A stretch of 64,000 nucleotides of DNA from a virus, in IMG/VR virus record IMGVR_UViG_3300046167_000744, positions 10,373 through 74,372 of that record; one strand, written 5' to 3'. The position numbers and the translations under genes were made by a program. This document shows, piece after piece, positions 1 through 64,000 of this stretch. The notes beneath the pieces are model-generated. The model was given only the letters and a program-made list of their open reading frames with translations, did not search any database and was not told where the DNA came from. Positions within the stretch are counted from its first letter, which is position 1, and each line of letters opens with the position of its first letter.

Positions 1-96
1 CTTCATCTCTACTAGCTCTCTTGAGTCTGCGTAATCTACAACGGGATAAGCATAACGGTAATCGAAGTCTTCTCTGAATGGCTCTGTAGGGTCCAT
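1..96 (-). CDS. 5' end of a hypothetical protein running off the window (MDPTEPFREDFDYRYAYP...)
   Basis: ATG at 96 preceded by an AGGAGA RBS (tctcct at 101-106); frame open to position 1. Confidence 0.55.
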   Translation of the reverse strand, partial: MDPTEPFREDFDYRYAYPVVDYADSRELVEMK

Positions 97-107
97 AATA
101 TCTCCTC

Positions 108-510
108 TGCCAAAGTTAGGTCAAAACACTGACCGCTCTCCAACATATATAGTTTATCTAGGTGTCTTAGGTAAAGGTATATTACAACTATATATACTCT
201 CTAGCAAGTTTCATTTTTTAGTAAGTTTGGCATTTAGGTCTTTTTGTGTAGTTAGATCAAGGACTTAGAGTCTGCCACTAGGCTGCCACCTGCCAAGAAG
301 ATTCGTGGTTAGAACACTAGTGGATAGCTCACTAGCTCCACTAGCATAGGTTAGAACACTAGTGGATAGCTCACTAGTGGCTCTAGGTTAGTGACACTAG
401 TGGATAGTCCAGTAGCTCACTAGCAAGGTTAGTGACACTAGTGGATAGCCCACTAGCTCCACTAGCTTTAAGTTAGAACACTAGTGGATAGTCCAGTAGC
501 TCCACTAGTC
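108..510. repeat. Symmetric ori-like element, copy 1 (core, right arm and five 37-44 bp CTAG repeat units)
   Basis: TGCCAAAGTT at 108-117 and AAGTTTGGCA at 223-232 flank a TATATA core; TGCCA at 273/284/291; units (G/A)GTTAG(AA/TGA)CACTAGTGGATAG... start at 307, 349, 386, 427, 471. Confidence 0.9.
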
Positions 511-549
511 TATCACCAGGTATATAGACTTGAAGAGCCTCGGTAGATA

Positions 550-570
550 TGATAAGATACAAGTATCTTA
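550..570 (+). promoter_or_regulatory. Extended -10 promoter candidate overlapped by a perfect palindrome (possible operator)
   Basis: TGATAAGAT at 550-558; TAAGATAC-AA-GTATCTTA at 553-570, upstream of ORF 596. Confidence 0.45.
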
Positions 571-595
571 AACCCATTAACGAAAGAAAAGCAAA

Positions 596-832
596 ATGAC
601 AGATGTTCAAATACATTCACTCGTTCTATCGCTAGAGATAATCAAGGTCCTTATGGCTGACACTCCAGGGATCTACGCTGATATGGAACACGCCGCACTC
701 ACTCATGTATTCAGAGCAGGTGAGCAACGTCAACTATCCATGTCTGAACTCACTAACTTGCTAAGATGCACAGCTCAAGAGACAGCTGATAAAATGGCAG
801 CAGTTAGAGTTAGGCTGAATCATGAGAGCTAA
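596..832 (+). CDS. Hypothetical protein
   Basis: 78-aa ORF overlapping the start of the next gene. Confidence 0.6.
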   Translation: MTDVQIHSLVLSLEIIKVLMADTPGIYADMEHAALTHVFRAGEQRQLSMSELTNLLRCTAQETADKMAAVRVRLNHES

Positions 833-1961
833 ACCAGCTAAACTTAAACACGTCTCAGCATCCTCCATCGGCCTGTTCGATAGATGCCAGACCCGATGGT
901 ATTACACCTATCTATTAGGCATGCGTGGCAAGACTACAGATGCGATGACTAGAGGTAGCCGTGTGCATGAGCAACTTGAGAAGTATCTTAAGGATGGGAC
1001 CAAGCCTGAAGTGAAGACCACCTCTGGACTTATAGCGGCTCAAGGATTGGAGCATATACCTAGCCCGAAGAAGTTTACGAAGAAGGAAAATAAGGTAGAG
1101 GCCAGCCTGGCTGAATACCCCGTGCCTAACCTACCGATTCCGTTCAAAGGCTTTATCGACTACCTAGTAGTTGACACTGACGACGGTATCATCGAAGTAG
1201 GGGATCATAAGACAACCTCTGGCTGGAAGTGGATCAAGACTGAAGAGGAGTTACGAGAGAATACTCAGCTCGTGATCTACGCTCGCCACGTCTTAGAACA
1301 CTATCCTGATGCAACTGATATCAGACTGACACATGTATACTATCTAACTAGACCGCCTCATAGCTCACGCAAGGTCACGGTAGTTGTGAGTAGACAGCAT
1401 GTATACGATGAGTTTGATAAGGTTCTAGCCGCTGCCCATAAGATGATCGAGGCAGCATCCAATACACTTGACCACGCCGACAAAAATAAAGCAGACTGTT
1501 TCGCCTACGGCAAACGCTGCACCCAGTATGATGAGTGCTGGCACACCATTAACCATACGGAGAAACTACCTATGAGCAATAAGCAAGAAGATATCCTGGC
1601 CTTCCTTAGAGGCGAATCGGTCCCACCTGCACCTGTAGCAGCGGAGCCTGAACCTGTTGTTTCTGAGACTGAGGTTATCAATGAGGCTGTTACTGTATAT
1701 ATAGGGTGTAAACCGCTCTATGGTGAGTGCAAGTCTCTGATTGATGCGCTCGCACCTCTTATGGCAGAGGTCTGCAGTGATAAGAACGTGAGCCACATCG
1801 GGTTCGTTCCATACGCTCAAGGTTGGGATATGTTAGCTGCGAAGCTAAGCGCTCAGGGACTTCCCAACGGGGCCTACTATGTGCCTTCGTTCAGTAATGT
1901 AGCTCAGCGACTGAGCGACACTCTAGTTACAGTAGCTAACCAGGTGGTGATTGCAGGTTAA
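822..1961 (+). CDS. PD-(D/E)XK RecB/Cas4-like exonuclease with probable Fe-S cluster
   Basis: SASSI..FDRC, RGSRVHEQLE, FKGFIDYL, VGDHKT, QLVIYA and Cys cluster DCFAYGKRCTQYDEC. Confidence 0.85.
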   Translation: MRAKPAKLKHVSASSIGLFDRCQTRWYYTYLLGMRGKTTDAMTRGSRVHEQLEKYLKDGTKPEVKTTSGLIAAQGLEHIPSPKKFTKKENKVEASLAEYPVPNLPIPFKGFIDYLVVDTDDGIIEVGDHKTTSGWKWIKTEEELRENTQLVIYARHVLEHYPDATDIRLTHVYYLTRPPHSSRKVTVVVSRQHVYDEFDKVLAAAHKMIEAASNTLDHADKNKADCFAYGKRCTQYDECWHTINHTEKLPMSNKQEDILAFLRGESVPPAPVAAEPEPVVSETEVINEAVTVYIGCKPLYGECKSLIDALAPLMAEVCSDKNVSHIGFVPYAQGWDMLAAKLSAQGLPNGAYYVPSFSNVAQRLSDTLVTVANQVVIAG

Positions 1962-1970
1962 GACCTACTA

Positions 1971-1979
1971 TGTTATACT
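1971..1979 (+). promoter_or_regulatory. Extended -10 promoter motif TGTTATACT
   Basis: TGnTAnnnT in a short intergenic gap; the motif recurs before many operon starts. Confidence 0.5.
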
Positions 1980-2014
1980 GTGCTTATACTTATAGACTAA
2001 GGAAAGCACGGTAA

Positions 2015-3721
2015 ATGAACGATCAACTAAAGCATCTCTTCGGAGAAGTAACACCTGAAACAAAAGAGAAGCCTGTAGAGGTATCCGAGCCTGTTAGGAT
2101 CAAGAGCCTACCTACTTATAACTACACTCCTGAAGACCTGACGGATCAGCTAAAGACTCCTGAAGGCTTTATGAGCTTAAGACCGCTACAGAATCAGGCG
2201 CTCGTTGAGTGTCGTGACGCTAAAGGCGGAGTCCTACTACTAGGTTGTGGTGTCGGCAAGACACTCGTCTCGTATCTATTGCCAGTAGTTATGAAGGCTA
2301 AACAGCCTCTGCTCCTGGTCCCTGCTTCACTAGTGGATAAGACTAGAGCTGAGTTCCATAGCTACTCTACCAACTTTAAGATTACGCTACCCACTATATT
2401 ATCTTATGAGAAGCTATCACGCCGAACCGCTCAGCAGTTCCTCACACAACTAAAGCCAGACTTAATAATCTGCGATGAGGCTCACCACCTCAAGAGTATG
2501 GACTCGACACGCACTTCTCGACTTGGCAAGTATCTAGTGAATCACCCTAAGTGCAACCTGGTGGTGATGAGCGGAACACTATTTAATAAGAGCGTCGCCG
2601 ACTTCGCACACCTAGCGGATTGGGCGTTAGAAGAAGGCTCACCTGTCCCTAATAATCATAGAGACGTAGAGGTGTTCGATCTAGTCCTAACAGGTGAGGC
2701 GAATGGATATCAGTATGGCCAGTTTGAGCCTATGATGGAGTGGGGCCAATCAGCTCGTGAAGCGGTGTATCAACGAATGAAGGCTACTAAAGGCGTGGTG
2801 CTTACCACTGACGAAGCCGTGCCTTCAGCTCTACGCTTGATTAAGATGGAGGGTAAAGTCCCTAAAGAACTCCAGGACGGGATCAATCAATGCTTTGAGT
2901 CTGGAGTTATGAGTGAGGTGCTTACAGGGATGGAGATCGACTTCGATATAAACACCATCAATGCGAGCCAGCATTTGTGGGACGATACAGATCAGTTTGC
3001 GTTAAGAGCTTTAGGTCAAATGGTGAGCGGCTGTCTCTACTTTTGGGAGTGGCCTAATCATACACCTGATGATGAGTGGTTACTTGCTCGTAAAGATTGG
3101 CGACGGGCGGTGCGTATTATAAGGGAGATGGATCTAGAAGACTACGACTCACCTCATATAATAGAGACTGAGTTCCATCAGTTACCGCCAGATATAGTGA
3201 GTGTATTCGAGGGTTCCTACTCCAAGTGGCAGGCGGTTAAACATCGACCAGCGCCACCTAGAGATAGTGTTTGGGTATCTGATTATATGATTAACTATGT
3301 AGCTAACTGGAAAGAAGAGCAGACGCTGCCGTATATAATATGGGTAGATGGTGTGGAGGTTGGTAATAAGTTGAGCAGTAGATTAAATATACCGTATTAT
3401 GGAGCAGGGGCGAGCCTCCCTACTATTGCGGAACCGTGTATTATGTCGATACGATCTCATGGCACTGGTAAGAATCTACAGGCGTGGAGCGTTAATCTAG
3501 TATTCGCAGCTCTAGCGGATCCAGCCACTTGGGAGCAGATGATTGCTAGAACGCATAGAGCAGGACAGCTCGCTGACGAAGTATTAGTATATACTTTCAC
3601 TCACTCAATCTTCGGATCTAGTTTTGGTAAAGCGTATAAGCAGAGCAAAGTTATATCCGACACTACGGGACAGCCGCAGCGTTTAGTTTACGCAGATAAG
3701 CTATCCAGGAGATTATCATGA
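2015..3721 (+). CDS. SF2 (SNF2-like) DEAH helicase
   Basis: Walker A GCGVGKT, ICDEAHH, MSGT, QMIARTHRAGQ. Confidence 0.9.
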   Translation: MNDQLKHLFGEVTPETKEKPVEVSEPVRIKSLPTYNYTPEDLTDQLKTPEGFMSLRPLQNQALVECRDAKGGVLLLGCGVGKTLVSYLLPVVMKAKQPLLLVPASLVDKTRAEFHSYSTNFKITLPTILSYEKLSRRTAQQFLTQLKPDLIICDEAHHLKSMDSTRTSRLGKYLVNHPKCNLVVMSGTLFNKSVADFAHLADWALEEGSPVPNNHRDVEVFDLVLTGEANGYQYGQFEPMMEWGQSAREAVYQRMKATKGVVLTTDEAVPSALRLIKMEGKVPKELQDGINQCFESGVMSEVLTGMEIDFDINTINASQHLWDDTDQFALRALGQMVSGCLYFWEWPNHTPDDEWLLARKDWRRAVRIIREMDLEDYDSPHIIETEFHQLPPDIVSVFEGSYSKWQAVKHRPAPPRDSVWVSDYMINYVANWKEEQTLPYIIWVDGVEVGNKLSSRLNIPYYGAGASLPTIAEPCIMSIRSHGTGKNLQAWSVNLVFAALADPATWEQMIARTHRAGQLADEVLVYTFTHSIFGSSFGKAYKQSKVISDTTGQPQRLVYADKLSRRLS

Positions 3722-4377
3722 AAGATTTAATAGGCGATAAGGTATACGTGCCTGGCGAAGAGCCTATGGAGATAGCTGTTAGCGACTCCGAGGTAATATC
3801 TAGTGGTCGGGACCTTCAGGTTATGGTGCATCACGATATCCTCAGAGGCCTGGATATACCAAATAAAAGAACAGGCGCTCTAGATCCTATAGATAAGGAG
3901 CGTTGGTTAGTTGTGGTAGAGACACTGATGCAGCGAGGCACTAAGAGTGTATCGCAGCTCCGAGACTATACAGGTCTGACACAACAACGAGCTACCAGGT
4001 TTATCCAAGAGGTTCGGGACCGATGGGCCAACTCCCTAACAATGGGACAGGTTAACTCTAGGCGTGAGCAGCTCTATTTAGAGTGTGAGCGTGTCAAGGA
4101 GGAGTGCTGGCGACAGTATCACCTAGTTGATAGTGAAATGGCTAAGCTAGCCTTTATGAAGATGATTATAGATGCTGGTAAGCGTCAATCGTCCTTGATA
4201 GGTGCCGAGCGCATTAACGTCAATGTAGAGTCTAAGGTGGCAGGCCATAAGACCGCTGAAGAGATGGAGGCTGAAGTAGCTGGCCAACTATCTATATCTG
4301 TAGATCAATTTAGCGTGATGGGCGAGATGTTATCTAAGCAGATAACCACACTCAGGAAGGATCATAACGATGAGTAA
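3718..4377 (+). CDS. Putative terminase small subunit / HTH DNA-binding protein
   Basis: HTH-like SVSQLRDYTGLTQQRATRFI, helical, overlaps the start of terL. Confidence 0.55.
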   Translation: MKDLIGDKVYVPGEEPMEIAVSDSEVISSGRDLQVMVHHDILRGLDIPNKRTGALDPIDKERWLVVVETLMQRGTKSVSQLRDYTGLTQQRATRFIQEVRDRWANSLTMGQVNSRREQLYLECERVKEECWRQYHLVDSEMAKLAFMKMIIDAGKRQSSLIGAERINVNVESKVAGHKTAEEMEAEVAGQLSISVDQFSVMGEMLSKQITTLRKDHNDE

Positions 4378-6049
4378 TGTAGATATTAAAAAACTAATGC
4401 TGACGAAGGAAGGTAGGAGGCTGTTATCTATTCACAGCCCTATGTTCTTCGCCACCTATTATCTAGGTTATGATTATGCGAAGCATCAAGATGATTGGCT
4501 AAACGAGTGTGAGATACATACCAAAGACGCTAAAGCTAAGAACGCTAAGAAGAAGATGTTGCTCCTGGCCCCTCGTGACCACGGTAAATCATTCTTAAGT
4601 ATAGCGTATACCGTTCGTCGCCTATGTATAGATCGTAACGCAAAGATCTTATGGATTAGTGCGAGTTCAGGCCAGGCCGAGAAGCGTGTCCGTATGGTTA
4701 AGCAGTTTCTCAATGATCCCAAGATTATAGCGGATTGGGCAAGTGACGATCTACCTCCATTCAAGGATGCTGAAACTAAGTGGGTATCAACTCAGATCTA
4801 TATCGTGCGACCTGATGAGAGTGTTGATCCTTCAGTAGAAGCTACTGGCTGTGGTGGATCTATAACAGGCGGTCACGTTGATGTTATCATCATGGACGAC
4901 CTTGAAGATGATAAGACCGTATATTCCTCATCAGTGCGAGAGAAGACTCGTGACTGGTTAAGAGGCACGGTTCAGCCTATGCTTAATCGTAACGGCTTTA
5001 TGTTGGTGGTAGGCACTCGCAAACACTTTGATGATGTATACGCTCATATGATTAAGGACCCTACGTTCATAGTGATGAATGATCCAGCTATATCGCAGAT
5101 GCCTGAGAGTTACACTTTTGATATGGCGATGGATCGAGATGGTAGAGATATCATTCAGAATGTTGTGGTTAACGGACCCTCCAAAGTCTTATGGCCTCAA
5201 GAGCGCCCTATCGAGTATCTACTCAAAGAGAAACAGGCTGTAGGCGGTCTACTCTTCGCTCGTGAGTTTATGAACCAGGTTCAGTCTGATGATGCCGCAG
5301 CCTTCAAGTGGGAATGGCTCGATAAGGCTAAAGAGCGAGGTCAACATCTAGCTCTAGGTGAGCTGCCTCCCTTCGATGAACTCCAAGTGGTTCAAGGCTG
5401 GGACCTTGCACTTATCACTGACGCTAAGAAAGCTGAAGACCAGGACGGTGACTACACCGTAGGGACGACCTGGGGCAAGGATCAGGATGGGAATAGGTAT
5501 TTATTATCAATGGTTAGGTTCAGAGGTGTATCCCCTAATGAGCTGCAGCGTAGAGTGGTGCAAGAGTATGAGCGGTTTAAACAGTTCGTCACTTGCGTGA
5601 TGATAGAGAAGAATGCTTTTGGTCAACTCCATCTACTTGAACTACAGAAGAAGACTGATCTACCCTTGAAGCAACACCTCACTACCGCTGGAGCTAAGTC
5701 TTCACCCTGGACAGGGGTTCCTGCCTTATCCGCCTTATTTGAGAATGGTAAGATTACACTGCCTTACGCAGATCAGGAGAGTAAAGATATTGTAGACGTG
5801 TTATGCCAGGAGCTTTATGGGCTAGGTAAAGAGAAACACGATGACACTGCTATGAGCTTATGGATAGCTGAAACGGCTATGCGTGATGCGTCTTTCCAAT
5901 ATGCGGTAAGTTTCGGAGATGATATAGAGTATGATATGTTTGGCAATCTGACTAGCCCTGGCCAAGATGAGGGAAGCTACAATGAAGCGGCTGACCGTAA
6001 ACACCTATCAGGCCTCTGGAGTAACTTTGATTGGTATAAAGAACATTAA
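4370..6049 (+). CDS. terL: Terminase large subunit
   Basis: LAPRDHGKS Walker A, IIMDDLED Walker B, VVGTRKH, nuclease motifs GWDLA...DYT and HDDTAMS. Confidence 0.95.
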   Translation: MSNVDIKKLMLTKEGRRLLSIHSPMFFATYYLGYDYAKHQDDWLNECEIHTKDAKAKNAKKKMLLLAPRDHGKSFLSIAYTVRRLCIDRNAKILWISASSGQAEKRVRMVKQFLNDPKIIADWASDDLPPFKDAETKWVSTQIYIVRPDESVDPSVEATGCGGSITGGHVDVIIMDDLEDDKTVYSSSVREKTRDWLRGTVQPMLNRNGFMLVVGTRKHFDDVYAHMIKDPTFIVMNDPAISQMPESYTFDMAMDRDGRDIIQNVVVNGPSKVLWPQERPIEYLLKEKQAVGGLLFAREFMNQVQSDDAAAFKWEWLDKAKERGQHLALGELPPFDELQVVQGWDLALITDAKKAEDQDGDYTVGTTWGKDQDGNRYLLSMVRFRGVSPNELQRRVVQEYERFKQFVTCVMIEKNAFGQLHLLELQKKTDLPLKQHLTTAGAKSSPWTGVPALSALFENGKITLPYADQESKDIVDVLCQELYGLGKEKHDDTAMSLWIAETAMRDASFQYAVSFGDDIEYDMFGNLTSPGQDEGSYNEAADRKHLSGLWSNFDWYKEH

Positions 6050-6113
6050 GGTGAAGTATAGGGCTGTTGATGTTATCATATACCCACTCAACACTTATAA
6101 TTAGGAGTTCATC

Positions 6114-6440
6114 ATGGCAGATCATAAAACCGTAGTTGTGGAGTCTGGCGGCGACACAGTATTCTTAACTAAAGCCAATCTAGGCTTCTCACCAGCTGAT
6201 ACGCACCGTAACTTCCAAATCTCGGTTCATAACTTAGATGGTGGAACTTATACAGTGTCCTACTATCCCGTAAACTGCAGCCACTTGATTGAGTTTCAAG
6301 ATAATGCGCCTGAGTCTGCAGCGGTAGTAGCCTCTCAAACTATCGACTTCCTATACTCAGGCTTGGTTATATCTTTCAATAACCTGGGTGCAGGAGCTGC
6401 CCCGAAGGTCCATGCAACATTCTGGCCTCGTGGTCTATAA
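6114..6440 (+). CDS. Small beta-rich hypothetical (possible virion) protein
   Basis: AGGAG RBS, TGTTATCAT at 6071, heads the fibre gene cluster. Confidence 0.7.
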   Translation: MADHKTVVVESGGDTVFLTKANLGFSPADTHRNFQISVHNLDGGTYTVSYYPVNCSHLIEFQDNAPESAAVVASQTIDFLYSGLVISFNNLGAGAAPKVHATFWPRGL

Positions 6441-6451
6441 GGAGTTAAACT

Positions 6452-9400
6452 ATGGCTATTTTATCAGGTGATGACGCAACCACCAAGGAGCCAGGACTCG
6501 TCAGACTTGCTAGGGTCGATGAGACTTTAGCAGGTGTAAGTGAGTCCATTGCTACCACGCCTCTAGGTGTGGCTTCCTATGTTGCCCAACTTATAGGAGC
6601 GGCCCCTGCTGCCCTTAACACTTTACAAGAGCTAGCTGAAGCTATCCAGGGTGACGACGACTTCTACGTCCGTGTCCAAACCCTAGAGGCTACAGCTACA
6701 TCACACGGCACACGCCTCACCTCTGCTGAAGGTGATATCGCAGTATTGCAAGCGGATCTCAATACCGCCGAGTCTAGCATCTCGACTTTACAGTCGGGCG
6801 TTAGCGGTAACGATACTGATATCGCTGGCATCCTAACCAGGTTGACCGCAGCCGAAGGTGATATTGACGACCTGGAAGCACATACCCATATTGATGGTGG
6901 GGGATCTAGCACAGCGCTCCAAGATGAGGTCGATGATATAGAGGCTGGTGTAGGGCTTGCAACTGACGGATCATACGCTTCACGCAGCGGCTCTAACTAT
7001 ATCGACTCAGCCTCATCTATCGCAGGTGAGATCGGTCTACTCGATACGCAGGTTAAGAGTAACGCAGATGCTATCTCTTCACTTCAATCAGGTGGCTCAG
7101 GTAGCTCCGCTAACCAAGACGAAGTTGATGATATTGAATCATCAGTCGGGTTAGATGCTGACGGTAACTATGTATCCAGGTCTGGAACTAACTACCTCGA
7201 TAGCGCCTCATCCATTGTAGGTGAGATCGGACTACTCGACGCTCAAGCTAAGATTAGCGCTGACGCTATAGCGAGTAACGATAGTGATATCGCATCTATA
7301 CAGAGCGACGTGAGCGCAGCTCAATCAGATATCTCAACGAACGCATCAGGTATAAGCAGTAATAGCTCTGCTATTTCTACACTTAACTCACTAGCTGATT
7401 CTCATGAGGCATCTATCGGACTCAGTTCTGCAGGGGCCTACGTCACGAGATCAGGTAGTAACTACCTCGACAGTGCATCTAGTATTGTAGGTGAGATCAG
7501 CGCTCTCGATACGCAGGTTAAGGCCAATGCGGATTCAGCAGCAGCTAACTCTAGCGCAATCTCTTCTAACGATAGCGATATCGCTGGCATCCTAACCAGG
7601 CTGACAACAGCCGAAGGTGAGATTGACGCTCTAGAGATTGAAGCTCATGATGATACCCAAGTAGAACTCGACGCTACTCAAGCTGGAGCTGGACTCGATG
7701 CTGATGGAGGCTATACCGCCGATGCAACTAGTAACTACTTAACCTCTGCCTCTTCACTGAAGGACGCAGACGATAAGCTAGATGCTCAGATCAAGAGTAA
7801 TGCGGATAGTATCACTAGCCTTCAAAGCTCGGTATCATCTACTCAAAGCGATTTGGATACAGCTGAAAGTGCGATCACTAGTTTACAAAGCGATGTAGCT
7901 GGTAACGATAGCGATATCAGTGGCTTAGCGGCACGTATGTCAACGGCTGAAGGTGATATCACCCAGCTTGAGACTGACGTTGCAGGTAACGATAGTGATA
8001 TAGCGACCAACTTGGCAGCTATACAGAGTAACGATAGTGATATCACGGCGTTGCAGGGGCGCATGTCAACAGCTGAGTCTGATATAGACACAGTAGAGTT
8101 GAGCGTTGCAGGTAAAGCTGATGGTAGCCTGGTGGATACCATTGAGGCATCTATCGGTATTAGTGCGGATGGGACCTTCTCAGCTAACTCCAGCTCTAAC
8201 TACTTAGGATCTGCATCTAGTGTCCGTGGTGAGATCAACGCACTCGACACTCAAGCGAAGGCTAATGCTGACTCTATTGATGCAAACGATACGGATATCC
8301 TCGCCATACTGACCACGGTCTCAGGGCATTCTACTTCAATCGCAGCTAACAGTAGTGCGATCAGCTCTAACGATTCAGATATCGCTACCAACGTAGCTTC
8401 CATCTCGACTCTACAGAGTGAAGTAGATGCAGCTCAAGTCGGTGCTGGATTAGATTCTGATGGAGGCTATACAGCTGACTCATCTAGCAACTACCTCACG
8501 GCAGCCTCTTCACTGAAGGATGCTGACGATAAGCTAGACGCTCAGATCAAGAGCCTATCTGATGATATAGACGCTATCACTTCAGGCACTAGCGGATCAG
8601 CTTCACTAGCTACCATCCAGGCCGAGGTCAATGCGACTCAGGCAGGTGCAGGTCTTGATCCCGACGGCGACTATACAGCTGACTCATCTAGTAACTACTT
8701 AGCATCAGCTACCTCCTTGCTCGATGCAGACGATAAGCTAGACGCTCAGATCAAGGTCAACGCAGACGCAATCGCTTCTAACGACTCAGATATCTCAGCT
8801 CTTCAAAGCTCTGTATCAGGTAATGATAGTGATATCAGTAGTTTACAAAGTTCTGTAGCGAGTAACTCTAGTGCGGTCTCCTCTAACGATAGTGATATCG
8901 CTAACCTCCAGGCGCTCGCCAATACGCACGAAGCCTCTATAGGTCTAGAGGCTGACGGTTCCTTAGCTGCGTTTACGAACAAGCCTATCATCGCATCTGA
9001 TACATCTATCAGAGCAGCGGTCGAAGGCATTGTAGATTATGTAGGTGAAGCATCTATTTCAGGGACGCTATCGGCCAACCTGGTAACTGCTCAAGCAAGC
9101 ATCAGCACTAACGCAACTAACATCAGTGGTAACGACTCAGATATCTCAGCGCTCCAAGCGTCAATGTCTGCAGCCGAGTCTGATATTGATGATCTTGAGA
9201 CCTTAACAGTCTCTCACACATCAAGCATCGCATCGAATGCGGCTAACATCGCATCAAACGATACTGATATAGCGGCTAACCTAGCGTCAATACAGAGTAA
9301 CGACACTGATATAGCTTCTAACCTAGCGGCGATCCAGGGTAACGATAGCGATATTGCTGGACTATTGACCCGTATGAATACTGCAGAGTCAAACATAGGC

Positions 9401-10450
9401 TCTAATGATACGGATATATCTAACATCAATACCAGCGTAGCTACTGCTGAGTCGGATATAGATGATCTTGAGACGCTGACAGCCTCTCATACATCTAGCC
9501 TCGCCTCTAACGCTAGTAGCATATCGAGTCTCTCATCTACGCAGAGTAGTCACGCTTCCACGCTCACGAGCTTGCAGAATCAGATCGACGGGAATGATAG
9601 CGATATCAGCACCAACGCAAGTAGCATCTCTTCTAATGCGAGTAACATCAGTTCAAACGATACTGATATAACTAACTTGCAATCAGAGCTAGACGCTACT
9701 CAAAGCGGAGCTGGTCTTTCTGCAGCTGGGGCCTATCAAGCTGATAGCGGAGCTAACTACATCGCTAGTGCGACTAGCCTTGCTGATGCTGATGATAAAC
9801 TCGATGCTGCTATTGCAGCTAGAGCTTCAGCTATCACTGGCTTAGACACTCGACTCTCAGCTGCTGAGTCTACAGTATCAGGTCACACTTCAACCTTATC
9901 GTCTCAAGCCTCTAGTATCAGCACCATTGAGAGTGATCTTAATACAGCTGAGAGCGCTATCGCTACACTAGAGAGCGAAATGGATGCTGTCGAATCTACT
10001 AATGTATCGCAGGCATCTACCCTCACTTCGCATGGCAGCCGTTTAACGTCCTTAGAGTCTAACGACAGCACTCAAGACAGCAGCATTACTAGCCTTGGAT
10101 CTCGTGTAACCACACTTGAAAACACCACTGGTAGTAATACAGCGATCACAGCACTTCAAGGTAGAATGACTACCGCCGAAGGTGATATAGATGATCTTGA
10201 GACTCTAACCGCCTCTCACACTACCGATATAGCTATTGCTAATGCACGGCAAGGTGGTATTTGGCATCAGGACACTAATACGGTAGTATACAAATCCAGT
10301 GGCTTCACCGTCCGACAATCTTATGGTGCCTGGGGGTATGAACCGTCTACGAATGATTTCGTATTCATCGCACCCGAAGGCGGCCCTGGTGATCGTCACT
10401 GGAATTACGAAGGATCAACTGGTTCAATCATTTTCACAGGAGTATCATAA
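6452..10450 (+). CDS. Giant coiled-coil fibre protein (1332 aa)
   Basis: N-terminal fibre motifs TTKEPGLVRLA and GAAPAALNTLQELAEAI; heptad (N)DSDI repeats interrupted by about 7 GL..DG.Y...S.SNY...A.S modules. Confidence 0.8.
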   Translation: MAILSGDDATTKEPGLVRLARVDETLAGVSESIATTPLGVASYVAQLIGAAPAALNTLQELAEAIQGDDDFYVRVQTLEATATSHGTRLTSAEGDIAVLQADLNTAESSISTLQSGVSGNDTDIAGILTRLTAAEGDIDDLEAHTHIDGGGSSTALQDEVDDIEAGVGLATDGSYASRSGSNYIDSASSIAGEIGLLDTQVKSNADAISSLQSGGSGSSANQDEVDDIESSVGLDADGNYVSRSGTNYLDSASSIVGEIGLLDAQAKISADAIASNDSDIASIQSDVSAAQSDISTNASGISSNSSAISTLNSLADSHEASIGLSSAGAYVTRSGSNYLDSASSIVGEISALDTQVKANADSAAANSSAISSNDSDIAGILTRLTTAEGEIDALEIEAHDDTQVELDATQAGAGLDADGGYTADATSNYLTSASSLKDADDKLDAQIKSNADSITSLQSSVSSTQSDLDTAESAITSLQSDVAGNDSDISGLAARMSTAEGDITQLETDVAGNDSDIATNLAAIQSNDSDITALQGRMSTAESDIDTVELSVAGKADGSLVDTIEASIGISADGTFSANSSSNYLGSASSVRGEINALDTQAKANADSIDANDTDILAILTTVSGHSTSIAANSSAISSNDSDIATNVASISTLQSEVDAAQVGAGLDSDGGYTADSSSNYLTAASSLKDADDKLDAQIKSLSDDIDAITSGTSGSASLATIQAEVNATQAGAGLDPDGDYTADSSSNYLASATSLLDADDKLDAQIKVNADAIASNDSDISALQSSVSGNDSDISSLQSSVASNSSAVSSNDSDIANLQALANTHEASIGLEADGSLAAFTNKPIIASDTSIRAAVEGIVDYVGEASISGTLSANLVTAQASISTNATNISGNDSDISALQASMSAAESDIDDLETLTVSHTSSIASNAANIASNDTDIAANLASIQSNDTDIASNLAAIQGNDSDIAGLLTRMNTAESNIGSNDTDISNINTSVATAESDIDDLETLTASHTSSLASNASSISSLSSTQSSHASTLTSLQNQIDGNDSDISTNASSISSNASNISSNDTDITNLQSELDATQSGAGLSAAGAYQADSGANYIASATSLADADDKLDAAIAARASAITGLDTRLSAAESTVSGHTSTLSSQASSISTIESDLNTAESAIATLESEMDAVESTNVSQASTLTSHGSRLTSLESNDSTQDSSITSLGSRVTTLENTTGSNTAITALQGRMTTAEGDIDDLETLTASHTTDIAIANARQGGIWHQDTNTVVYKSSGFTVRQSYGAWGYEPSTNDFVFIAPEGGPGDRHWNYEGSTGSIIFTGVS

Positions 10451-13400
10451 TGGCTTCAGTCAGACCCGAATCCAATAACACCCACACTCTAGGAACGTCT
10501 ACTTATAAGTGGGCCACCCTACATAGTGTGGATGTTCAGGCCGCTACCATCACAACATCAGGCGATGTTGAAATCGGTGGCAATCTTACCGTCAGCGGAA
10601 CTCAAACCGTTCTTGACGTAACCACCGTAAGTGTTGAAGATCCATTGCTTCAGCTCGCTAAATCCAACTCAGCTGACAGCGTTGATATCGGCTTCTATGG
10701 TCAAATCGTTGACGGGTCTACTACTGAGTATGTTGGACTCTACCGAGATGCTAGTGATGGTAAGTTTAAGTTATTTGAGAGCGCTTCAGCAGCACCTACC
10801 TCTACCGTAAGCGGTGGATCTACCGCCACTCTCGTGGCTAACGTAGAAGGTGCCGTCACTGGTAACGCCGACACTGCAACCTCTGCAGCAGCTCTTACAA
10901 CTGCACGAACTCTCAGCATCAGCGGCGACGCATCAGGCTCTGTATCCTTCGATGGATCAGCTGATGCAGATATCGCTATCACTGTAGGTTCTGGAGCTAT
11001 TGAAAACTCAATGCTCGACAATAGCTCAATCACCTTTACCGACGGATCTAACTCAGAGGCTCTTGCACTCGGTGCGACTCTTGAGATCGGCGGAACCTCT
11101 GGTGAAGTTGAAGTAGCCTACTCATCGGCAGCTAATAAGTTTACCGTAGGGCTTCCTGACGATGTTAATATCGCAGGCGACCTCGTAGTATCTGGTATTA
11201 TCTCAGGAACCGTTCAAGCTAACTCAAGCACAGCTACTAAGTTAGCTACTGCCCGTAACATCGCACTTGGTGGTGATCTTGCAGGCTCTGCTAGTTTTGA
11301 TGGGTCTGCTGACGTGAGCATCACGGCTACCATCCAGGCAGGTAGTGTCGATAACGCTATGCTCGCTAACGATGGAATTAGCCTCAAGCTAGCTGGTGTT
11401 GCTCAAGAAGATATTAACCTCGGTGATGATCTTAACTTCGCAGGGCACTAGCAACGAAGTAGAGATCGCCTATGATGCATCTACTAACTCACTTACTTTC
11501 GGACTACCTAGTAGCATTACTGCTGCGCTCGTAGGGAATGCTTCAACAGCATCCGCTTGGGCTAACGCTAGAACAATCTCACTTGGTGGGGATCTTGGCG
11601 GATCAGTAAGCATTGACGGATCAGCAGATGCGACTCTCACTGCGACTATCCAAGCTGGCTCTGTAGAAAACTCAATGCTGGACAACAGCAGCCTCACTGT
11701 TAGCGATGGATCTAATACATCAGCGGTCGCTCTTGGTGGCACGTTAACTATCGCTGGAACTGCAAATGAGGTTGCGGTAGCTCACTCTTCAGGCGTGACT
11801 ACCATCGGCCTTCCAAGTAGCATCAGTGGTCTTACTGCTGTATCTGCTGACGATTTTGTAGGCGACCTCACGGGTAAGGCTGATACAGCTGACGCTCTTG
11901 CGACTGCACGGACCCTAAGTATCTCTGGTGATGCTACAGGATCTGCTAGCTTCGATGGATCTGCAAACGCAGCTATCGCCCTAACCATTGCGGCTGGAGC
12001 GGTAGATAACGCTATGCTCGCAAATGATGGGATCGGCCTTAAGCTCGCAGGCGTAGCTCAAGAAGACATCAATCTTGGTGATGATCTTAACTTCGCTGGA
12101 ACAGCTAGTGAAGTCGATATCGCATACGCATCAGGTAGTAACACGCTTACATTCAGCCTCCCTTCAACTATCAACGCAGCGACTACCGCAAACGCAGCTA
12201 CATCATCAGCATGGGCCAGCGCTCGCACCGTATCTCTCGGTGGTGACCTCGGTGGATCAGTAAGTATTGATGGATCAGCGGATGCGACTCTCAACGCTAC
12301 TATTCAAAGCAGCTCTGTAGAAAACAGTATGCTCGCTAACTCAGGGATCACCATCCAGGACGACAACGCTCAAGCAGCCTCAGTCGCTCTCGGTGGATCT
12401 CTTCGATTCAGTGAGGTAGCTAACGAGACTACAGTCAACTTCGATTCGTCTGCTGGCTCTATCACTATCGGACTTCCTGATAACATTACAGCTGACGTAA
12501 CAGGTAATGCTGACTCTGCATCGGCTCTTGAGACTGCACGAACCATCGCACTTAGCGGTGACGTAACAGGCACAGGCTCTTTCGATGGATCAGCTAACCT
12601 CACAATAGCAACTACTTTAGCAGGTGGCACGGCGCTCACCTTCGCTGACGGTGACTCAAACTCTGAAGCTCTAGCTTTGGGATCGACTATCACCTTTGAA
12701 GGCACTAGTAATGAAGTTGATGTTGCGTATGGAGCAGGCTCCAATACATTCACTATTGGACTACCTGATACTATCGCTGCGGAACTCACAGGTAATGCAT
12801 CTACTGCAACTGCCCTGGCTACAGCTCGCACCATTGCTCTTAGTGGCGATGTTACAGGTTCGGGTTCGTTTGATGGTAGTGGCAACCTCACCATCGCTTC
12901 TACTTTGGCTGGTGGCACTGCTCTTACCTTTACTGATGGATCTAACTCAGAGGCTCTGGCTCTCGGTTCGACTCTTGAAGTCGGAGGCACCGCTAACGAG
13001 GTAGAGGTCGCATACAGCACAGCGGCTAATAAGTTTACAGTTGGTCTTCCTGATGATGTAAACATCGCAGGTGATCTCGTAGTCTCTGGAACTATTTCAG
13101 GAACCGTAGCGGCTAACTCAAGCACTGCTACTAAACTAGCTACAGCTCGCACCATCTCACTCGCTGGTGACCTTGGAGGCTCAGTGAGCTTCGATGGATC
13201 AGCTGATGTTAGCCTCACTAGCACGATCCAGGCAGGTAGCGTTGATAACTCAATGCTAGCTAATGATCATATCGGCCTTAAGCTCGGTGGTGTAGCTCAA
13301 GAGGATATCGCACTCGGTGATGATCTCGACTTTGTTGCAGGTCAGGACCTAGACGTAGCTTATAACGCTAGCACTAACGCTCTTACATTCAGCCTTGAGT

Positions 13401-15145
13401 CTGAGATTGATAGTGATACTACTGGTAACGCAGCAACCGCTTCCGCACTTGAGACCGCACGAACTCTCAGCATCACTGGTGACGCTACAGGTTCAGCTAG
13501 TTTCGATGGGTCAGCTAATGCGGCTATCGCATTGACCATCGCTGCAGGTGCTGTAGACAACGCCATGTTAGCTAATGATGGAATCAGCTTGAAGCTCGGC
13601 GGTGTTGCTCAAGAAGATATCAACCTCGGTGATGATCTTAACTTTGCAGGGACCGCTAGTGAAGTGGAGATCGCTTATGCTTCTGGAAGTAACACTCTTA
13701 CTTTCGGACTCCCTGATACTATCGCTGCAGAGCTTACAGGTAACTCAAGCACTGCTACTAAACTAGCTACAGCTAGAGCTATCTCAGTGAGTGGAGACGC
13801 TTCAGGAACCGTTAACTTCGATGGGTCAGCTGACGCAGATATCGCATTGACTATCGCTTCGGGCGCTGTCGATAACGCTATGCTTGCTAACGATGGATTT
13901 AGCCTTCTCGTGGATAGCGTGAGCCAAGAGGATATCAACCTCGGTGACTCACTCAACTTCATCAGTGGTCAAGATATTGATATCGCTTACAACACTACAT
14001 CTAACCAACTCAGTATTGCTCTTGAAGGCACTATTGATAGCGATACTACTGGTAACGCAGCGACTGCTTCAGCATGGGCAAACTCACGCACAATCAGTCT
14101 AGGCGGTGACCTTGGAGGCTCAGTTGCTCTTAACGGATCTGCTGATGCAACTCTCACGGCTACTATCCAGTCTAACTCAGTAGAAAACAGCATGCTGGCT
14201 AACAGTGGCGTAACACTAGCAGCTGACTCAGGTTCAAACGATCCTATAGCTCTTGGTGAGACACTCACTATCTCAGGAACCTCTAACGAGATCGAGACTG
14301 CTGCCGCTGGTAGTAATCAGATCACTATCGGACTTCCTAATAACGTCACTATCGGTAATAACCTCACCGTAACCAACGACTTAGCGGTATCTTCAGGTGA
14401 TCTTGAGATTACTGACGGGACACTCTCTATCCTCGGTGGTGGAGCTACTATCAACGGAACCGTAGCGATCAACGGAACGCATACCATCAACGGTAGCCTT
14501 ATCGCTAACTCTGCAACTATGAAGTTTGAAGACAGCCTCCTTGAGCTAGGTTACACTAACTCAAGCGTTGTCGATCACGGTTTCTTCAGCAAGCATAGCG
14601 ACGGCGATTACGTCGGTGTAGCTTATGATCAGTCAGCTGCTGAGTTTGCGATGTTCAAGACAGGCACCAAGCCTGGAGCGACAGTAGACACTGGTGCTGG
14701 TGATTATGAGCTTGCTGATATGCGAGCGAAGAACATTGCTGCTAACGGTAGCTTGCTCGTGAGCGGTTCCGTTATCAACAACTCTTCAAAGGGTATGTTC
14801 GAGAAGCTCAGCTTCGCCTCTGTTACTGGAGCTAACACCACTCTATCAGGCTCTCAGATGGTCGGTGGTGTGATTCTTCGTGATGCGAGCAACGATGAGA
14901 CTGATGCAACCGCTACAGCGGCTCAGATCGTAGCTGCGATGCCTAGCTCTGCTAGACTTGCAGATATGACTTTCGTGATGCGCTTCATCGTCTCAGGAAC
15001 TAGCGCTGGATATAGCTTCACAGCTGGATCTGGTGTGACTATTGTTGGAGGGTCTTCTTACATGACAGACAAGACTCACTCGTATCTCGTGCGTGTTACT
15101 AACGCTACGGGATCTAGTGAAGCGGTCACCATGTATAAGCTCTAA
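10450..15145 (+). CDS. Giant repetitive fibre protein (about 1560 aa), split by one extra base near 11443
   Basis: About 11 repeats of ATARTIxLxGDxxGSxSFDGSAD; ORFs 10450-11451 and 11396-15145 join at NFAG/TSNEV, which matches intact repeats near 12090 and 13640. Confidence 0.8.
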
Positions 15146-15312
15146 GATGATAACCAGGTAGCTATGGTGTTATACTACTTAAATCATACAGGCTGGTGGC
15201 AGCATTATTGAAGATGCACAGTCAGCCCTACCGAACTCCGTGTATTGATACTTCGTAGCTGGGGGTGATACTCTTAGTCTTTTAAACCCACGCTAGATAG
15301 TTAGGATTTATT

Positions 15313-15633
15313 ATGGATAAGATTATCGCCATTGTTACCAGGCATAAGGTGCAGTTGAAATGGACTGTTGTCGGAGTCCTGGCCGTCCTTATCGCCTACT
15401 ACTCTGTAGAGGCTCTCATGGGCCTCGTAGCTATTCTATTCGGCAGCCAGGTGCATACGTCGAAGAAACAGCAAGCTGAGCATAGAGAGCGCATTAAAGA
15501 CGTTGTAGAGCAACAACAGGAAGCTCAAGAAGATCTAGAGGCTATCCGTAAATCTCAAGTAGAGGCTGTAACTAAAGCAAAAGCTAAGGCAGCCTCAAGA
15601 GTTGACGACTTTATTGACGGAGATTGGCCATGA
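15313..15633 (+). CDS. Membrane protein with coiled-coil tail (i-spanin/holin-like)
   Basis: Hydrophobic N-terminus followed by a charged helix; overlaps the next gene. Confidence 0.5.
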   Translation: MDKIIAIVTRHKVQLKWTVVGVLAVLIAYYSVEALMGLVAILFGSQVHTSKKQQAEHRERIKDVVEQQQEAQEDLEAIRKSQVEAVTKAKAKAASRVDDFIDGDWP

Positions 15634-16046
15634 TCAAAGCTATACTCCTATCGCTACCTATCATCTTCTCTACCTCAGTAGGTCTATGGATCAATACTGA
15701 CGGGTCCGAGAAGATGGTGCCTTGCCCTGAGTCTTTTGATACGGACCGCCTACGATTACCTCAAGGCTGCTCAGCCTACGAACCAGGTGTATGGTTAAGC
15801 GTGGATCGTTATCGAGAGATGGATATCGAGTTGCAGACTTTAGAGACTCAGCTCGCCGCCAAGGATGAGGAGATCAAGCATCTTGAGGCTAGAACTAATC
15901 AGCTTCAAGGACAACTTATCCTCTGCACCGCAGTTCCTGAGTGTCCTGCGTGTCCAGACAACTTTCTCAAATACACCGCCACAGGCGCTGCTCTAGGCTC
16001 TGTTATTTCACTGGGAGGATGCGCCGCATGGAATCTATCACAATAA
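15630..16046 (+). CDS. Exported Cys-rich coiled-coil protein (spanin-like candidate)
   Basis: Signal-peptide-like N-terminus, coiled coil, CPAC, hydrophobic C-terminus. Confidence 0.45.
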   Translation: MIKAILLSLPIIFSTSVGLWINTDGSEKMVPCPESFDTDRLRLPQGCSAYEPGVWLSVDRYREMDIELQTLETQLAAKDEEIKHLEARTNQLQGQLILCTAVPECPACPDNFLKYTATGAALGSVISLGGCAAWNLSQ

Positions 16047-16300
16047 ACGCATTAGCTGGAGGGGCCGCTATCATAGGCTTCCTCTATACCTACATTAAGG
16101 ACCGTTACGAAAACGGTAAGATCATAGGTAAGCTAGAAGAGCGTGTAGCTAATCTCGAAAGAGGTAATGAAATACTTGATCAACTCACGAATACGCTCAC
16201 TGAGACTCGTTTGGCAGTTGCTAGGTTGGAGCAAAAAGTGGATAGTATCTCTACTTGGGTGCAGCAACAGCAGCAGCAAACACCATTACGCAGAGAATAG
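16028..16300 (+). CDS. Small TM plus coiled-coil protein (holin/XhlA-like)
   Basis: MESITINALAGGAAIIGFLY TM followed by LEERVANLE coiled coil; GGAGG RBS supports a start at 16028. Confidence 0.5.
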   Translation: MESITINALAGGAAIIGFLYTYIKDRYENGKIIGKLEERVANLERGNEILDQLTNTLTETRLAVARLEQKVDSISTWVQQQQQQTPLRRE

Positions 16301-16310
16301 GAGCGGATAT

Positions 16311-17006
16311 ATGGATTCGTCAGTTGACTTATATAATGATGGTATTGGAATCGTCACTCTCATTGATTACATGGGAGATGATAAACGAGCGCTACATGCG
16401 GCTCGTGTCTCTTTCTTAAGAGACGAAGATCTATTAGTAGACGACGGTGAGCGTCTCGATCCTAAAGATAAGAAGTTAGCTAAGTTCTTATTGAAGCATC
16501 AGCACACCTCACCATTTGAGCATAGCTCACTTAGTTTTAGAATTAAGGTGCCTCTATTCATTCGTAGCCAAATAATGCGTCACCGCACGTTCAGCTATAA
16601 TGAGGTGAGTCGCAGGTATACAGATTCGTGTATCGAGTTCCATATACCTAAAGAGCTACGCAAACAGTCTGAGAAGAATCTACAATGCAGCGTAGATGAG
16701 GTTGTGTTTAATAATGATAAGCTGGTTAAGGCTATGCGTAACCAGGCTGATTCTGCATTTAAAACCTATCAGATGTTTCTCGACTGTGGAGTATGCAGAG
16801 AGCAGGCTCGTGCAGTCCTACCTCAGAATATGTATACGACTTTCTATATGACAGGTAACCTCCTCAACTGGATCAAGTTTTTGAAGTTACGGTTAGACGA
16901 ACACGCTCAGCCAGAGGTGCAGGAGCTGGGAGTAGCTATTCTATCTATGATGGAAGAGGTATTCCCTGACACTGTAGCTATCTTGAAGGAGCTAGATATA
17001 CTATGA
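16311..17006 (+). CDS. thyX: FAD-dependent thymidylate synthase
   Basis: HTSPFEH, RHRTFSYNEVSRRY, REQARAVLP, HAQPEV; AGGAG RBS before 16311. Confidence 0.97.
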   Translation: MDSSVDLYNDGIGIVTLIDYMGDDKRALHAARVSFLRDEDLLVDDGERLDPKDKKLAKFLLKHQHTSPFEHSSLSFRIKVPLFIRSQIMRHRTFSYNEVSRRYTDSCIEFHIPKELRKQSEKNLQCSVDEVVFNNDKLVKAMRNQADSAFKTYQMFLDCGVCREQARAVLPQNMYTTFYMTGNLLNWIKFLKLRLDEHAQPEVQELGVAILSMMEEVFPDTVAILKELDIL

Positions 17007-17548
17007 AGATCAAGCACTTAGCTCATCGCATCAAGACCTGCTTATCACTAGCCTCCCTTTCACCCTGTAAGCGGCGGCAGTTCGGCTGCGTGGTTATAGA
17101 CCCTATCGCTAATATTATACTTAGTGAGGGATATAACGGCAGCCTTCGTGGATCGACTCAGTTATGCGGTGGATCTAAGTGTGATCGAGAGGGGTTGAAG
17201 CCAGGCACTACTTATGAGGTAGGCTGTGTCCATGCCGAGCAGAACGCTGTATATAATGCAGCTCGTATCGGTAACTCGCTAGTAGGTTCCTGGTTTATCA
17301 TAAATGGTGAGCCTTGCAGCTTATGCGCTAAAGCAATCGTTCAGGTAGGTGCTACAAAGGTTATTTGTGTATCGGGAGTGTTCGGACAACTAGACGGCGT
17401 TGAGATACTTCAAGACGCTGGAGTAGAGGTTGTTTTAGTAGAGCCTGATATGAGTGGTCTAGAGCTAGCTCTGCATCAGCCTATGCGATTACCTCGTGTC
17501 CGTGAGCAGAAAATACCTAGCAGTCCCTTTTCTAAGCAGACTACCTAA
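17003..17548 (+). CDS. dCMP deaminase
   Basis: SPCKRRQFGCV, GYNG, HAEQNA, PCSLC zinc motifs. Confidence 0.92.
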   Translation: MKIKHLAHRIKTCLSLASLSPCKRRQFGCVVIDPIANIILSEGYNGSLRGSTQLCGGSKCDREGLKPGTTYEVGCVHAEQNAVYNAARIGNSLVGSWFIINGEPCSLCAKAIVQVGATKVICVSGVFGQLDGVEILQDAGVEVVLVEPDMSGLELALHQPMRLPRVREQKIPSSPFSKQTT

Positions 17549-17606
17549 ACTACTGAGGTTATGGTAGTATACAACTACACCCTATATATCTTAACGAGGC
17601 TTTAAC

Positions 17607-19040
17607 ATGAACATTTTTGAACGTATAAGCGGCTACTTCGGTAAGTCGGTTACTATGGATTCCGCCGAAGAGCTAATCAAGGCACTACCGCCACCAACAG
17701 GTCCCATACCAGAGGCTAACGCTGTTCAGATAAACCCTGTAGACGTAGCTAACGCCTTCATGTTGGAAGATAGCGTTGCAGGGGCCGAGTCGCATAGAGG
17801 TCTAGATTACGATCAGTTGCGAGCTATGTCAGCGGTGCCTATGATAGCCTCTATCATTCAGACCAGGATCAATCAGATCGCTGAGTTTGCTAAACCCTCT
17901 CAGGACGGTGCTGATATAGGCTTTCAGGTTCGACTAAAAGATCGAAGCGAGGTTCCTACTGAGGCGGATCTTGATACTATCCAGGACTTCTATACCTTTA
18001 TGTTATCGTGCGGTGACAACCGTATAGATTATGAGAGCAGCTTCGAGGCTTTCTTGCGTATGCTGATACGGGATAGCCTTATGTTTGACCAGGCCTGCTT
18101 TGAAGTTATTAGAAGTAGGAACGGTCAAGTATCAGGATTTATGAATGTAGACAGCGGCACGATCCGTAGATCTAGAATGTCTGAGGCTGAGAAGAAGACT
18201 GGTAAACGTGATCCCGAAGGCACTCACTTTGTCCAGGTAGTCGGTAATAAGGTCCGAGCTGAGTTTGGAGCGAAGGATTTATGCTTCGGTATACGTAGGC
18301 CTAGATCAGAGCTTAAGTATCGAGGATACGGCTTTCCTGAGCTGCAAGAATGTATAGGTATTCTCACTAACCTACTTAACGCTGAAGTTTACAACGCTAG
18401 TAACTTTACGAATGGTATATCTGTATCGGGTATAGTCGCAGTTAAGACTAAGATGAATCCGCAGCTGTTCAGAGCCTTCCGTAGAGAGTTCTACTCTATG
18501 CTTAGCGGTAGCCATAACTCTAAACGCACTCCATTGATACAACTCGATCCCGATAGCAACGAAGACCTCAAGGCTCTTAATCTATCTCAGAGTAACGCTG
18601 AGATGGAGTTTGAAAAATGGATGAACTATAACATTAAGCAGCTCTGCGCTATCTTCCAGATTGACCCGATGGAAGTCGGTTTTAACTTTGGTGAGACAGG
18701 TAAGACCCATAGCTTAAATCAACAAGATCCTAGCGCTAAGGTATTGATGAGTAAAGAGAAGGGACTACGGCCTTTATTAAGAGCTGTCGAGTCCTGGATT
18801 AATAAATACATCATTACCGAGTTAGATGATCGCTTTGAGTTGATATTTACAGGGATGGATATCACTCCACCTGAGCGCCAGCTTGAGATGGACGTGAAGA
18901 AAGTGGCTGCATTTATGACCGTAAATGAGCTGCGAGCCATGTATGATATGGAGCCTCTACCTGGAGGTGATATTATTCTTAACCAGGTCGCCGCTGTCAC
19001 AATGCCAGGTGCGGCACCTACCTGTAGTGGAGGAGCCTAA
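17607..19040 (+). CDS. Portal protein
   Basis: IIQTRINQI, GYGFPEL, MEFEKW, IDPMEVGF, SKEKGLRPLL, MTVNELRA resemble SPO1/Twort-type portals; the C-terminus may contain an extra base. Confidence 0.9.
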   Translation: MNIFERISGYFGKSVTMDSAEELIKALPPPTGPIPEANAVQINPVDVANAFMLEDSVAGAESHRGLDYDQLRAMSAVPMIASIIQTRINQIAEFAKPSQDGADIGFQVRLKDRSEVPTEADLDTIQDFYTFMLSCGDNRIDYESSFEAFLRMLIRDSLMFDQACFEVIRSRNGQVSGFMNVDSGTIRRSRMSEAEKKTGKRDPEGTHFVQVVGNKVRAEFGAKDLCFGIRRPRSELKYRGYGFPELQECIGILTNLLNAEVYNASNFTNGISVSGIVAVKTKMNPQLFRAFRREFYSMLSGSHNSKRTPLIQLDPDSNEDLKALNLSQSNAEMEFEKWMNYNIKQLCAIFQIDPMEVGFNFGETGKTHSLNQQDPSAKVLMSKEKGLRPLLRAVESWINKYIITELDDRFELIFTGMDITPPERQLEMDVKKVAAFMTVNELRAMYDMEPLPGGDIILNQVAAVTMPGAAPTCSGGA

Positions 19041-19042
19041 AG

Positions 19043-20499
19043 ATGCCTAATCAATCAAAGACATTTAATGTGCCACAGGCTGTCCGTGATGCTGCCGAGC
19101 GTGGCTTAGAACTGCGTCGTAAACACGGTCGAGGCTGGTCTTGATGCTAAGCAAGCTAAGAAAGAAGGAGTAGGCTCTGGTGTTCCAGCGAGCCTCTAAT
19201 CTTATGCAAGGCACCGTCTCTTACAAAACTGTTAAGCGTATGTTAGCCTTCTTCAATAGACATAAGGCGTTTAAAGAGCATCATAGCGATAAGACGAGTG
19301 CTGCTTGGATCTCACATATGCTATGGGGCGGCAATCCAGGTTATGCGTGGGCTAAACGCATTGTGAAGCAGGAGGAGAAAGTCGAGAAGGGTAGCTTCCT
19401 AGCTGCTCACTACTTCGGTGACGACTTCCCTGATGAGGAGCTTGAGGAGGAGGCTCAGCCTATCGGTGGTTTTGCGGAGTTACTTAAAGCCGCTCGCAGA
19501 CCTAAAGACTTTATGGATATCGAGGGCAGGAAACGTATTAAAGCTAAAGCTGGTGACGAGACTGATGTTGTCGCTAGTGATGTAAAGCCTGTCGATGCTC
19601 CTAAAGACGCTATACCTGCTGAAGACGAGCCGCCTAGTAGTAAAGAACTCGATGAGGCCCTTAAGGAGTTCGGTGAGGAATCTGACGACGAGGTAGAGAA
19701 GGGTGTAGTGGTTATAGATCTAGTCGGTGACGACGATGAGCTACCTGATACAGAGCCAGCGGCCCCTGTGCCTCCACCTCAAGTTCCTATGCCTATACCT
19801 CCTGAGCCGATGCTCCAAGAGATAGACTTCGTGCCTGACGTGATCGTGACTCCCTATGATCAAGTTAAGATGAAGAAGATAGCTAAGAAAGGCCGAGCTA
19901 TCTATGGCGTTGACAGGGTAGCTAAGAAGCAGGGACTCTATATATGTAGAGGTCAGTGGGACAATGTTGACCTAGATCTAGTTCAGGGCTATCTATCATT
20001 TATAGATGAGCCTGGTATGAAGAAGAATGCGCTCGCTGTAGGTGGCGAAGCCATGCTCGCTGTGATTGAAAAGGCTGAGCCTAAAGTCCCTGCTAAATAT
20101 TTAGAGGGATTGACAGGGCAGGAGCGTCAGAAGCGTAAGCGTGAGATACAGCGTCGGATGAAGGATAAGCAGAGCTATAAAGAGCTGCCAGGTGATAAGG
20201 ACGCTAAAACTAAACCTAGTAAGTATACCCGTAGTAGCTTCGCAGCTAAGGTTCGTGAAGAGATTAAGAAGCCTGGTAAAGATGAGTTCTTACGGGCGGC
20301 AGCTAAAGTGAGTGGTATAAGCAAGACGATACTAGAGGAGTGTTATGATCGTGGCTTGAAGGCTTGGTCGTCAGGAGGTCACCGACCAGGGGCCTCACCT
20401 GCTGCGTGGGCTAGAGCTAGAGTCTACTCCCTGGCTACAGGAGGCAAGACACGAAGCACCGCTGATAAAGACTTATGGGAGAGACATAAGAGAGGCTAG
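19043..20499 (+). CDS. Multi-domain head-associated protein with C-terminal DUF5824-like domain (two apparent extra bases near 19136 and 19185)
   Basis: VPQAVRDAAERGL...VKRMLAFFNRH...LWGG.PGYAWA domain, acidic/Pro linker, then YDRGLKAW.SGGHRPGASPAAWARARVYS. Confidence 0.65.
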
Positions 20500-20952
20500 T
20501 GCGACTAGTGAGCTATCCACTAGTGTTCTAACTTAAAGCTAGTGGAGCTAGTGGGCTATCCACTAGTGTTCTAACCTAAAGTTAGTGGAGCTACTGGACT
20601 ATCCACTAGTGTTCTAACATGGGAATTGCTAGTGGAGCTACTGGACTATCCACTAGTGTCACTAGTAACTTTGGCATTCTAGTGGCAGGGTCTAACCTTA
20701 TGATATAGTTAGCCTATTCGGGCAGAATGCCAAAGTTACCCGAAAACTAAGGATGCCCTGGAGTATATATATATTCTACCCTATTTATATTTATACATAC
20801 TTATATATATATGTTTCTCTGGAACTCTTTAAAAATAGGTAACTTTGGCATTTTGGTCTTTTTCCGTATACATATCACAGGCTTAAGCCCTGCCACCTGT
20901 CTGCCACTTGCCAAGAAGATTCGTGGTTAGAACACATTTGTTGCTCACTAGC
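20496..20952. repeat. Symmetric ori-like element, copy 2 (four repeat units, both arms, AT core)
   Basis: CTATCCACTAGTGT units end at 20532, 20575, 20618, 20665; boxes at 20728-20737 and 20841-20850; TGGCA at 20672/20683; TGCCA at 20891/20902/20909. Confidence 0.92.
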
Positions 20953-21032
20953 TAGGTTAGTGGTATACTAAATTGACTCTAGCACTATGGTAGTCCCTAC
21001 AGACTACCCACCATCTATTAGTAGGAGGATAC

Positions 21033-21782
21033 ATGAAGAAGTTCCTGACGCTTCCTTTTATTAACATCACTACGAGCAGCAAGGCTTGGATCACGTTAGC
21101 CGACCTAGCTACATATCTAGAAATAGGTGAGCAGTCACTGAGGCGCAGGATACTATATTCAGACTCGGCCCCGTTCAGAACTATACGCCCTAAAACCAAT
21201 GAGCTTATAAAAGCTGCCAGGCGCAGTTCCTTTACGGGCAGACCTAACCGACAATACTTTGATTTAGATTTTGCTCTGGCGGCCTGTTTCAGTATGAGTC
21301 ACGAACCAGCTCGCAAGATGCGTGATCAAGTCGTGTATATAATGAACAACCTGTTTTACGACGGGTTCGTCTCTACTAAGAACTACCATTTAAGTATTGA
21401 GGTGCGTAGAGCTATAACAGCCTACGTCTGCGGTGTGGATCATTATTATAAGATCATTGAGGCTCGATGGGACCCGACAGACCAGTGCCACGGCACGACG
21501 CTAGCCCCTCTTGAAGTATCCGTTGAGAAGCTCGTTATCCCAGACTATTACCTGGAACGTGCCGAGATAAGTAAGGTTAAGGCTATAGATTTAGCGATCC
21601 ACTTGATATTAACGCATTGTTATGTAGAAGATAAAGGTTCGGCTTTAGTAGACTTACTTGGTATAATAGGTATCACTGTAGACGCTGGTGTCTGCGGAGC
21701 TGAACAAACCTCTAACATAACGGAATGGGTTAAGGAGCGTTACAACGCTTCCTCCTCTACGATTGGAGATTTAAATGTCTAA
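21033..21782 (+). CDS. RhuM-like DNA-binding protein
   Basis: WITLADLATYL...QYFDLDFALAACFSMSHEPARKMR...DGFV parallels the RhuM pattern WLTQ..MAELF...YYNLD.IIAVGYRV.S..A..FR...KGF; own promoter TGGTATACT at 20961 and AGGAGG RBS. Confidence 0.6.
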   Translation: MKKFLTLPFINITTSSKAWITLADLATYLEIGEQSLRRRILYSDSAPFRTIRPKTNELIKAARRSSFTGRPNRQYFDLDFALAACFSMSHEPARKMRDQVVYIMNNLFYDGFVSTKNYHLSIEVRRAITAYVCGVDHYYKIIEARWDPTDQCHGTTLAPLEVSVEKLVIPDYYLERAEISKVKAIDLAIHLILTHCYVEDKGSALVDLLGIIGITVDAGVCGAEQTSNITEWVKERYNASSSTIGDLNV

Positions 21783-22800
21783 ACATGTTGACCTGTTTTC
21801 GGTATGGACACCGATAGACTTAACCAAAGCACAGGGTGACCCCAATGAACCGCTTAAAGGACCTATCGCTGGGATTGTTAGCACTGAGGGCATAGACCTT
21901 CAGGGCGATACGATTATGCAATCAGGCTGCGATTGGAATTACTTCTTAAGTAAAGGCTGGCTCAACTATGAGCATCAGCAGGGACCTGAGTATATAGTTG
22001 GTTATCCTACCTCCGTGCAGCCTACTGTGCATGAGGGTAAAAATGCTACTATGATCCAGGGCTATCTTTTATTAGATAGGCCTAGAGCTAAAGAAGTATA
22101 CGAATCCGCTAAAGCTATTCAAAAAGCTGGCGATGGACGATCCATCGGATTTAGTGTTGAAGGACAAGTTATACAACGGGATCCTAAAAACCCTAAGAAG
22201 ATAACGAAGGCTCGTATACTAAATGTATCAGTTACTGCCCATCCTGTTAATCCTGATGCTCGACTTGAAGTATTGGCTAGATCTTTGATGGCTTTAGATG
22301 ATACAACAAATACTAGCGATACGTCCGTTGTTAATGATAGACTAACACCAGCTACACAAACTGAAGGGTCAACAATGACTGACGATACAGCAACTAAAGG
22401 TATGGTAGGCTATCAAGCCGCCGCCAAACCAGATCCTGAAGCAGCGCTCTCTGAAATGGCTGCTCAATCACTTGACGGGCAACCCTCATCCGCAACCACT
22501 GGTAGTAAAGACGAAGATATGTCGTCTCTTATGGAAGGCATGATGCGTCGTGTTCTGAAAGAAGAGATGAGCAAGATGATGTCTGACGAAGTGGAAAAGA
22601 TGATGGATCAGGCCAAGGGCTACTACCAGGGCGATAAAGTGTCGGACGCTCAAAAGAGTGCAGACTTGCGACCACCTATGGTATCATTACCTCAGATGCA
22701 GACTTTACTTGGTAAGGTCTTCCCTCAACTTCCTGCTTCTGAGCAACGGTCTATGGCCCGTAAGCTGCTCACTGCAGCTAAAAGTTATCACTCTAACTAA
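21775..22800 (+). CDS. Prohead (maturation) protease
   Basis: GIVST...DLQGD, GWLNYEH, GFSVEG, NVSVTAHPVNPDA. Confidence 0.9.
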   Translation: MSKHVDLFSVWTPIDLTKAQGDPNEPLKGPIAGIVSTEGIDLQGDTIMQSGCDWNYFLSKGWLNYEHQQGPEYIVGYPTSVQPTVHEGKNATMIQGYLLLDRPRAKEVYESAKAIQKAGDGRSIGFSVEGQVIQRDPKNPKKITKARILNVSVTAHPVNPDARLEVLARSLMALDDTTNTSDTSVVNDRLTPATQTEGSTMTDDTATKGMVGYQAAAKPDPEAALSEMAAQSLDGQPSSATTGSKDEDMSSLMEGMMRRVLKEEMSKMMSDEVEKMMDQAKGYYQGDKVSDAQKSADLRPPMVSLPQMQTLLGKVFPQLPASEQRSMARKLLTAAKSYHSN

Positions 22801-22831
22801 CTCTCTCTCATCTCTTTTCTGGAGGATTATT

Positions 22832-23365
22832 ATGTCTGACCAAACTGAACAGACTGTTGACCTTAACCGTATCGAAGGGCTACTTGTTGATCTTAACAAA
22901 AGCCTTTCTGCTCAGCAGGAAGCTGCCGCAGATGCCGATGTTGAAACCAACGACAGTGTAGAAATCATCGCTAAAGGTGCTGACGCTATTATTGCTCAGA
23001 ACAAAACTGCGACTGAGGCTCTCACTAAAGGCATGGACACTATCATGGAAAAACTTGATAGGCTCGATGCGTTCGTAGCTAAGTTTGCTGAACTCGAAGA
23101 TAAAATCGACAAAGGACTTGCCGAGATCGGTGCTATCCCTGACGCTCCTAAAGCTGTCGTCGTTGAAGCTGAGCCAGCTCCTAGCGATGTAGTTGCTGTA
23201 GAGGCCCCTGCTACTATTAACAAAGGTCAAGTTTTAGACCTATGTTTAAATGAGTTGCAAGCAGGCGCTATCGGTGACCGTAAGGTCCAGCTCATGAAGG
23301 GTATCTCTCAACTTGACTCTAACTTTAACCCTGCCGATGTTGCGGCAGCTCTTAACCTCAAATAA
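22832..23365 (+). CDS. Putative scaffold protein
   Basis: Acidic coiled coil between protease and capsid genes; GGAGG RBS supports a start at 22832. Confidence 0.6.
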   Translation: MSDQTEQTVDLNRIEGLLVDLNKSLSAQQEAAADADVETNDSVEIIAKGADAIIAQNKTATEALTKGMDTIMEKLDRLDAFVAKFAELEDKIDKGLAEIGAIPDAPKAVVVEAEPAPSDVVAVEAPATINKGQVLDLCLNELQAGAIGDRKVQLMKGISQLDSNFNPADVAAALNLK

Positions 23366-23379
23366 TAGGAGCGATCACT

Positions 23380-24843
23380 ATGATGATTCCAGGACACAAT
23401 GAAACGGTTAACGTAGAAGACCTCGTTAAATTAAACGATGCTTTACGCAAATCTAACGTCGGCTACCAAACTCCAGCTGGCACTGCTGGTGGCGAAAATG
23501 GCGCTCTTAGCCCACTCGTCCCACAGAGCATCGAAGGTAGCCTCTCATCTGCTACTCACACTATGCAAGAGCTTAGCCTCTGGCCTATGATGCCTAAAAC
23601 CAGCGTCAGCTCAACTCTTCACGAGTATGTAGTTGTTAACGATCACGGCTTTGATATCGACCCCTTCATCGGTGAAGGTGGCGGAGCAGAGCAAGACTTC
23701 GTAACTAACAACAGCCAGTATGAGCGTAAGTCTGTCAAGATCAAGTATATGGCAGAGCGTCGTCAAGTTAGCGACGTAGCTAGCCTCGTAGGTATGATCG
23801 GTGATAACCGTAACGCTATCGCTGAAGAGACTATGCGTGGAACTATGGGCTTGATGCGTAAGGTAGAGCGTCAACTCTGGTATGGTAACGAGAGTCTTCA
23901 AGAGAAGGGTTTCGATGGTATCCTCAAGCAAGTTCGTGACGGCGCTCCTCAGAACGTCTTAGATCTTAAGGGATCTGCACCTACTCCATTACTTCTCCAA
24001 GAGGCTCTTGGCGAGGTTTACTCAGCTCCTAACTTCGGTCGTCCTGACTGTATCTACGTCGAGCCTCGTATGCATGCTGAGCTTATTAAGCAAAGCGTCG
24101 AGTCTGGTCGTCACGATCAGTTCCAGGTAGCTCAGAGTGGTAGCCTTACTTTCGGTCAGTCACAACTTAACATCATGGCTCCATACGGCGCTGTTCCAGT
24201 TAAGGCTGCTCCATTCTTGCACTTCGCAAGCCGTCTCCCTGCAAGTGGATTTGGTTCTTTAGCTCCTGCAGCTCCGACCATCACTTCAGCGGTTCCTGGT
24301 GCAGAGACTGTTGCTGGTAGCTCACAGTTCGTCGCTGGCGATCCTACCTACAAATATGCAGTAGTTGCTGTAGGCGACCAAGGTTTCTCAGCTCCTAAGA
24401 AGTCAGTCCAAATCAATGTTAACGCTGATGAGGAAGTTGTTCTTACTATCGCTGCGACTAACCTCGTTCGTGGTGCTTCACAGGCTCCTCGTTACTACCG
24501 CATCTATCGCTCAGGCGCTAACCAAGACGGAATCGATTCAAGCTATCGCTTGATCGCTGAAATCCCTTGCGCTGGTGGAGCTGCTGCTACTGTCTTTACC
24601 GATCTTGACGACGGTAACAACGGTCAGAAGTATGGCTGCTCACCGATTCTCTTCGCTCAGCACGACCCACAGGTTATGGAGTTTGTTCGTCTCTTAGACT
24701 TCATCCGCCGACCTTTGGCTGAGACCGCTAGCGTTAAGCCTTTCCTACTTATGCTCTTCGGATCACCAGTAGTTAAGGTTCCTGGCAAGATGTTCTTGAT
24801 GGACAACGCTGGACTTAGCACTACTGATCTAATCCGAGCGTAA
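23380..24843 (+). CDS. Major capsid protein (SPO1/Twort-like, with an internal FN3-like domain)
   Basis: ALRKS...G.LSPLVPQSIE, STLHEY, FIGEGG, WYGN...GFDGI, YKYAVVAV..QGFSAP; follows protease and scaffold. Confidence 0.9.
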   Translation: MMIPGHNETVNVEDLVKLNDALRKSNVGYQTPAGTAGGENGALSPLVPQSIEGSLSSATHTMQELSLWPMMPKTSVSSTLHEYVVVNDHGFDIDPFIGEGGGAEQDFVTNNSQYERKSVKIKYMAERRQVSDVASLVGMIGDNRNAIAEETMRGTMGLMRKVERQLWYGNESLQEKGFDGILKQVRDGAPQNVLDLKGSAPTPLLLQEALGEVYSAPNFGRPDCIYVEPRMHAELIKQSVESGRHDQFQVAQSGSLTFGQSQLNIMAPYGAVPVKAAPFLHFASRLPASGFGSLAPAAPTITSAVPGAETVAGSSQFVAGDPTYKYAVVAVGDQGFSAPKKSVQINVNADEEVVLTIAATNLVRGASQAPRYYRIYRSGANQDGIDSSYRLIAEIPCAGGAAATVFTDLDDGNNGQKYGCSPILFAQHDPQVMEFVRLLDFIRRPLAETASVKPFLLMLFGSPVVKVPGKMFLMDNAGLSTTDLIRA

Positions 24844-24866
24844 TAACCGATTGAGGGGATAACACC

Positions 24867-25190
24867 ATGTGGAAATATACTAGACGATTAAGCCTCACTA
24901 ATAGACCCATGAGTCTCAAGCTAGGCAAGTTTACAATCCAGCTCAACGGAGTTGGTGTTATCACCTCTAAGGTTAGTGATGAGCTGCTTCTACAGTTGAA
25001 AGCTAATCCATTGTTTATCTACGTCCCTAAATCTGAGCCTAAGCCTGAAGCAAAACCTGTAGAGGTGGCGAAGAAAGCCGAGGCTGTTAAACAGGTTGCG
25101 GAGTGTGATATACTAGAGGAGCCAAAACCCAGTCGGAAGCGAGCCTCTTCAAGATCACGTCGCAAGTCGTCTACCGACAAGCAGGACTGA
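24867..25190 (+). CDS. Small basic hypothetical protein after the capsid gene
   Basis: GAGGGG RBS; Lys/Arg-rich C-terminus. Confidence 0.7.
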   Translation: MWKYTRRLSLTNRPMSLKLGKFTIQLNGVGVITSKVSDELLLQLKANPLFIYVPKSEPKPEAKPVEVAKKAEAVKQVAECDILEEPKPSRKRASSRSRRKSSTDKQD

Positions 25191-25257
25191 GAAAAAGGGG
25201 GAGGTCAATCGAGCCACTGTAACCCTCATCTTTTATATTTATGAAAGGTCTATACGC

Positions 25258-26223
25258 ATGGCTATCAGAGACTTAATCACCCCTCAGTTCATTAAAGATA
25301 CTTATGTTTTAGGTGTCAACCTCACTCTAGATGATGGTAGCCCGTATCCTGACGTGTTATTTGAAAACGCTATTGATGCAGCTATCAACACCTTAGAGCT
25401 AGAGTTAGGTATCACCTTCGACCCATTTACCGTAAAAGGCGAGAGGCACGACGCTCGTATCGAGCATAAGAATGCTTTCTACCCTTTTAGGTTAGATCAT
25501 AGACCCGTGCGGTCCGTTGACGCTCTCAAGATTACTATAGGCAATGCACCTGAAGTGGTGATGCCTACAGGCTGGGCGGTCAACACTATGGGACAGCACG
25601 GGCAAATCAATCTTATCCCAGCAGGAGAGACACTAGGATCATTCTTCTTCCGTAGTGGCATCCCTCTCCTATTCGGTGATGTATTCTCACCATACAGTTA
25701 CGTCCCAGGCTATTTCTCTATTGATTATACATCAGGCTTCACCTTCATTGAAGGGACTGCGGTTATACCACAGGGCGATGTATCGGTAGAGGTGCCTATC
25801 ACTGCGCCGCTTGAAGGTGTGAAGCCTACAATCAGTCTCACTGTAACGGACGCTCAAGGTGGATCTACGCCTAGAGTTAGACGATCAGGAACAGATAGCT
25901 TCACTATATCAGTCGGGACCGCACCCAATACGGGTGATATGCTTATCAGCTACTCACTACATACCGTAGACCCTGCATTGATCAGGGCTATAGGCTTAAT
26001 GGCCGCTATCGCACCACTTGATATCGCAGGTGATCTTATCGCTGGCGCAGGTGTAGGTCAGTTTAGCGTAGGTGTAGACGGACTAACTCAATCTATCGCA
26101 ACGACAGCCTCGGCCACATCCGCTGGTTATGGCGCTCGTATTATCAGTTACCAGAAACAGCTAAAAGACGTGATGGGTAGCCTCAGAGCTAAATATCGCA
26201 TGATGAATATGTTTAGCGTATAA
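25258..26223 (+). CDS. Head-tail adaptor / neck protein
   Basis: YVLGVNL, IDAAI..LELELGI, GDLIAGAGV...VDGLTQSIATTASA resemble Herelleviridae neck proteins. Confidence 0.75.
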   Translation: MAIRDLITPQFIKDTYVLGVNLTLDDGSPYPDVLFENAIDAAINTLELELGITFDPFTVKGERHDARIEHKNAFYPFRLDHRPVRSVDALKITIGNAPEVVMPTGWAVNTMGQHGQINLIPAGETLGSFFFRSGIPLLFGDVFSPYSYVPGYFSIDYTSGFTFIEGTAVIPQGDVSVEVPITAPLEGVKPTISLTVTDAQGGSTPRVRRSGTDSFTISVGTAPNTGDMLISYSLHTVDPALIRAIGLMAAIAPLDIAGDLIAGAGVGQFSVGVDGLTQSIATTASATSAGYGARIISYQKQLKDVMGSLRAKYRMMNMFSV

Positions 26224-26233
26224 GGAGGCTATT

Positions 26234-27055
26234 ATGGACTTTCCATCAGTAGAACAGAATCTATCGCTAACTAGAGCTGACTTCGATCCAGCTACATTCC
26301 GAAGGCTGATCGCTCAAAAGGGATTGGTCCTAGAGTGGAAGCAATCAGGGGAGTGTCCCTGTCAGCCTAAATCAGTTGATAGAGGTTTTGATCTCACAGA
26401 TATTGATGATGTGGATAGTGGAACGGGTAACTCTATGGGATGCCCAGTGTGCAACGGCACAGGACTCATATATCACTCACCACAGGAGATTCAAGCTATC
26501 GTGACCAATGCAGAGGGGGAATACCTAAACTCTCGTTACGGTGGATATAGAGAAGGCCTAGTGAGCATCACACTCAATCCTGAACACTTGCCTGTCTTTG
26601 GCGACCGCTTTACGCTTAAAGATAGCGTGATGCTCTACCGTGAGACGATCACCATAGAAGAGAATAAGAATCTGTATAAGCTGCGCTTCCCTATCGCTAG
26701 TCGTGACGTAACCTTAAAGACGGGTGAAGAGACTCACGATATCATCTACCTCCATGTTACAGATCCTGATACGGGACTAGCTATTGAGGGAGGGGATCAT
26801 ACAGAAGACTGGCGAGGCGTAAACCAAGGATACGTAGTTACCGCTGACGGTAAGTTCCAGCGTAACAACAGTATTCGCTTCTCGACTGGTATGCGAGTGA
26901 GCCTGACCTACTTTATCCATCCAGCCTACACGGTGGTGAGCTACCCTAACAGTATCCGAGATACTCGCATCCGTAAAAAGTCAAATGTAGATAGGCACCT
27001 ACCTATGCCTGTCCGTGTCCAGGCTAAACTAGAGTTCCTGGAATTGGAGGGATAA
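26234..27055 (+). CDS. Neck / head-closure protein with zinc-finger motif
   Basis: W..S..CPC...CPVCNGTG.IY, DRFTL; position in the module. Confidence 0.7.
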   Translation: MDFPSVEQNLSLTRADFDPATFRRLIAQKGLVLEWKQSGECPCQPKSVDRGFDLTDIDDVDSGTGNSMGCPVCNGTGLIYHSPQEIQAIVTNAEGEYLNSRYGGYREGLVSITLNPEHLPVFGDRFTLKDSVMLYRETITIEENKNLYKLRFPIASRDVTLKTGEETHDIIYLHVTDPDTGLAIEGGDHTEDWRGVNQGYVVTADGKFQRNNSIRFSTGMRVSLTYFIHPAYTVVSYPNSIRDTRIRKKSNVDRHLPMPVRVQAKLEFLELEG

Positions 27056-27726
27056 TGTTTGATCTACACTTTATACACGCTATCAAGAATGGTGTGCGAT
27101 ACTTCTCTAAAGACCGCTTCATGTTTGATCCGTTGTTTCCCAACGTGAGTGATAATATGAAGGCTCGTATGTTTCAGTATCTGCAGGACACGTCTATCAA
27201 GTTTGACGCTGCGTATAATGGAGCTGCTGCCGAGGGCCTACCACTGGTGACAGTGGAGCTAGCGGAGGCCTACTACGACTCTCAAGGTCTAGGCAACCAT
27301 GCTTACTCTGCCAGGGATGATGAAGGTAGAGAGTTTAAACGCTATAGTCTATTCACCTCTCAGGAGGTGCGAGTAAATATCTATGCTAAGGATATGGAAG
27401 GCGTTAGACTCATCCATAAACTGATCCAAGCGACTATGTTATTGTTTCATAAGTCCTTCATCTCAGCAGGTTATCAGAACGTGCTGTATACAGGGACTAC
27501 TCCGTTAGTTCCAGAGTTAGCCCTGGAGGGCGAAGGCTTAAATGTATATGGTAGACAGGTTCGATATGCAGCTCTACACCTTATGGAAATACCTGGATAC
27601 ATCGAAGATCTAAACAGTATCGGTGTATACGATCCATTAATGGATATACAGGTCGCTCTCGACGACACCACTCCTGAGAGTGGAGTTCCTGGAGCTATTA
27701 CGGTATCATCTAACTCAGACTCTTAA
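27055..27726 (+). CDS. Putative tail terminator/completion protein
   Basis: Directly upstream of the sheath gene; PLVTVEL motif. Confidence 0.5.
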   Translation: MFDLHFIHAIKNGVRYFSKDRFMFDPLFPNVSDNMKARMFQYLQDTSIKFDAAYNGAAAEGLPLVTVELAEAYYDSQGLGNHAYSARDDEGREFKRYSLFTSQEVRVNIYAKDMEGVRLIHKLIQATMLLFHKSFISAGYQNVLYTGTTPLVPELALEGEGLNVYGRQVRYAALHLMEIPGYIEDLNSIGVYDPLMDIQVALDDTTPESGVPGAITVSSNSDS

Positions 27727-27750
27727 CTCTCATCAACAGGAGATTTACCT

Positions 27751-29796
27751 ATGCCTTCAAGCATTTTCTTCCAAGGACAGCGTGTCTACCGACCAGGCAC
27801 CTATGTGCGTGTCAACGATACACTCTCCGCTATTTCCGACCTAACTGGAGGCAACATCGCCCTGGTTGGAGACTTCGCAATCTTCCCTCAAGGCGAGATA
27901 CAAACATTCTCTACCTTCGACAGCTTTGTCGAAACCGTCAACCCTGACGGCGTATCTGGACTCTACTATGATGTAGACTATACAGCCTTGGCTGATATAG
28001 CGTTTGACGCTTTGGTAGACGCTAACCAGCAGATCGACAGCCTCTCGATCATCAATACACGAGCTTCAGAGCAGGCCTCTTTCACTAGCAACGGACTCAA
28101 GGTTAAGTCGAAGCTCTACGGACCCGTGGGTAACCGCCTAACCATCACACTAGCTGCATCCTCGGATCGCACAGGTAACGCTGAAGACGACGACTTCTAT
28201 GATATCTTCGTATTTAACGGCGGTCTTGACGCTGTAGAAGAGATGCTCGATATCGGTGACGGTGAGGCTGCTAAGCTCAGCTATGCCTATACCAATGATC
28301 CTGCTGGTGATGCCGATGGTGAGTTTGACTACGGTAGTGTATCAGCTAGAACCACGGCGACTCATATTGAGGTCGAGGCTCGTAAGACTATTGGTAATGA
28401 TGAGATCATAGATGCAGCTAACCAGAACGCTCAAGGCAACTATGAGCTGGTCTTCAATAAGCAAGTTGAAGGCGTGGTATCTATCACCACATTAGGCCAG
28501 CAGGTTGAAGCTACCAACTTTATGGACGTGATCGGCTTTAACCAAGAAGGAACACTCACCACTGAGCGTGTTACCATGCATGATGCTCAAGGTGGTGAAG
28601 TCGGTGATACTTTCACAACTACCAACAGCTTCGTAAGCATCGAGCGCATCATTATCTCTGCTTTAACTGACGGTGACGTTATTCTGCGCTGGTATCCTAA
28701 ATCTACTAAACTTGAAGACGTTGGGGATCTTGAAGGCTGGCTGGCTGACCTTAGTCGCCGTAACAGTGACTTCACTTATGTATCACCCAGCACCGTGATC
28801 ACTGGTGATGAGCTAGACTTTGATTCAGCGCTCAGCTCTATCAACAATGGAGCTAGCTATATCTTCACTACGAATCTGCACCGCATCTCTGAGCGAGCCT
28901 TCAACGCATCCAAGTGGGTAGTTGCTGAGAAGCTCAGTAACACAGCGCCTGCCGTATTTGCATCAGAGCCTCTACTCGGAGGATCTAACGATCCGTCTAC
29001 ACCTATCTCGAAGGTCGAGGAGGCTCTTGAGGCTATCCTTTATAAGAATATCAACATCGTAGTCCCTGCTACTGATGATATCGAGATTCATAAGCTAGTT
29101 AAGCAGCACTGCAAAGATGCTTCTGAAAAGGCTGGCTTGGAGCGTAACGCATGGTTAGGCACCGAAGCAGACCGATCACTTGACTATGTGCATAACATCT
29201 ACGTTAAAGAGCTTAACGACCGTAACTGCGCTGTCGTCTGTCAGGGTGTGAAGCTCGCTAAGAATGGTCGTGAGTTCAGAACACCTTGGTATACCGCACT
29301 AGCTCTAGCATCAGTTCAAGCTAGCACTGCTATCGCTGAGCCTATGACACGCAAGGTTATCCAGGGCATCTCACCGATCCAAACCACTTTCGATCCAGAC
29401 GCTCAAGCTAACAAGGCTATCCGTCTAAGCATCGTTATTCTGAACAATGCTAACGGACCCATCCGAGTTGAGCGTAGCGTGACCACCTTCCGACGCAACC
29501 TCAGTCACCCTGTGTTCTGCGAGGTGTCGGCTAATGAGTCGATTAACACATGTCTTCGCACTTTACGCTCAGCGCTAGATGTATTCATCGGTGGTAAAGC
29601 GACAGGTAGCCAGGCAGGTATTATCGCACGAGCGGCTACAAACCACCTCGACAATCTCAGGGATCGAGGTATTATAGCCAACTACAAAGATGTTTCGGTT
29701 GTGCTTAACGGTGATGTTCTTAACGTCACTTTTGATGTAGCGGCTATTGAACCTCTTAACTTCATCACAGTCCAAGCTAATCTTGGGCAGTTTTAA
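27751..29796 (+). CDS. Contractile tail sheath protein
   Basis: MPSSIFFQGQRVYRPGTY, IALVG, LLGGS, EPMTRK, RSVTT, IEPLNFITV. Confidence 0.92.
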   Translation: MPSSIFFQGQRVYRPGTYVRVNDTLSAISDLTGGNIALVGDFAIFPQGEIQTFSTFDSFVETVNPDGVSGLYYDVDYTALADIAFDALVDANQQIDSLSIINTRASEQASFTSNGLKVKSKLYGPVGNRLTITLAASSDRTGNAEDDDFYDIFVFNGGLDAVEEMLDIGDGEAAKLSYAYTNDPAGDADGEFDYGSVSARTTATHIEVEARKTIGNDEIIDAANQNAQGNYELVFNKQVEGVVSITTLGQQVEATNFMDVIGFNQEGTLTTERVTMHDAQGGEVGDTFTTTNSFVSIERIIISALTDGDVILRWYPKSTKLEDVGDLEGWLADLSRRNSDFTYVSPSTVITGDELDFDSALSSINNGASYIFTTNLHRISERAFNASKWVVAEKLSNTAPAVFASEPLLGGSNDPSTPISKVEEALEAILYKNINIVVPATDDIEIHKLVKQHCKDASEKAGLERNAWLGTEADRSLDYVHNIYVKELNDRNCAVVCQGVKLAKNGREFRTPWYTALALASVQASTAIAEPMTRKVIQGISPIQTTFDPDAQANKAIRLSIVILNNANGPIRVERSVTTFRRNLSHPVFCEVSANESINTCLRTLRSALDVFIGGKATGSQAGIIARAATNHLDNLRDRGIIANYKDVSVVLNGDVLNVTFDVAAIEPLNFITVQANLGQF

Positions 29797-29811
29797 TAAG
29801 GAGCTATAATC

Positions 29812-30324
29812 ATGGCAAACGGAACTCAACAACAACTACGCTCTATCAACGGGTCTAACGCTATCGTGGAGATCGAGATTGAGGGTGAGACTCCTCGTGT
29901 TATCGGATACGCCACAGGCGTGACTGTTACTGAGGCTATCGCTCTCAACCGTATTGACGTGTTAGGCACTATCGACTCTCAAGATATTGAGCCTATCGGT
30001 CGCATCGTGTCAGGGTCTATCGGTATGATGCGAATGACAGCTAACGGAACTGATGGAGGCGGTGCATCTAACCAATCACTAGTCCCTACGCATGCTCCTA
30101 ACGCTGATGCAATCGCACGAACCAAAGACCTTATGGACTACATGACAAAAGGCTTCAACCTGGTTATCAAGGACTCCTCGGACTTCGCTGATGATAATGA
30201 GGTTAAGACCCGTTATACGATTATAGGCTGTCGTCCATCATCTCATAGCTTCGCACTTAGCCGTGGTATGCTCATGGGTGTTAACGTGACCTTTGAAGCG
30301 TTGAAGCTCGTAGAAGAAAACTAA
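29812..30324 (+). CDS. Tail tube protein
   Basis: Follows the sheath; IGYATGVTV...VLGTI...IEP, C-terminal NVTFEAL. Confidence 0.85.
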   Translation: MANGTQQQLRSINGSNAIVEIEIEGETPRVIGYATGVTVTEAIALNRIDVLGTIDSQDIEPIGRIVSGSIGMMRMTANGTDGGGASNQSLVPTHAPNADAIARTKDLMDYMTKGFNLVIKDSSDFADDNEVKTRYTIIGCRPSSHSFALSRGMLMGVNVTFEALKLVEEN

Positions 30325-30401
30325 GATACCCTTGCTAAACTCCCTGTGATGCTATAGTATAGAAGCAGTCCTTTTAACTATATCATTACGGGAGAAGCCC
30401 T

Positions 30402-30911
30402 ATGGCTCGTAAGAAAACCAATCTAGACCTTAAATCATTGGCTGAAGAGGCAACGCAGGAAGTTATTGCTGCTAACGCCGAAGAGATCTCACCTGTTGAT
30501 GAAGAGAGAGTCAAGCTCACACCTCGTGAGATCTCATTTAACATAGACTATGATGGGCCTGATGGTGAAGACCACTCAGCTGTTCTTACGTCTAAGGTTA
30601 TGGATGCTGATGGTAGGCTGGCTAAGGCCCGTGTAGTCGCACAGCTGACTCGTGGTCTAAATCCCGATAACCTCGGTAATGAGGATCGCTTTAGAGTAGA
30701 TGCGTTAGGTCGTCTATCTGTCCAGCTTATTGAGCCTCCAAAATGGGTCTACGACTTTACAGGTCAGGATCTAGAACTGCTTATACACCTCAATGGTATA
30801 CTAGTGGAGCATGAAAACCGTTACTTTCGCTCAAACGCTCGACAGGGTGAGGGAGGCGAGATCAAGGCCAGAGTTCGGTCTACTGTCTCCGCTTTTGAAG
30901 AATCAAAGTAA
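30402..30911 (+). CDS. Tail assembly chaperone (G-like)
   Basis: Lies between tube and tape measure genes; acidic; PKW motif; contains TAC TTT CGC. Confidence 0.7.
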   Translation: MARKKTNLDLKSLAEEATQEVIAANAEEISPVDEERVKLTPREISFNIDYDGPDGEDHSAVLTSKVMDADGRLAKARVVAQLTRGLNPDNLGNEDRFRVDALGRLSVQLIEPPKWVYDFTGQDLELLIHLNGILVEHENRYFRSNARQGEGGEIKARVRSTVSAFEESK

Positions 30912-31137
30912 TACCGTTACTATAGATAATCTCTTCGATCCCAGTAATGTAGAGCTGGCTTTATACCTTTTACCAGAGGAGGCTTGGAAGTCTGTAGATA
31001 AACCTACTATACTCCAAAGAGATGATGGAACTTATGTAACTGGCGACCCTTTCTTTGACGAGTTGGAGGAAGCCCTATCTCAAGGAGAGAATCTAGATGG
31101 CATCCTCAAACGACTCAAACTCTCCACCGAACAGTAA
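30811..31137 (+). CDS. Tail assembly chaperone extension (T-like; +1 frame overlap)
   Basis: Overlaps the previous ORF by 101 nt in the +1 frame; TGDPFFDELE motif. Confidence 0.6.
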   Translation: MKTVTFAQTLDRVREARSRPEFGLLSPLLKNQSNTVTIDNLFDPSNVELALYLLPEEAWKSVDKPTILQRDDGTYVTGDPFFDELEEALSQGENLDGILKRLKLSTEQ

Positions 31138-33783
31138 GTTTGGTGGTATAAGCACAATATCGGCCCCCATAGCCATACCTAGACCTGGATCTGCACCCAT
31201 AGGTGGCAATCCATCTTTAATGGCTGATGCGTATCAGCGTCAGGGAGTGCCTTTAAACATGGCATCTACCGCTGGAGCTAGTGGCTTCAGACCTGTTGAT
31301 ATGGCCAGCTCTATTGATGATGCGACAACTCAGGGTAGCATGTCACCGCTTCACGCTGCTCAAATGCTCGCACAGACAGGGACTATCACTGCACCTCAGT
31401 TCAACACGCCTCAGATGCGAAGGCCTTCTGAAATGCTTGCACAGGCAGGTGTTTATGGCCACCCTCTTTTCCAGCAGCGAGCTGTAGACCAAATAGCAGC
31501 GGAGCCTGCTCAGTTCGGAGCTAAAATAGCCGCTGTAGACGACCCTGCTAGACAGAGGCAGATGATAGGTCGAGAGGTGCTATCGGCTAATTATAATGAG
31601 CAGTTTTATTCTAACTACGGTGTAGGTAATCCAAATCAACACATAGCAGCACCTGTTGCTTCCGCTATGTATCATGATGAGTTTAACGACGGCATATTAC
31701 AGGATATGAATCAGCACTTTGGCAGCTATTCATCGGTAGCTGGTCCAAATCAGGGATTGTTTGAGGGAGGCTCAGGACTCAATAGGCTAGAGCCTACAAC
31801 GGGTTCTTTACTAGACGTGACAGCCGCTCAGGCTCTGCGACGAGCTAATAAAGAGGCACACCGCAAAGGCGGCGAGCTAGATCCAAGTATTGGGTTTGAC
31901 CAAGCTCGTCTAGCAGTAGCCTCTGCTGCCACGAAAAGCAGGTGTTGATCCTTTAATACTTAACAACCAAATAGCGGTAGGTTCTGGATCAGCTAAAACA
32001 CCTTTAACGAGAGCTGAGATGGAGGCTTATGGAGCTTCCCTCGACTACGCCGCACCTGTTCTATCCAACTCTAATGCTCATACTATAGATATAGCGGCTG
32101 GATAGGCAGGGTGTATCTGTAGACGCTGATGGTAATGTATCCACGGTTGGGTTTGGAACTACCGCTGGAGATAAAAGCAGGAGCAGCGCTGCTGCTGATC
32201 AGTCACTTGAGAAGAACACAGCTGCTCTCAATAAAGTAGCAGAAGCTCTAACCAGGTTCAGTGGCGGCGGTGGTGGCGGCTCGTTACTACTAGAAGGTCC
32301 AGGTTCCACAGGTGGTGGAGGCGGTGGAGGTGGTGGCGGCGGTCCTGTCGCTCAGCCTGGTCAGCCTCTAGGGCCTATACAGCCTGGTTTCGCACCTCCT
32401 GGATCTAGTCCGTTCCGAAGGGGTATGGGCATAGCAGGAGGTCTTATATCAGGTATGTTCGGGGGTCAAGCTACTGATACGGACACCAGAGGAAGGCGTA
32501 TAGCTAAAGGTATAGGTAGAGCTATACCTGTCCTAGCTAGAGGTGCAGGGGCCGCCCTGAGAGGTAGAATAGGAGGTGACCTAGCGTCAACACTAGGTTC
32601 AGTTCCAGGCTTCAGCCGTGGCTTTGAGGGTATTGGTACATTCGGAGGGTTTGCGGAGATGGGCGCTAGTGGTGAGCTGCCTGCACTTCAAGCATCCGAG
32701 GCTTTAGGGCTAAGTGGATCATCAGGCAACTTCCTAACCCAGCAAATGGGAGGCGCTATTGGAGCTGGAGCTGATTTCGGGATATCAGCAGAGCAGATGG
32801 GTAGCCTTATGCTACCTCTGGCTCAGAGTGCTGGTGGTGGCATGAATGTAGGTGATGTCACTAGCTTCACGAGAGCCTTCGCAGGCGGTGAAGATGTAGG
32901 TGGTGTAGCCTCTCTTATAGGTCAGCAGCGTCAAGCTGGATTCAGAGGCAATAGAGCAGCTGAGTTTAACGCAGCTAAAGGACAGGGGCTAAGGGGATCG
33001 GCGGCTACTGGTTTCGCATCTAACCTGTTTGGTGCGTTCAGAGGTGTGTCTGCTGGATCAGGTATTCAGATGGACAGGCTGAAGACAGAGGGACGCATCT
33101 TAGGTATGGGAGGCGGTGATATTGAAGAAGGCTCAGCTCGCTTCCAGCGAGGCATGGGTGTCCATAGAGGAGCTGTCAATCAACTATTCTCAGGATTCCA
33201 AGGAGTGTCAGATACGTTGCTTATGGCCGACGCTATGGGCAGAGCTGACGGTGACTTCTTGCAGGCTCAAAAGCTACTAGAGAGAGATCAAGCTCAAGGT
33301 GGAGCTATGGCTCAAAGAAGACTCATGGGTATGGGTATGGATAGACGCACCGCCCGAACCTTACTTGGGGGCCAACTAACATCTCAGGATCAACGAATGA
33401 TGGGACGTAATGAGGCTGTCGCAGGTGGTGACGAGTTTAACTTCAACGAAGCTACTGGTGGTAACGCTACCTTCATTAGCGGAGCTTTAGCTGGTCGTCG
33501 TAATGAGCAACTAGGCACGGTCTACTCTGAGAGAGGCCGCTCCACGTTCCAAGAGATACAGAGGCAAGAGAAGCGAGTAGAGAATGATCTGGTGAAGGGC
33601 CTATATGATAATATAGATGAGCTAGGAACCTTGACGGGAGCGGTTTTGACCCTTAACAAAACTATAGACGCTTTAGTGAAGCAAGCTCAGAAGCCTGTTA
33701 AGGCAGTAGCAGGTAGCAGCATCGGCATAGTGCCTGCAATGGGACTATACAACTGGACGCTTAGTCAGTTCGGCATTGAATAA
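31097..33783 (+). CDS. Tape-measure-like protein (about 890 aa), interrupted by apparent extra bases near 31935 and 32100
   Basis: Follows the chaperones; Gly/Ala-rich helical C-terminal half; open frames bridge 31948-32425 through a poly-Gly linker. Confidence 0.7.
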
Positions 33784-33795
33784 GGAGATACATAA

Positions 33796-35967
33796 ATGAG
33801 TGATACTGGAAAACCAAACCCTAACTCTGGGTTATCTCACGATAATCTACCACGCTTCCTACTGCATGGTTTTGAAGCTACGCAAGGGACAGCTGACGCT
33901 AGAGCTATTCCTTCAGCTGGTAAGATTAGAGAATACATCAGTGAGCTACCTCCGTTATATAGCGAGCAGGTGACGACACGGTTGAGCGACGGGACTATAC
34001 GAGAGCAGGCAAGAACATCTGTCGATTACGTTAAGGAAGGCTATTTAGGTCTGGACTTAAATGATGCAGATAAAGCCTATGTTAAGACCGATATAGACCA
34101 GTCTCTAGACCTGACTAAGTTTATGGTTAACTGTCAGTGGGAGACGACCACTACCGCACCCTATGCAAATGCTACTGCTGTATTCACGATGCCGAGTCAG
34201 TTAATACCCTTCTTATTTCACGGTGAGATCGCTGATCAAGGAGATGGGAAAACGCCAGGTTTCCGCTTTATTGAAGCAGGAGGCTGGGCTAGTATACGCT
34301 TCCCATATATCTTTGAAGGTAATAAGGATAAGGGTAAATCATATCGCACGGTATTCTTCGGTAAGATATTAGCTATCAATGTAAACACTAGTATAAATAC
34401 TACCTCAGTCTTTAACAGTGTAGTGTCGATCACGGTAGGCTCATTTATACAGCCTATAACACTCGGTGAGACTCGTAAGACCTATAAGCGAGCAGGGAAT
34501 ATCTCACAGATAGATCCTGGAGCTATTGGAACCTACGACGCTGAGCAGAACGTGATTCTAAAAGGGCTAGTCAATCAGATGCGTCAGATGCGCTCAGGGG
34601 CGAATGGCGTGGATATGTATGATTCACTACGCTACTTTATTAAATCCTTCGGACATATGGAGGTCCCGACTGATCTAGCTGGCAGGGATAAGTCACTAAA
34701 GAAGCCGCAGCGACTAGGTGATAACATCCATATAATGGGTGAGTATCAAGAGACTACTGTCGGCACAATATACTCGGCTAACGCTGCTGATATAAACACT
34801 ATACAGGGTAGACCTGAAGAGAAATACTTCGCTTCAGGGTTCATGAGTAACGGCACCACGATGTGGGGCCTAATCCAAAGTATGTTCCAGCCTTCAAGCG
34901 AGCTTATAGAGCTATTTCCAGTATTAATACCTCTCTCAGAGTCTGGTGAGGCTATAGGTCTGGCCGCAGGTGCAGGCACCAACTTGGTAGCTCCTACCGC
35001 CCAGGAGTATATAAACGACGATATAGTCAACTCACTCCAGGCTGTATTGTATATCATGTATAGATATAAGCCTATGCCACCTACCTTCTACGGCGATAAG
35101 AATAGTGTAGATTCTAACAATCGACGCAAGGCAGGATTGCGCCCCAACGTAGTTGGCGCTAAGACTAACCATCATAAGTTCTTCGGAACACATAACACCG
35201 TAGACGTATACTCAAGAGCCACTGATGAGAAAAATCCTGACGGCACCGCTGTTACGGAAGAGAAACTAGAGGTAAACGACTGGAGTCCTGAGTTTCTATA
35301 TCTAAACGAAGGTCAGGTCACATCTATGGATCTAACCTGGTCTGATGTAGATCGCTTTAACGCTGTCAACATGAGCCTTCCTCATGCGGAGGGTCAAACA
35401 GGTAGTAATCTGCTATTCGGTGTAGAATGTGTTCCTGTCTTCAATCAAGAGGATATTAATAGACACGGGCTACGCATGAAAAACCTGCATACACCCTTCG
35501 CCTCTAGCGCCACCTCTGAGCATATAAAAGCGTTCAACAGGGACGCTTCATCAGGTATGGCTGAAAGGCTATACTATCTAATAGGTGAGGGTCACGCCTA
35601 TGGTCGAGGTCAAATCAACCTGGTATACACACCTAACCCTAGTCTCACTGCTGGCGTTTGGTGTCAGACTCACTTTATGGCGACGCAGCCTGGTGGCGAC
35701 GCTCGCATAACGGGATCAGGCAATCCCAATTCCCTGCGATCTAAACCATTGACCTACTACGTCACAGCCGTTAGGCACACCGTCTCGGTAGATCCCACTA
35801 CAGGCATGCCTTCGGGATACACTTCCTTAACCGTGGAGCGAGCTAGTTACGGCAACCGCATACCTGCATTAGCTCTAAACCAGGTCCCTCGACAAATCAT
35901 ACCTCCACCGCCGAAAGATACTAGGCGTAAAGGTCGGAGACGTAAAAATAGAAAGGTGCGACGATAA
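33796..35967 (+). CDS. Baseplate hub-like protein
   Basis: Follows the tape measure gene; INRHGLR, GRGQINL, YYVTAVRHT...TSLTVER resemble gp27/gpD-like hub C-termini. Confidence 0.65.
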   Translation: MSDTGKPNPNSGLSHDNLPRFLLHGFEATQGTADARAIPSAGKIREYISELPPLYSEQVTTRLSDGTIREQARTSVDYVKEGYLGLDLNDADKAYVKTDIDQSLDLTKFMVNCQWETTTTAPYANATAVFTMPSQLIPFLFHGEIADQGDGKTPGFRFIEAGGWASIRFPYIFEGNKDKGKSYRTVFFGKILAINVNTSINTTSVFNSVVSITVGSFIQPITLGETRKTYKRAGNISQIDPGAIGTYDAEQNVILKGLVNQMRQMRSGANGVDMYDSLRYFIKSFGHMEVPTDLAGRDKSLKKPQRLGDNIHIMGEYQETTVGTIYSANAADINTIQGRPEEKYFASGFMSNGTTMWGLIQSMFQPSSELIELFPVLIPLSESGEAIGLAAGAGTNLVAPTAQEYINDDIVNSLQAVLYIMYRYKPMPPTFYGDKNSVDSNNRRKAGLRPNVVGAKTNHHKFFGTHNTVDVYSRATDEKNPDGTAVTEEKLEVNDWSPEFLYLNEGQVTSMDLTWSDVDRFNAVNMSLPHAEGQTGSNLLFGVECVPVFNQEDINRHGLRMKNLHTPFASSATSEHIKAFNRDASSGMAERLYYLIGEGHAYGRGQINLVYTPNPSLTAGVWCQTHFMATQPGGDARITGSGNPNSLRSKPLTYYVTAVRHTVSVDPTTGMPSGYTSLTVERASYGNRIPALALNQVPRQIIPPPPKDTRRKGRRRKNRKVRR

Positions 35968-36806
35968 TGATTTATATAGCCACTATCACGGATATACATC
36001 TCAATGAAGACGGACTCGTTGTATTCGCAGCTAGCGATGAGGCTAACAATAGCTATTATCCCTGCGCTATGACTACACCACTCGGAGGCTACGATGGACG
36101 CTTTTCTCAACCTTCTCTGAAGGAAGGAACTAAAGTAGTCTTGATAGCTTACGGCACAGGTTACATTAGATCTTACTATGCGATCTCCTACCTACTTGAT
36201 CCCGAAGACAGCCTCGCCGTGAATGTAGATGGTGTTAGGACAGCTCTAGAGGCCGAAGCTGCTTCGGGACGCATGAGCCGAACAGAGCCAGACGTAGCAG
36301 ACGCTCGCACAGCCTATGATAAGAATACCGATTACGAAGGCTCTCATGTGGAAGACCTCCATATAGAGGTTCAAGATAGCTTTATGAATATCAGCACGGA
36401 GCATGGCTTGGTCCTGCAAGGTGAGCCTCGTGTATCTGTCCAGATCCCTGAAGATGCTAGTAGGTCTGCCTTTAGAGTTAGCGCTGGCGGTAACGCTAAT
36501 AACTTCGTGCTTAACGCAGCTCCGCATCTAAACAGGCTCTTTGATTACATCGGGACACTTGAGAAGAAGATCACGCAACTAGAAACAGCGATGAACTCAA
36601 TGGCTCCTGGCGTTGTAGCCTCTTATGAGGCCGCTGCCGCAGCTGCTGATCTAGCAGCACCTGGTAGTGGTCTACCAATAAGAGAGCAATCAACTACGAT
36701 GTCAACCGCTCTAGCCGAGGCAGCGGCACTAGGTCCCTTAACACCAGCTACAGAAGTTCGTGAGCAATCTGATCAAGATGTTAATGCTTATGTTATTATA
36801 CCCTAA
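35967..36806 (+). CDS. Putative central spike / gpV-like protein
   Basis: OB-fold-like N-terminus (PSLKEGTKVVL); follows the hub gene. Confidence 0.55.
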   Translation: MIYIATITDIHLNEDGLVVFAASDEANNSYYPCAMTTPLGGYDGRFSQPSLKEGTKVVLIAYGTGYIRSYYAISYLLDPEDSLAVNVDGVRTALEAEAASGRMSRTEPDVADARTAYDKNTDYEGSHVEDLHIEVQDSFMNISTEHGLVLQGEPRVSVQIPEDASRSAFRVSAGGNANNFVLNAAPHLNRLFDYIGTLEKKITQLETAMNSMAPGVVASYEAAAAAADLAAPGSGLPIREQSTTMSTALAEAAALGPLTPATEVREQSDQDVNAYVIIP

Positions 36807-36828
36807 ACACACTTGAGGAGATCATATC

Positions 36829-38697
36829 ATGGCTATATTAACTACAATGAAGGAAGAGAAGACGGACGGCGGCGGCTTTAAAGTAGGCGATATGCTACCT
36901 GGAGGCTTCACTGATTTCTTACTAGAGTCGGGCGCTCTGCAGATAGAGTATTTCTTAGAAGAGAAGATCGGTCAAAAATCTACTCTAGTGCCTCTGCCTG
37001 CACAGCCTCAGAATGTATTGGTGCGTCGTATATATTCTGAGAATCCCATCTACACCTTTGAGCAGAAGTTTGCTTACAGAGAGATAGCTAAGCCTCGTAT
37101 AGTTGAGGTGCAGCTCCAGGGACAGACAGGCAGCAGCCTTCGTTTAGGTCTAGATGAGAATGGCCAAGTGACTTATCAGAAAGGCCCCCAACACCTTCAG
37201 AACTTTGAGAAGTTCCTAGATAAATATCACTTCCATGCAGCTAGTCACGCCACACCTATAGTCTACTCCATCCAGTCTGTTCAGAACGATCTCGATTATG
37301 AGAGTCGTCCCTACCTTATCTTCAGAGGCATTAAAGAGAATCTGCATGGGCGTTGCCATATTACAGACTTCTCTTATCAGCGCTCAGTCCAGCAGCATCG
37401 AATAGAGAGCTATCAATGGGCCTTAACCCTACGCATCTACGACACTGCAGAGGCGGATGATCCCACACGCTTTGAAATGATGAAGAGTCTCGATAAAGCG
37501 ACCAACGCCGTCAATCAGATCACAGGGCTTTCGGAGAGTCTTCAACGATCCTTCCAGGCAGGCTTCGGTCAAGTATTTGGTGGTGTTGGTGATGTATTGG
37601 AGTCCGTAATAGGTCTATCAGCGAGCGTAGGCAGAATAGACAACACCGTATATGGCTCACTTGCCCTGGTTACTACGGCTGTAGGTAAAGTGATATCGGC
37701 TTTCGACGCTATAGGTAGCCTCGTTGATGGGGATGCGTATCTAGCTGACTTTGATCAAGCGGCGGATGGCTTCACTAAAAGCACGGTAGATAACTGGCAA
37801 CGTAGGAAGTTCATTGAGGCTGTTACAGCCGACAGGAGTAGGTCTAGCACGGATCAGTGGAATAAGGCACCTGGCACACCTAAACTAGAGGTGCAGAGAT
37901 TGGCGCTTACTGCGAGTGAGCTACTATACCAGTCTTGGTTACTTCTCGGACCTGTAGGTATGGACTCATCAAACCGATCACTGACAGATATCCACGGATT
38001 TCTAGGTAGAGAGTATGGTTTCTCTGCGCTCGCTCTGATGCATGCAGATAGACAGTATACACCTGCGGCGGATCTGAAGGATAATGTATACAACATCAGC
38101 TATGAGATGCGTCCAGGGCAGAGTCTGCTCACTCTAGCTAACTCTTTTCTAGGGAATCCTAACCGTTGGAATGAGCTTGCATCTCTGAATGATGCATCTG
38201 ATGCCTACACTAAATCTGACGGCACCCCCTTTCAGGCTGGCGATACTATTTTCATCCCAGCAGCTATCGGTGATTACCAGGGTCAGAACATTGATCTAAC
38301 TAAGAACACCGATGCAGAGGCTATCATAGGAACTGATATATCTTTTGTGAATGGTGATATCTTCTTTAGGAACGAGGATATAGGTGTGGTGTCGGGCGCT
38401 GATAATCTAAAGCAGGCTATAGAGATGAGCCTGAAGACAGCTACCGAAGAAGTTACTATGGATCCTAGATATGGAGCTAAGGTAGCTATCATAGGCTCAA
38501 AGATTAACACCATATCATCTGCCCTTATCGCCACCAGAGTTCGTGAGCAGTTACTTAGAGACAGTCGTATACTCGACGTTATTAACTTCTCAATCGAGCT
38601 AGATCCCAACTATAGTGATACTCTAAATCTTACCTTGACCTGTGTCTGCATAGGTCAAAATGATATAGTAGTAAACACCGACTTACCTACAGGCTAA
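36829..38697 (+). CDS. Tube-initiator/LysM-like plus gp25-like baseplate fusion protein
   Basis: YEMRPGQSLLTLANSFLGNPNRWNELASLN...GDTIFIP (LysM-like); GADNLKQAI...PRYG...LLRDSRI (gp25/GPW-like). Confidence 0.75.
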   Translation: MAILTTMKEEKTDGGGFKVGDMLPGGFTDFLLESGALQIEYFLEEKIGQKSTLVPLPAQPQNVLVRRIYSENPIYTFEQKFAYREIAKPRIVEVQLQGQTGSSLRLGLDENGQVTYQKGPQHLQNFEKFLDKYHFHAASHATPIVYSIQSVQNDLDYESRPYLIFRGIKENLHGRCHITDFSYQRSVQQHRIESYQWALTLRIYDTAEADDPTRFEMMKSLDKATNAVNQITGLSESLQRSFQAGFGQVFGGVGDVLESVIGLSASVGRIDNTVYGSLALVTTAVGKVISAFDAIGSLVDGDAYLADFDQAADGFTKSTVDNWQRRKFIEAVTADRSRSSTDQWNKAPGTPKLEVQRLALTASELLYQSWLLLGPVGMDSSNRSLTDIHGFLGREYGFSALALMHADRQYTPAADLKDNVYNISYEMRPGQSLLTLANSFLGNPNRWNELASLNDASDAYTKSDGTPFQAGDTIFIPAAIGDYQGQNIDLTKNTDAEAIIGTDISFVNGDIFFRNEDIGVVSGADNLKQAIEMSLKTATEEVTMDPRYGAKVAIIGSKINTISSALIATRVREQLLRDSRILDVINFSIELDPNYSDTLNLTLTCVCIGQNDIVVNTDLPTG

Positions 38698-38707
38698 GGA
38701 GTTATTC

Positions 38708-40126
38708 ATGCCGTTTTTACCTAAATCAGCCAGCGATATTCTGCGGCAGCTTACTATGGCTGTGCAGGGCAGGAGCAAGCTGAGTGATATAAGCCCAGGT
38801 TCGGGCATTATGATATTATTACAAGCATTTGCGGAGGAGCTAGCCTCTACTGAGCGCAGAATGTTTACCGTCCGTGAATCATTCTTTATGAATGGTGCGA
38901 CAGGTCTAGATTTAGATCGTCGAGTGGCGGAGCTTCCTCCCGTCGGTATAGCTCGCATAGCTCAAACCAACGCATCAGGGACCGTGCTAACAATGCGTCG
39001 TGATCCTGCTGACACCGCCGAGGCCCTACTTATACCTGCAGGCTCTGTGGTCCAATCTGAAGAAGGCACTAGATACAGGACTACGGTAGACGTGGTTATG
39101 GTTCAGGGTGATTCAGAGGTTGAGAGTGTCCATATTATAGCTGAGTCTGGTGGTAGTGGTGGCAATGCCGCTATAGCTAGTATCAATCGAGTAACATCGG
39201 CACCTGATCAGATCATAGCCTGCACAAACACTCAGCCTATCAGTAACGGTCTTGATCGAGAGACTGATGTAGACCTGCGTGACAGAGCGATGAACTATCT
39301 AAAGTCACTCAGCCGTTGTCAATCTGCAGCTATTGAGTTTATGGCTCGTAGCTTTGTATCTACTGAAGGTGAGCGTTATCCATATGCTCGACTCTACGAA
39401 GATCCTGAAGTGCGTGGCTTTTGTGAGTTGGTTATCGACGACGGTAGCGGAATCACTCAAGAGTCTTTGAGTAGACCAGGGCAGACCATCGTGACTACTA
39501 TATCTGATGGTGGATCTCGTGTGGCTTATCATGAGGCCCCAGCTGTTAGTCCGATGACACCTGATAACATCATCATCCATGTTGGCGGTGATCCTAATAC
39601 TCAGATCCGAGTAACTGATATCAACTATACCTCTCTACATGAGCGTGGCGTTATCTACTTCAAACCTGGAGTCGTTAATCCTGGCGATAGAGTTATCATT
39701 CAAAACTACCGAGTGTATAGAGGTTACGTTCAAGAGCTACAGCGAGAGATCGAAGGCGATCCCTCCAGCCTTGATCGGATTACGGGCTTCAGAGCTGCTG
39801 GGACCCGTGTTGTTGTGACTACCGTTACACCTCAGTATGTCACGCTAGATATAGCGCTGACAGCTAATCCTACAGCCGATTATAACGCAGTGGAGTTCAT
39901 CGTAACCCAGAGTATCGAAGAGTATATATCTAGGCTGGCTCCAGGTGAGACACTATTTATATCTCAGCTGATAGATGTTACTGTAAACTTAGAGGGCGTA
40001 GCTGATGTTCAGTTCTACAAACGTAACAGTAGTGACAGGGCTGATAACATAGATACTTCGTCAGCTCGCCATGCCTTGCGTGTTAGGGCTGGATCACTTC
40101 AAATCACAACTTCAAGTAGAGGTTAA
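38708..40126 (+). CDS. Baseplate J-like wedge protein
   Basis: ATGLDLDRR, G.GGN, NGLDRETDVDLRDR, RAAG, L.PGETL, EGVADV. Confidence 0.9.
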   Translation: MPFLPKSASDILRQLTMAVQGRSKLSDISPGSGIMILLQAFAEELASTERRMFTVRESFFMNGATGLDLDRRVAELPPVGIARIAQTNASGTVLTMRRDPADTAEALLIPAGSVVQSEEGTRYRTTVDVVMVQGDSEVESVHIIAESGGSGGNAAIASINRVTSAPDQIIACTNTQPISNGLDRETDVDLRDRAMNYLKSLSRCQSAAIEFMARSFVSTEGERYPYARLYEDPEVRGFCELVIDDGSGITQESLSRPGQTIVTTISDGGSRVAYHEAPAVSPMTPDNIIIHVGGDPNTQIRVTDINYTSLHERGVIYFKPGVVNPGDRVIIQNYRVYRGYVQELQREIEGDPSSLDRITGFRAAGTRVVVTTVTPQYVTLDIALTANPTADYNAVEFIVTQSIEEYISRLAPGETLFISQLIDVTVNLEGVADVQFYKRNSSDRADNIDTSSARHALRVRAGSLQITTSSRG

Positions 40127-40128
40127 TC

Positions 40129-41694
40129 ATGGCTAACGCATCAAACAAAACCAAACTCCACCCTTTAGAGCGCCTAGATCTAGTAGATATTGAGAATCTA
40201 CAGAACCTGGCGCATAACGCCGCCGATAACTATATCGGTGGTGTAGTGGGGCTTACAGGTCTTTTAGATAGACCTACTTCCATCAGTGTTGATAACAGCA
40301 CGGAACTTATCACTATTAGCGACTGTTCTTGGTTAGGCTGGCAATCGCACCACGAAGGCTTAAGTGGCTCTAAATACTCAGCATTCTACGGCTACTACCG
40401 CTCAGTAGACTTGCGTAACGGTGATATCAGCTTCGATGCTGTCAGAGCCTTGGTTCAGAGTTACTACAACACAAATGGCAGCCTCCCACCTACTCCGCTA
40501 GATACGGATAACTACGTTCCAGGGACTCACGGCTTTGCTTATCCTTATGTATACGCCATGACCTCGATAGTGGATGCTGAGATTGAGCCTCGTAGATTCT
40601 GGTCTACCAACGACGCTAACGAGACGACCAACAACGTAGCTACCGAGATGCAACAGACTCATCAGTTTGCGCTCGTGGCTCGTGAAGATGCAGCTCCTTC
40701 TGATGGTGAGTTTCCCTCCATTAAGATTATGCGAGTGGCCGCTTGGGAGTTAGACGGCGATGTAGTCAACTTGCTCACCGTTATACCTGTTCAGCTCGCT
40801 GACAATATACTTAACATCTATCCAAGGCACCTTGACATCTCAGGTAATCCGTTCGGTGTGATCCATCAGAATAGTAAAGAGGGTATCCCTGCGGCCATAG
40901 CTTGGTTGAAGGAGCGTCAGGACGCTATTGTAGACAGCGGCACGTTTGACCTGGCTGGCACTGATACAGGTGCTTATAAGCATACACTACCTCGCTTCTC
41001 TCTACATGGATTAGAGAAGTATCTAGGGGATCGTATCAACATCCTTGAAGATAAAGTTAAGCGAGCTACCGTGATCGTCAAGACACGCTTTAACAAACCA
41101 TCGGGGATTAACGATGTTACAGTCCATGCGTGGGATGATAATGATTTCGTGGTCTTAGCCTATAAAGATTATAGCTATCTCTATGATAACACCTCCACAG
41201 GAGGCACAGTATTCTCGGCACCTGTAGCCGTTTCTGATATCTCTAGCGTAGCCGAGGCGGAGCGCATGCTAGGTGCGTTGTTTATCCGTATCCCTGAAGA
41301 GTATGCTGGATATGGTCTGCAGATGAACCTGACCTCTATATTTCCAGGTCAGTCCCTATCTTATCTCGATAGCACCAGTGACACCTCTGTCGTATTGACT
41401 AACAACAAGCGAGGCTTATCTGAGCATTGGGTAATCAATCCAGGGACAGGCCACGACCAAGCGGATTCTGTAACTGCTTGGGCTAGAACTATGAACGAGG
41501 TCAGTCCTAGTTGGGCTAAGAACGCTAGTGATGTGACGTATGCTTCCGCTAATGGTGACTATGGCGTATCTATAGCTCATCCTATGGCAGTTAACGAAGA
41601 CAGTCAGTCTAGATTGACTAACACTATACTTACCGATTCAGACGCTATAGCTACCCTGTATCTCAAAGTAGATATCACCCTCATTAGACCTTAA
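40129..41694 (+). CDS. Baseplate/tail structural protein
   Basis: Long ORF coupled after the J-like gene; ERLDLVD N-terminus. Confidence 0.6.
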   Translation: MANASNKTKLHPLERLDLVDIENLQNLAHNAADNYIGGVVGLTGLLDRPTSISVDNSTELITISDCSWLGWQSHHEGLSGSKYSAFYGYYRSVDLRNGDISFDAVRALVQSYYNTNGSLPPTPLDTDNYVPGTHGFAYPYVYAMTSIVDAEIEPRRFWSTNDANETTNNVATEMQQTHQFALVAREDAAPSDGEFPSIKIMRVAAWELDGDVVNLLTVIPVQLADNILNIYPRHLDISGNPFGVIHQNSKEGIPAAIAWLKERQDAIVDSGTFDLAGTDTGAYKHTLPRFSLHGLEKYLGDRINILEDKVKRATVIVKTRFNKPSGINDVTVHAWDDNDFVVLAYKDYSYLYDNTSTGGTVFSAPVAVSDISSVAEAERMLGALFIRIPEEYAGYGLQMNLTSIFPGQSLSYLDSTSDTSVVLTNNKRGLSEHWVINPGTGHDQADSVTAWARTMNEVSPSWAKNASDVTYASANGDYGVSIAHPMAVNEDSQSRLTNTILTDSDAIATLYLKVDITLIRP

Positions 41695-41704
41695 GGATAG
41701 ACCG

Positions 41705-43246
41705 ATGATTATTACAACTATCTCTACAAGCGCTGGTGCAGCCTCATCGGTTGACAGCCTTATAAATCTTAACTCTGGAGGATCCCTACCCTCAGACGTA
41801 AACCTATATGCATCCGCTGCGGATAGCTCTGATAGCGCAGCTAACTTCAGCTTTAGCTGGCATCTTATCAGCAAGCCTAACGGTAGCTCTGCATCATTAA
41901 GTGATTCGCAGATCCAGAATCCCGTCTTGGAGGGCGTGGATATTTGGGGCGACTACCGACTGTTCTGTATCGCTACCAATATAGCGAGTAACGATACTTC
42001 TGAGGCTGATCCCATCAAAGCGCCTAACTCAGCCTTCGTTCAGGTCCGTGTAAAATCTACACATAAGGCTCTCGTTAAACCTGCTGCTGGTGAGCGTGAC
42101 TGGTTCCAATACGCTTATGAGTGGGTAGACGCTATCGAGAGTTATGATCCTCTGATAGACGGTCACGAAGAGCGCATCACTATCCTAGAGTCCCAAGTAG
42201 GCGTTAACACTTTCGCTAACTTGACGGACACGGACTTCTCCACCCTAGTTACTGGTCAAGTGGCTATTTATAACAGCGTGACTAGTAAGTGGGAAAACGG
42301 GACAGTGGCATCAGGGGCCTCTAATCTCTTGCTAGCTGATAGCGATGATAGCTTTACGTTGAGTATGGCTACAGGTCGCCTCACTCTTAGCGGCACCGCT
42401 AACGAGATTGAGGTTGTCGGTGTATCATCTGCTGGCGGTGTAGTGATGAGCATAGGCCTACCTTCCCAGGTCGCTATCACGGACACGCTTCAAGTAGGCG
42501 GTGTGCTTAACGCTCAAGATGAGATTAATGTAACAGGTAGTCTCAATATCCTGGGCGATGCCTATCTCACTGGTAAGCTCCGAGACTCAGCGTCACCATA
42601 CGCTTATCTAATCGGTAAGGCTGATGGTTGGTATGAGAGCGATGATGGTCAAGAATCATCTGAATGCAAGCTGATGACACGCTGCACAGCTCCTGGCTCT
42701 AGCACTACAACTCGTGGCGGTGTGGTAGCTCCTAATGATAAGTGGAGCGGTTACAACTCTACAGGTAGATTACCATCAGTCCATATACTCAACTATAGTA
42801 TGGCGGTGGAGCATTCAATCTACACTAACAGTTCAGGTGATCCCAATGTAGACCATGTAGACGACACTATAAATAGCAATCAAACAGGTGTCTCTCAGAT
42901 CACTATCCAAGAGCATATCCTGTTCCATAACTCATCAGGCGGCGATATTCAGATTGAGGATATTAGCGTGGTGGTTATGTCAGGTGGTGACATTCAAGGG
43001 CAGCCTTATATCTTTGAGTTGACACGTTATAACGATATCAATGATCTCAAGTCGTTGACTCAGGTCGCTACTGGCACGTTACTGACAGCGACTCAGAACA
43101 GTGCGTGGCTTCCAGCGGTTGCTGAAGCTACTAATGTTAATCAGGGTGTGCCTGCAGGTGGTTACTTCGGCTTGAGAGTTAATCAAGAGTCGAAGGTCCC
43201 TGGCGCTCGTATGATCGCCAATATCACAGCTATTAGAATACTTTAA
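41705..43246 (+). CDS. Tail fibre/receptor-binding-like protein with PKD-like N-domain
   Basis: FSWHLISKPNGSSASLSD...P (PKD-like), LTDTD...GQV.IYN...KWEN fibre repeat, GTANEIEV repeat shared with the 10450 fibre. Confidence 0.65.
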   Translation: MIITTISTSAGAASSVDSLINLNSGGSLPSDVNLYASAADSSDSAANFSFSWHLISKPNGSSASLSDSQIQNPVLEGVDIWGDYRLFCIATNIASNDTSEADPIKAPNSAFVQVRVKSTHKALVKPAAGERDWFQYAYEWVDAIESYDPLIDGHEERITILESQVGVNTFANLTDTDFSTLVTGQVAIYNSVTSKWENGTVASGASNLLLADSDDSFTLSMATGRLTLSGTANEIEVVGVSSAGGVVMSIGLPSQVAITDTLQVGGVLNAQDEINVTGSLNILGDAYLTGKLRDSASPYAYLIGKADGWYESDDGQESSECKLMTRCTAPGSSTTTRGGVVAPNDKWSGYNSTGRLPSVHILNYSMAVEHSIYTNSSGDPNVDHVDDTINSNQTGVSQITIQEHILFHNSSGGDIQIEDISVVVMSGGDIQGQPYIFELTRYNDINDLKSLTQVATGTLLTATQNSAWLPAVAEATNVNQGVPAGGYFGLRVNQESKVPGARMIANITAIRIL

Positions 43247-43256
43247 GGAGGCTATC

Positions 43257-44156
43257 ATGAGTGAGACAGGCTTCGGCTCTTTGAGCTACGATCCACTACC
43301 AGAGTATAATGATTGGGGCTTCGGGTCACCTACTCCTACAACTTTAGGAGAGACTCCAGTGGAGCGTGAGGTAGGCTTCGCTCGTGATACTGGATTCGGG
43401 TCACCCTTCGATAACTACCGCTACCCTGTAGAGTTGTTAGGTGAGTTTGACCTTATCCCTGATGATGGTGGTGTTGTCCTTAAGATAGCTGGTGAATGGG
43501 GCGAGCTATGGGACTACGATCAGTTTCCTACATTCCGTAAAGGCGCTGGCTTTCTAGGTCCGTTCCAAGTTCAATACATCAGTCAATCAACGGGCCAGAC
43601 CTATCAGGCAGTTGGTGAGCGTCGGACTCGATGCTTTACTAACTACTCGATGGACATACTATATGCTGGTGTGCAGCCTCTACCGAGAGGCGATTATGAT
43701 CTTCTGATCAGTTGGCAGGGGATCAACACCATCATTATATCGGATGCGTTTACTGTCGGTGTTAGACCTAGAATCCCAGAGGCTTATAATATTAGGACGC
43801 ACGTCCCATCGCATCTTAAGCGTGGGCCTCATATCTTAACGAACGATGTTATAGGTGAGTATGTCCCTGAGTCTAATCTTAGCCTTATACTTAAGTCAGT
43901 CGGTGAGGCTCTCCAGGTTATAGGCGGTAGACCTACTACGGGCTTAGCCTCAGAGCTGAATTGGGGCGACTCAACTATGGACGTAGAAAGCACTATCGGC
44001 TTCCCTGATAACGGCTCTATACTGATAGCAGGAATGGCCATAACTTACGGTAGCAAGACCGTGAGTAGCTTCGATCAGCTGAGCTATAGCACCTACTTCC
44101 CTGGTTCATTTTCTATCAAAGAGGAGGTATCCTGCGATGTTACAGCCATTAAATAG
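43257..44156 (+). CDS. Hypothetical structural protein
   Basis: AAGGAGG RBS; TMDVESTIGFPDNGSILI...ITY beta-domain motif. Confidence 0.65.
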   Translation: MSETGFGSLSYDPLPEYNDWGFGSPTPTTLGETPVEREVGFARDTGFGSPFDNYRYPVELLGEFDLIPDDGGVVLKIAGEWGELWDYDQFPTFRKGAGFLGPFQVQYISQSTGQTYQAVGERRTRCFTNYSMDILYAGVQPLPRGDYDLLISWQGINTIIISDAFTVGVRPRIPEAYNIRTHVPSHLKRGPHILTNDVIGEYVPESNLSLILKSVGEALQVIGGRPTTGLASELNWGDSTMDVESTIGFPDNGSILIAGMAITYGSKTVSSFDQLSYSTYFPGSFSIKEEVSCDVTAIK

Positions 44157-44991
44157 AATAGAGACGATGCTGAGAGAGACTTATACTCAGCTCGCTAAAG
44201 GTCAAGAGCTTAACCGTGTATCGGAGTTCTTCGGTTTTAGACGACCTCAGTATATTGAGGAAGACTACTGGCGCTCAGCTCTTAATGTAGCTCTGTTTAG
44301 CTCTCGTGGCACACCTGGTCCCATCTTTAGATTCCTAGAGGAAGTGTTCGGTGAGTGGGTAGATGGGATCAGCACCTACTCAGCGGTGGCTATCTCGCCT
44401 AACATTATGCAGTTCAGTGGCGTATCCTGCGCTCACGAAGGTCGCTACGTCAGAATCAATGGCGATCTTTACAGATCCTCAACACTCCGAGGCTCTTCAC
44501 ATCCTAATGATATAGTGTTCCACGCTGTAGACACTATGATGTTTAAGAAAGCAGCCTTTACACCTGGCGCTGCCTATACTCTCAAGTTCCTGCCCTTCGA
44601 TATTGAGGAGCATGGCTGCGAGTATCGCATCTTGATCGACAGCGGCATACTCAACTTCCCTAAATACTACGTCCCTACCAACGTGGCTGAAGATAGAGCT
44701 GGAGGTATACCGCTCAGCGGCCATATCATGAACTTCTTCTCTACGGTGCTTGGTGAGCGTTACGGTAATCAAGAAGAGGGGGCCTATCCCATCTACCTGG
44801 CGGCTGAAGAGTTCCAGGAGCTTTTCTTCGACGCTATAGATATGATGCTAGCTGCTGGTGTGCATGAGCGCATCCTGGTCACTACCTGGTGCCAAAGTGA
44901 GGCTAGTATCTACGGTAGTATCTTCAACCGTAAAGTCTATGGCAGCACAACACCTGCTAAACCCGATATCATTCAACCGTCAAGGAGTTAA
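44137..44991 (+). CDS. Baseplate wedge (gpI-like) candidate
   Basis: AKGQELNRVSEFFGFRRP...YWR...RGT pattern; MLAAGV near the C-terminus. Confidence 0.55.
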   Translation: MLQPLNRIETMLRETYTQLAKGQELNRVSEFFGFRRPQYIEEDYWRSALNVALFSSRGTPGPIFRFLEEVFGEWVDGISTYSAVAISPNIMQFSGVSCAHEGRYVRINGDLYRSSTLRGSSHPNDIVFHAVDTMMFKKAAFTPGAAYTLKFLPFDIEEHGCEYRILIDSGILNFPKYYVPTNVAEDRAGGIPLSGHIMNFFSTVLGERYGNQEEGAYPIYLAAEEFQELFFDAIDMMLAAGVHERILVTTWCQSEASIYGSIFNRKVYGSTTPAKPDIIQPSRS

Positions 44992-44993
44992 TC

Positions 44994-45362
44994 ATGGAAC
45001 CCGAAGTAGTTAAAGTCGTAACCGAGATTAAAGATCTTCAAGTCCATAACGGACACTACTATATTGTGTTGGTAGCTAGCATCATCAGCTTCGCTATTAC
45101 TTATATAGTTAAGCCGTTCGTGAAGAAGAAGTTTACCGATAAAGAGATGGCTAGCTCAGTCACTAGAGCTTTTGCAGTTGTTACTGGCGCTATCGTCGGC
45201 TACTCACTAGAGTTCCAGATTATTGATCTGTGGCTAGGTGCCGCAGCTGGTGGAGTCAACGCATTCATCGTCAAGATGCTCAAGAAGAAAGCTAACGCTC
45301 ACTTAGGTGTGTCTGAGTCTGCTGAGTCTAAAGAAGGCTCTAAGGACGACTCTAAAGGCTGA
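44994..45362 (+). CDS. Multi-TM membrane protein (holin candidate)
   Basis: About three hydrophobic segments and a charged C-terminus. Confidence 0.55.
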   Translation: MEPEVVKVVTEIKDLQVHNGHYYIVLVASIISFAITYIVKPFVKKKFTDKEMASSVTRAFAVVTGAIVGYSLEFQIIDLWLGAAAGGVNAFIVKMLKKKANAHLGVSESAESKEGSKDDSKG

Positions 45363-45697
45363 ACACTTGAGTAGGATCGAAGCATACCTTTGATCTCGCC
45401 TAAGTCTACCAGCATCTCGGTCGCCATTTCGTTCATAGCGTTGAGGTCTTCGTTGATACGGCGGTGGGTCTCTTCACGGGCAGTGACAGCCTCGCTCAGT
45501 TCCTTTGTGATTGTGTCTTTACAGGCTTGAGCTGTAGACGGTGTAGGGAAGGCAAAGCTGAACATAGATACTAGATTCGCCACGAGAGAGATGCAGACGA
45601 AGCGGCCCATGAGGTCGTGGTTCTTCTTGAAGTATTCGTCAACGGCCATGAAGAGGAACACGAAACTTACGGATAGTGCGATATATGATACGGTCAC
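45299..45697 (-). CDS. Two-TM membrane protein with coiled coil
   Basis: GTG start with AAGGAG RBS and TGCTATACT promoter at 45735-45743; convergent overlap with the previous gene. Confidence 0.6.
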   Translation of the reverse strand: MTVSYIALSVSFVFLFMAVDEYFKKNHDLMGRFVCISLVANLVSMFSFAFPTPSTAQACKDTITKELSEAVTAREETHRRINEDLNAMNEMATEMLVDLGEIKGMLRSYSSVQPLESSLEPSLDSADSDTPK

Positions 45698-45779
45698 GAT
45701 GAGTCTCCTTGAGTTATTAGGGTGTGTATAGTAAAGTATAGCATCCCACATAAACTACAGCAAACTTTGGAGCAGAGTT

Positions 45780-46205
45780 ATGACAGATAAATATGAGAAG
45801 GTGAATGAGCCTCAACACTATCAGGGCAAGGACGGTATGACCGTTATGCAGATCATCCAGGCTTACGAGTGCAACTTCGCAGTCGGTAACGTGATTAAAT
45901 ACATGCTTAGAGCTGGCAAGAAGCCTGCCGAGGATGCCCTGGTCGATTTGAATAAGGCCCTTAAATACCTTGAGTTTGAGATTACTGAAAGAACACCTAT
46001 CGAGAAGCGTGTTATCGGAGCTAACCTACGCAGCACTCCTGAGAGCCTAAAGGGTTATGAGGAGATGGGTAGATATCACGCTGCGAGCTATACACCTGCC
46101 GAGGCTGATCCCTCGTTCGGTAATCCGCATCTAGTCTTCAGAGATGAGTCGGAGCCTGTGCGTTCAATCATCGATTTGAGCGAGTTAGTAGACCATGAAG
46201 ACTAG
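45780..46205 (+). CDS. DUF3310 / T7 gp1.7-like nucleotide kinase domain protein
   Basis: VNEPQHY...FAVGNVIKY.LRAGKK...DL.KA..YL. Confidence 0.8.
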   Translation: MTDKYEKVNEPQHYQGKDGMTVMQIIQAYECNFAVGNVIKYMLRAGKKPAEDALVDLNKALKYLEFEITERTPIEKRVIGANLRSTPESLKGYEEMGRYHAASYTPAEADPSFGNPHLVFRDESEPVRSIIDLSELVDHED

Positions 46206-46566
46206 AGCCACTACTGGACTATCCACTAGTGTTCTAACTTATGCTAGTGGAGCTAGTGGGCTATCCACTAGTGTTCTAACGGCAAATCTTTCTGGCAGGT
46301 GGCAGCCTGCTGGCAGGCCCTTTTCCTCAACAAGATCAAGAGCTTAGCCTACCAAATGCCAAAGTTACCTATTTTAAAAGAGTCTGGATCAACATATATA
46401 TCTATAAGTATACTATATACAGATACACCTATAATATATATGTATCGGCGTAGACTCTCGAAAAACACAAGTTTGGCAGAATCTTCAAAAACTGCTATGT
46501 TATCAACACTTTACACCATGCCACTTAGTTAGATGAGCTACTGGACTATCCACTAGCGTCACTAGC
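46202..46566. repeat. Symmetric ori-like element, copy 3
   Basis: Units end at 46238 and 46280, plus one at 46535-46566; TGGCA at 46293/46300/46311; boxes at 46357-46366 and 46469-46478; TGCCA at 46519. Confidence 0.9.
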
Positions 46567-46581
46567 AGATAAGATTTAACA

Positions 46582-47031
46582 ATGCGTAAGTTTTGCGGAA
46601 GACCTAACTGCTATGCCTCATATTATTGTGGCTGCGACCAACCTAAACAGAGGAGCCTACCCGTGTTATTACCTCAAGATATTATGATGAAGGTGAGCCA
46701 GCATTATTCTGAGCATATAGATGCTGTCCAGGAGGCTGCTGAGCTAATGTTTAACGAAGATGGTGTCGAGGCTCTCATGCAGCGGCACAATGCGTTCAAG
46801 GCTAACGTGAAGAGTCTACTAGATGTAGAGATGCTGTTCTGCGCTAACACCGCTGAGATAAAACCACCTGCGACTAACCTATTTAGCGTGACAGTCACCT
46901 GTGCAGGCGAGCCTATATTTCCAGATTTCATCGGCAAGCATACTAAACTACTAGTGGCTCGATGGGACGATACATATACAGGGCTTTATAGCCTAGACTC
47001 TTGGGAGGAAGATCATGACCCCTTATCTTAA
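46582..47031 (+). CDS. Hypothetical protein (true start may be downstream)
   Basis: 149-aa ORF overlapping the next gene. Confidence 0.55.
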   Translation: MRKFCGRPNCYASYYCGCDQPKQRSLPVLLPQDIMMKVSQHYSEHIDAVQEAAELMFNEDGVEALMQRHNAFKANVKSLLDVEMLFCANTAEIKPPATNLFSVTVTCAGEPIFPDFIGKHTKLLVARWDDTYTGLYSLDSWEEDHDPLS

Positions 47032-47353
47032 TTTTATAATGGAGCATTGGCTCCGCATCCTGATCCACCTCTATATAGCTGTAGCCTGTTGGTTCTTTAT
47101 AGATACTGCGCTCGGCATAGTATTCATGGCCCCTATCATCGGGTATGCGTATGCCGCCTGGTCAGTAGATATCGAGGAGGAGGGATTCTGCCTAGCTGTC
47201 TTTGTGGGTGACGAGTTTACAGAGCCATTCGTCAATAAGCTGGCGGAGGATTGCCATAACGAGACAGGTAGAGACGTTAAAGTAATCATCGTGAAGCTGG
47301 ACCAGGCTGATGATGAGGCTGATGAGGAGCTAGAGGTAGAGCTAGAGGATTAA
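47015..47353 (+). CDS. Hypothetical membrane protein with acidic tail
   Basis: GGAGG RBS; hydrophobic N-terminal half. Confidence 0.6.
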   Translation: MTPYLNFIMEHWLRILIHLYIAVACWFFIDTALGIVFMAPIIGYAYAAWSVDIEEEGFCLAVFVGDEFTEPFVNKLAEDCHNETGRDVKVIIVKLDQADDEADEELEVELED

Positions 47354-47394
47354 GTAATATATTTATTTATATCCGTAAGTGGGCGAGATCATTC

Positions 47395-47482
47395 AGTTTT
47401 AAAAAATAGTTGTCAAAAAGACTTGCTTTTATTCCTGGAGGTATTATATTTATATGTAGGTAAGCACTAACGCTTAGACTAC
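47395..47482 (+). promoter_or_regulatory. Strong sigma70-like promoter with AT-rich UP element and 5' hairpin
   Basis: A/T tracts, TTGCTT at 47423, TATATT at 47445, then the hairpin TGTAG-GTAAGC..GCTTAGA-CTACA. Confidence 0.55.
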
Positions 47483-47506
47483 AACCCACTCCATAGGAGA
47501 AGCCCA

Positions 47507-48007
47507 ATGGCTAAAACAAAAAGAGTCCGTAAAGACAGCATCGTATCGACCACTATGAGTTACAACAATCGAGTGCTACTCGACACTATGGCTGACGCTC
47601 GTGGCATGACACGCTCTGAATACATCCGCTACCTTATCCTCGCTGACGCTGAGCTTACTACACCTCGTGTTGTCGCTGACGCTATGAATGAGCTACTCGC
47701 TGGTGAGCGTGGTCGTCCCAAAAATGATATTGCGATGCTTGACAGCTTCCTAATCAATGAGTCTCAGGCTGAGTATGGTCGTCTGCTTCGTGAGTTCGGT
47801 ATGTTTATCGGTCAGGACCCTATCGGTAACTCGATCTTCCAGGATCACGAGGGCGAGCCTTGCATTGTGTGGAACATGACAGCCTATAACTATGATGATT
47901 TCATTCAGCTGAGCGAGGAAGACCGTAAAGATATACTCACCGCTAAGATCGAGCAGTTGAAGGATCAAGAGATTGCTAACGATGATATTAGGGCTAGACG
48001 CAAATGA
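47507..48007 (+). CDS. Ribbon-helix-helix (CopG-like) DNA-binding protein
   Basis: LLDTMADARGMTRSEYIRYLI; RGRPK motif; AGGAG RBS. Confidence 0.7.
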   Translation: MAKTKRVRKDSIVSTTMSYNNRVLLDTMADARGMTRSEYIRYLILADAELTTPRVVADAMNELLAGERGRPKNDIAMLDSFLINESQAEYGRLLREFGMFIGQDPIGNSIFQDHEGEPCIVWNMTAYNYDDFIQLSEEDRKDILTAKIEQLKDQEIANDDIRARRK

Positions 48008-48246
48008 TAAACTTTATAAGAGATGGTCAGCTCTGGATCAACGTGACAGCTGAGCATGCTGAGCATGGCGGCATGGACCCTACTGAGTTCTACTGGATCT
48101 CAGGACTACCCAAGAAGCACTTCAAATTGAGCGCAGATGAGCTGTGCTGGCACTTCTCGCCTGTAGCGTATAAGAAGTGGCAAGAGACTAACCAAGTAAG
48201 CAAGCGATCTATGGATCGTATATTCGCAGACCTATTCTTAGGCTAA
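48004..48246 (+). CDS. Hypothetical protein
   Basis: ATGA overlap with the previous gene. Confidence 0.6.
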   Translation: MINFIRDGQLWINVTAEHAEHGGMDPTEFYWISGLPKKHFKLSADELCWHFSPVAYKKWQETNQVSKRSMDRIFADLFLG

Positions 48247-48262
48247 GAAGAGAGAGATTATT

Positions 48263-48601
48263 ATGAATCCATCAAGTGACGTTGACGACGTGTGGCATAC
48301 GATGTTTTCCGAGATATTCGGTGTTCCGCCTGTGCCTCTAGCACAACCTAAGCCGCAGCCTGCTCCTAAGCCTGCACCTAAGCCTGCACCTAAACAGGCT
48401 AAAGAGATGCATACCTATAGTGGTAAGAAGCTAGAGCATGGGTTTAACTCTGTATTCAACGTGTTCCACTGGTGCGTTCTAACCAACCTACACAACCTGG
48501 AGCCTGTAGAGTTCCACTACGCAGGCCCCGACGTAAAACTAACTGAGAAGGCTGCTCTGTCCTACGCTCAGTTCTGCCAAACACTAAAGACACAAGGCTA
48601 A
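48263..48601 (+). CDS. Hypothetical protein with PAPK repeat linker
   Basis: ORF in a tightly packed run. Confidence 0.6.
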   Translation: MNPSSDVDDVWHTMFSEIFGVPPVPLAQPKPQPAPKPAPKPAPKQAKEMHTYSGKKLEHGFNSVFNVFHWCVLTNLHNLEPVEFHYAGPDVKLTEKAALSYAQFCQTLKTQG

Positions 48602-48605
48602 TAAG

Positions 48606-48896
48606 ATGCACTGGATGATCGCTGATTTCAGAGGTAACAACCTCGACCGTAATATGCGTAAAGACCCTAACCACGCTATCCGCTGTGAGATGTGCTGGAA
48701 GCCTCTCTATCCAGAGGCTGGCAACGTCAAGAACGTGATCGTTATTGATGATGATAACTTCGAGCTTCCCAACACTGAGGCAGAGCTAAGCACCTCAACA
48801 AGCGACGTTCCTATCGGACCTCGCTGTTACACCGCACTCCGTAAGTCAGCTAAAACTCACGGATTTATTGTGAAAGTGAATACTGAAAATGTTTAA
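48606..48896 (+). CDS. Hypothetical zinc-binding-like protein
   Basis: CEMC...PIGPRC. Confidence 0.6.
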   Translation: MHWMIADFRGNNLDRNMRKDPNHAIRCEMCWKPLYPEAGNVKNVIVIDDDNFELPNTEAELSTSTSDVPIGPRCYTALRKSAKTHGFIVKVNTENV

Positions 48897-49743
48897 AGGT
48901 TATACATACACCCTTAATGCAGCGGAGCGCCAGCTCGCTATTGACACAGGCAAGGCTCGCACCGCTAGAGCTAGAGGCGCTAAACTCGCTTATAGCAAGC
49001 TAGCTAAGGACCAATCGCAGGTGTTTATTGATCAGAACGGCGCTGCTGGTGAGATTGTCTTCGCCGCTATGTTACTTGATCACGGCTTATATACTAAGGA
49101 TCAATACAAAGCTGCCCTGGTTACGATCCGTGAGGCTGGGATCACGTCAGCTTATCAGAATCTTGATGATGGTGACTTGGTATGGAACGGTATGAAGATC
49201 GACGTGAAATGCACGGAGTATGTTGATGGGGGCCTATGGCTCACCAATAATAAGTTCTATGCTAAGAAGCTCGATGCCTACGTGCTTATCACTGGTAGCT
49301 CTACGGACTGGACCTACACCTTTAGAGGCTTCATCGAGTCTAGCTACTGCCTAACCTATTGGCTCAAATCTCAAATTAGTGACGCTCAGGGCCTGCGACT
49401 AATAGATCGTTGGAAGCCAGCCTATTTCTATCAGCGAGAGCTGAACAACCTATGCGAGTCTGTCAGTATCATGAAGGCTGAAGAGACTGCTTATATCCGC
49501 AATATCCGAGAGGTTGAAGACCCTAGAGCCGAGGCTAAGTTCGTTAAAGAGCTAGGCGTGGAGAGTGAGTTCTGGGACCAATGGATAGCCGCTTGCTCTG
49601 GTTACTTCGATGAACCGTCGGACTTTTTTAACGTGATTGATATGGTAGCTGACCAACTCAGTGACGAACTTGCGACCGCAGAGGCACATATTGACGATCT
49701 TATAAAGCTGCGGAAGGAAGAGGGAATCGTAACACCTGCGTAG
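48889..49743 (+). CDS. Putative PD-(D/E)XK endonuclease-fold protein
   Basis: GAAGE.VFA...DDGDL....KIDVK...DAYVL...FRGF. Confidence 0.55.
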   Translation: MFKGYTYTLNAAERQLAIDTGKARTARARGAKLAYSKLAKDQSQVFIDQNGAAGEIVFAAMLLDHGLYTKDQYKAALVTIREAGITSAYQNLDDGDLVWNGMKIDVKCTEYVDGGLWLTNNKFYAKKLDAYVLITGSSTDWTYTFRGFIESSYCLTYWLKSQISDAQGLRLIDRWKPAYFYQRELNNLCESVSIMKAEETAYIRNIREVEDPRAEAKFVKELGVESEFWDQWIAACSGYFDEPSDFFNVIDMVADQLSDELATAEAHIDDLIKLRKEEGIVTPA

Positions 49744-49825
49744 GACCTGCTGCGTAATCACTAGCACCTTGATAGGGTTGGTATGGTATGCTTGAGTATA
49801 CCCTGACTGACTTTGTGGAGGTTCT

Positions 49826-50704
49826 ATGTTCGATATACAACATATTGAGGTGCCAGGTAAGCTGATTGACGAGCTACACCGAGAAGGCACAATCAACAGA
49901 GAGGCCACTATTGATCCTACAGCGGATGATGGTGGCTTTTATCTTTTAACGGCTGGTAAGAAGTCAGCACTAGGTGTGGCTATAGGAGACAGTATACAGC
50001 GTGTGGTGGAGAAGGGCATGGATTGGCAAGGTATTAAGCCTAGAGATAAGGCTCAGCTCTGCATGTTCCACTCTCTATCCAACTTCGATCTCACGGTAGT
50101 GCTAGGCGCTGCAGGGACAGGGAAGACCACTGTAGCTACAGCCTATGCACTGCATCAGTTCTTTAGGCATGAGAAGAAGATCGTGCTTAGTAAGCCGTCT
50201 TGCTTTGTAGGTGGTCGATCCAACGCTATCGCAGCGGTCCCTGGTGATGCACGAGAGAAGATAGCTCCATACGTAGAGTCTTTTATGGGTGCGTTGCGCT
50301 CCATATTAGGGGATCATGCGGAGCATCACCTCTATGAGATGGAGGAGAAAGGCAACTTGATGTTCCAGCCTCTGGAGCTTATCCGAGGTCTGAACTTCGA
50401 TAACCATATCGTTATCATTGATGAGGCTCAGAATACCACCGCTCATGAGCTGCTATCGCTTATTAGTAGAGTTGGGCAGCATAGCCAGTGTATAGTGATG
50501 GGCGATCCATCTCAGATAGATATGGATATCACCTGGCAGGAATCAGGACTGCGTAAGCTATTACAGAGTGACTCGTTCTACGACGACCCTATATGCCAGG
50601 CTATCAAACTTAAAGCTCAATACCGTGGGCCACTCGCTGAGCTGGCTCAGGATGTATTGGACGAGTTACTAGGAGACGAAGATGATATCAATCATTATAA
50701 GTAG
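49826..50704 (+). CDS. phoH: PhoH-family ATPase
   Basis: GAAGTGKT, PGDAREK..PY, IRGLNF...IDEAQN, GDPSQID. Confidence 0.93.
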   Translation: MFDIQHIEVPGKLIDELHREGTINREATIDPTADDGGFYLLTAGKKSALGVAIGDSIQRVVEKGMDWQGIKPRDKAQLCMFHSLSNFDLTVVLGAAGTGKTTVATAYALHQFFRHEKKIVLSKPSCFVGGRSNAIAAVPGDAREKIAPYVESFMGALRSILGDHAEHHLYEMEEKGNLMFQPLELIRGLNFDNHIVIIDEAQNTTAHELLSLISRVGQHSQCIVMGDPSQIDMDITWQESGLRKLLQSDSFYDDPICQAIKLKAQYRGPLAELAQDVLDELLGDEDDINHYK

Positions 50705-50957
50705 CGCTGTGCTTATCATTGTAGGGTTTATAGCTAATATGCTCTGCTTCTCTTTTAGATTGCGGAGCAGCTGGCTAAAGGAAGACCTCAGAGACATGCA
50801 GAAAGAGCATAATGAGCGCCTGGAGCGCCTACAGGAAGCTAGTGCTAGGCTCAGGACCGATGTAAATAAGTTAACCAGTCGAATGACAGGTGTTGAGATC
50901 GAGCTACATCAGCTAGGTGTTAAGAGTGACCTGGACTATGGTAGGGAAGATCCCTAA
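50682..50957 (+). CDS. Membrane-anchored coiled-coil protein
   Basis: N-terminal TM followed by a heptad pattern. Confidence 0.6.
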   Translation: MISIIISSAVLIIVGFIANMLCFSFRLRSSWLKEDLRDMQKEHNERLERLQEASARLRTDVNKLTSRMTGVEIELHQLGVKSDLDYGREDP

Positions 50958-51175
50958 GCCTTGCGTTTACGCTTCCTTGGTAGAGCTGGTTTCTCACCTT
51001 CGGCGTAATAGCCTATGTTGTCACGGATGGTGATCAGGCAGGTTTTACACATACCTGTCGTGCCGTTATCCCAGACTAAGCCCCAATTATTCTTATACTT
51101 AGGCAGGACCTCGCTGCAGCTGGTGCAATGCCCGTCCTGTCTCGGTATTCTACTACTGGCGCTACGTCGTGACAT
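50954..51175 (-). CDS. Small CxxC zinc-binding hypothetical protein
   Basis: CTSC...CKTC; AGGAG RBS. Confidence 0.6.
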   Translation of the reverse strand: MSRRSASSRIPRQDGHCTSCSEVLPKYKNNWGLVWDNGTTGMCKTCLITIRDNIGYYAEGEKPALPRKRKRKA

Positions 51176-51184
51176 AAATGGCTC

Positions 51185-51364
51185 CTAGTGTTGAGGTAGT
51201 AGCCGCTTCTCCACCTTAACGATGTAGGTATCATCACTAAAGTAGGCAGCATGTGTGTCTGCATCCACCTTATTAGCGAAGATACGGGCAGACGCAGTGT
51301 ATTGATTGCCGTCCTTGATGGGTGTTAGCACCGTAACCAAGTAAAACGCTTTATTCTTCTTCAT
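51185..51364 (-). CDS. Small hypothetical protein
   Basis: Fills the gap between neighbours; likely start MKKNK at 51364. Confidence 0.5.
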   Translation of the reverse strand: MKKNKAFYLVTVLTPIKDGNQYTASARIFANKVDADTHAAYFSDDTYIVKVEKRLLPQH

Positions 51365-51653
51365 CGTAGTCCAAGATAGATAGCCCGTCTTCACGGATAT
51401 CAGGTCGGATCCCTGCGTCGATGTAGTCTATACCACGAACCACGTTGTAGCTGATCCACTCAATGGCTGTCTCGTGTTCAAACCCATGATCGTCCAGGCT
51501 CTTCATATCTTCGCACTCGTGGAAGTGCATCACTAGCTTATTATAATCATAGATGATACGCCCGTCTTCAACAGCTACGACCGCACAGCCACAACCGTCT
51601 ATCTGAACAGACTCATCTTCATAGGTGTATTCTTTTGGTAACTCACAGCTCAT
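51351..51653 (-). CDS. Conserved phage hypothetical protein
   Basis: IDG...AVV...IYDYNK...AIEWISYNV pattern seen in aquatic phages. Confidence 0.65.
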   Translation of the reverse strand: MSCELPKEYTYEDESVQIDGCGCAVVAVEDGRIIYDYNKLVMHFHECEDMKSLDDHGFEHETAIEWISYNVVRGIDYIDAGIRPDIREDGLSILDYDEEE

Positions 51654-52536
51654 CGTCTAAAGCTCCAAATATAGTGTCCCACCAGGGCGCTATATCATAT
51701 TTACGTTCGTTAACATGGTGATGCCCGAAGATAGTGAAGTCACTAGTATCTTTATAGACCTCATGATCGTCAGGGCAAACGAAATCCCAGCCTAGAGCCT
51801 CAAATAGATCCTCGATAAAGGCGTTGGTAGCGTCAGCTATGCGAGGGTCTACTGTTACGAGCGCTTTAGGGCCTCTACCAGTAGTGTTATCTAGCTTCTC
51901 TACGTTGTAGCCGTTCGTATCATAGTGTTCCTTCCACTGACGTAGAGGAGACTGACAAACATCAACACCGATAGAGTGATCGTTGACCCAACCGCCATGC
52001 CATGCATTTAGGCCCATATCTAAGACCTGGTAGACGACAGGTTTACCATCTACTAGCCCGATAAGGAAGTGACTCGATACTTGGCGAGCGGTGCTGGCGA
52101 ATACATTGAAGCAGTGCTTAGGGTTGAGACCGCCCCAATGCATGCAGACAGCACGAGGTAGGGTAGATCTGCGGCTAAAGTTACCGAACTTATGTAGGTC
52201 CAAGCCTGTAGGCTCATCAAAGGTGATCAGCTCATATAGATCAGACTTAGGTAGGTGGATACGGCAGCCGTTCTGAACAATATACTCTTCAGTGATAGGC
52301 TGATACTTGCTAAGGATAGCTTTGTAGGTTTGATTACCTAGCTTCCCGTCGCATTCCCACTCATCAAAACCCAACTCTCGCTGAACCTTGACAACCTCCC
52401 AGGCAAACGCCTCGGAGTGTGAAGGAGAGGCTAGTAGTGGTAACTGGTCTAGCACCGCTTGAGGGAAGGCGTGGTTAGCTCGCTTATTATATTTGCAAGC
52501 CTTACCTAGATTAAACTTATCAACAACTTCAGACAT
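51643..52536 (-). CDS. N-acetylmuramoyl-L-alanine amidase (endolysin) with PG-binding-like N-domain
   Basis: VQRELG...DGKLGNQT; VCMHW, SSHFLI, AWHGG..N..SIGVD, GHHHV...KYD. Confidence 0.88.
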   Translation of the reverse strand: MSEVVDKFNLGKACKYNKRANHAFPQAVLDQLPLLASPSHSEAFAWEVVKVQRELGFDEWECDGKLGNQTYKAILSKYQPITEEYIVQNGCRIHLPKSDLYELITFDEPTGLDLHKFGNFSRRSTLPRAVCMHWGGLNPKHCFNVFASTARQVSSHFLIGLVDGKPVVYQVLDMGLNAWHGGWVNDHSIGVDVCQSPLRQWKEHYDTNGYNVEKLDNTTGRGPKALVTVDPRIADATNAFIEDLFEALGWDFVCPDDHEVYKDTSDFTIFGHHHVNERKYDIAPWWDTIFGALDDEL

Positions 52537-53121
52537 TTAGGCCTCCTCGTGTTTGATCTTCCCATCCTCATCAGGTTGGGCGCTGTAGTCACGCTCGTGA
52601 AGAAGCCTTAACTTCTCAGCGAGGCACTGTGCAGGATCGAGGTTGAGTAAAGCAGAGAGGTGAAAGGCTAGCACGAATATGTCAGCGAGTTCGTTACCCA
52701 CGTCCATACGAGTTTTAATCGTATCATTCTCTGAGTAAGCGGTAGCAGCCTCAGTGAGTTCCTGGACCTCTTCTTTTAAGTGGTTCAGGACCCCGTTGAC
52801 GGTAGCTCGATCATCGAGTTGCTGCTGCCAGTGCCAGATAGCGAGCGCAGCGTCGTCGAGTGGGAGCGCAGCAGGTGTGATAAAGGCAACCTCATCGCAC
52901 TTCTCTTGGATATCTTCGCTTAGGCCCATCTGAGAGAGTATGGTTGAGGAGTAGGCAGCGTGAATCTTGCTACCAACACGGACGATACCTTGCAGGGCTA
53001 TATCAGCGGCCTCTGTAGCTAGTAGCTTACCTTCGTTATTCTTCTCAGAGAGAATCATTTTAGATACGGATGAGCGAGCTTCAAGGCGAGCTTTGAGGTA
53101 TTCTTCGACAGTAGAGATCAT
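52537..53121 (-). CDS. MazG-like all-alpha NTP pyrophosphohydrolase
   Basis: HLKEEVQEL...NELADIFVL...AEKL...ERDY. Confidence 0.75.
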   Translation of the reverse strand: MISTVEEYLKARLEARSSVSKMILSEKNNEGKLLATEAADIALQGIVRVGSKIHAAYSSTILSQMGLSEDIQEKCDEVAFITPAALPLDDAALAIWHWQQQLDDRATVNGVLNHLKEEVQELTEAATAYSENDTIKTRMDVGNELADIFVLAFHLSALLNLDPAQCLAEKLRLLHERDYSAQPDEDGKIKHEEA

Positions 53122-53161
53122 GTAGGACTCCAGATTAGCAGGGTGTTAAATAACTATCCCT

Positions 53162-53398
53162 CTAACTATAGTCTACCGCCCTCTTATTTGCAAGCCTTTT
53201 GATAGATCGCAGCTCTTCATCAGATAAATCTTGCTCCATGTCCATACCGAAGTCGGATATGCAGGCTATGATGGACCCGTCAGCGTCTAGCGTTATCGCT
53301 AACTCCTCGCCTGAGTGTCTTCGTAAGATTAAGAACAGATGAACTAGCTCGACTACATAAGTATCTCCAAAGCTAACATCAATAGATGGGTGTGACAT
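53162..53398 (-). CDS. Hypothetical protein
   Basis: AGGAG RBS and TGCTACTAT promoter at 53426-53434. Confidence 0.6.
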   Translation of the reverse strand: MSHPSIDVSFGDTYVVELVHLFLILRRHSGEELAITLDADGSIIACISDFGMDMEQDLSDEELRSIKRLANKRAVDYS

Positions 53399-53438
53399 AA
53401 TAAGCTCCTATTGTCTATTTCCTAGATAGTAGCATATA

Positions 53439-55445
53439 TCATTTCATATCGTAGCTAAGATCGCACTGACCTCCAGGGCAAGCTACCTCCGCCATAGCCT
53501 CTGTATTGTCTTCAGCCTCATGAACACCATCTAATTTGATGTTAGGTAGCTCTGATAGGGCGTAGTATAGATCCCTAGTTTCAATCTTAGCTTCGTAGTG
53601 AGGGTCCGACGGATCAGGATTGTCGTAAACCTCTGCATATGGAGGCTGCTGATAGTCGTAATCACCCGAAGTAGATAGTAGCGAGATGCCCGTAAAGTAA
53701 TCTCGATTGGTCCAGATGTATTCTCTGACGGAGTTCCATTCGTCTGGAGCTACCGATACCGTTATCGACACGTTATGCTGCAGATCGAGGCACCTGTTTA
53801 GATCCGTAGAGTCGTTGACCCATGATTTATTGACGGTCTTAGCTAGTTCGAGGTGCTGCAATGCGTGGATATCACTCTTAACTAGAGCAGTTGGAGGTGC
53901 TTCGCAAGGGAAGGCTATCACTCGTTGCGTGTCTGCGCCCCATACTGAGTTGGAGCAGGCTTGAGGGTGTGTGCGTTCTACTTCCTGGTATAGAGGCTCA
54001 AGCATATCAGCCTGGACCCTGCGGATATACTTCTTTGCGTGATATGGGTGTATGCCTGCTGACGTGCCTAATACTATAGAAGCCGTGCCTTCAGGTTTGA
54101 CACAGGTGATACGAGAGGCTTGAGGAATACCGATAGCCTCACTTATCTCTTTATTAGTTAGCGCTGCGAGGTTCTTAGCCTTTTGTAGTGTAGAGGCGGT
54201 GTAGAACATAGGATCTGAGAGTATGCCTGTCATCGACACACCTAGTAGGGACTCACGACGGATGATAGCCTCGCTGACGGAACCGAGATACGGGAAATCA
54301 GTGTAAGAGGCTTGGACCGTGCCTAGCGTGGTAGCTAGCTGCACCGCTGATAGGAACTCAGCTTCAGATGTAATGGAGGAGCAGTTTATCGTAGTGAGGT
54401 TACACGCCTGCCAACCTGACTGGAATGTATAGCCTAGTGACTCCCATCGAGAGCGCCGAGTATGATCCAGTAGTTCAGGTGTGTATAGCTCTACCGTTTT
54501 ACCGTTCTGCTGGACTAGGACGGGGGCCATTCCTATCTCGACGCAGGGATTGTATAAGTATTCCGCAGACTTAGAGAAGATAAAGCCAGGCTCACCAAAC
54601 TCCTTTGTAGACTGGAAGAGGTTATCGTATACCTCTTTATCCGTGTCGGGTAGTAGCATCGCACTGATGTTGGCCCTACCTCGCTGTGGATTGTCGATGA
54701 ACCAGTTACCTGTCTTGCTCTTATACATCTCGGAATCATCAGGTGAGAATACTGCGATAGTTGCAGATCTGCGGATTCCACCTGATATCACCGCATCCGC
54801 TAGGTGCATAGTTATATCGAAGGCTTCAATAGGTCTGAGTTGGCGACCTATCGCTGAATGTAAGATGTTACGTGCGTGGATAAGCGCCTTTTGGAGAGGT
54901 GCAGGGCCAGGAGCGAGGCCACCGTGACGTAGCGGAGCGCCTTTAGGACGAACCTGCGAGAAGTCGAAGAGTGGAAAGGCTGATCCCGTGAAGTATGCGT
55001 CGGTGAGACGATGCACTGCGTCTGCCCAGCCTTCAATAGAGTCTTCAACGGTGAAGGAGATGGACCCTTGAGGCTCAAGTAGTGGAGGTAGGCTCTGTAT
55101 ATGGTGCTTCTGAACGCTGAAGCCAGCTCCACAACCGCAGAGGAGGAGCCAGAAACACTCACCGAAGAATGATGGACGGTCACAATAAGATACGACACAG
55201 TTATAGATGCGAGCGTTCTTCTCTTCTATAGCTTCGCCGCCGAACTGTAGACCACGTTGGCTACCTGCGATGATCTTAGATTTATAAGCCTCTCTCGTTT
55301 GGACTAGATTTAGACCAGGGAAGCGTGATTGGTGCATATCCATCACTCGGTTTACAGACTCAATAAAAGACTCTCTTCGTTGCTGGTCTGCTAGGTATTT
55401 AGGGTATTTAGATGCGAAAACGTAGTTAGATAGCGACTGCTTCAT
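53439..55445 (-). CDS. nrdJ: Class II (AdoCbl-dependent) ribonucleotide reductase
   Basis: RIYNC, LLCGCGAGFS, SGGIRRSA, NPCVEI, ACNLT, TCVKPEGT, C-terminal ACPGGQC; no small subunit nearby. Confidence 0.92.
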   Translation of the reverse strand: MKQSLSNYVFASKYPKYLADQQRRESFIESVNRVMDMHQSRFPGLNLVQTREAYKSKIIAGSQRGLQFGGEAIEEKNARIYNCVVSYCDRPSFFGECFWLLLCGCGAGFSVQKHHIQSLPPLLEPQGSISFTVEDSIEGWADAVHRLTDAYFTGSAFPLFDFSQVRPKGAPLRHGGLAPGPAPLQKALIHARNILHSAIGRQLRPIEAFDITMHLADAVISGGIRRSATIAVFSPDDSEMYKSKTGNWFIDNPQRGRANISAMLLPDTDKEVYDNLFQSTKEFGEPGFIFSKSAEYLYNPCVEIGMAPVLVQQNGKTVELYTPELLDHTRRSRWESLGYTFQSGWQACNLTTINCSSITSEAEFLSAVQLATTLGTVQASYTDFPYLGSVSEAIIRRESLLGVSMTGILSDPMFYTASTLQKAKNLAALTNKEISEAIGIPQASRITCVKPEGTASIVLGTSAGIHPYHAKKYIRRVQADMLEPLYQEVERTHPQACSNSVWGADTQRVIAFPCEAPPTALVKSDIHALQHLELAKTVNKSWVNDSTDLNRCLDLQHNVSITVSVAPDEWNSVREYIWTNRDYFTGISLLSTSGDYDYQQPPYAEVYDNPDPSDPHYEAKIETRDLYYALSELPNIKLDGVHEAEDNTEAMAEVACPGGQCDLSYDMK

Positions 55446-55678
55446 AGCCTGTTCCTGTCCGATTAATAGGTAAGTAAAGACCTGGTGTAGCTGCAACCTA
55501 CTCGTAAAGAAGCGTAGGGAGCTTACCGAAAGATCAATAGGGTTAAGTAGTATATAAGAGAGAGATGCATCTGTAAAGTAGGTGTTGAAAGCTAGGTGCC
55601 TGACCTGTGCTGATCAGGCAGATATAGATGTCGCCCTATATATAGAGTCAAGATTCTAGTGGTGAGATTCATCGAATC

Positions 55679-55832
55679 GGTATTGAGTTAGTCGTCTGTA
55701 GCTTAAATCTAGAGGCATGGATCACTGATATTGGTATTCAGTTAGTCGGCCTGTAGCTAGTTTTAAGAAGCCTGGATCACTGATATTGGTATTGAGTTAG
55801 TGGCTCGTTACTAGTTTTAAGAAGCCTGGATA
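55679..55832. repeat. Three imperfect tandem units of about 54-55 bp (third truncated)
   Basis: GGTATT(G/C)AGTTAGT...TGGAT units start at 55679, 55733, 55788. Confidence 0.85.
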
Positions 55833-55935
55833 TATGCCGTGCGGCAGATTTATCGAGGTGAAAACCAGGGTGGTATTATGTCTATCCCGAAAAAGTGACA
55901 ATTTTTGTCACAGGGTTAGTGAGCATCAAAATTGC

Positions 55936-56350
55936 CCACTAGCACCTAGTGGATAGCAAAATGCGCTCTAGGCTAGAGCCACTAGTGGGCTATCCACTAG
56001 CTCACTAACAATGCTAGTGACACTAGTGGGCTATCCACTGGTGTTCTAACACGAAATCTTTCTGGCAGGTGGCAGACAGGTGGCAGGGTCTAACTATATG
56101 TTTCCGTTGAGGAAAAACCCCAAAATGCCAAACTTAGTAAAATATAAAAGGTCTAGGGGAGTATATATAGTTTGAGAGTATGGTTTTTTAAAAACACTAT
56201 AAGAATATATATATACTCCAGGGCATCCTTAGTTTTCGGGTAACTTTGGCATTCTGCCCGAATAGGCTAGTTATATTAAGCACTTAAGCCCTGCCACCTC
56301 TCTGCCACTTAGTTAGTGACGCTAGTGGGCTATCCACTAGCTCCACTAGC
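55936..56350. repeat. Symmetric ori-like element, copy 4
   Basis: Degenerate units at 55936-56050 and 56312-56350; TGGCA at 56063/56070/56081; boxes at 56126-56135 and 56242-56251; TGCCA at 56292/56303. Confidence 0.92.
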
Positions 56351-56443
56351 AAATGCGATTTGTATGATATTTAATTCGGCGCTGCGCCTCACCAGGCTCA
56401 TAGGGACCCATGCCTAGTTGCAAGTCGCTTGCGCTACCGTGAA

Positions 56444-56660
56444 GCATATCCACTTTGGTGCATATCCACTTTGATGCATATTCACCTGGACGCATTTACG
56501 AGTCGAGCGCTGAGCCGCACCTATATCCATCTACCTGGATATGCAAGTCGCTTGCATCTTGCCACATGCGACTAGGGACCTGGCGCTGCGCTCCTCGCCA
56601 CTCGTAAATGCAGCTCGCCACTTGCCACTCGCCACTCGCCACTCGTAAATGCAGCTCGTC
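56444..56660. repeat. Short-repeat zone: 16-bp-period GCATATCCACTTTG units and CTCGCCA heptamers
   Basis: GCAT(A/T)T at 56444, 56460, 56476, 56492; CTCGCCA/CTTGCCA/CTCGTAA run at 56594-56660. Confidence 0.8.
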
Positions 56661-56870
56661 ACCAGGTCCCTGCTGCAGTATGCTCCTCATTTAGCCTCTG
56701 CTGCATTTATGGACTCTACCTAGCGTCCTAGTATGCGTTGACCCTCTTACGTGCAGCACGGGCCATTCTGAGCGTCCATTTCTGCAACCTGAAGAGTCCA
56801 GGATCATGCGCCTCGCCACCAGGGACCTGGACCCATGTGATATGCACGTCGCATCCGCAAATGCTAGATA

Positions 56871-56906
56871 CAAAAAAACCCCCACCTGCAAATGCTGATG
56901 AGGGTT
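56871..56906 (-). terminator. Rho-independent terminator candidate
   Basis: Minus strand AACCCTCATCAGCATTTGCAGGTGGGG followed by T7, downstream of the 56945 stop. Confidence 0.6.
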
Positions 56907-56944
56907 CCATGTGTAGCTTGACTTCGGGTTAGGAAGTTTAGGTT

Positions 56945-57743
56945 TTAGTGGTTAGAGGTTGTAGGGAAGTAGGATGCCAAGAGGCTGGTAAGAACATCAT
57001 GTGTAGATTCTTCATCGCCCTGGTAGAGCCATGCGACGATCACCGCCTCATCGAAGCCGTTGTCGATCTCCATGCGCTCGCATAGCCACTCGACACTCAT
57101 CTCGGTGAGATCCGCTTCGCAGAGCTTCTGCGCCTGGATACCCAAATCCCAGAAGGATGGGAAGCTGATATGCTCCAGGTATCCTAAGAACAGGTCCCAG
57201 TCGTGAGCCGCATGGTGACCTGCCTGGCAGAGCTGCCGACATGTAAACAAAGCACTGAAGCGCTTAGCTACGTCGGTATCAGAGGAGAGAAGCTCCAAGA
57301 AGTCGTCCAGGATGAAGCACTCATCATTTACGAACTGATCAAGCGCCTTGCGAGTAGTTGAAGATACATCCGTATACAGCGCCATGAGATCAACGTCGGG
57401 GCCGCTAAGCACCTCTGTGATCTCAGTAGCGTATTGGCGGAGTTGCACAGCTGCCTGAGCGCTCTCCAGGAGATTATCGAACCAATCGTAGAGGCTGCTA
57501 GGCACCTCCTGTTCAGACTCTTCAAGCTCGTAAGTAAACTGGGCGAATCCACGCTGGAGCGGCTCCATCAAGGCCAGCCTCGACAACAGACTCAAAATAA
57601 GATGAGGCTGATGAGAAGTCGAGGAAGGACCCCTGAGTCTTCTGGATCTCTTTAGTGGCATCATTCCACATAAGGTCGAGGAGCGCAGGAGGGTGTTGAA
57701 GAAATACACATTCAGATGTCAAAGAAGGGTTGACTTTATTCAT
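56945..57743 (-). CDS. Acidic hypothetical protein (about 265 aa; one apparent extra base near 57560)
   Basis: ORFs 57522-57743 and 56945-57709 join as ...GLDGA/LQRGFAQF...; strongly D/E-rich; own promoter and terminator. Confidence 0.6.
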
Positions 57744-57803
57744 AGGAAGGTCGCTTTCCGAGTCGGTTAGGACTCACTTGCTGGCTTCCGAAGTCAAGCT
57801 ACA

Positions 57804-57862
57804 TTCACTACTATAGCCACCTGATCCCTGATTGCAAGTTTTATTCTATTACCAATCAGGGA
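57804..57862 (-). promoter_or_regulatory. Sigma70-like promoter whose -35 region is bracketed by a 10-bp inverted repeat
   Basis: TTGCAA..TATAGT, AT-rich upstream; TCCCTGATTG (57825-57834) N18 CAATCAGGGA (57853-57862); shares TAGTGAATGT with the promoter at about 61810. Confidence 0.6.
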
Positions 57863-57970
57863 GGAGTCGTCTAAGTATATGATATTGCTACGTAATAAAC
57901 TTTAAAATAAAATAGTAGCAGGTCGTTCTAAAGCGGAAATGAGTTCCTATTTAGCTGCAAGCGAGGAGCG

Positions 57971-58054
57971 CCCCTGGTCCCTAGCTACTAGCTACTAGCC
58001 CCTCGCCCCTCGCCCCTCGCCCCTCGCCCCTAGTCCCTAGCTACTAGCTACTAG
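57971..58054. repeat. Heptamer tandem array (CTAGCTA / CTCGCCC) with a G-quadruplex-like core
   Basis: Eleven to twelve 7-bp units; five CCCC runs at 57999, 58006, 58013, 58020, 58027. Confidence 0.85.
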
Positions 58055-58485
58055 GAAGGGAAGTGACCTGCGCTCGACTTAGGGACCACCTTCATATACT
58101 TGGTGGCGAGGATCGGACACTGAGCCTCGATGGAGTCTCTGCCCTCATCCTGATTGGCCCCCTGTAACTTCTTCATTCTTGATAGCGTGGTGGCGCTCGG
58201 CATTTCCTGGCTCAAGTAGAGTCGCAAGGTTGAGCGAGCCTTCTGCAGCTTGGGATGCTTCACCTTCACTACGTCCAGCATTATATTTGCGAGATCCGCT
58301 CGGCCCTGCGCCTCGCCTATCGCCAGGTGCTTATAGATAGCCATATGGATTTCCCATTTGCGGTTCCGTATATACCAGGCCACGTCAGCTACGGCGTTCT
58401 TAATAACAGCGTCCATTTTCTTCTCATCGAGATGAGGTGAGGCTATTATCATATTCTCTACTTGGGTCAATTTAGTTATTTCCAT
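58051..58485 (-). CDS. Hypothetical protein
   Basis: ORF with likely start MEITK after AAGGA; overlaps the upstream gene. Confidence 0.55.
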   Translation of the reverse strand: MEITKLTQVENMIIASPHLDEKKMDAVIKNAVADVAWYIRNRKWEIHMAIYKHLAIGEAQGRADLANIMLDVVKVKHPKLQKARSTLRLYLSQEMPSATTLSRMKKLQGANQDEGRDSIEAQCPILATKYMKVVPKSSAGHFPS

Positions 58486-59494
58486 GTCTAAGTCCTTTGG
58501 ATATATCAACGGTGCAATCACTCTGCACCTCGGTTATGGAACCTGCACTAGATATAGTAATATCCCTAGCACGTATTTTCTGTAAATATAATTTAGATAG
58601 GTTGGTCTGCGAGTCACTAGATGCGTGGTCCAGGTAGCTCTCCATCTCGCCAGCCCAGCTGGGCCACTCACCAGGTTGAGGAGCAGGTCTCACCTCTTTC
58701 TGATTTGCGTATGTAGCTATCATGCGCTTCTTCCGTTTAGCTAGGGTGCTATCAACTTTAGCCTCGAAACTAAGTCGCTTGGCCCTACTGAGACGCATCT
58801 TCTCTACCTCTAGTTGCTGGTGCATGCGTAGGATTATACTATTTTTCCAGCGCTGTATCAGGCGTATAACATCATCAAGGCTGCACCAGCCCCAAAGCGT
58901 CTCGCCTATCTCATCAGGCATTATATCCAGTATCTTCTCCAGCTCCTCTTTGGCTTCCTCTTTACTAATCCTACCCTCGTTAAATACTGAGGTGTAGCCC
59001 TTCATCGAGGTGAGCTTCTCTATAGCCCTGGTAGCGTCACGGATATGGTAGTTGAGTTGCACTAGCTTCCTGCTGCTGCGCTCCTCTGGAATGCCCTTCA
59101 GGTCCCAGGTGGTGTAGTATGGGTCTAGCATACCTATCTCTACATTCTCGCACTGACCTGGTAGGTCGCACTCGTCGATAACGACTTCACTTATATGCAT
59201 TTTCACTTGGGCGTGTCTCTTGCGCCACGAAGCTACGGCCAGGTTATGCTCCTGGTGGTTCATAGTATCTATGCCCATCTCGTTGCAAGCCTCGTAGTAG
59301 AGCTGCCTTAAGATTTTGTTAGATGTTGTATTATGATCCCTAGCTATTTGATCGAACTGCCTATGTATATCATCAGGCACATCAAGCCTGACATACGCAG
59401 CGACAGCGCCGCCCCTATGCAGACCTTCCTCGTAACCAGCAGCTATAACTTTCGGATAGCCTCTGGCATCTAAGTCGGGAGTTTTGCTCTTCAT
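58472..59494 (-). CDS. Hypothetical protein with possible N-terminal ribbon-helix-helix
   Basis: VRLDVPDDIHRQFDQIARDHNTTSNKILRQL; promoter TGGTATACT at 59529-59537. Confidence 0.65.
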   Translation of the reverse strand: MKSKTPDLDARGYPKVIAAGYEEGLHRGGAVAAYVRLDVPDDIHRQFDQIARDHNTTSNKILRQLYYEACNEMGIDTMNHQEHNLAVASWRKRHAQVKMHISEVVIDECDLPGQCENVEIGMLDPYYTTWDLKGIPEERSSRKLVQLNYHIRDATRAIEKLTSMKGYTSVFNEGRISKEEAKEELEKILDIMPDEIGETLWGWCSLDDVIRLIQRWKNSIILRMHQQLEVEKMRLSRAKRLSFEAKVDSTLAKRKKRMIATYANQKEVRPAPQPGEWPSWAGEMESYLDHASSDSQTNLSKLYLQKIRARDITISSAGSITEVQSDCTVDISKGLRHGNN

Positions 59495-59551
59495 TATGAT
59501 ACCCTCTCTAGTTAATACCTTTATCTATAGTATACCATAGGAGCCATTAAA

Positions 59552-60083
59552 ATGCGACGATTCCAGAGACAGCCGAGACAATACTCTAAAGCAGGACTAG
59601 CAGGCCTTGAAGCCAAGCGTAACGGTGCTGATGCAGGAGTCCCAAATAGAGATGATAGCAAATGTATACCTTAACGAAGGCACCGCTGAGATATGCAAGC
59701 GTTATGAACCATACAAGCGAGTTAGCGGTGGAGCTAAAACCTTTAAGGCTGTCTACGCAGGTAAGTCAGGTTGCGACTTTGAGCTGTGGTTACCCGATGG
59801 TAGATCAGGCCACCTGGAGCTAAAGAGCCGTGAAGCTGACCGTATAACGAAGAGCGCCATAGATGATACCCAAGCTGCTCAGCTTACCCGACGTGCAGCC
59901 TGGGGGCATATAGCTGGGATTGTCGTGCGTCTTCGGGGCGTGTGGTATTACGTCCCTTGGTCCCGATGGTCTGAAGGTGACCGTAAGTCTCATAACGTGA
60001 AGCAGCTAGGTGAGATAGGCACTGTGATACCTATGCGCTCAGGCCTACCTGATATCGTTAAGGCTATACCAGGCTCGCCATAG
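59552..60083 (+). CDS. recU: RecU-like Holliday junction resolvase (one apparent extra base near 59635)
   Basis: ESQIE..ANVY, ICKRYEP, KSGCDF, HLELKS, QAAQL, GIVV; AGGAG-preceded ATG at 59552 joins the frame at NGADA/ESQ. Confidence 0.75.
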
Positions 60084-61302
60084 CCTGCAGGCGGAGTAGC
60101 TCTTGGAAGCATAGGTCCAGCGTTACATCATCAAGTTCTTCACCGAGGGACTCTACGAGCTGTTTCATCTCCTCGCACCAGTCGTCCCTAGCATCCTCAT
60201 CCTTAAAGCTGATATCGGTCCCATCTAACTCATACTCAGCATCCTCATCAGCCTCGATAAACAATGCGTCGATCAGGTTAGGTATGCCGCTATAGACAAA
60301 CCAGTCTGCGTCGATATCATCATCCTCATCTTCGTCGTCTTCGTAGTTAACGAAGTCTTCAGTATCAGCGAAGAAGCAGTTAGGTCCCGACTCATCCTGG
60401 TCTACCAACTGATTTGTGATATCCAGCTCTACCGTCTCCTGCTCCACTACTACAGGCTCTTGATACAGGATCACCTTATTCTTTAGAACCTCTTGCTCGA
60501 TCTGATATCCATCGTAACTAGGCTTAACACCTCGCAGGCGCTCCAACTTACTGATCAAGCTCCAGCAGATCTTCGATGATCCCCGAACGAGAGCTGCCAG
60601 TGTCTTTAGCTCTGTAATAACGGGATCTATGTATCGGTGACTGATCATATCTCCAATCGTGTCTGCATGCTCATCGAAGGGTAGATCCAGCTTCATACAC
60701 GCATACTTAAGGCAGTTGTATCGGTCCTGACTTGCCACGTCGTTATCCGAGTGGATATCTACAGGCTCACCATCAACCTCGATCTTACGGGCTACAGAAC
60801 TGATCATGCGTCGATGCTGCGGAACCACCTCATCGTAGTATGCGTCCTGCAATCTCTGAACCAGCGCTGTAACATCATTCTCGGCCACCAGGATACAGGT
60901 CTTCGCTGCGGTCAAGCTCTGCCAACGAACTACTGGTAGCTTCAGATCGTCCCGTAGATAACGAACCTGATCCACAGTGCATTTGATTACACGGTCGTTC
61001 TTATTGGCTCGCTGTATTTGGTTTTCACCGTAGACTACAAATGAGTTACGGTTAGCCTGCATATGCATCACCTTCTTGATGATGGAGCGTAGGCACCGTA
61101 AACGGCCCTTCTGACAGATCACCTCTTCAGCCTTAAGGACGTTGAGGCAGGCTGAGATAGCGTCTGCGGAATCATACACCAGTGTTGAGTAGTTCAAGTA
61201 TCCAGGGATCACCTCTGAGGCTAGCGTGGATTGAGCTGTTGTGAGTCTTGTGCTTCTGTATTGTGGATTTATCATACTAAATCTCTTTCTTAAAAGGTCC
61301 AT
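60064..61302 (-). CDS. Hypothetical protein with very acidic C-terminal third
   Basis: 412-aa ORF; start may be at 61275. Confidence 0.7.
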   Translation of the reverse strand: MDLLRKRFSMINPQYRSTRLTTAQSTLASEVIPGYLNYSTLVYDSADAISACLNVLKAEEVICQKGRLRCLRSIIKKVMHMQANRNSFVVYGENQIQRANKNDRVIKCTVDQVRYLRDDLKLPVVRWQSLTAAKTCILVAENDVTALVQRLQDAYYDEVVPQHRRMISSVARKIEVDGEPVDIHSDNDVASQDRYNCLKYACMKLDLPFDEHADTIGDMISHRYIDPVITELKTLAALVRGSSKICWSLISKLERLRGVKPSYDGYQIEQEVLKNKVILYQEPVVVEQETVELDITNQLVDQDESGPNCFFADTEDFVNYEDDEDEDDDIDADWFVYSGIPNLIDALFIEADEDAEYELDGTDISFKDEDARDDWCEEMKQLVESLGEELDDVTLDLCFQELLRLQAMASLV

Positions 61303-61751
61303 CGAGGTAGGATTACTCGGTTCATGTATTGGGTAGCGCCCTGTTGGATGAGTCCAAGTGAGCGGTGTGTAGGGCGACCTTCGTAGGACGCTACGTAAAA
61401 GTCTGCGATCTCTTGAGCAACGCTCTCTTTAACGCCCTTTTGACGGATCAAGTTGTAGAAGTTGACGGGAGCGCCAGCCTCATACATTGCGAATAAAGTG
61501 TTACTCACCTTGCACATAGCGATTGAGCGGCCAGTATCACCAAGCTCTTTATAAGCCTTGTGCAATCCCCAAAAGTGACCTGCAACTGCTCGGTGACTTT
61601 GATGGGTCCATGTTCCAAACACTGTAGTAGTCTTCGCTACCGCTGGTGCGTTAATAACTGTTACCGCCATTCTGAAGGCTGCTCCCCAACTGATGTTTTG
61701 GCTCTTCTTAATCTGCCAAGCCAATTTGTTAAGTTCTGCGGTGAATATCAT
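61290..61751 (-). CDS. Hypothetical early-type protein
   Basis: AWQIKK..NISWGAAFRMA N-terminal motif; TAAGGA RBS before 61751; strong promoter upstream. Confidence 0.65.
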   Translation of the reverse strand: MIFTAELNKLAWQIKKSQNISWGAAFRMAVTVINAPAVAKTTTVFGTWTHQSHRAVAGHFWGLHKAYKELGDTGRSIAMCKVSNTLFAMYEAGAPVNFYNLIRQKGVKESVAQEIADFYVASYEGRPTHRSLGLIQQGATQYMNRVILPRWTF

Positions 61752-61804
61752 CTTTAGTTCCTTATGTCTTGCGTCTTTTACGGTGATCTTAGTGGCCACC
61801 CTTC

Positions 61805-61870
61805 ACATTCACTACACTACATGAAACTGCTCACTAACTACAAGTATTTATTTTAAATATTTTTCAACGC
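61805..61870 (-). promoter_or_regulatory. Sigma70-like promoter with AT-rich UP element
   Basis: TTTTAAAATAAATAC-TTGTAG N18 TAGTGT-AGTGAATGT. Confidence 0.55.
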
Positions 61871-62014
61871 AGAAAAACCCTAAGCATCCTGGACACTTAG
61901 AGCATTATGGTTAGACGACATTTGAGTGGCCACTAGCTTTTTACTAGCATGCACCCTGACCGTCTAGTCTGCTAGTGGTTACTCACTAGCCTCACTAACT
62001 TCAGGTCCCTGGCC

Positions 62015-62347
62015 TTATTCGTAATCCCTGCAGAACAGCTGCTGATGTAGATGGAGATAGCGCTCCTGCTTCACATTGAGCTGTGGCATCATGAGCAGCT
62101 GCGTAGCCACCAGGTGATCTACAGGAACCTCTGTCATTTTGTATAGGACCTGAGTCCATTCTTTATAAGCGTGTTCCAACTGCTCCATCTTCTGCGTTCT
62201 AACTACGGACCTGAGAGGTTCAGGAAGGCTCTCTACACCTGATTCATCACATACGGCCTCTACGAATACCTTCTCGTAATATGCTTCATCAGCACTGCCC
62301 TCTTTAGCTTGCTTCCAGTCGTTATACATATCTTGAATACCTTGCAT
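62015..62347 (-). CDS. Hypothetical protein
   Basis: GGAGG RBS before the MQGIQ start, immediately after the polA stop. Confidence 0.6.
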   Translation of the reverse strand: MQGIQDMYNDWKQAKEGSADEAYYEKVFVEAVCDESGVESLPEPLRSVVRTQKMEQLEHAYKEWTQVLYKMTEVPVDHLVATQLLMMPQLNVKQERYLHLHQQLFCRDYE

Positions 62348-62348
62348 C

Positions 62349-64000
62349 TTACTTGCCTCCATAGGTGCTGACGTGCAGCTGATCAATAATCTTAATAGCG
62401 TTAGCTCTAACCGTAGCGATACGAGCTTCCTCTACAGGGTCTGCGGCGGTGACGATCACAACCTCATCTTCTTCATCCTCTTCACTTGGGGTCCATACTT
62501 GGACAACACCGTCGATGATATCGCTCTCAGCATCCTTAGTCCAATGCATGGATAAGGTAGGCTCTGCCACAGCAGGAACGTCAGGCGTGTAACGCTCCAT
62601 ACATTGCTCCATCACAGTTGATAGACGCATAGCAGCCTTTGATGCGCTCGCTCTACCAGCTTCAGTATCTTCGTAGGGACACTCCAACACGATCTCATCA
62701 TGGACAAACATGATAGGCTTGCAACCGTATAGAGGTGACTTCTTCATAAAGTAACACTCCTGGAAAGCCTGGATAACTGCCTCTTTAGCTCCATCGGCGG
62801 ATATACCTTGGAACGGAGTGTTACAGCCGACAGTATACTTGCGAAGATATCTAGCTCGGTTACTGACTCGGAATAAGTAGGTGCGTTCAGCTTCAGAGGT
62901 AAGCTCATCACCCATAACGTCAGTCTTGAACATCTCTGAGCGTAGGCTGAAATACGTATCCATCTCGGACCATACACGTCTCCACATATCACAGAGCTTC
63001 TTGGACTCACCGATACTCATATAGACCTTATAGCCACGAGCGTAATCTACAAAGCTAACGTGACTCAAGCCACCAGCTAAACCAAAGTTGAGGATCTTCG
63101 CAAGGGTCCTGAACTTCTTCATGGTCTTATACATCGCATGCTTCTTATCAGCGTATATAGCCTTCGCCTCATCAAAGCTCATATTCGTGTTCTGCTCAAT
63201 ATTGATCATCTGATAACCAGCGTATAGGTGAGGATCGAAGTGCTTATCCTTCCTATACTCTACAGCCAGCATTGACGCAGCGCCCTGAGTATCCCAGTTT
63301 TCTTGACCGAGACTACGCATCTCAGCGTTACTGTAATCGTTGATAATAAAGATATGTCCATCAGCAGGAGTGATACAATCACGGACAGCTCCACCACGAG
63401 GTAGATTCTGCATATTAGGATCACTACTACTAGTGCGACCTGTGCTGACAAAACCGTTGAGGTTGAAGCGGATACGAGCGTCCTGAGATAAGCGTGAGCG
63501 TCGTAGGCCCTTAATGAAGGTGTTGATTTCCTTCCATAGTGACTCGCACTCCTGGAACGTGCGGAGCGCATCAGCGAGTAGTGTAAGCTCCTCTTGCTGA
63601 GCTTTCTTTAGTGGGACTCTAGTAGTAGGTGTGCGGCCATGCTCAATACCTTTAGAGATCATACGGAGCAAGTTATCGAGAGGTGCTTTAGCGATGCTGA
63701 TCTCAGGTTTGTTCTTCTGCAAAGATGCCTCTGTATAGATCGAAGGCTCTGTATACTGAAGGATAGAGTAGCAACGGTCAAACACGCACTTGACTCTAGC
63801 AGATACAACCTTATGCCCACGCTTATGCTTCTCTACTTTCTTATAGAATCCGAAGTCACCGATACGAACTAGTATCGCATCATGAGCCTGCATCAAGTGA
63901 TCGAAAGCAGCTTGGATCTTGGTCTGATCAATCTTAACGCCAGTCTTAAAGCTCATATACATAAGGCAGAACTCAGCCACAGCTTGGCGCTGAGCGTCGT
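62349..64000 (-). CDS. polA: Family A DNA polymerase (5' part outside the window)
   Basis: TGRTSSSDPNMQNLPR, motif A DYSNAEMR, motif B RTLAKILNFGLAGG, NTPFQG.SAD, motif C FVHDEIV; frame open to the window end. Confidence 0.95.
   Translation of the reverse strand, partial: DAQRQAVAEFCLMYMSFKTGVKIDQTKIQAAFDHLMQAHDAILVRIGDFGFYKKVEKHKRGHKVVSARVKCVFDRCYSILQYTEPSIYTEASLQKNKPEISIAKAPLDNLLRMISKGIEHGRTPTTRVPLKKAQQEELTLLADALRTFQECESLWKEINTFIKGLRRSRLSQDARIRFNLNGFVSTGRTSSSDPNMQNLPRGGAVRDCITPADGHIFIINDYSNAEMRSLGQENWDTQGAASMLAVEYRKDKHFDPHLYAGYQMINIEQNTNMSFDEAKAIYADKKHAMYKTMKKFRTLAKILNFGLAGGLSHVSFVDYARGYKVYMSIGESKKLCDMWRRVWSEMDTYFSLRSEMFKTDVMGDELTSEAERTYLFRVSNRARYLRKYTVGCNTPFQGISADGAKEAVIQAFQECYFMKKSPLYGCKPIMFVHDEIVLECPYEDTEAGRASASKAAMRLSTVMEQCMERYTPDVPAVAEPTLSMHWTKDAESDIIDGVVQVWTPSEEDEEDEVVIVTAADPVEEARIATVRANAIKIIDQLHVSTYGGK

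Follow-up and report, generated by a model that had tools for sequence, protein, structure and literature searches.

The genome of a virulent-looking, 73-kb marine myovirus holds four copies of one bilaterally symmetric intergenic element, which we read, at a probability of roughly 55%, as origins of the SaPI/PriRep type, that is, as four sites where the phage's own 1047-residue primase-helicase would be loaded. Because the blueprint is origin-like and a PriRep-type enzyme is encoded near one of the copies, the phage probably uses four helicase-loading sites instead of the usual one. Several dispersed initiator-loading sites had already been proposed in a first-pass annotation of this sequence; the proposal has gained a candidate initiator, readily meltable cores and a geometry that is kept across a switch of pentamers, while loading itself is still something we infer. 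The window analysed here is a stretch of 64,000 nucleotides. Since the contig ends overlap, the genome is complete at about 73.1 kb and the four elements are the full set; the remaining 10 kb or so, which were searched as well, do not contain the TGCCAAASTT box that marks the elements. The arrangement had not been recognised from SPO1/Twort-like phages, and this phage is only a very distant relative of that group (major capsid protein below 30% identity). A search of the whole window with the curated covariance models of Rfam gave no match at gathering thresholds.

Architecture and conservation of the elements

Reading of the sequence at all four places bears out the dispersed copies and the common blueprint described in the first-pass annotation, including its spacings. 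Mutually inverted TGCCAAASTT boxes, with spans of 125, 123, 122 and 126 bp in copies 1 to 4, enclose an AT-rich core. The distance between box and first outer pentamer is 45 bp for six arms and 46 bp for arm 3L, further pentamers follow at +11 and then +7 bp on complete arms, and beyond them lie the arrays of repeats of about 42 bp, which are real and consist of CCACTAG-rich units of 42-43 bp. The features are, in window coordinates:

1-96, minus strand: 5' part of the 183-aa gene P0002 (function not assigned), which opens the leftward block containing the primase-helicase; its RBS abuts the copy 1 left box
108-232, no strand: copy 1 core, with inverted boxes 108-117 and 223-232 around an AT-rich stretch and ATATAT motifs at about 144-151 and 188-196
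233-510, plus strand: copy 1 long arm, with an IHF-like site at 255-267, pentamers at 273, 284 and 291 and an array of five 42-bp CCACTAG units at 307-510
20495-20727, minus strand: copy 2 long arm, with four 43-47-bp units (20495-20670), an IHF-like site and pentamers at 20672 and 20683, the former inside an extra full box at 20667-20676
20728-20850, no strand: copy 2 core, with boxes 20728-20737 and 20841-20850
20851-20952, plus strand: copy 2 short arm, with an IHF-like site, pentamers at 20891, 20902 and 20909 and one degenerate unit
46201-46356, minus strand: copy 3 long arm, with two units (46201-46285) and pentamers at 46293, 46300 and 46311
46357-46478, no strand: copy 3 core, with boxes 46357-46366 and 46469-46478
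46479-46566, plus strand: copy 3 short arm, with a perfect match to the IHF consensus (TATCAACACTTTA), a pentamer at 46519 and one unit
55936-56125, minus strand: copy 4 left arm, with 2-3 units (55936-56055) and pentamers at 56063, 56070 and 56081
56126-56251, no strand: copy 4 core, with boxes 56126-56135 and 56242-56251
56252-56354, plus strand: copy 4 right arm, with pentamers at 56292 and 56303 and one unit
56590-56655, plus strand: extra tandem array with a 7-bp period (CTCGCCA/CTTGCCA)

All nine occurrences of the box in the window fall within the four elements, where shuffled sequences lead one to expect 0.16, and 25 of the 119 TGCCA/TGGCA pentamers of the genome lie in the 939 bp of the elements (1.2 expected, P ~3e-24), with 5-7 TGCCA pentamers flanking the core of each. 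In seven of the eight arms the box pentamer is opposed in orientation to one to three outer pentamers, while the start of a gene leaves arm 1L with just the box. The sequence CTATCCACT is found in 16 of the 42-43-bp units inside the elements, which also hold 33 of the 43 CCACTAG half-sites genome-wide. As the copies are homologous, however, an excess over chance is the wrong test, and the telling fact is that the spacing is invariant despite diverged filler: the boxes are 94% identical, whereas identity in the filler is 36-42%. The span between boxes stays at 122-126 bp in all ten elements of this phage and its close relatives, and in 18 of 20 arms the distance between the box and the ATATAT motif, itself conserved in sequence, is exactly 38 bp. 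Arms are shared among the copies in a mosaic fashion with variable numbers of units, and copies 4 and 2 have an exact inverted identity of 68 bp, 56202-56269 being the inverted copy of 20710-20777. The extra tandem array contains five iteron-like GCCAC cores in a single orientation and lies about 300 bp to the right of copy 4, within a non-coding zone of about 1.45 kb.

The 105-bp cores have a GC fraction of 0.28-0.32 as compared to 0.475 for the genome. Their nearest-neighbour dG values range from -107 to -112 kcal/mol, the genome mean being -136.6 (sd 5.9), and they take ranks 1 to 4 among the least stable 100-bp segments of the 73.1-kb genome, the core of copy 2 being the least stable and that of copy 1 ranking fourth.

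All four sites recur with unchanged geometry in marine relatives of about 70% identity. Independent metagenome and virome contigs of these relatives span the copies with the same unique flanks (site 1: L054, L056 and L058; site 2: L015, L061 and L051; site 3: L060; site 4: L055), which rules out an assembly artefact. The same geometry built from other pentamers, as the first-pass annotation had predicted for relatives, is found with GACCA in G002, where box and outer repeats both carry this pentamer at spacings of 45-46/11/8, and with CCACA(TA) in both parts in G005 and L046 at a spacing of 48; the inverted boxes of sites 1 and 2 persist in still more distant relatives at a separation of 101-121 bp. 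This joint switch of box and outer motif is as expected of sites that are read by one phage-encoded protein. The counterpart of the CCACTAG array in G002 is literally the iteron followed by TAAG.

The primase-helicase and a proposed loading mechanism

The primase-helicase that was to be sought outside the window is encoded two genes to the left of copy 1, at 6646-9789 of G000, which is 583-3726 bases to the left of the first base of the window. Copy 1 is located 5' of this gene, about 0.7 kb from its start and beyond the 183-aa gene, and the other three copies are 10-50 kb away from it. Among the proteins scanned (about half of some 80 ORFs), its 1047-aa product is the sole candidate for a replicative helicase or initiator. 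Judging from its sequence and predicted structure, the protein appears to combine an AEP-like primase with an SF3/VapE helicase and a C-terminal winged helix. It contains a Pfam VapE-like domain (E 5e-30), and its best PDB sequence match by phmmer is SaPI1 Rep1 (7pds_A, E 5e-15). In an AF2 model of modest confidence over the helicase and winged helix (pLDDT 62.6), the Foldseek alignment of residues 520-930 to chains of 7PDS extends over about 440 columns (prob 1.00, E 3.5e-4), and the last 80 residues match winged-helix proteins. DxD and GxGxHxH motifs are present in the N-terminal 500 residues, which give weak fold matches to AEP primases and PrimPols. The wing of the winged helix is nearly unchanged in P0006, which is tied to the TGCCA-type contig L054 through an exact 21-residue match, and in the GACCA-type G002 it differs at five positions. 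Each of five iteron types goes with a wing of its own; as the wings differ no more than the proteins do overall, this is consistent with co-evolution of initiator and iteron and does not discriminate.

The closest model for such a pairing is the SaPI/PICI origin rather than the baculovirus hr regions to which the elements had first been likened, although the origin-like, multi-site idea behind that likeness is retained. In SaPI origins, an AT-rich region, which measures 102 bp in SaPI5, has penta- or hexanucleotide iterons 'oppositely disposed' around it; at least two iterons per side run in opposite directions and are read by the Rep C-terminal winged helix, and each side presumably receives one hexamer; the PriRep5-ori structure has four C-terminal domains engaging three direct iterons plus an inverted one (PMC9371898; bioRxiv 10.64898/2026.10.17.759575). 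The SaPI/PICI Pri-Rep-ori systems (SaPI1 Rep1, 7PDS; SaPI5 PriRep5; SaPIbov1 ori) resemble the phage in their self-loading SF3/VapE helicase with C-terminal winged helix, which in SaPI5 is fused to a primase, as it appears to be in the phage protein, and in an ori of about 300 bp whose AT-rich core of about 100 bp has opposed iterons to its left and right, with direct and inverted iterons within one side. They differ in that the inverted iteron lies 15-17 bp from the others in SaPI5 and 40 bp away, with an IHF-like site between, in the phage elements, which moreover have a conserved ATATAT at a fixed distance from the boxes and long attached CCACTAG arrays. The replicon is also a 73-kb virulent-looking marine myovirus and not a satellite.

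In the mechanism we propose, the winged helix would read the TGCCA(C) pentamers. A complete arm would offer it three pentamers in the same orientation plus the opposed box pentamer, and between them a bend at the IHF-like site could bring the outer three back close to the box. Each arm would receive one hexamer, so placed that two hexamers face each other across the 105-bp core, which would melt between them, and the AEP primase domain would then prime bidirectional synthesis. The CCACTAG arrays, which have a CCAC core in common with the pentamers, may be extra, weaker binding sites that raise the local initiator concentration or insulate the core. Either all four sites would fire or one would be the main origin, the candidates being copy 1, beside the initiator operon, and copy 4, in the large repeat zone; the remaining copies may then be auxiliary cis sites, like P4 crr, or initiator-bound fork barriers that switch the replication mode, as has been suggested for SPP1 oriR.

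Several points speak against an origin. The SaPI ori is single and lies immediately 3' of rep, whereas the phage has four copies, none of them 3' of the gene. The conservation of ATATAT and its fixed spacing exceed the needs of a mere unwinding element, the CCACTAG dyads could belong to a second protein, and at origins within co-directional operons (sites 2 and 3) one of the two forks would collide head-on with transcription. GC skew is weak and tracks gene orientation.

Transcription, recombination and packaging as alternatives

The main rival is a promoter/operator function, because the ATATAT motifs, read inward, give sigma-70-like TATAKT -10 hexamers. Each core would then hold two promoters, with the boxes, outer pentamers and IHF-type bend as operator or activating sites of one phage regulator that times the gene modules starting at the elements, and with the CCACTAG arrays as roadblocks or insulators; on balance we consider this rather unlikely. 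The location of the elements would suit it, as all four are intergenic and at module borders: one separates the primase-helicase block from the exonuclease/terminase block, another the portal from protease and capsid, another the tail from small genes, and one lies beside the RNR operon. In 18 of 20 arms there is an inward TATATT or TATAGT (A at position 2, T at position 6) at 28 bp from the box, which would place the box near -45 and the outer sites at about -95 to -115 with the bend between, a classical activator layout; the -35 element, however, is not conserved, an A/T tract of either polarity standing there, and facing inward promoters would start only about 12-25 bp apart. For the 183-aa gene no other promoter is visible, the RBS abutting the left box of copy 1 in L054 and L056 as in this phage. 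The site 2 core of G003, a distant relative, includes an extended -10 (TGGTATACT) aimed at the capsid operon, and a good terminator on the minus strand at 55895-55911 suggests leftward transcription out of copy 4. Yet three of the eight arms would run antisense into the 3' end of the neighbouring gene and are equally well kept, relatives included, and neighbouring operons own sigma-70-like promoters (TTGAAG-N17-TAAGAT before ORF 596, TTTACA-N17-TATACT before RNR). A consensus promoter scan gave no excess over shuffles, and a candidate regulator varying with the box was not found, the HTH of the 78-aa ORF 596 and of the 249-aa ORF 21033 being conserved across box types. Sites 2 and 3 lie inside co-directional operons, with one half of each directed at the 3' end of a co-directional gene; since the two halves keep their fixed distance even there, a two-sided assembly fits better than two independent promoters.

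Transcription and origin function are mutually compatible. We tentatively entertain the possibility that the four copies are interchangeable, standardised origins of a self-loading helicase and at the same time module borders with promoter-like motifs, dual origin/transcription elements kept uniform through inter-copy exchange and a prokaryotic-virus counterpart of baculovirus hr.

It is very unlikely that the elements are recombination linkers, that is, dispersed homologous cassettes acting as crossover points for module exchange or inversion. There are four elements and four modules, the arms are bipartite with variable unit numbers, their sharing between copies is mosaic, the perfect 68-bp inverted identity of copies 2 and 4 shows recent inter-copy exchange, the side bearing the long arm at site 4 differs between this phage and L055, and Campylobacter phages CP21, CP220 and CPt10 provide a precedent (PMC4546147). 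Such exchange is, however, the expected side effect of any dispersed repeat, and as homology alone suffices for recombination, it would leave unexplained why the spacings are kept to the base in relatives that are 70% identical or have switched pentamers, why there is an AT core and why the motifs are opposed in orientation. Gene order around the four sites is identical in every relative recovered, with no inversion or module swap seen among them.

Least likely of the three is a packaging or DNA-handling platform, be it for terminase small-subunit recognition (pac/cos-like) or for partition, titration or ejection control: repeats and an IHF-like site around a symmetric centre do recall lambda cosB and P1 pac, where repeated binding sites are combined with an IHF bend, copy 4 lies in the repeat-dense 1.45-kb non-coding zone, and a 219-aa gene with no assigned function stands where the small terminase would be, yet four cos sites would cut the genome into pieces, we know of no phage with four pac sites, none of the proteins scanned was recognisable as being of ParB, TerS or partition type, and the least-stable AT core and the link to the primase-helicase would go unexplained.

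Other multi-site systems and implications

To our knowledge, replicons with self-loading SF3 helicases, whether of phages or of satellites, have been described with a single origin beside the initiator gene. In the satellite P4 one primase-helicase binds the same short iterons at ori and crr, both of which are needed in cis; unlike the elements described here, these are two dissimilar loci 4.5 kb apart rather than four copies of a symmetric blueprint. Several dispersed, near-identical symmetric origins per genome occur as baculovirus hr, which are also enhancers, and as herpesvirus oriS/oriL; these belong to eukaryotic viruses, use unrelated binding proteins and are palindrome-based instead of built on iterons and an AT core, which limits the analogy to genome logic. 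Bacillus phage SPP1 has two initiator-binding origin copies, oriL and oriR, and it was proposed that the second copy, when bound by G38P, stalls the fork and thereby causes a switch to recombination-dependent replication (PMC3485210). SPP1 differs in its unrelated initiator (G38P with a DnaB-type helicase and loader), in having two copies and in lacking bilateral symmetry. In the Campylobacter group II phages CP21, CP220 and CPt10, four very similar bipartite repeat regions, RR1-RR4, separate four myovirus modules and, compared by layout only, resemble the elements in being four, bipartite and variable in unit number between arms (PMC4546147). Unlike the elements, they are of kilobase scale, can have genes inside them and coincide with module inversions; no function has been assigned to them, and their descriptions include no AT core, iteron geometry or initiator link (PMC4546147).

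Four conserved copies whose geometry survives iteron switches amount to a natural series of origin variants, which would help to work out how two hexamers are placed across the AT core, a step left open by the SaPI structural papers. They would also provide a test case for why a small genome needs several loading sites, whether for speed, as mode-switching fork barriers or for coupling to transcription, and they offer a search signature for origins of uncultured marine phages, namely inverted pentamer boxes about 123 bp apart around the genome's least stable DNA. Should the promoter reading be true, the elements would instead be what sets the transcription programme in a lineage of uncultured phages.

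Four elements of fixed geometry in a closed genome

The window covers bases 10373-74372 of a virome contig of 74,372 bases whose ends overlap, the first 1262 bases (G000 1-1262, in the numbering of the whole contig) repeating the last 1260 (window 62741-64000) with 98.8% identity. The assembly therefore closes on itself, which makes the genome complete at about 73.1 kb and the four copies of the non-coding element the full set. The source record lists the phage as linear and 46% complete, and the 15 mismatches in the overlap of about 1260 bases point to two population variants having been merged. Two gene blocks leave copy 1, one pointing leftward around the closed genome to about 50.95 kb and the other rightward up to 50.95 kb.

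Non-coding elements in the window, with the span of their inverted boxes
108-510: copy 1, 125 bp, sole divergence point of the genes
20496-20952: copy 2, 123 bp, within the rightward gene block
46202-46566: copy 3, 122 bp, within the rightward gene block
55936-56350: copy 4, 126 bp, within the leftward gene block

The first-pass annotation had described these copies as built on one symmetric plan, and reading all four places bore out the copies, their box spans, the 45/11/7 spacings and the mirrored units of about 42 bp. An AT-rich core (28-32% GC) lies between inverted TGCCAAASTT boxes; on the arms, an outer pentamer opposed to the box pentamer stands at 45 bp (46 in the left arm of copy 3), further pentamers follow at +11 and +7, and outside them lie units of 42-47 bp whose orientation is mirrored between the two sides. 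All eight half-elements align to one common blueprint, which reads outward as ATATAT(A/G)(C/T), about 24 nt ending in an A/T tract, (T)AASTTTGGCA, about 20 nt, an IHF-like ATCAnnnnTTA, three TGCCAC and the units. The box occurs nine times in the window, always within the four elements, where shuffled sequences lead one to expect 0.16, and is absent from the remaining 10 kb of the genome. Inside the elements, TGCCA/TGGCA pentamers fall only where the first-pass annotation had placed them, and 25 of the genome total of 119 lie in the 939 bp of the elements (1.2 expected). Nearest-neighbour energies place the four cores at ranks 1 to 4 for instability when every 100-bp window of the genome is compared (-107 to -112 kcal/mol versus a mean of -136.6, sd 5.9). 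Between arms within this genome the filler is 36-42% identical, as against 94% for the box. The IHF-like site is positionally fixed and enriched (at least 8/9 matches in 7 of 17 arms versus 4% of random windows), and is taken as a lead only, the arms being homologous.

Copy 4 is surrounded by a repeat-rich zone, possibly a control locus or else the main origin.

Features of the copy 4 zone (window coordinates)
55500-56950: non-coding zone of 1.45 kb surrounding copy 4
about 55660-55830: tandem units of 54-55 bp
55895-55911: terminator-like palindrome
56437-56484: three 16-bp repeats of the type GCATATCCACTTTGGT
56597-56638: 7-bp CTCGCCA array with five GCCAC cores

Nearby, the gene at 56945-57709 (-) has in front of it an array of GGGGCGA heptamers and a strong promoter, CTTGCAA-N17-TATAGT (region window 57710-58050 and 56912-57803), a unit kept in one relative (L055). 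Two unrelated contigs (L009 1227-1357, L052 528-637) carry another element, with long GC-rich hairpins and inverted ends that start with the same TGCCAAAGTTAAGA(A/C)CCCC word, which is probably a separate repeat family.

The phage is contractile-tailed, with genes for terminase, portal, protease, capsid, sheath, baseplate, ribonucleotide reductase and a split PolA, and its source is seawater; five DNA sequencing runs from four studies, all marine, contain at least 68% of the sampled words, and no RNA dataset containing the phage is among the sequencing runs listed. No cultured phage has a capsid protein as much as 30% identical to its own, SPO1-like Bacillus phages coming nearest, and copy 2 has no blastn match in cultured phages. 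Shine-Dalgarno motifs in 51 of 80 genes, together with sigma-70-like promoters (CTTGYAA-N17-TAnnnT) and intrinsic terminators of the leftward 'early' genes, identify the host as a bacterium. The same Shine-Dalgarno count and early promoters set aside the Bacteroidetes -7 motif TAnnTTTG, which fits seven of the eight boxes, and the bacterial promoters and terminators likewise an archaeal TATA/BRE promoter. The family A DNA polymerase is spread over three ORFs (369, 88 and 543 aa; window 62349-64000 (-), then G000 4-270 and 520-1629 (-)), which may represent a split polymerase or interruption by an intron or intein. Window 6452-15145 encodes two very large proteins (1332 and 1249 aa), probably tail fibres, with many internal repeats of 60-300 nt. 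Genes for PhoH-like and MazG-like proteins and for ribonucleotide reductase, of a kind that marine phages typically carry as auxiliary genes, are located at window 49826-50704, 52537-53121 and 53439-55496.

Conservation of the elements in relatives

Pattern scans recovered the same boxes in eight contigs from relatives whose DNA is about 70% identical; 14 of 15 virome and 6 of 13 metagenome matches were discarded as chance or other elements. By their flanks these contigs cover site 1 (L054, L056, L058), site 2 (L015, L061, L051), site 3 (L060) and site 4 (L055), which excludes the assembly artefact that the first-pass annotation had named as a possible refutation. Across this phage and its close relatives (10 elements, 20 arms), the boxes lie 122-126 bp apart in every element, the first outer pentamer stands at 45 bp in 13 arms and at 46 bp in four, and 18 arms carry ATATAT at a distance of 38 bp from the box pentamer; the filler holds nearly no information. 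The elements are real, conserved and under selection for geometry.

Distant relatives were reached through protease and primase-helicase searches; for the latter an alignment query succeeded and a single-protein query gave none. In them, sites 1 and 2 still carry elements, with changed words, so that the same geometry, as anticipated, is found with other pentamers. In G002 the box is GACCATTTGG and the outer repeat GACCAC occurs three times at spacings of 45-46/11/8; in G005 and L046 boxes and outer repeats are both CCACATA-based, with a spacing of 48 bp; in L047 and G003 the boxes are inverted (GCCAA-type; GGAGGGYAGGGA) and the nearest motifs start 101-121 bp apart. Box and outer repeat co-vary in every relative examined, the pattern that a single phage-encoded reader of the two would produce. 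The units track the pentamer too and look like additional iterons, since those of G002 consist of GACCAC and TAAG. DnaA boxes were considered for the units, where CTATCCACT resembles TTATCCACA; relatives keep only CCACTA(G/A), and the half-site is therefore CCACTAG.

The primase-helicase beside copy 1

The primase-helicase predicted to lie outside the window was found close to copy 1.

G000 6646-9789 (-): 1047-aa protein, two genes left of copy 1

It carries a Pfam VapE-like domain (E 5e-30), and its best solved-structure match is SaPI1 Rep1 (7pds_A, E 5e-15). An AF2 model of residues 520-930 (pLDDT 62.6) matches six of six 7PDS chains over about 440 columns with probability 1.00, and its last 80 residues, modelled as a beta hairpin with three to four helices, find their matches among winged-helix DNA-binding proteins. 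Over the first 500 residues (pLDDT 75) there are invariant DxD and GxGxHxH motifs and weak matches to AEP primases/PrimPols (E at least 0.07). On these models, which are of modest confidence, the protein is predicted to be of the PriRep type, combining primase, SF3 helicase and winged helix. The about 40 ORFs scanned, roughly half of the 80 or so called, yielded no further replicative helicase or initiator.

The wing of the winged helix differs between all box types, and in the homologue P0006, assigned to the TGCCA-type contig L054 through 21 exactly matching residues, it is nearly unchanged. This variation is consistent with the primase-helicase as reader of the pentamers, though not decisive, since the remainder of the protein diverges at least as fast as the wing. 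Two other proteins are unlikely readers, being conserved across box types. ORF 596, which lies right of copy 1 and encodes 78 aa with a sigma region 4-like HTH, has upstream of it a sigma-70-like promoter (TTGAAG-N17-TAAGAT) as well as a dyad (TAAGATA-N4-TATCTTA; window 520-600, L034 3790-3865); dyad and HTH are kept in G002, which suggests an autoregulated small regulator. ORF 21033 (249 aa, window 21033-21782), which stands between copy 2, immediately to its left, and the prohead protease, is kept in all relatives down to 38% identity and has an HTH-like N-terminus; no family match was found.

SaPI Reps are self-loading helicases that recognise penta- or hexanucleotide iterons through a C-terminal winged helix; in their origins 6-12 iterons are split evenly between the two flanks of an AT-rich region, at least two per flank in opposite directions, and presumably one hexamer loads per side (PMC9371898). 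The SaPI5 origin measures about 300 bp with an AT-rich centre of 102 bp, and in the PriRep5-origin structure four C-terminal domains engage three direct and one inverted iteron (bioRxiv 10.64898/2026.10.17.759575). Here, a complete arm has exactly three direct pentamers and one inverted, and each whole element holds five to seven around a 105-bp AT core. By this design and the neighbouring helicase, the dispersed initiator-loading sites proposed by the first-pass annotation have become the favoured reading, with the SaPI/PriRep origin as nearest model: we put the probability that the elements are four copies of a helicase-loading site of this type at roughly 0.55.

Competing readings of the elements

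The strongest rival sees the elements as promoter/operator hubs. Read inward, 18 of 20 arms offer TATATT or TATAGT, which would put the box at about -45, the bend at about -70 and the outer sites at about -100, and for the 183-aa gene next to copy 1 no promoter besides this one is visible. Against this, three of the eight directions are antisense and conserved equally well, the -35 element is not kept, adjacent operons own separate promoters, and promoters facing inward would collide within 12-25 bp; moreover, the halves hold a fixed mutual distance even where just one could serve. Transcription at origins is common, so that origin and promoter readings may both hold. Two specific promoter types were set aside: for sigma-54, TGGCA is present and the GG-N10-GC spacing unmet, and TATATAC, considered as a general late promoter, shows no enrichment in front of genes elsewhere in the genome.

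A role as recombination linkers, for which the four repeat regions of Campylobacter group II phages (PMC4546147) offer a parallel, would account for the 68-bp exact identity of copies 2 and 4, yet leaves the base-exact geometry unexplained, and the relatives recovered show no module rearrangement. For packaging or partition platforms the ORFs scanned yielded no supporting protein, and the link to the helicase is left unexplained. A MITE or transposon is rejected as homology extends to flanks outside the boxes, an inverton as flipping the symmetric core would alter nothing, and a hairpin role of the units in RNA or DNA as about one third of them carry an uncompensated mismatch in the 7-bp stem; no known RNA family matched. 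GC skew, suggested earlier as a check at the copy positions, is weak, tracks gene orientation and was set aside as an origin marker.

Should the elements be helicase-loading sites, some of the four copies may be auxiliary or barrier sites rather than firing origins, SPP1 oriR being a proposed barrier site (PMC3485210).
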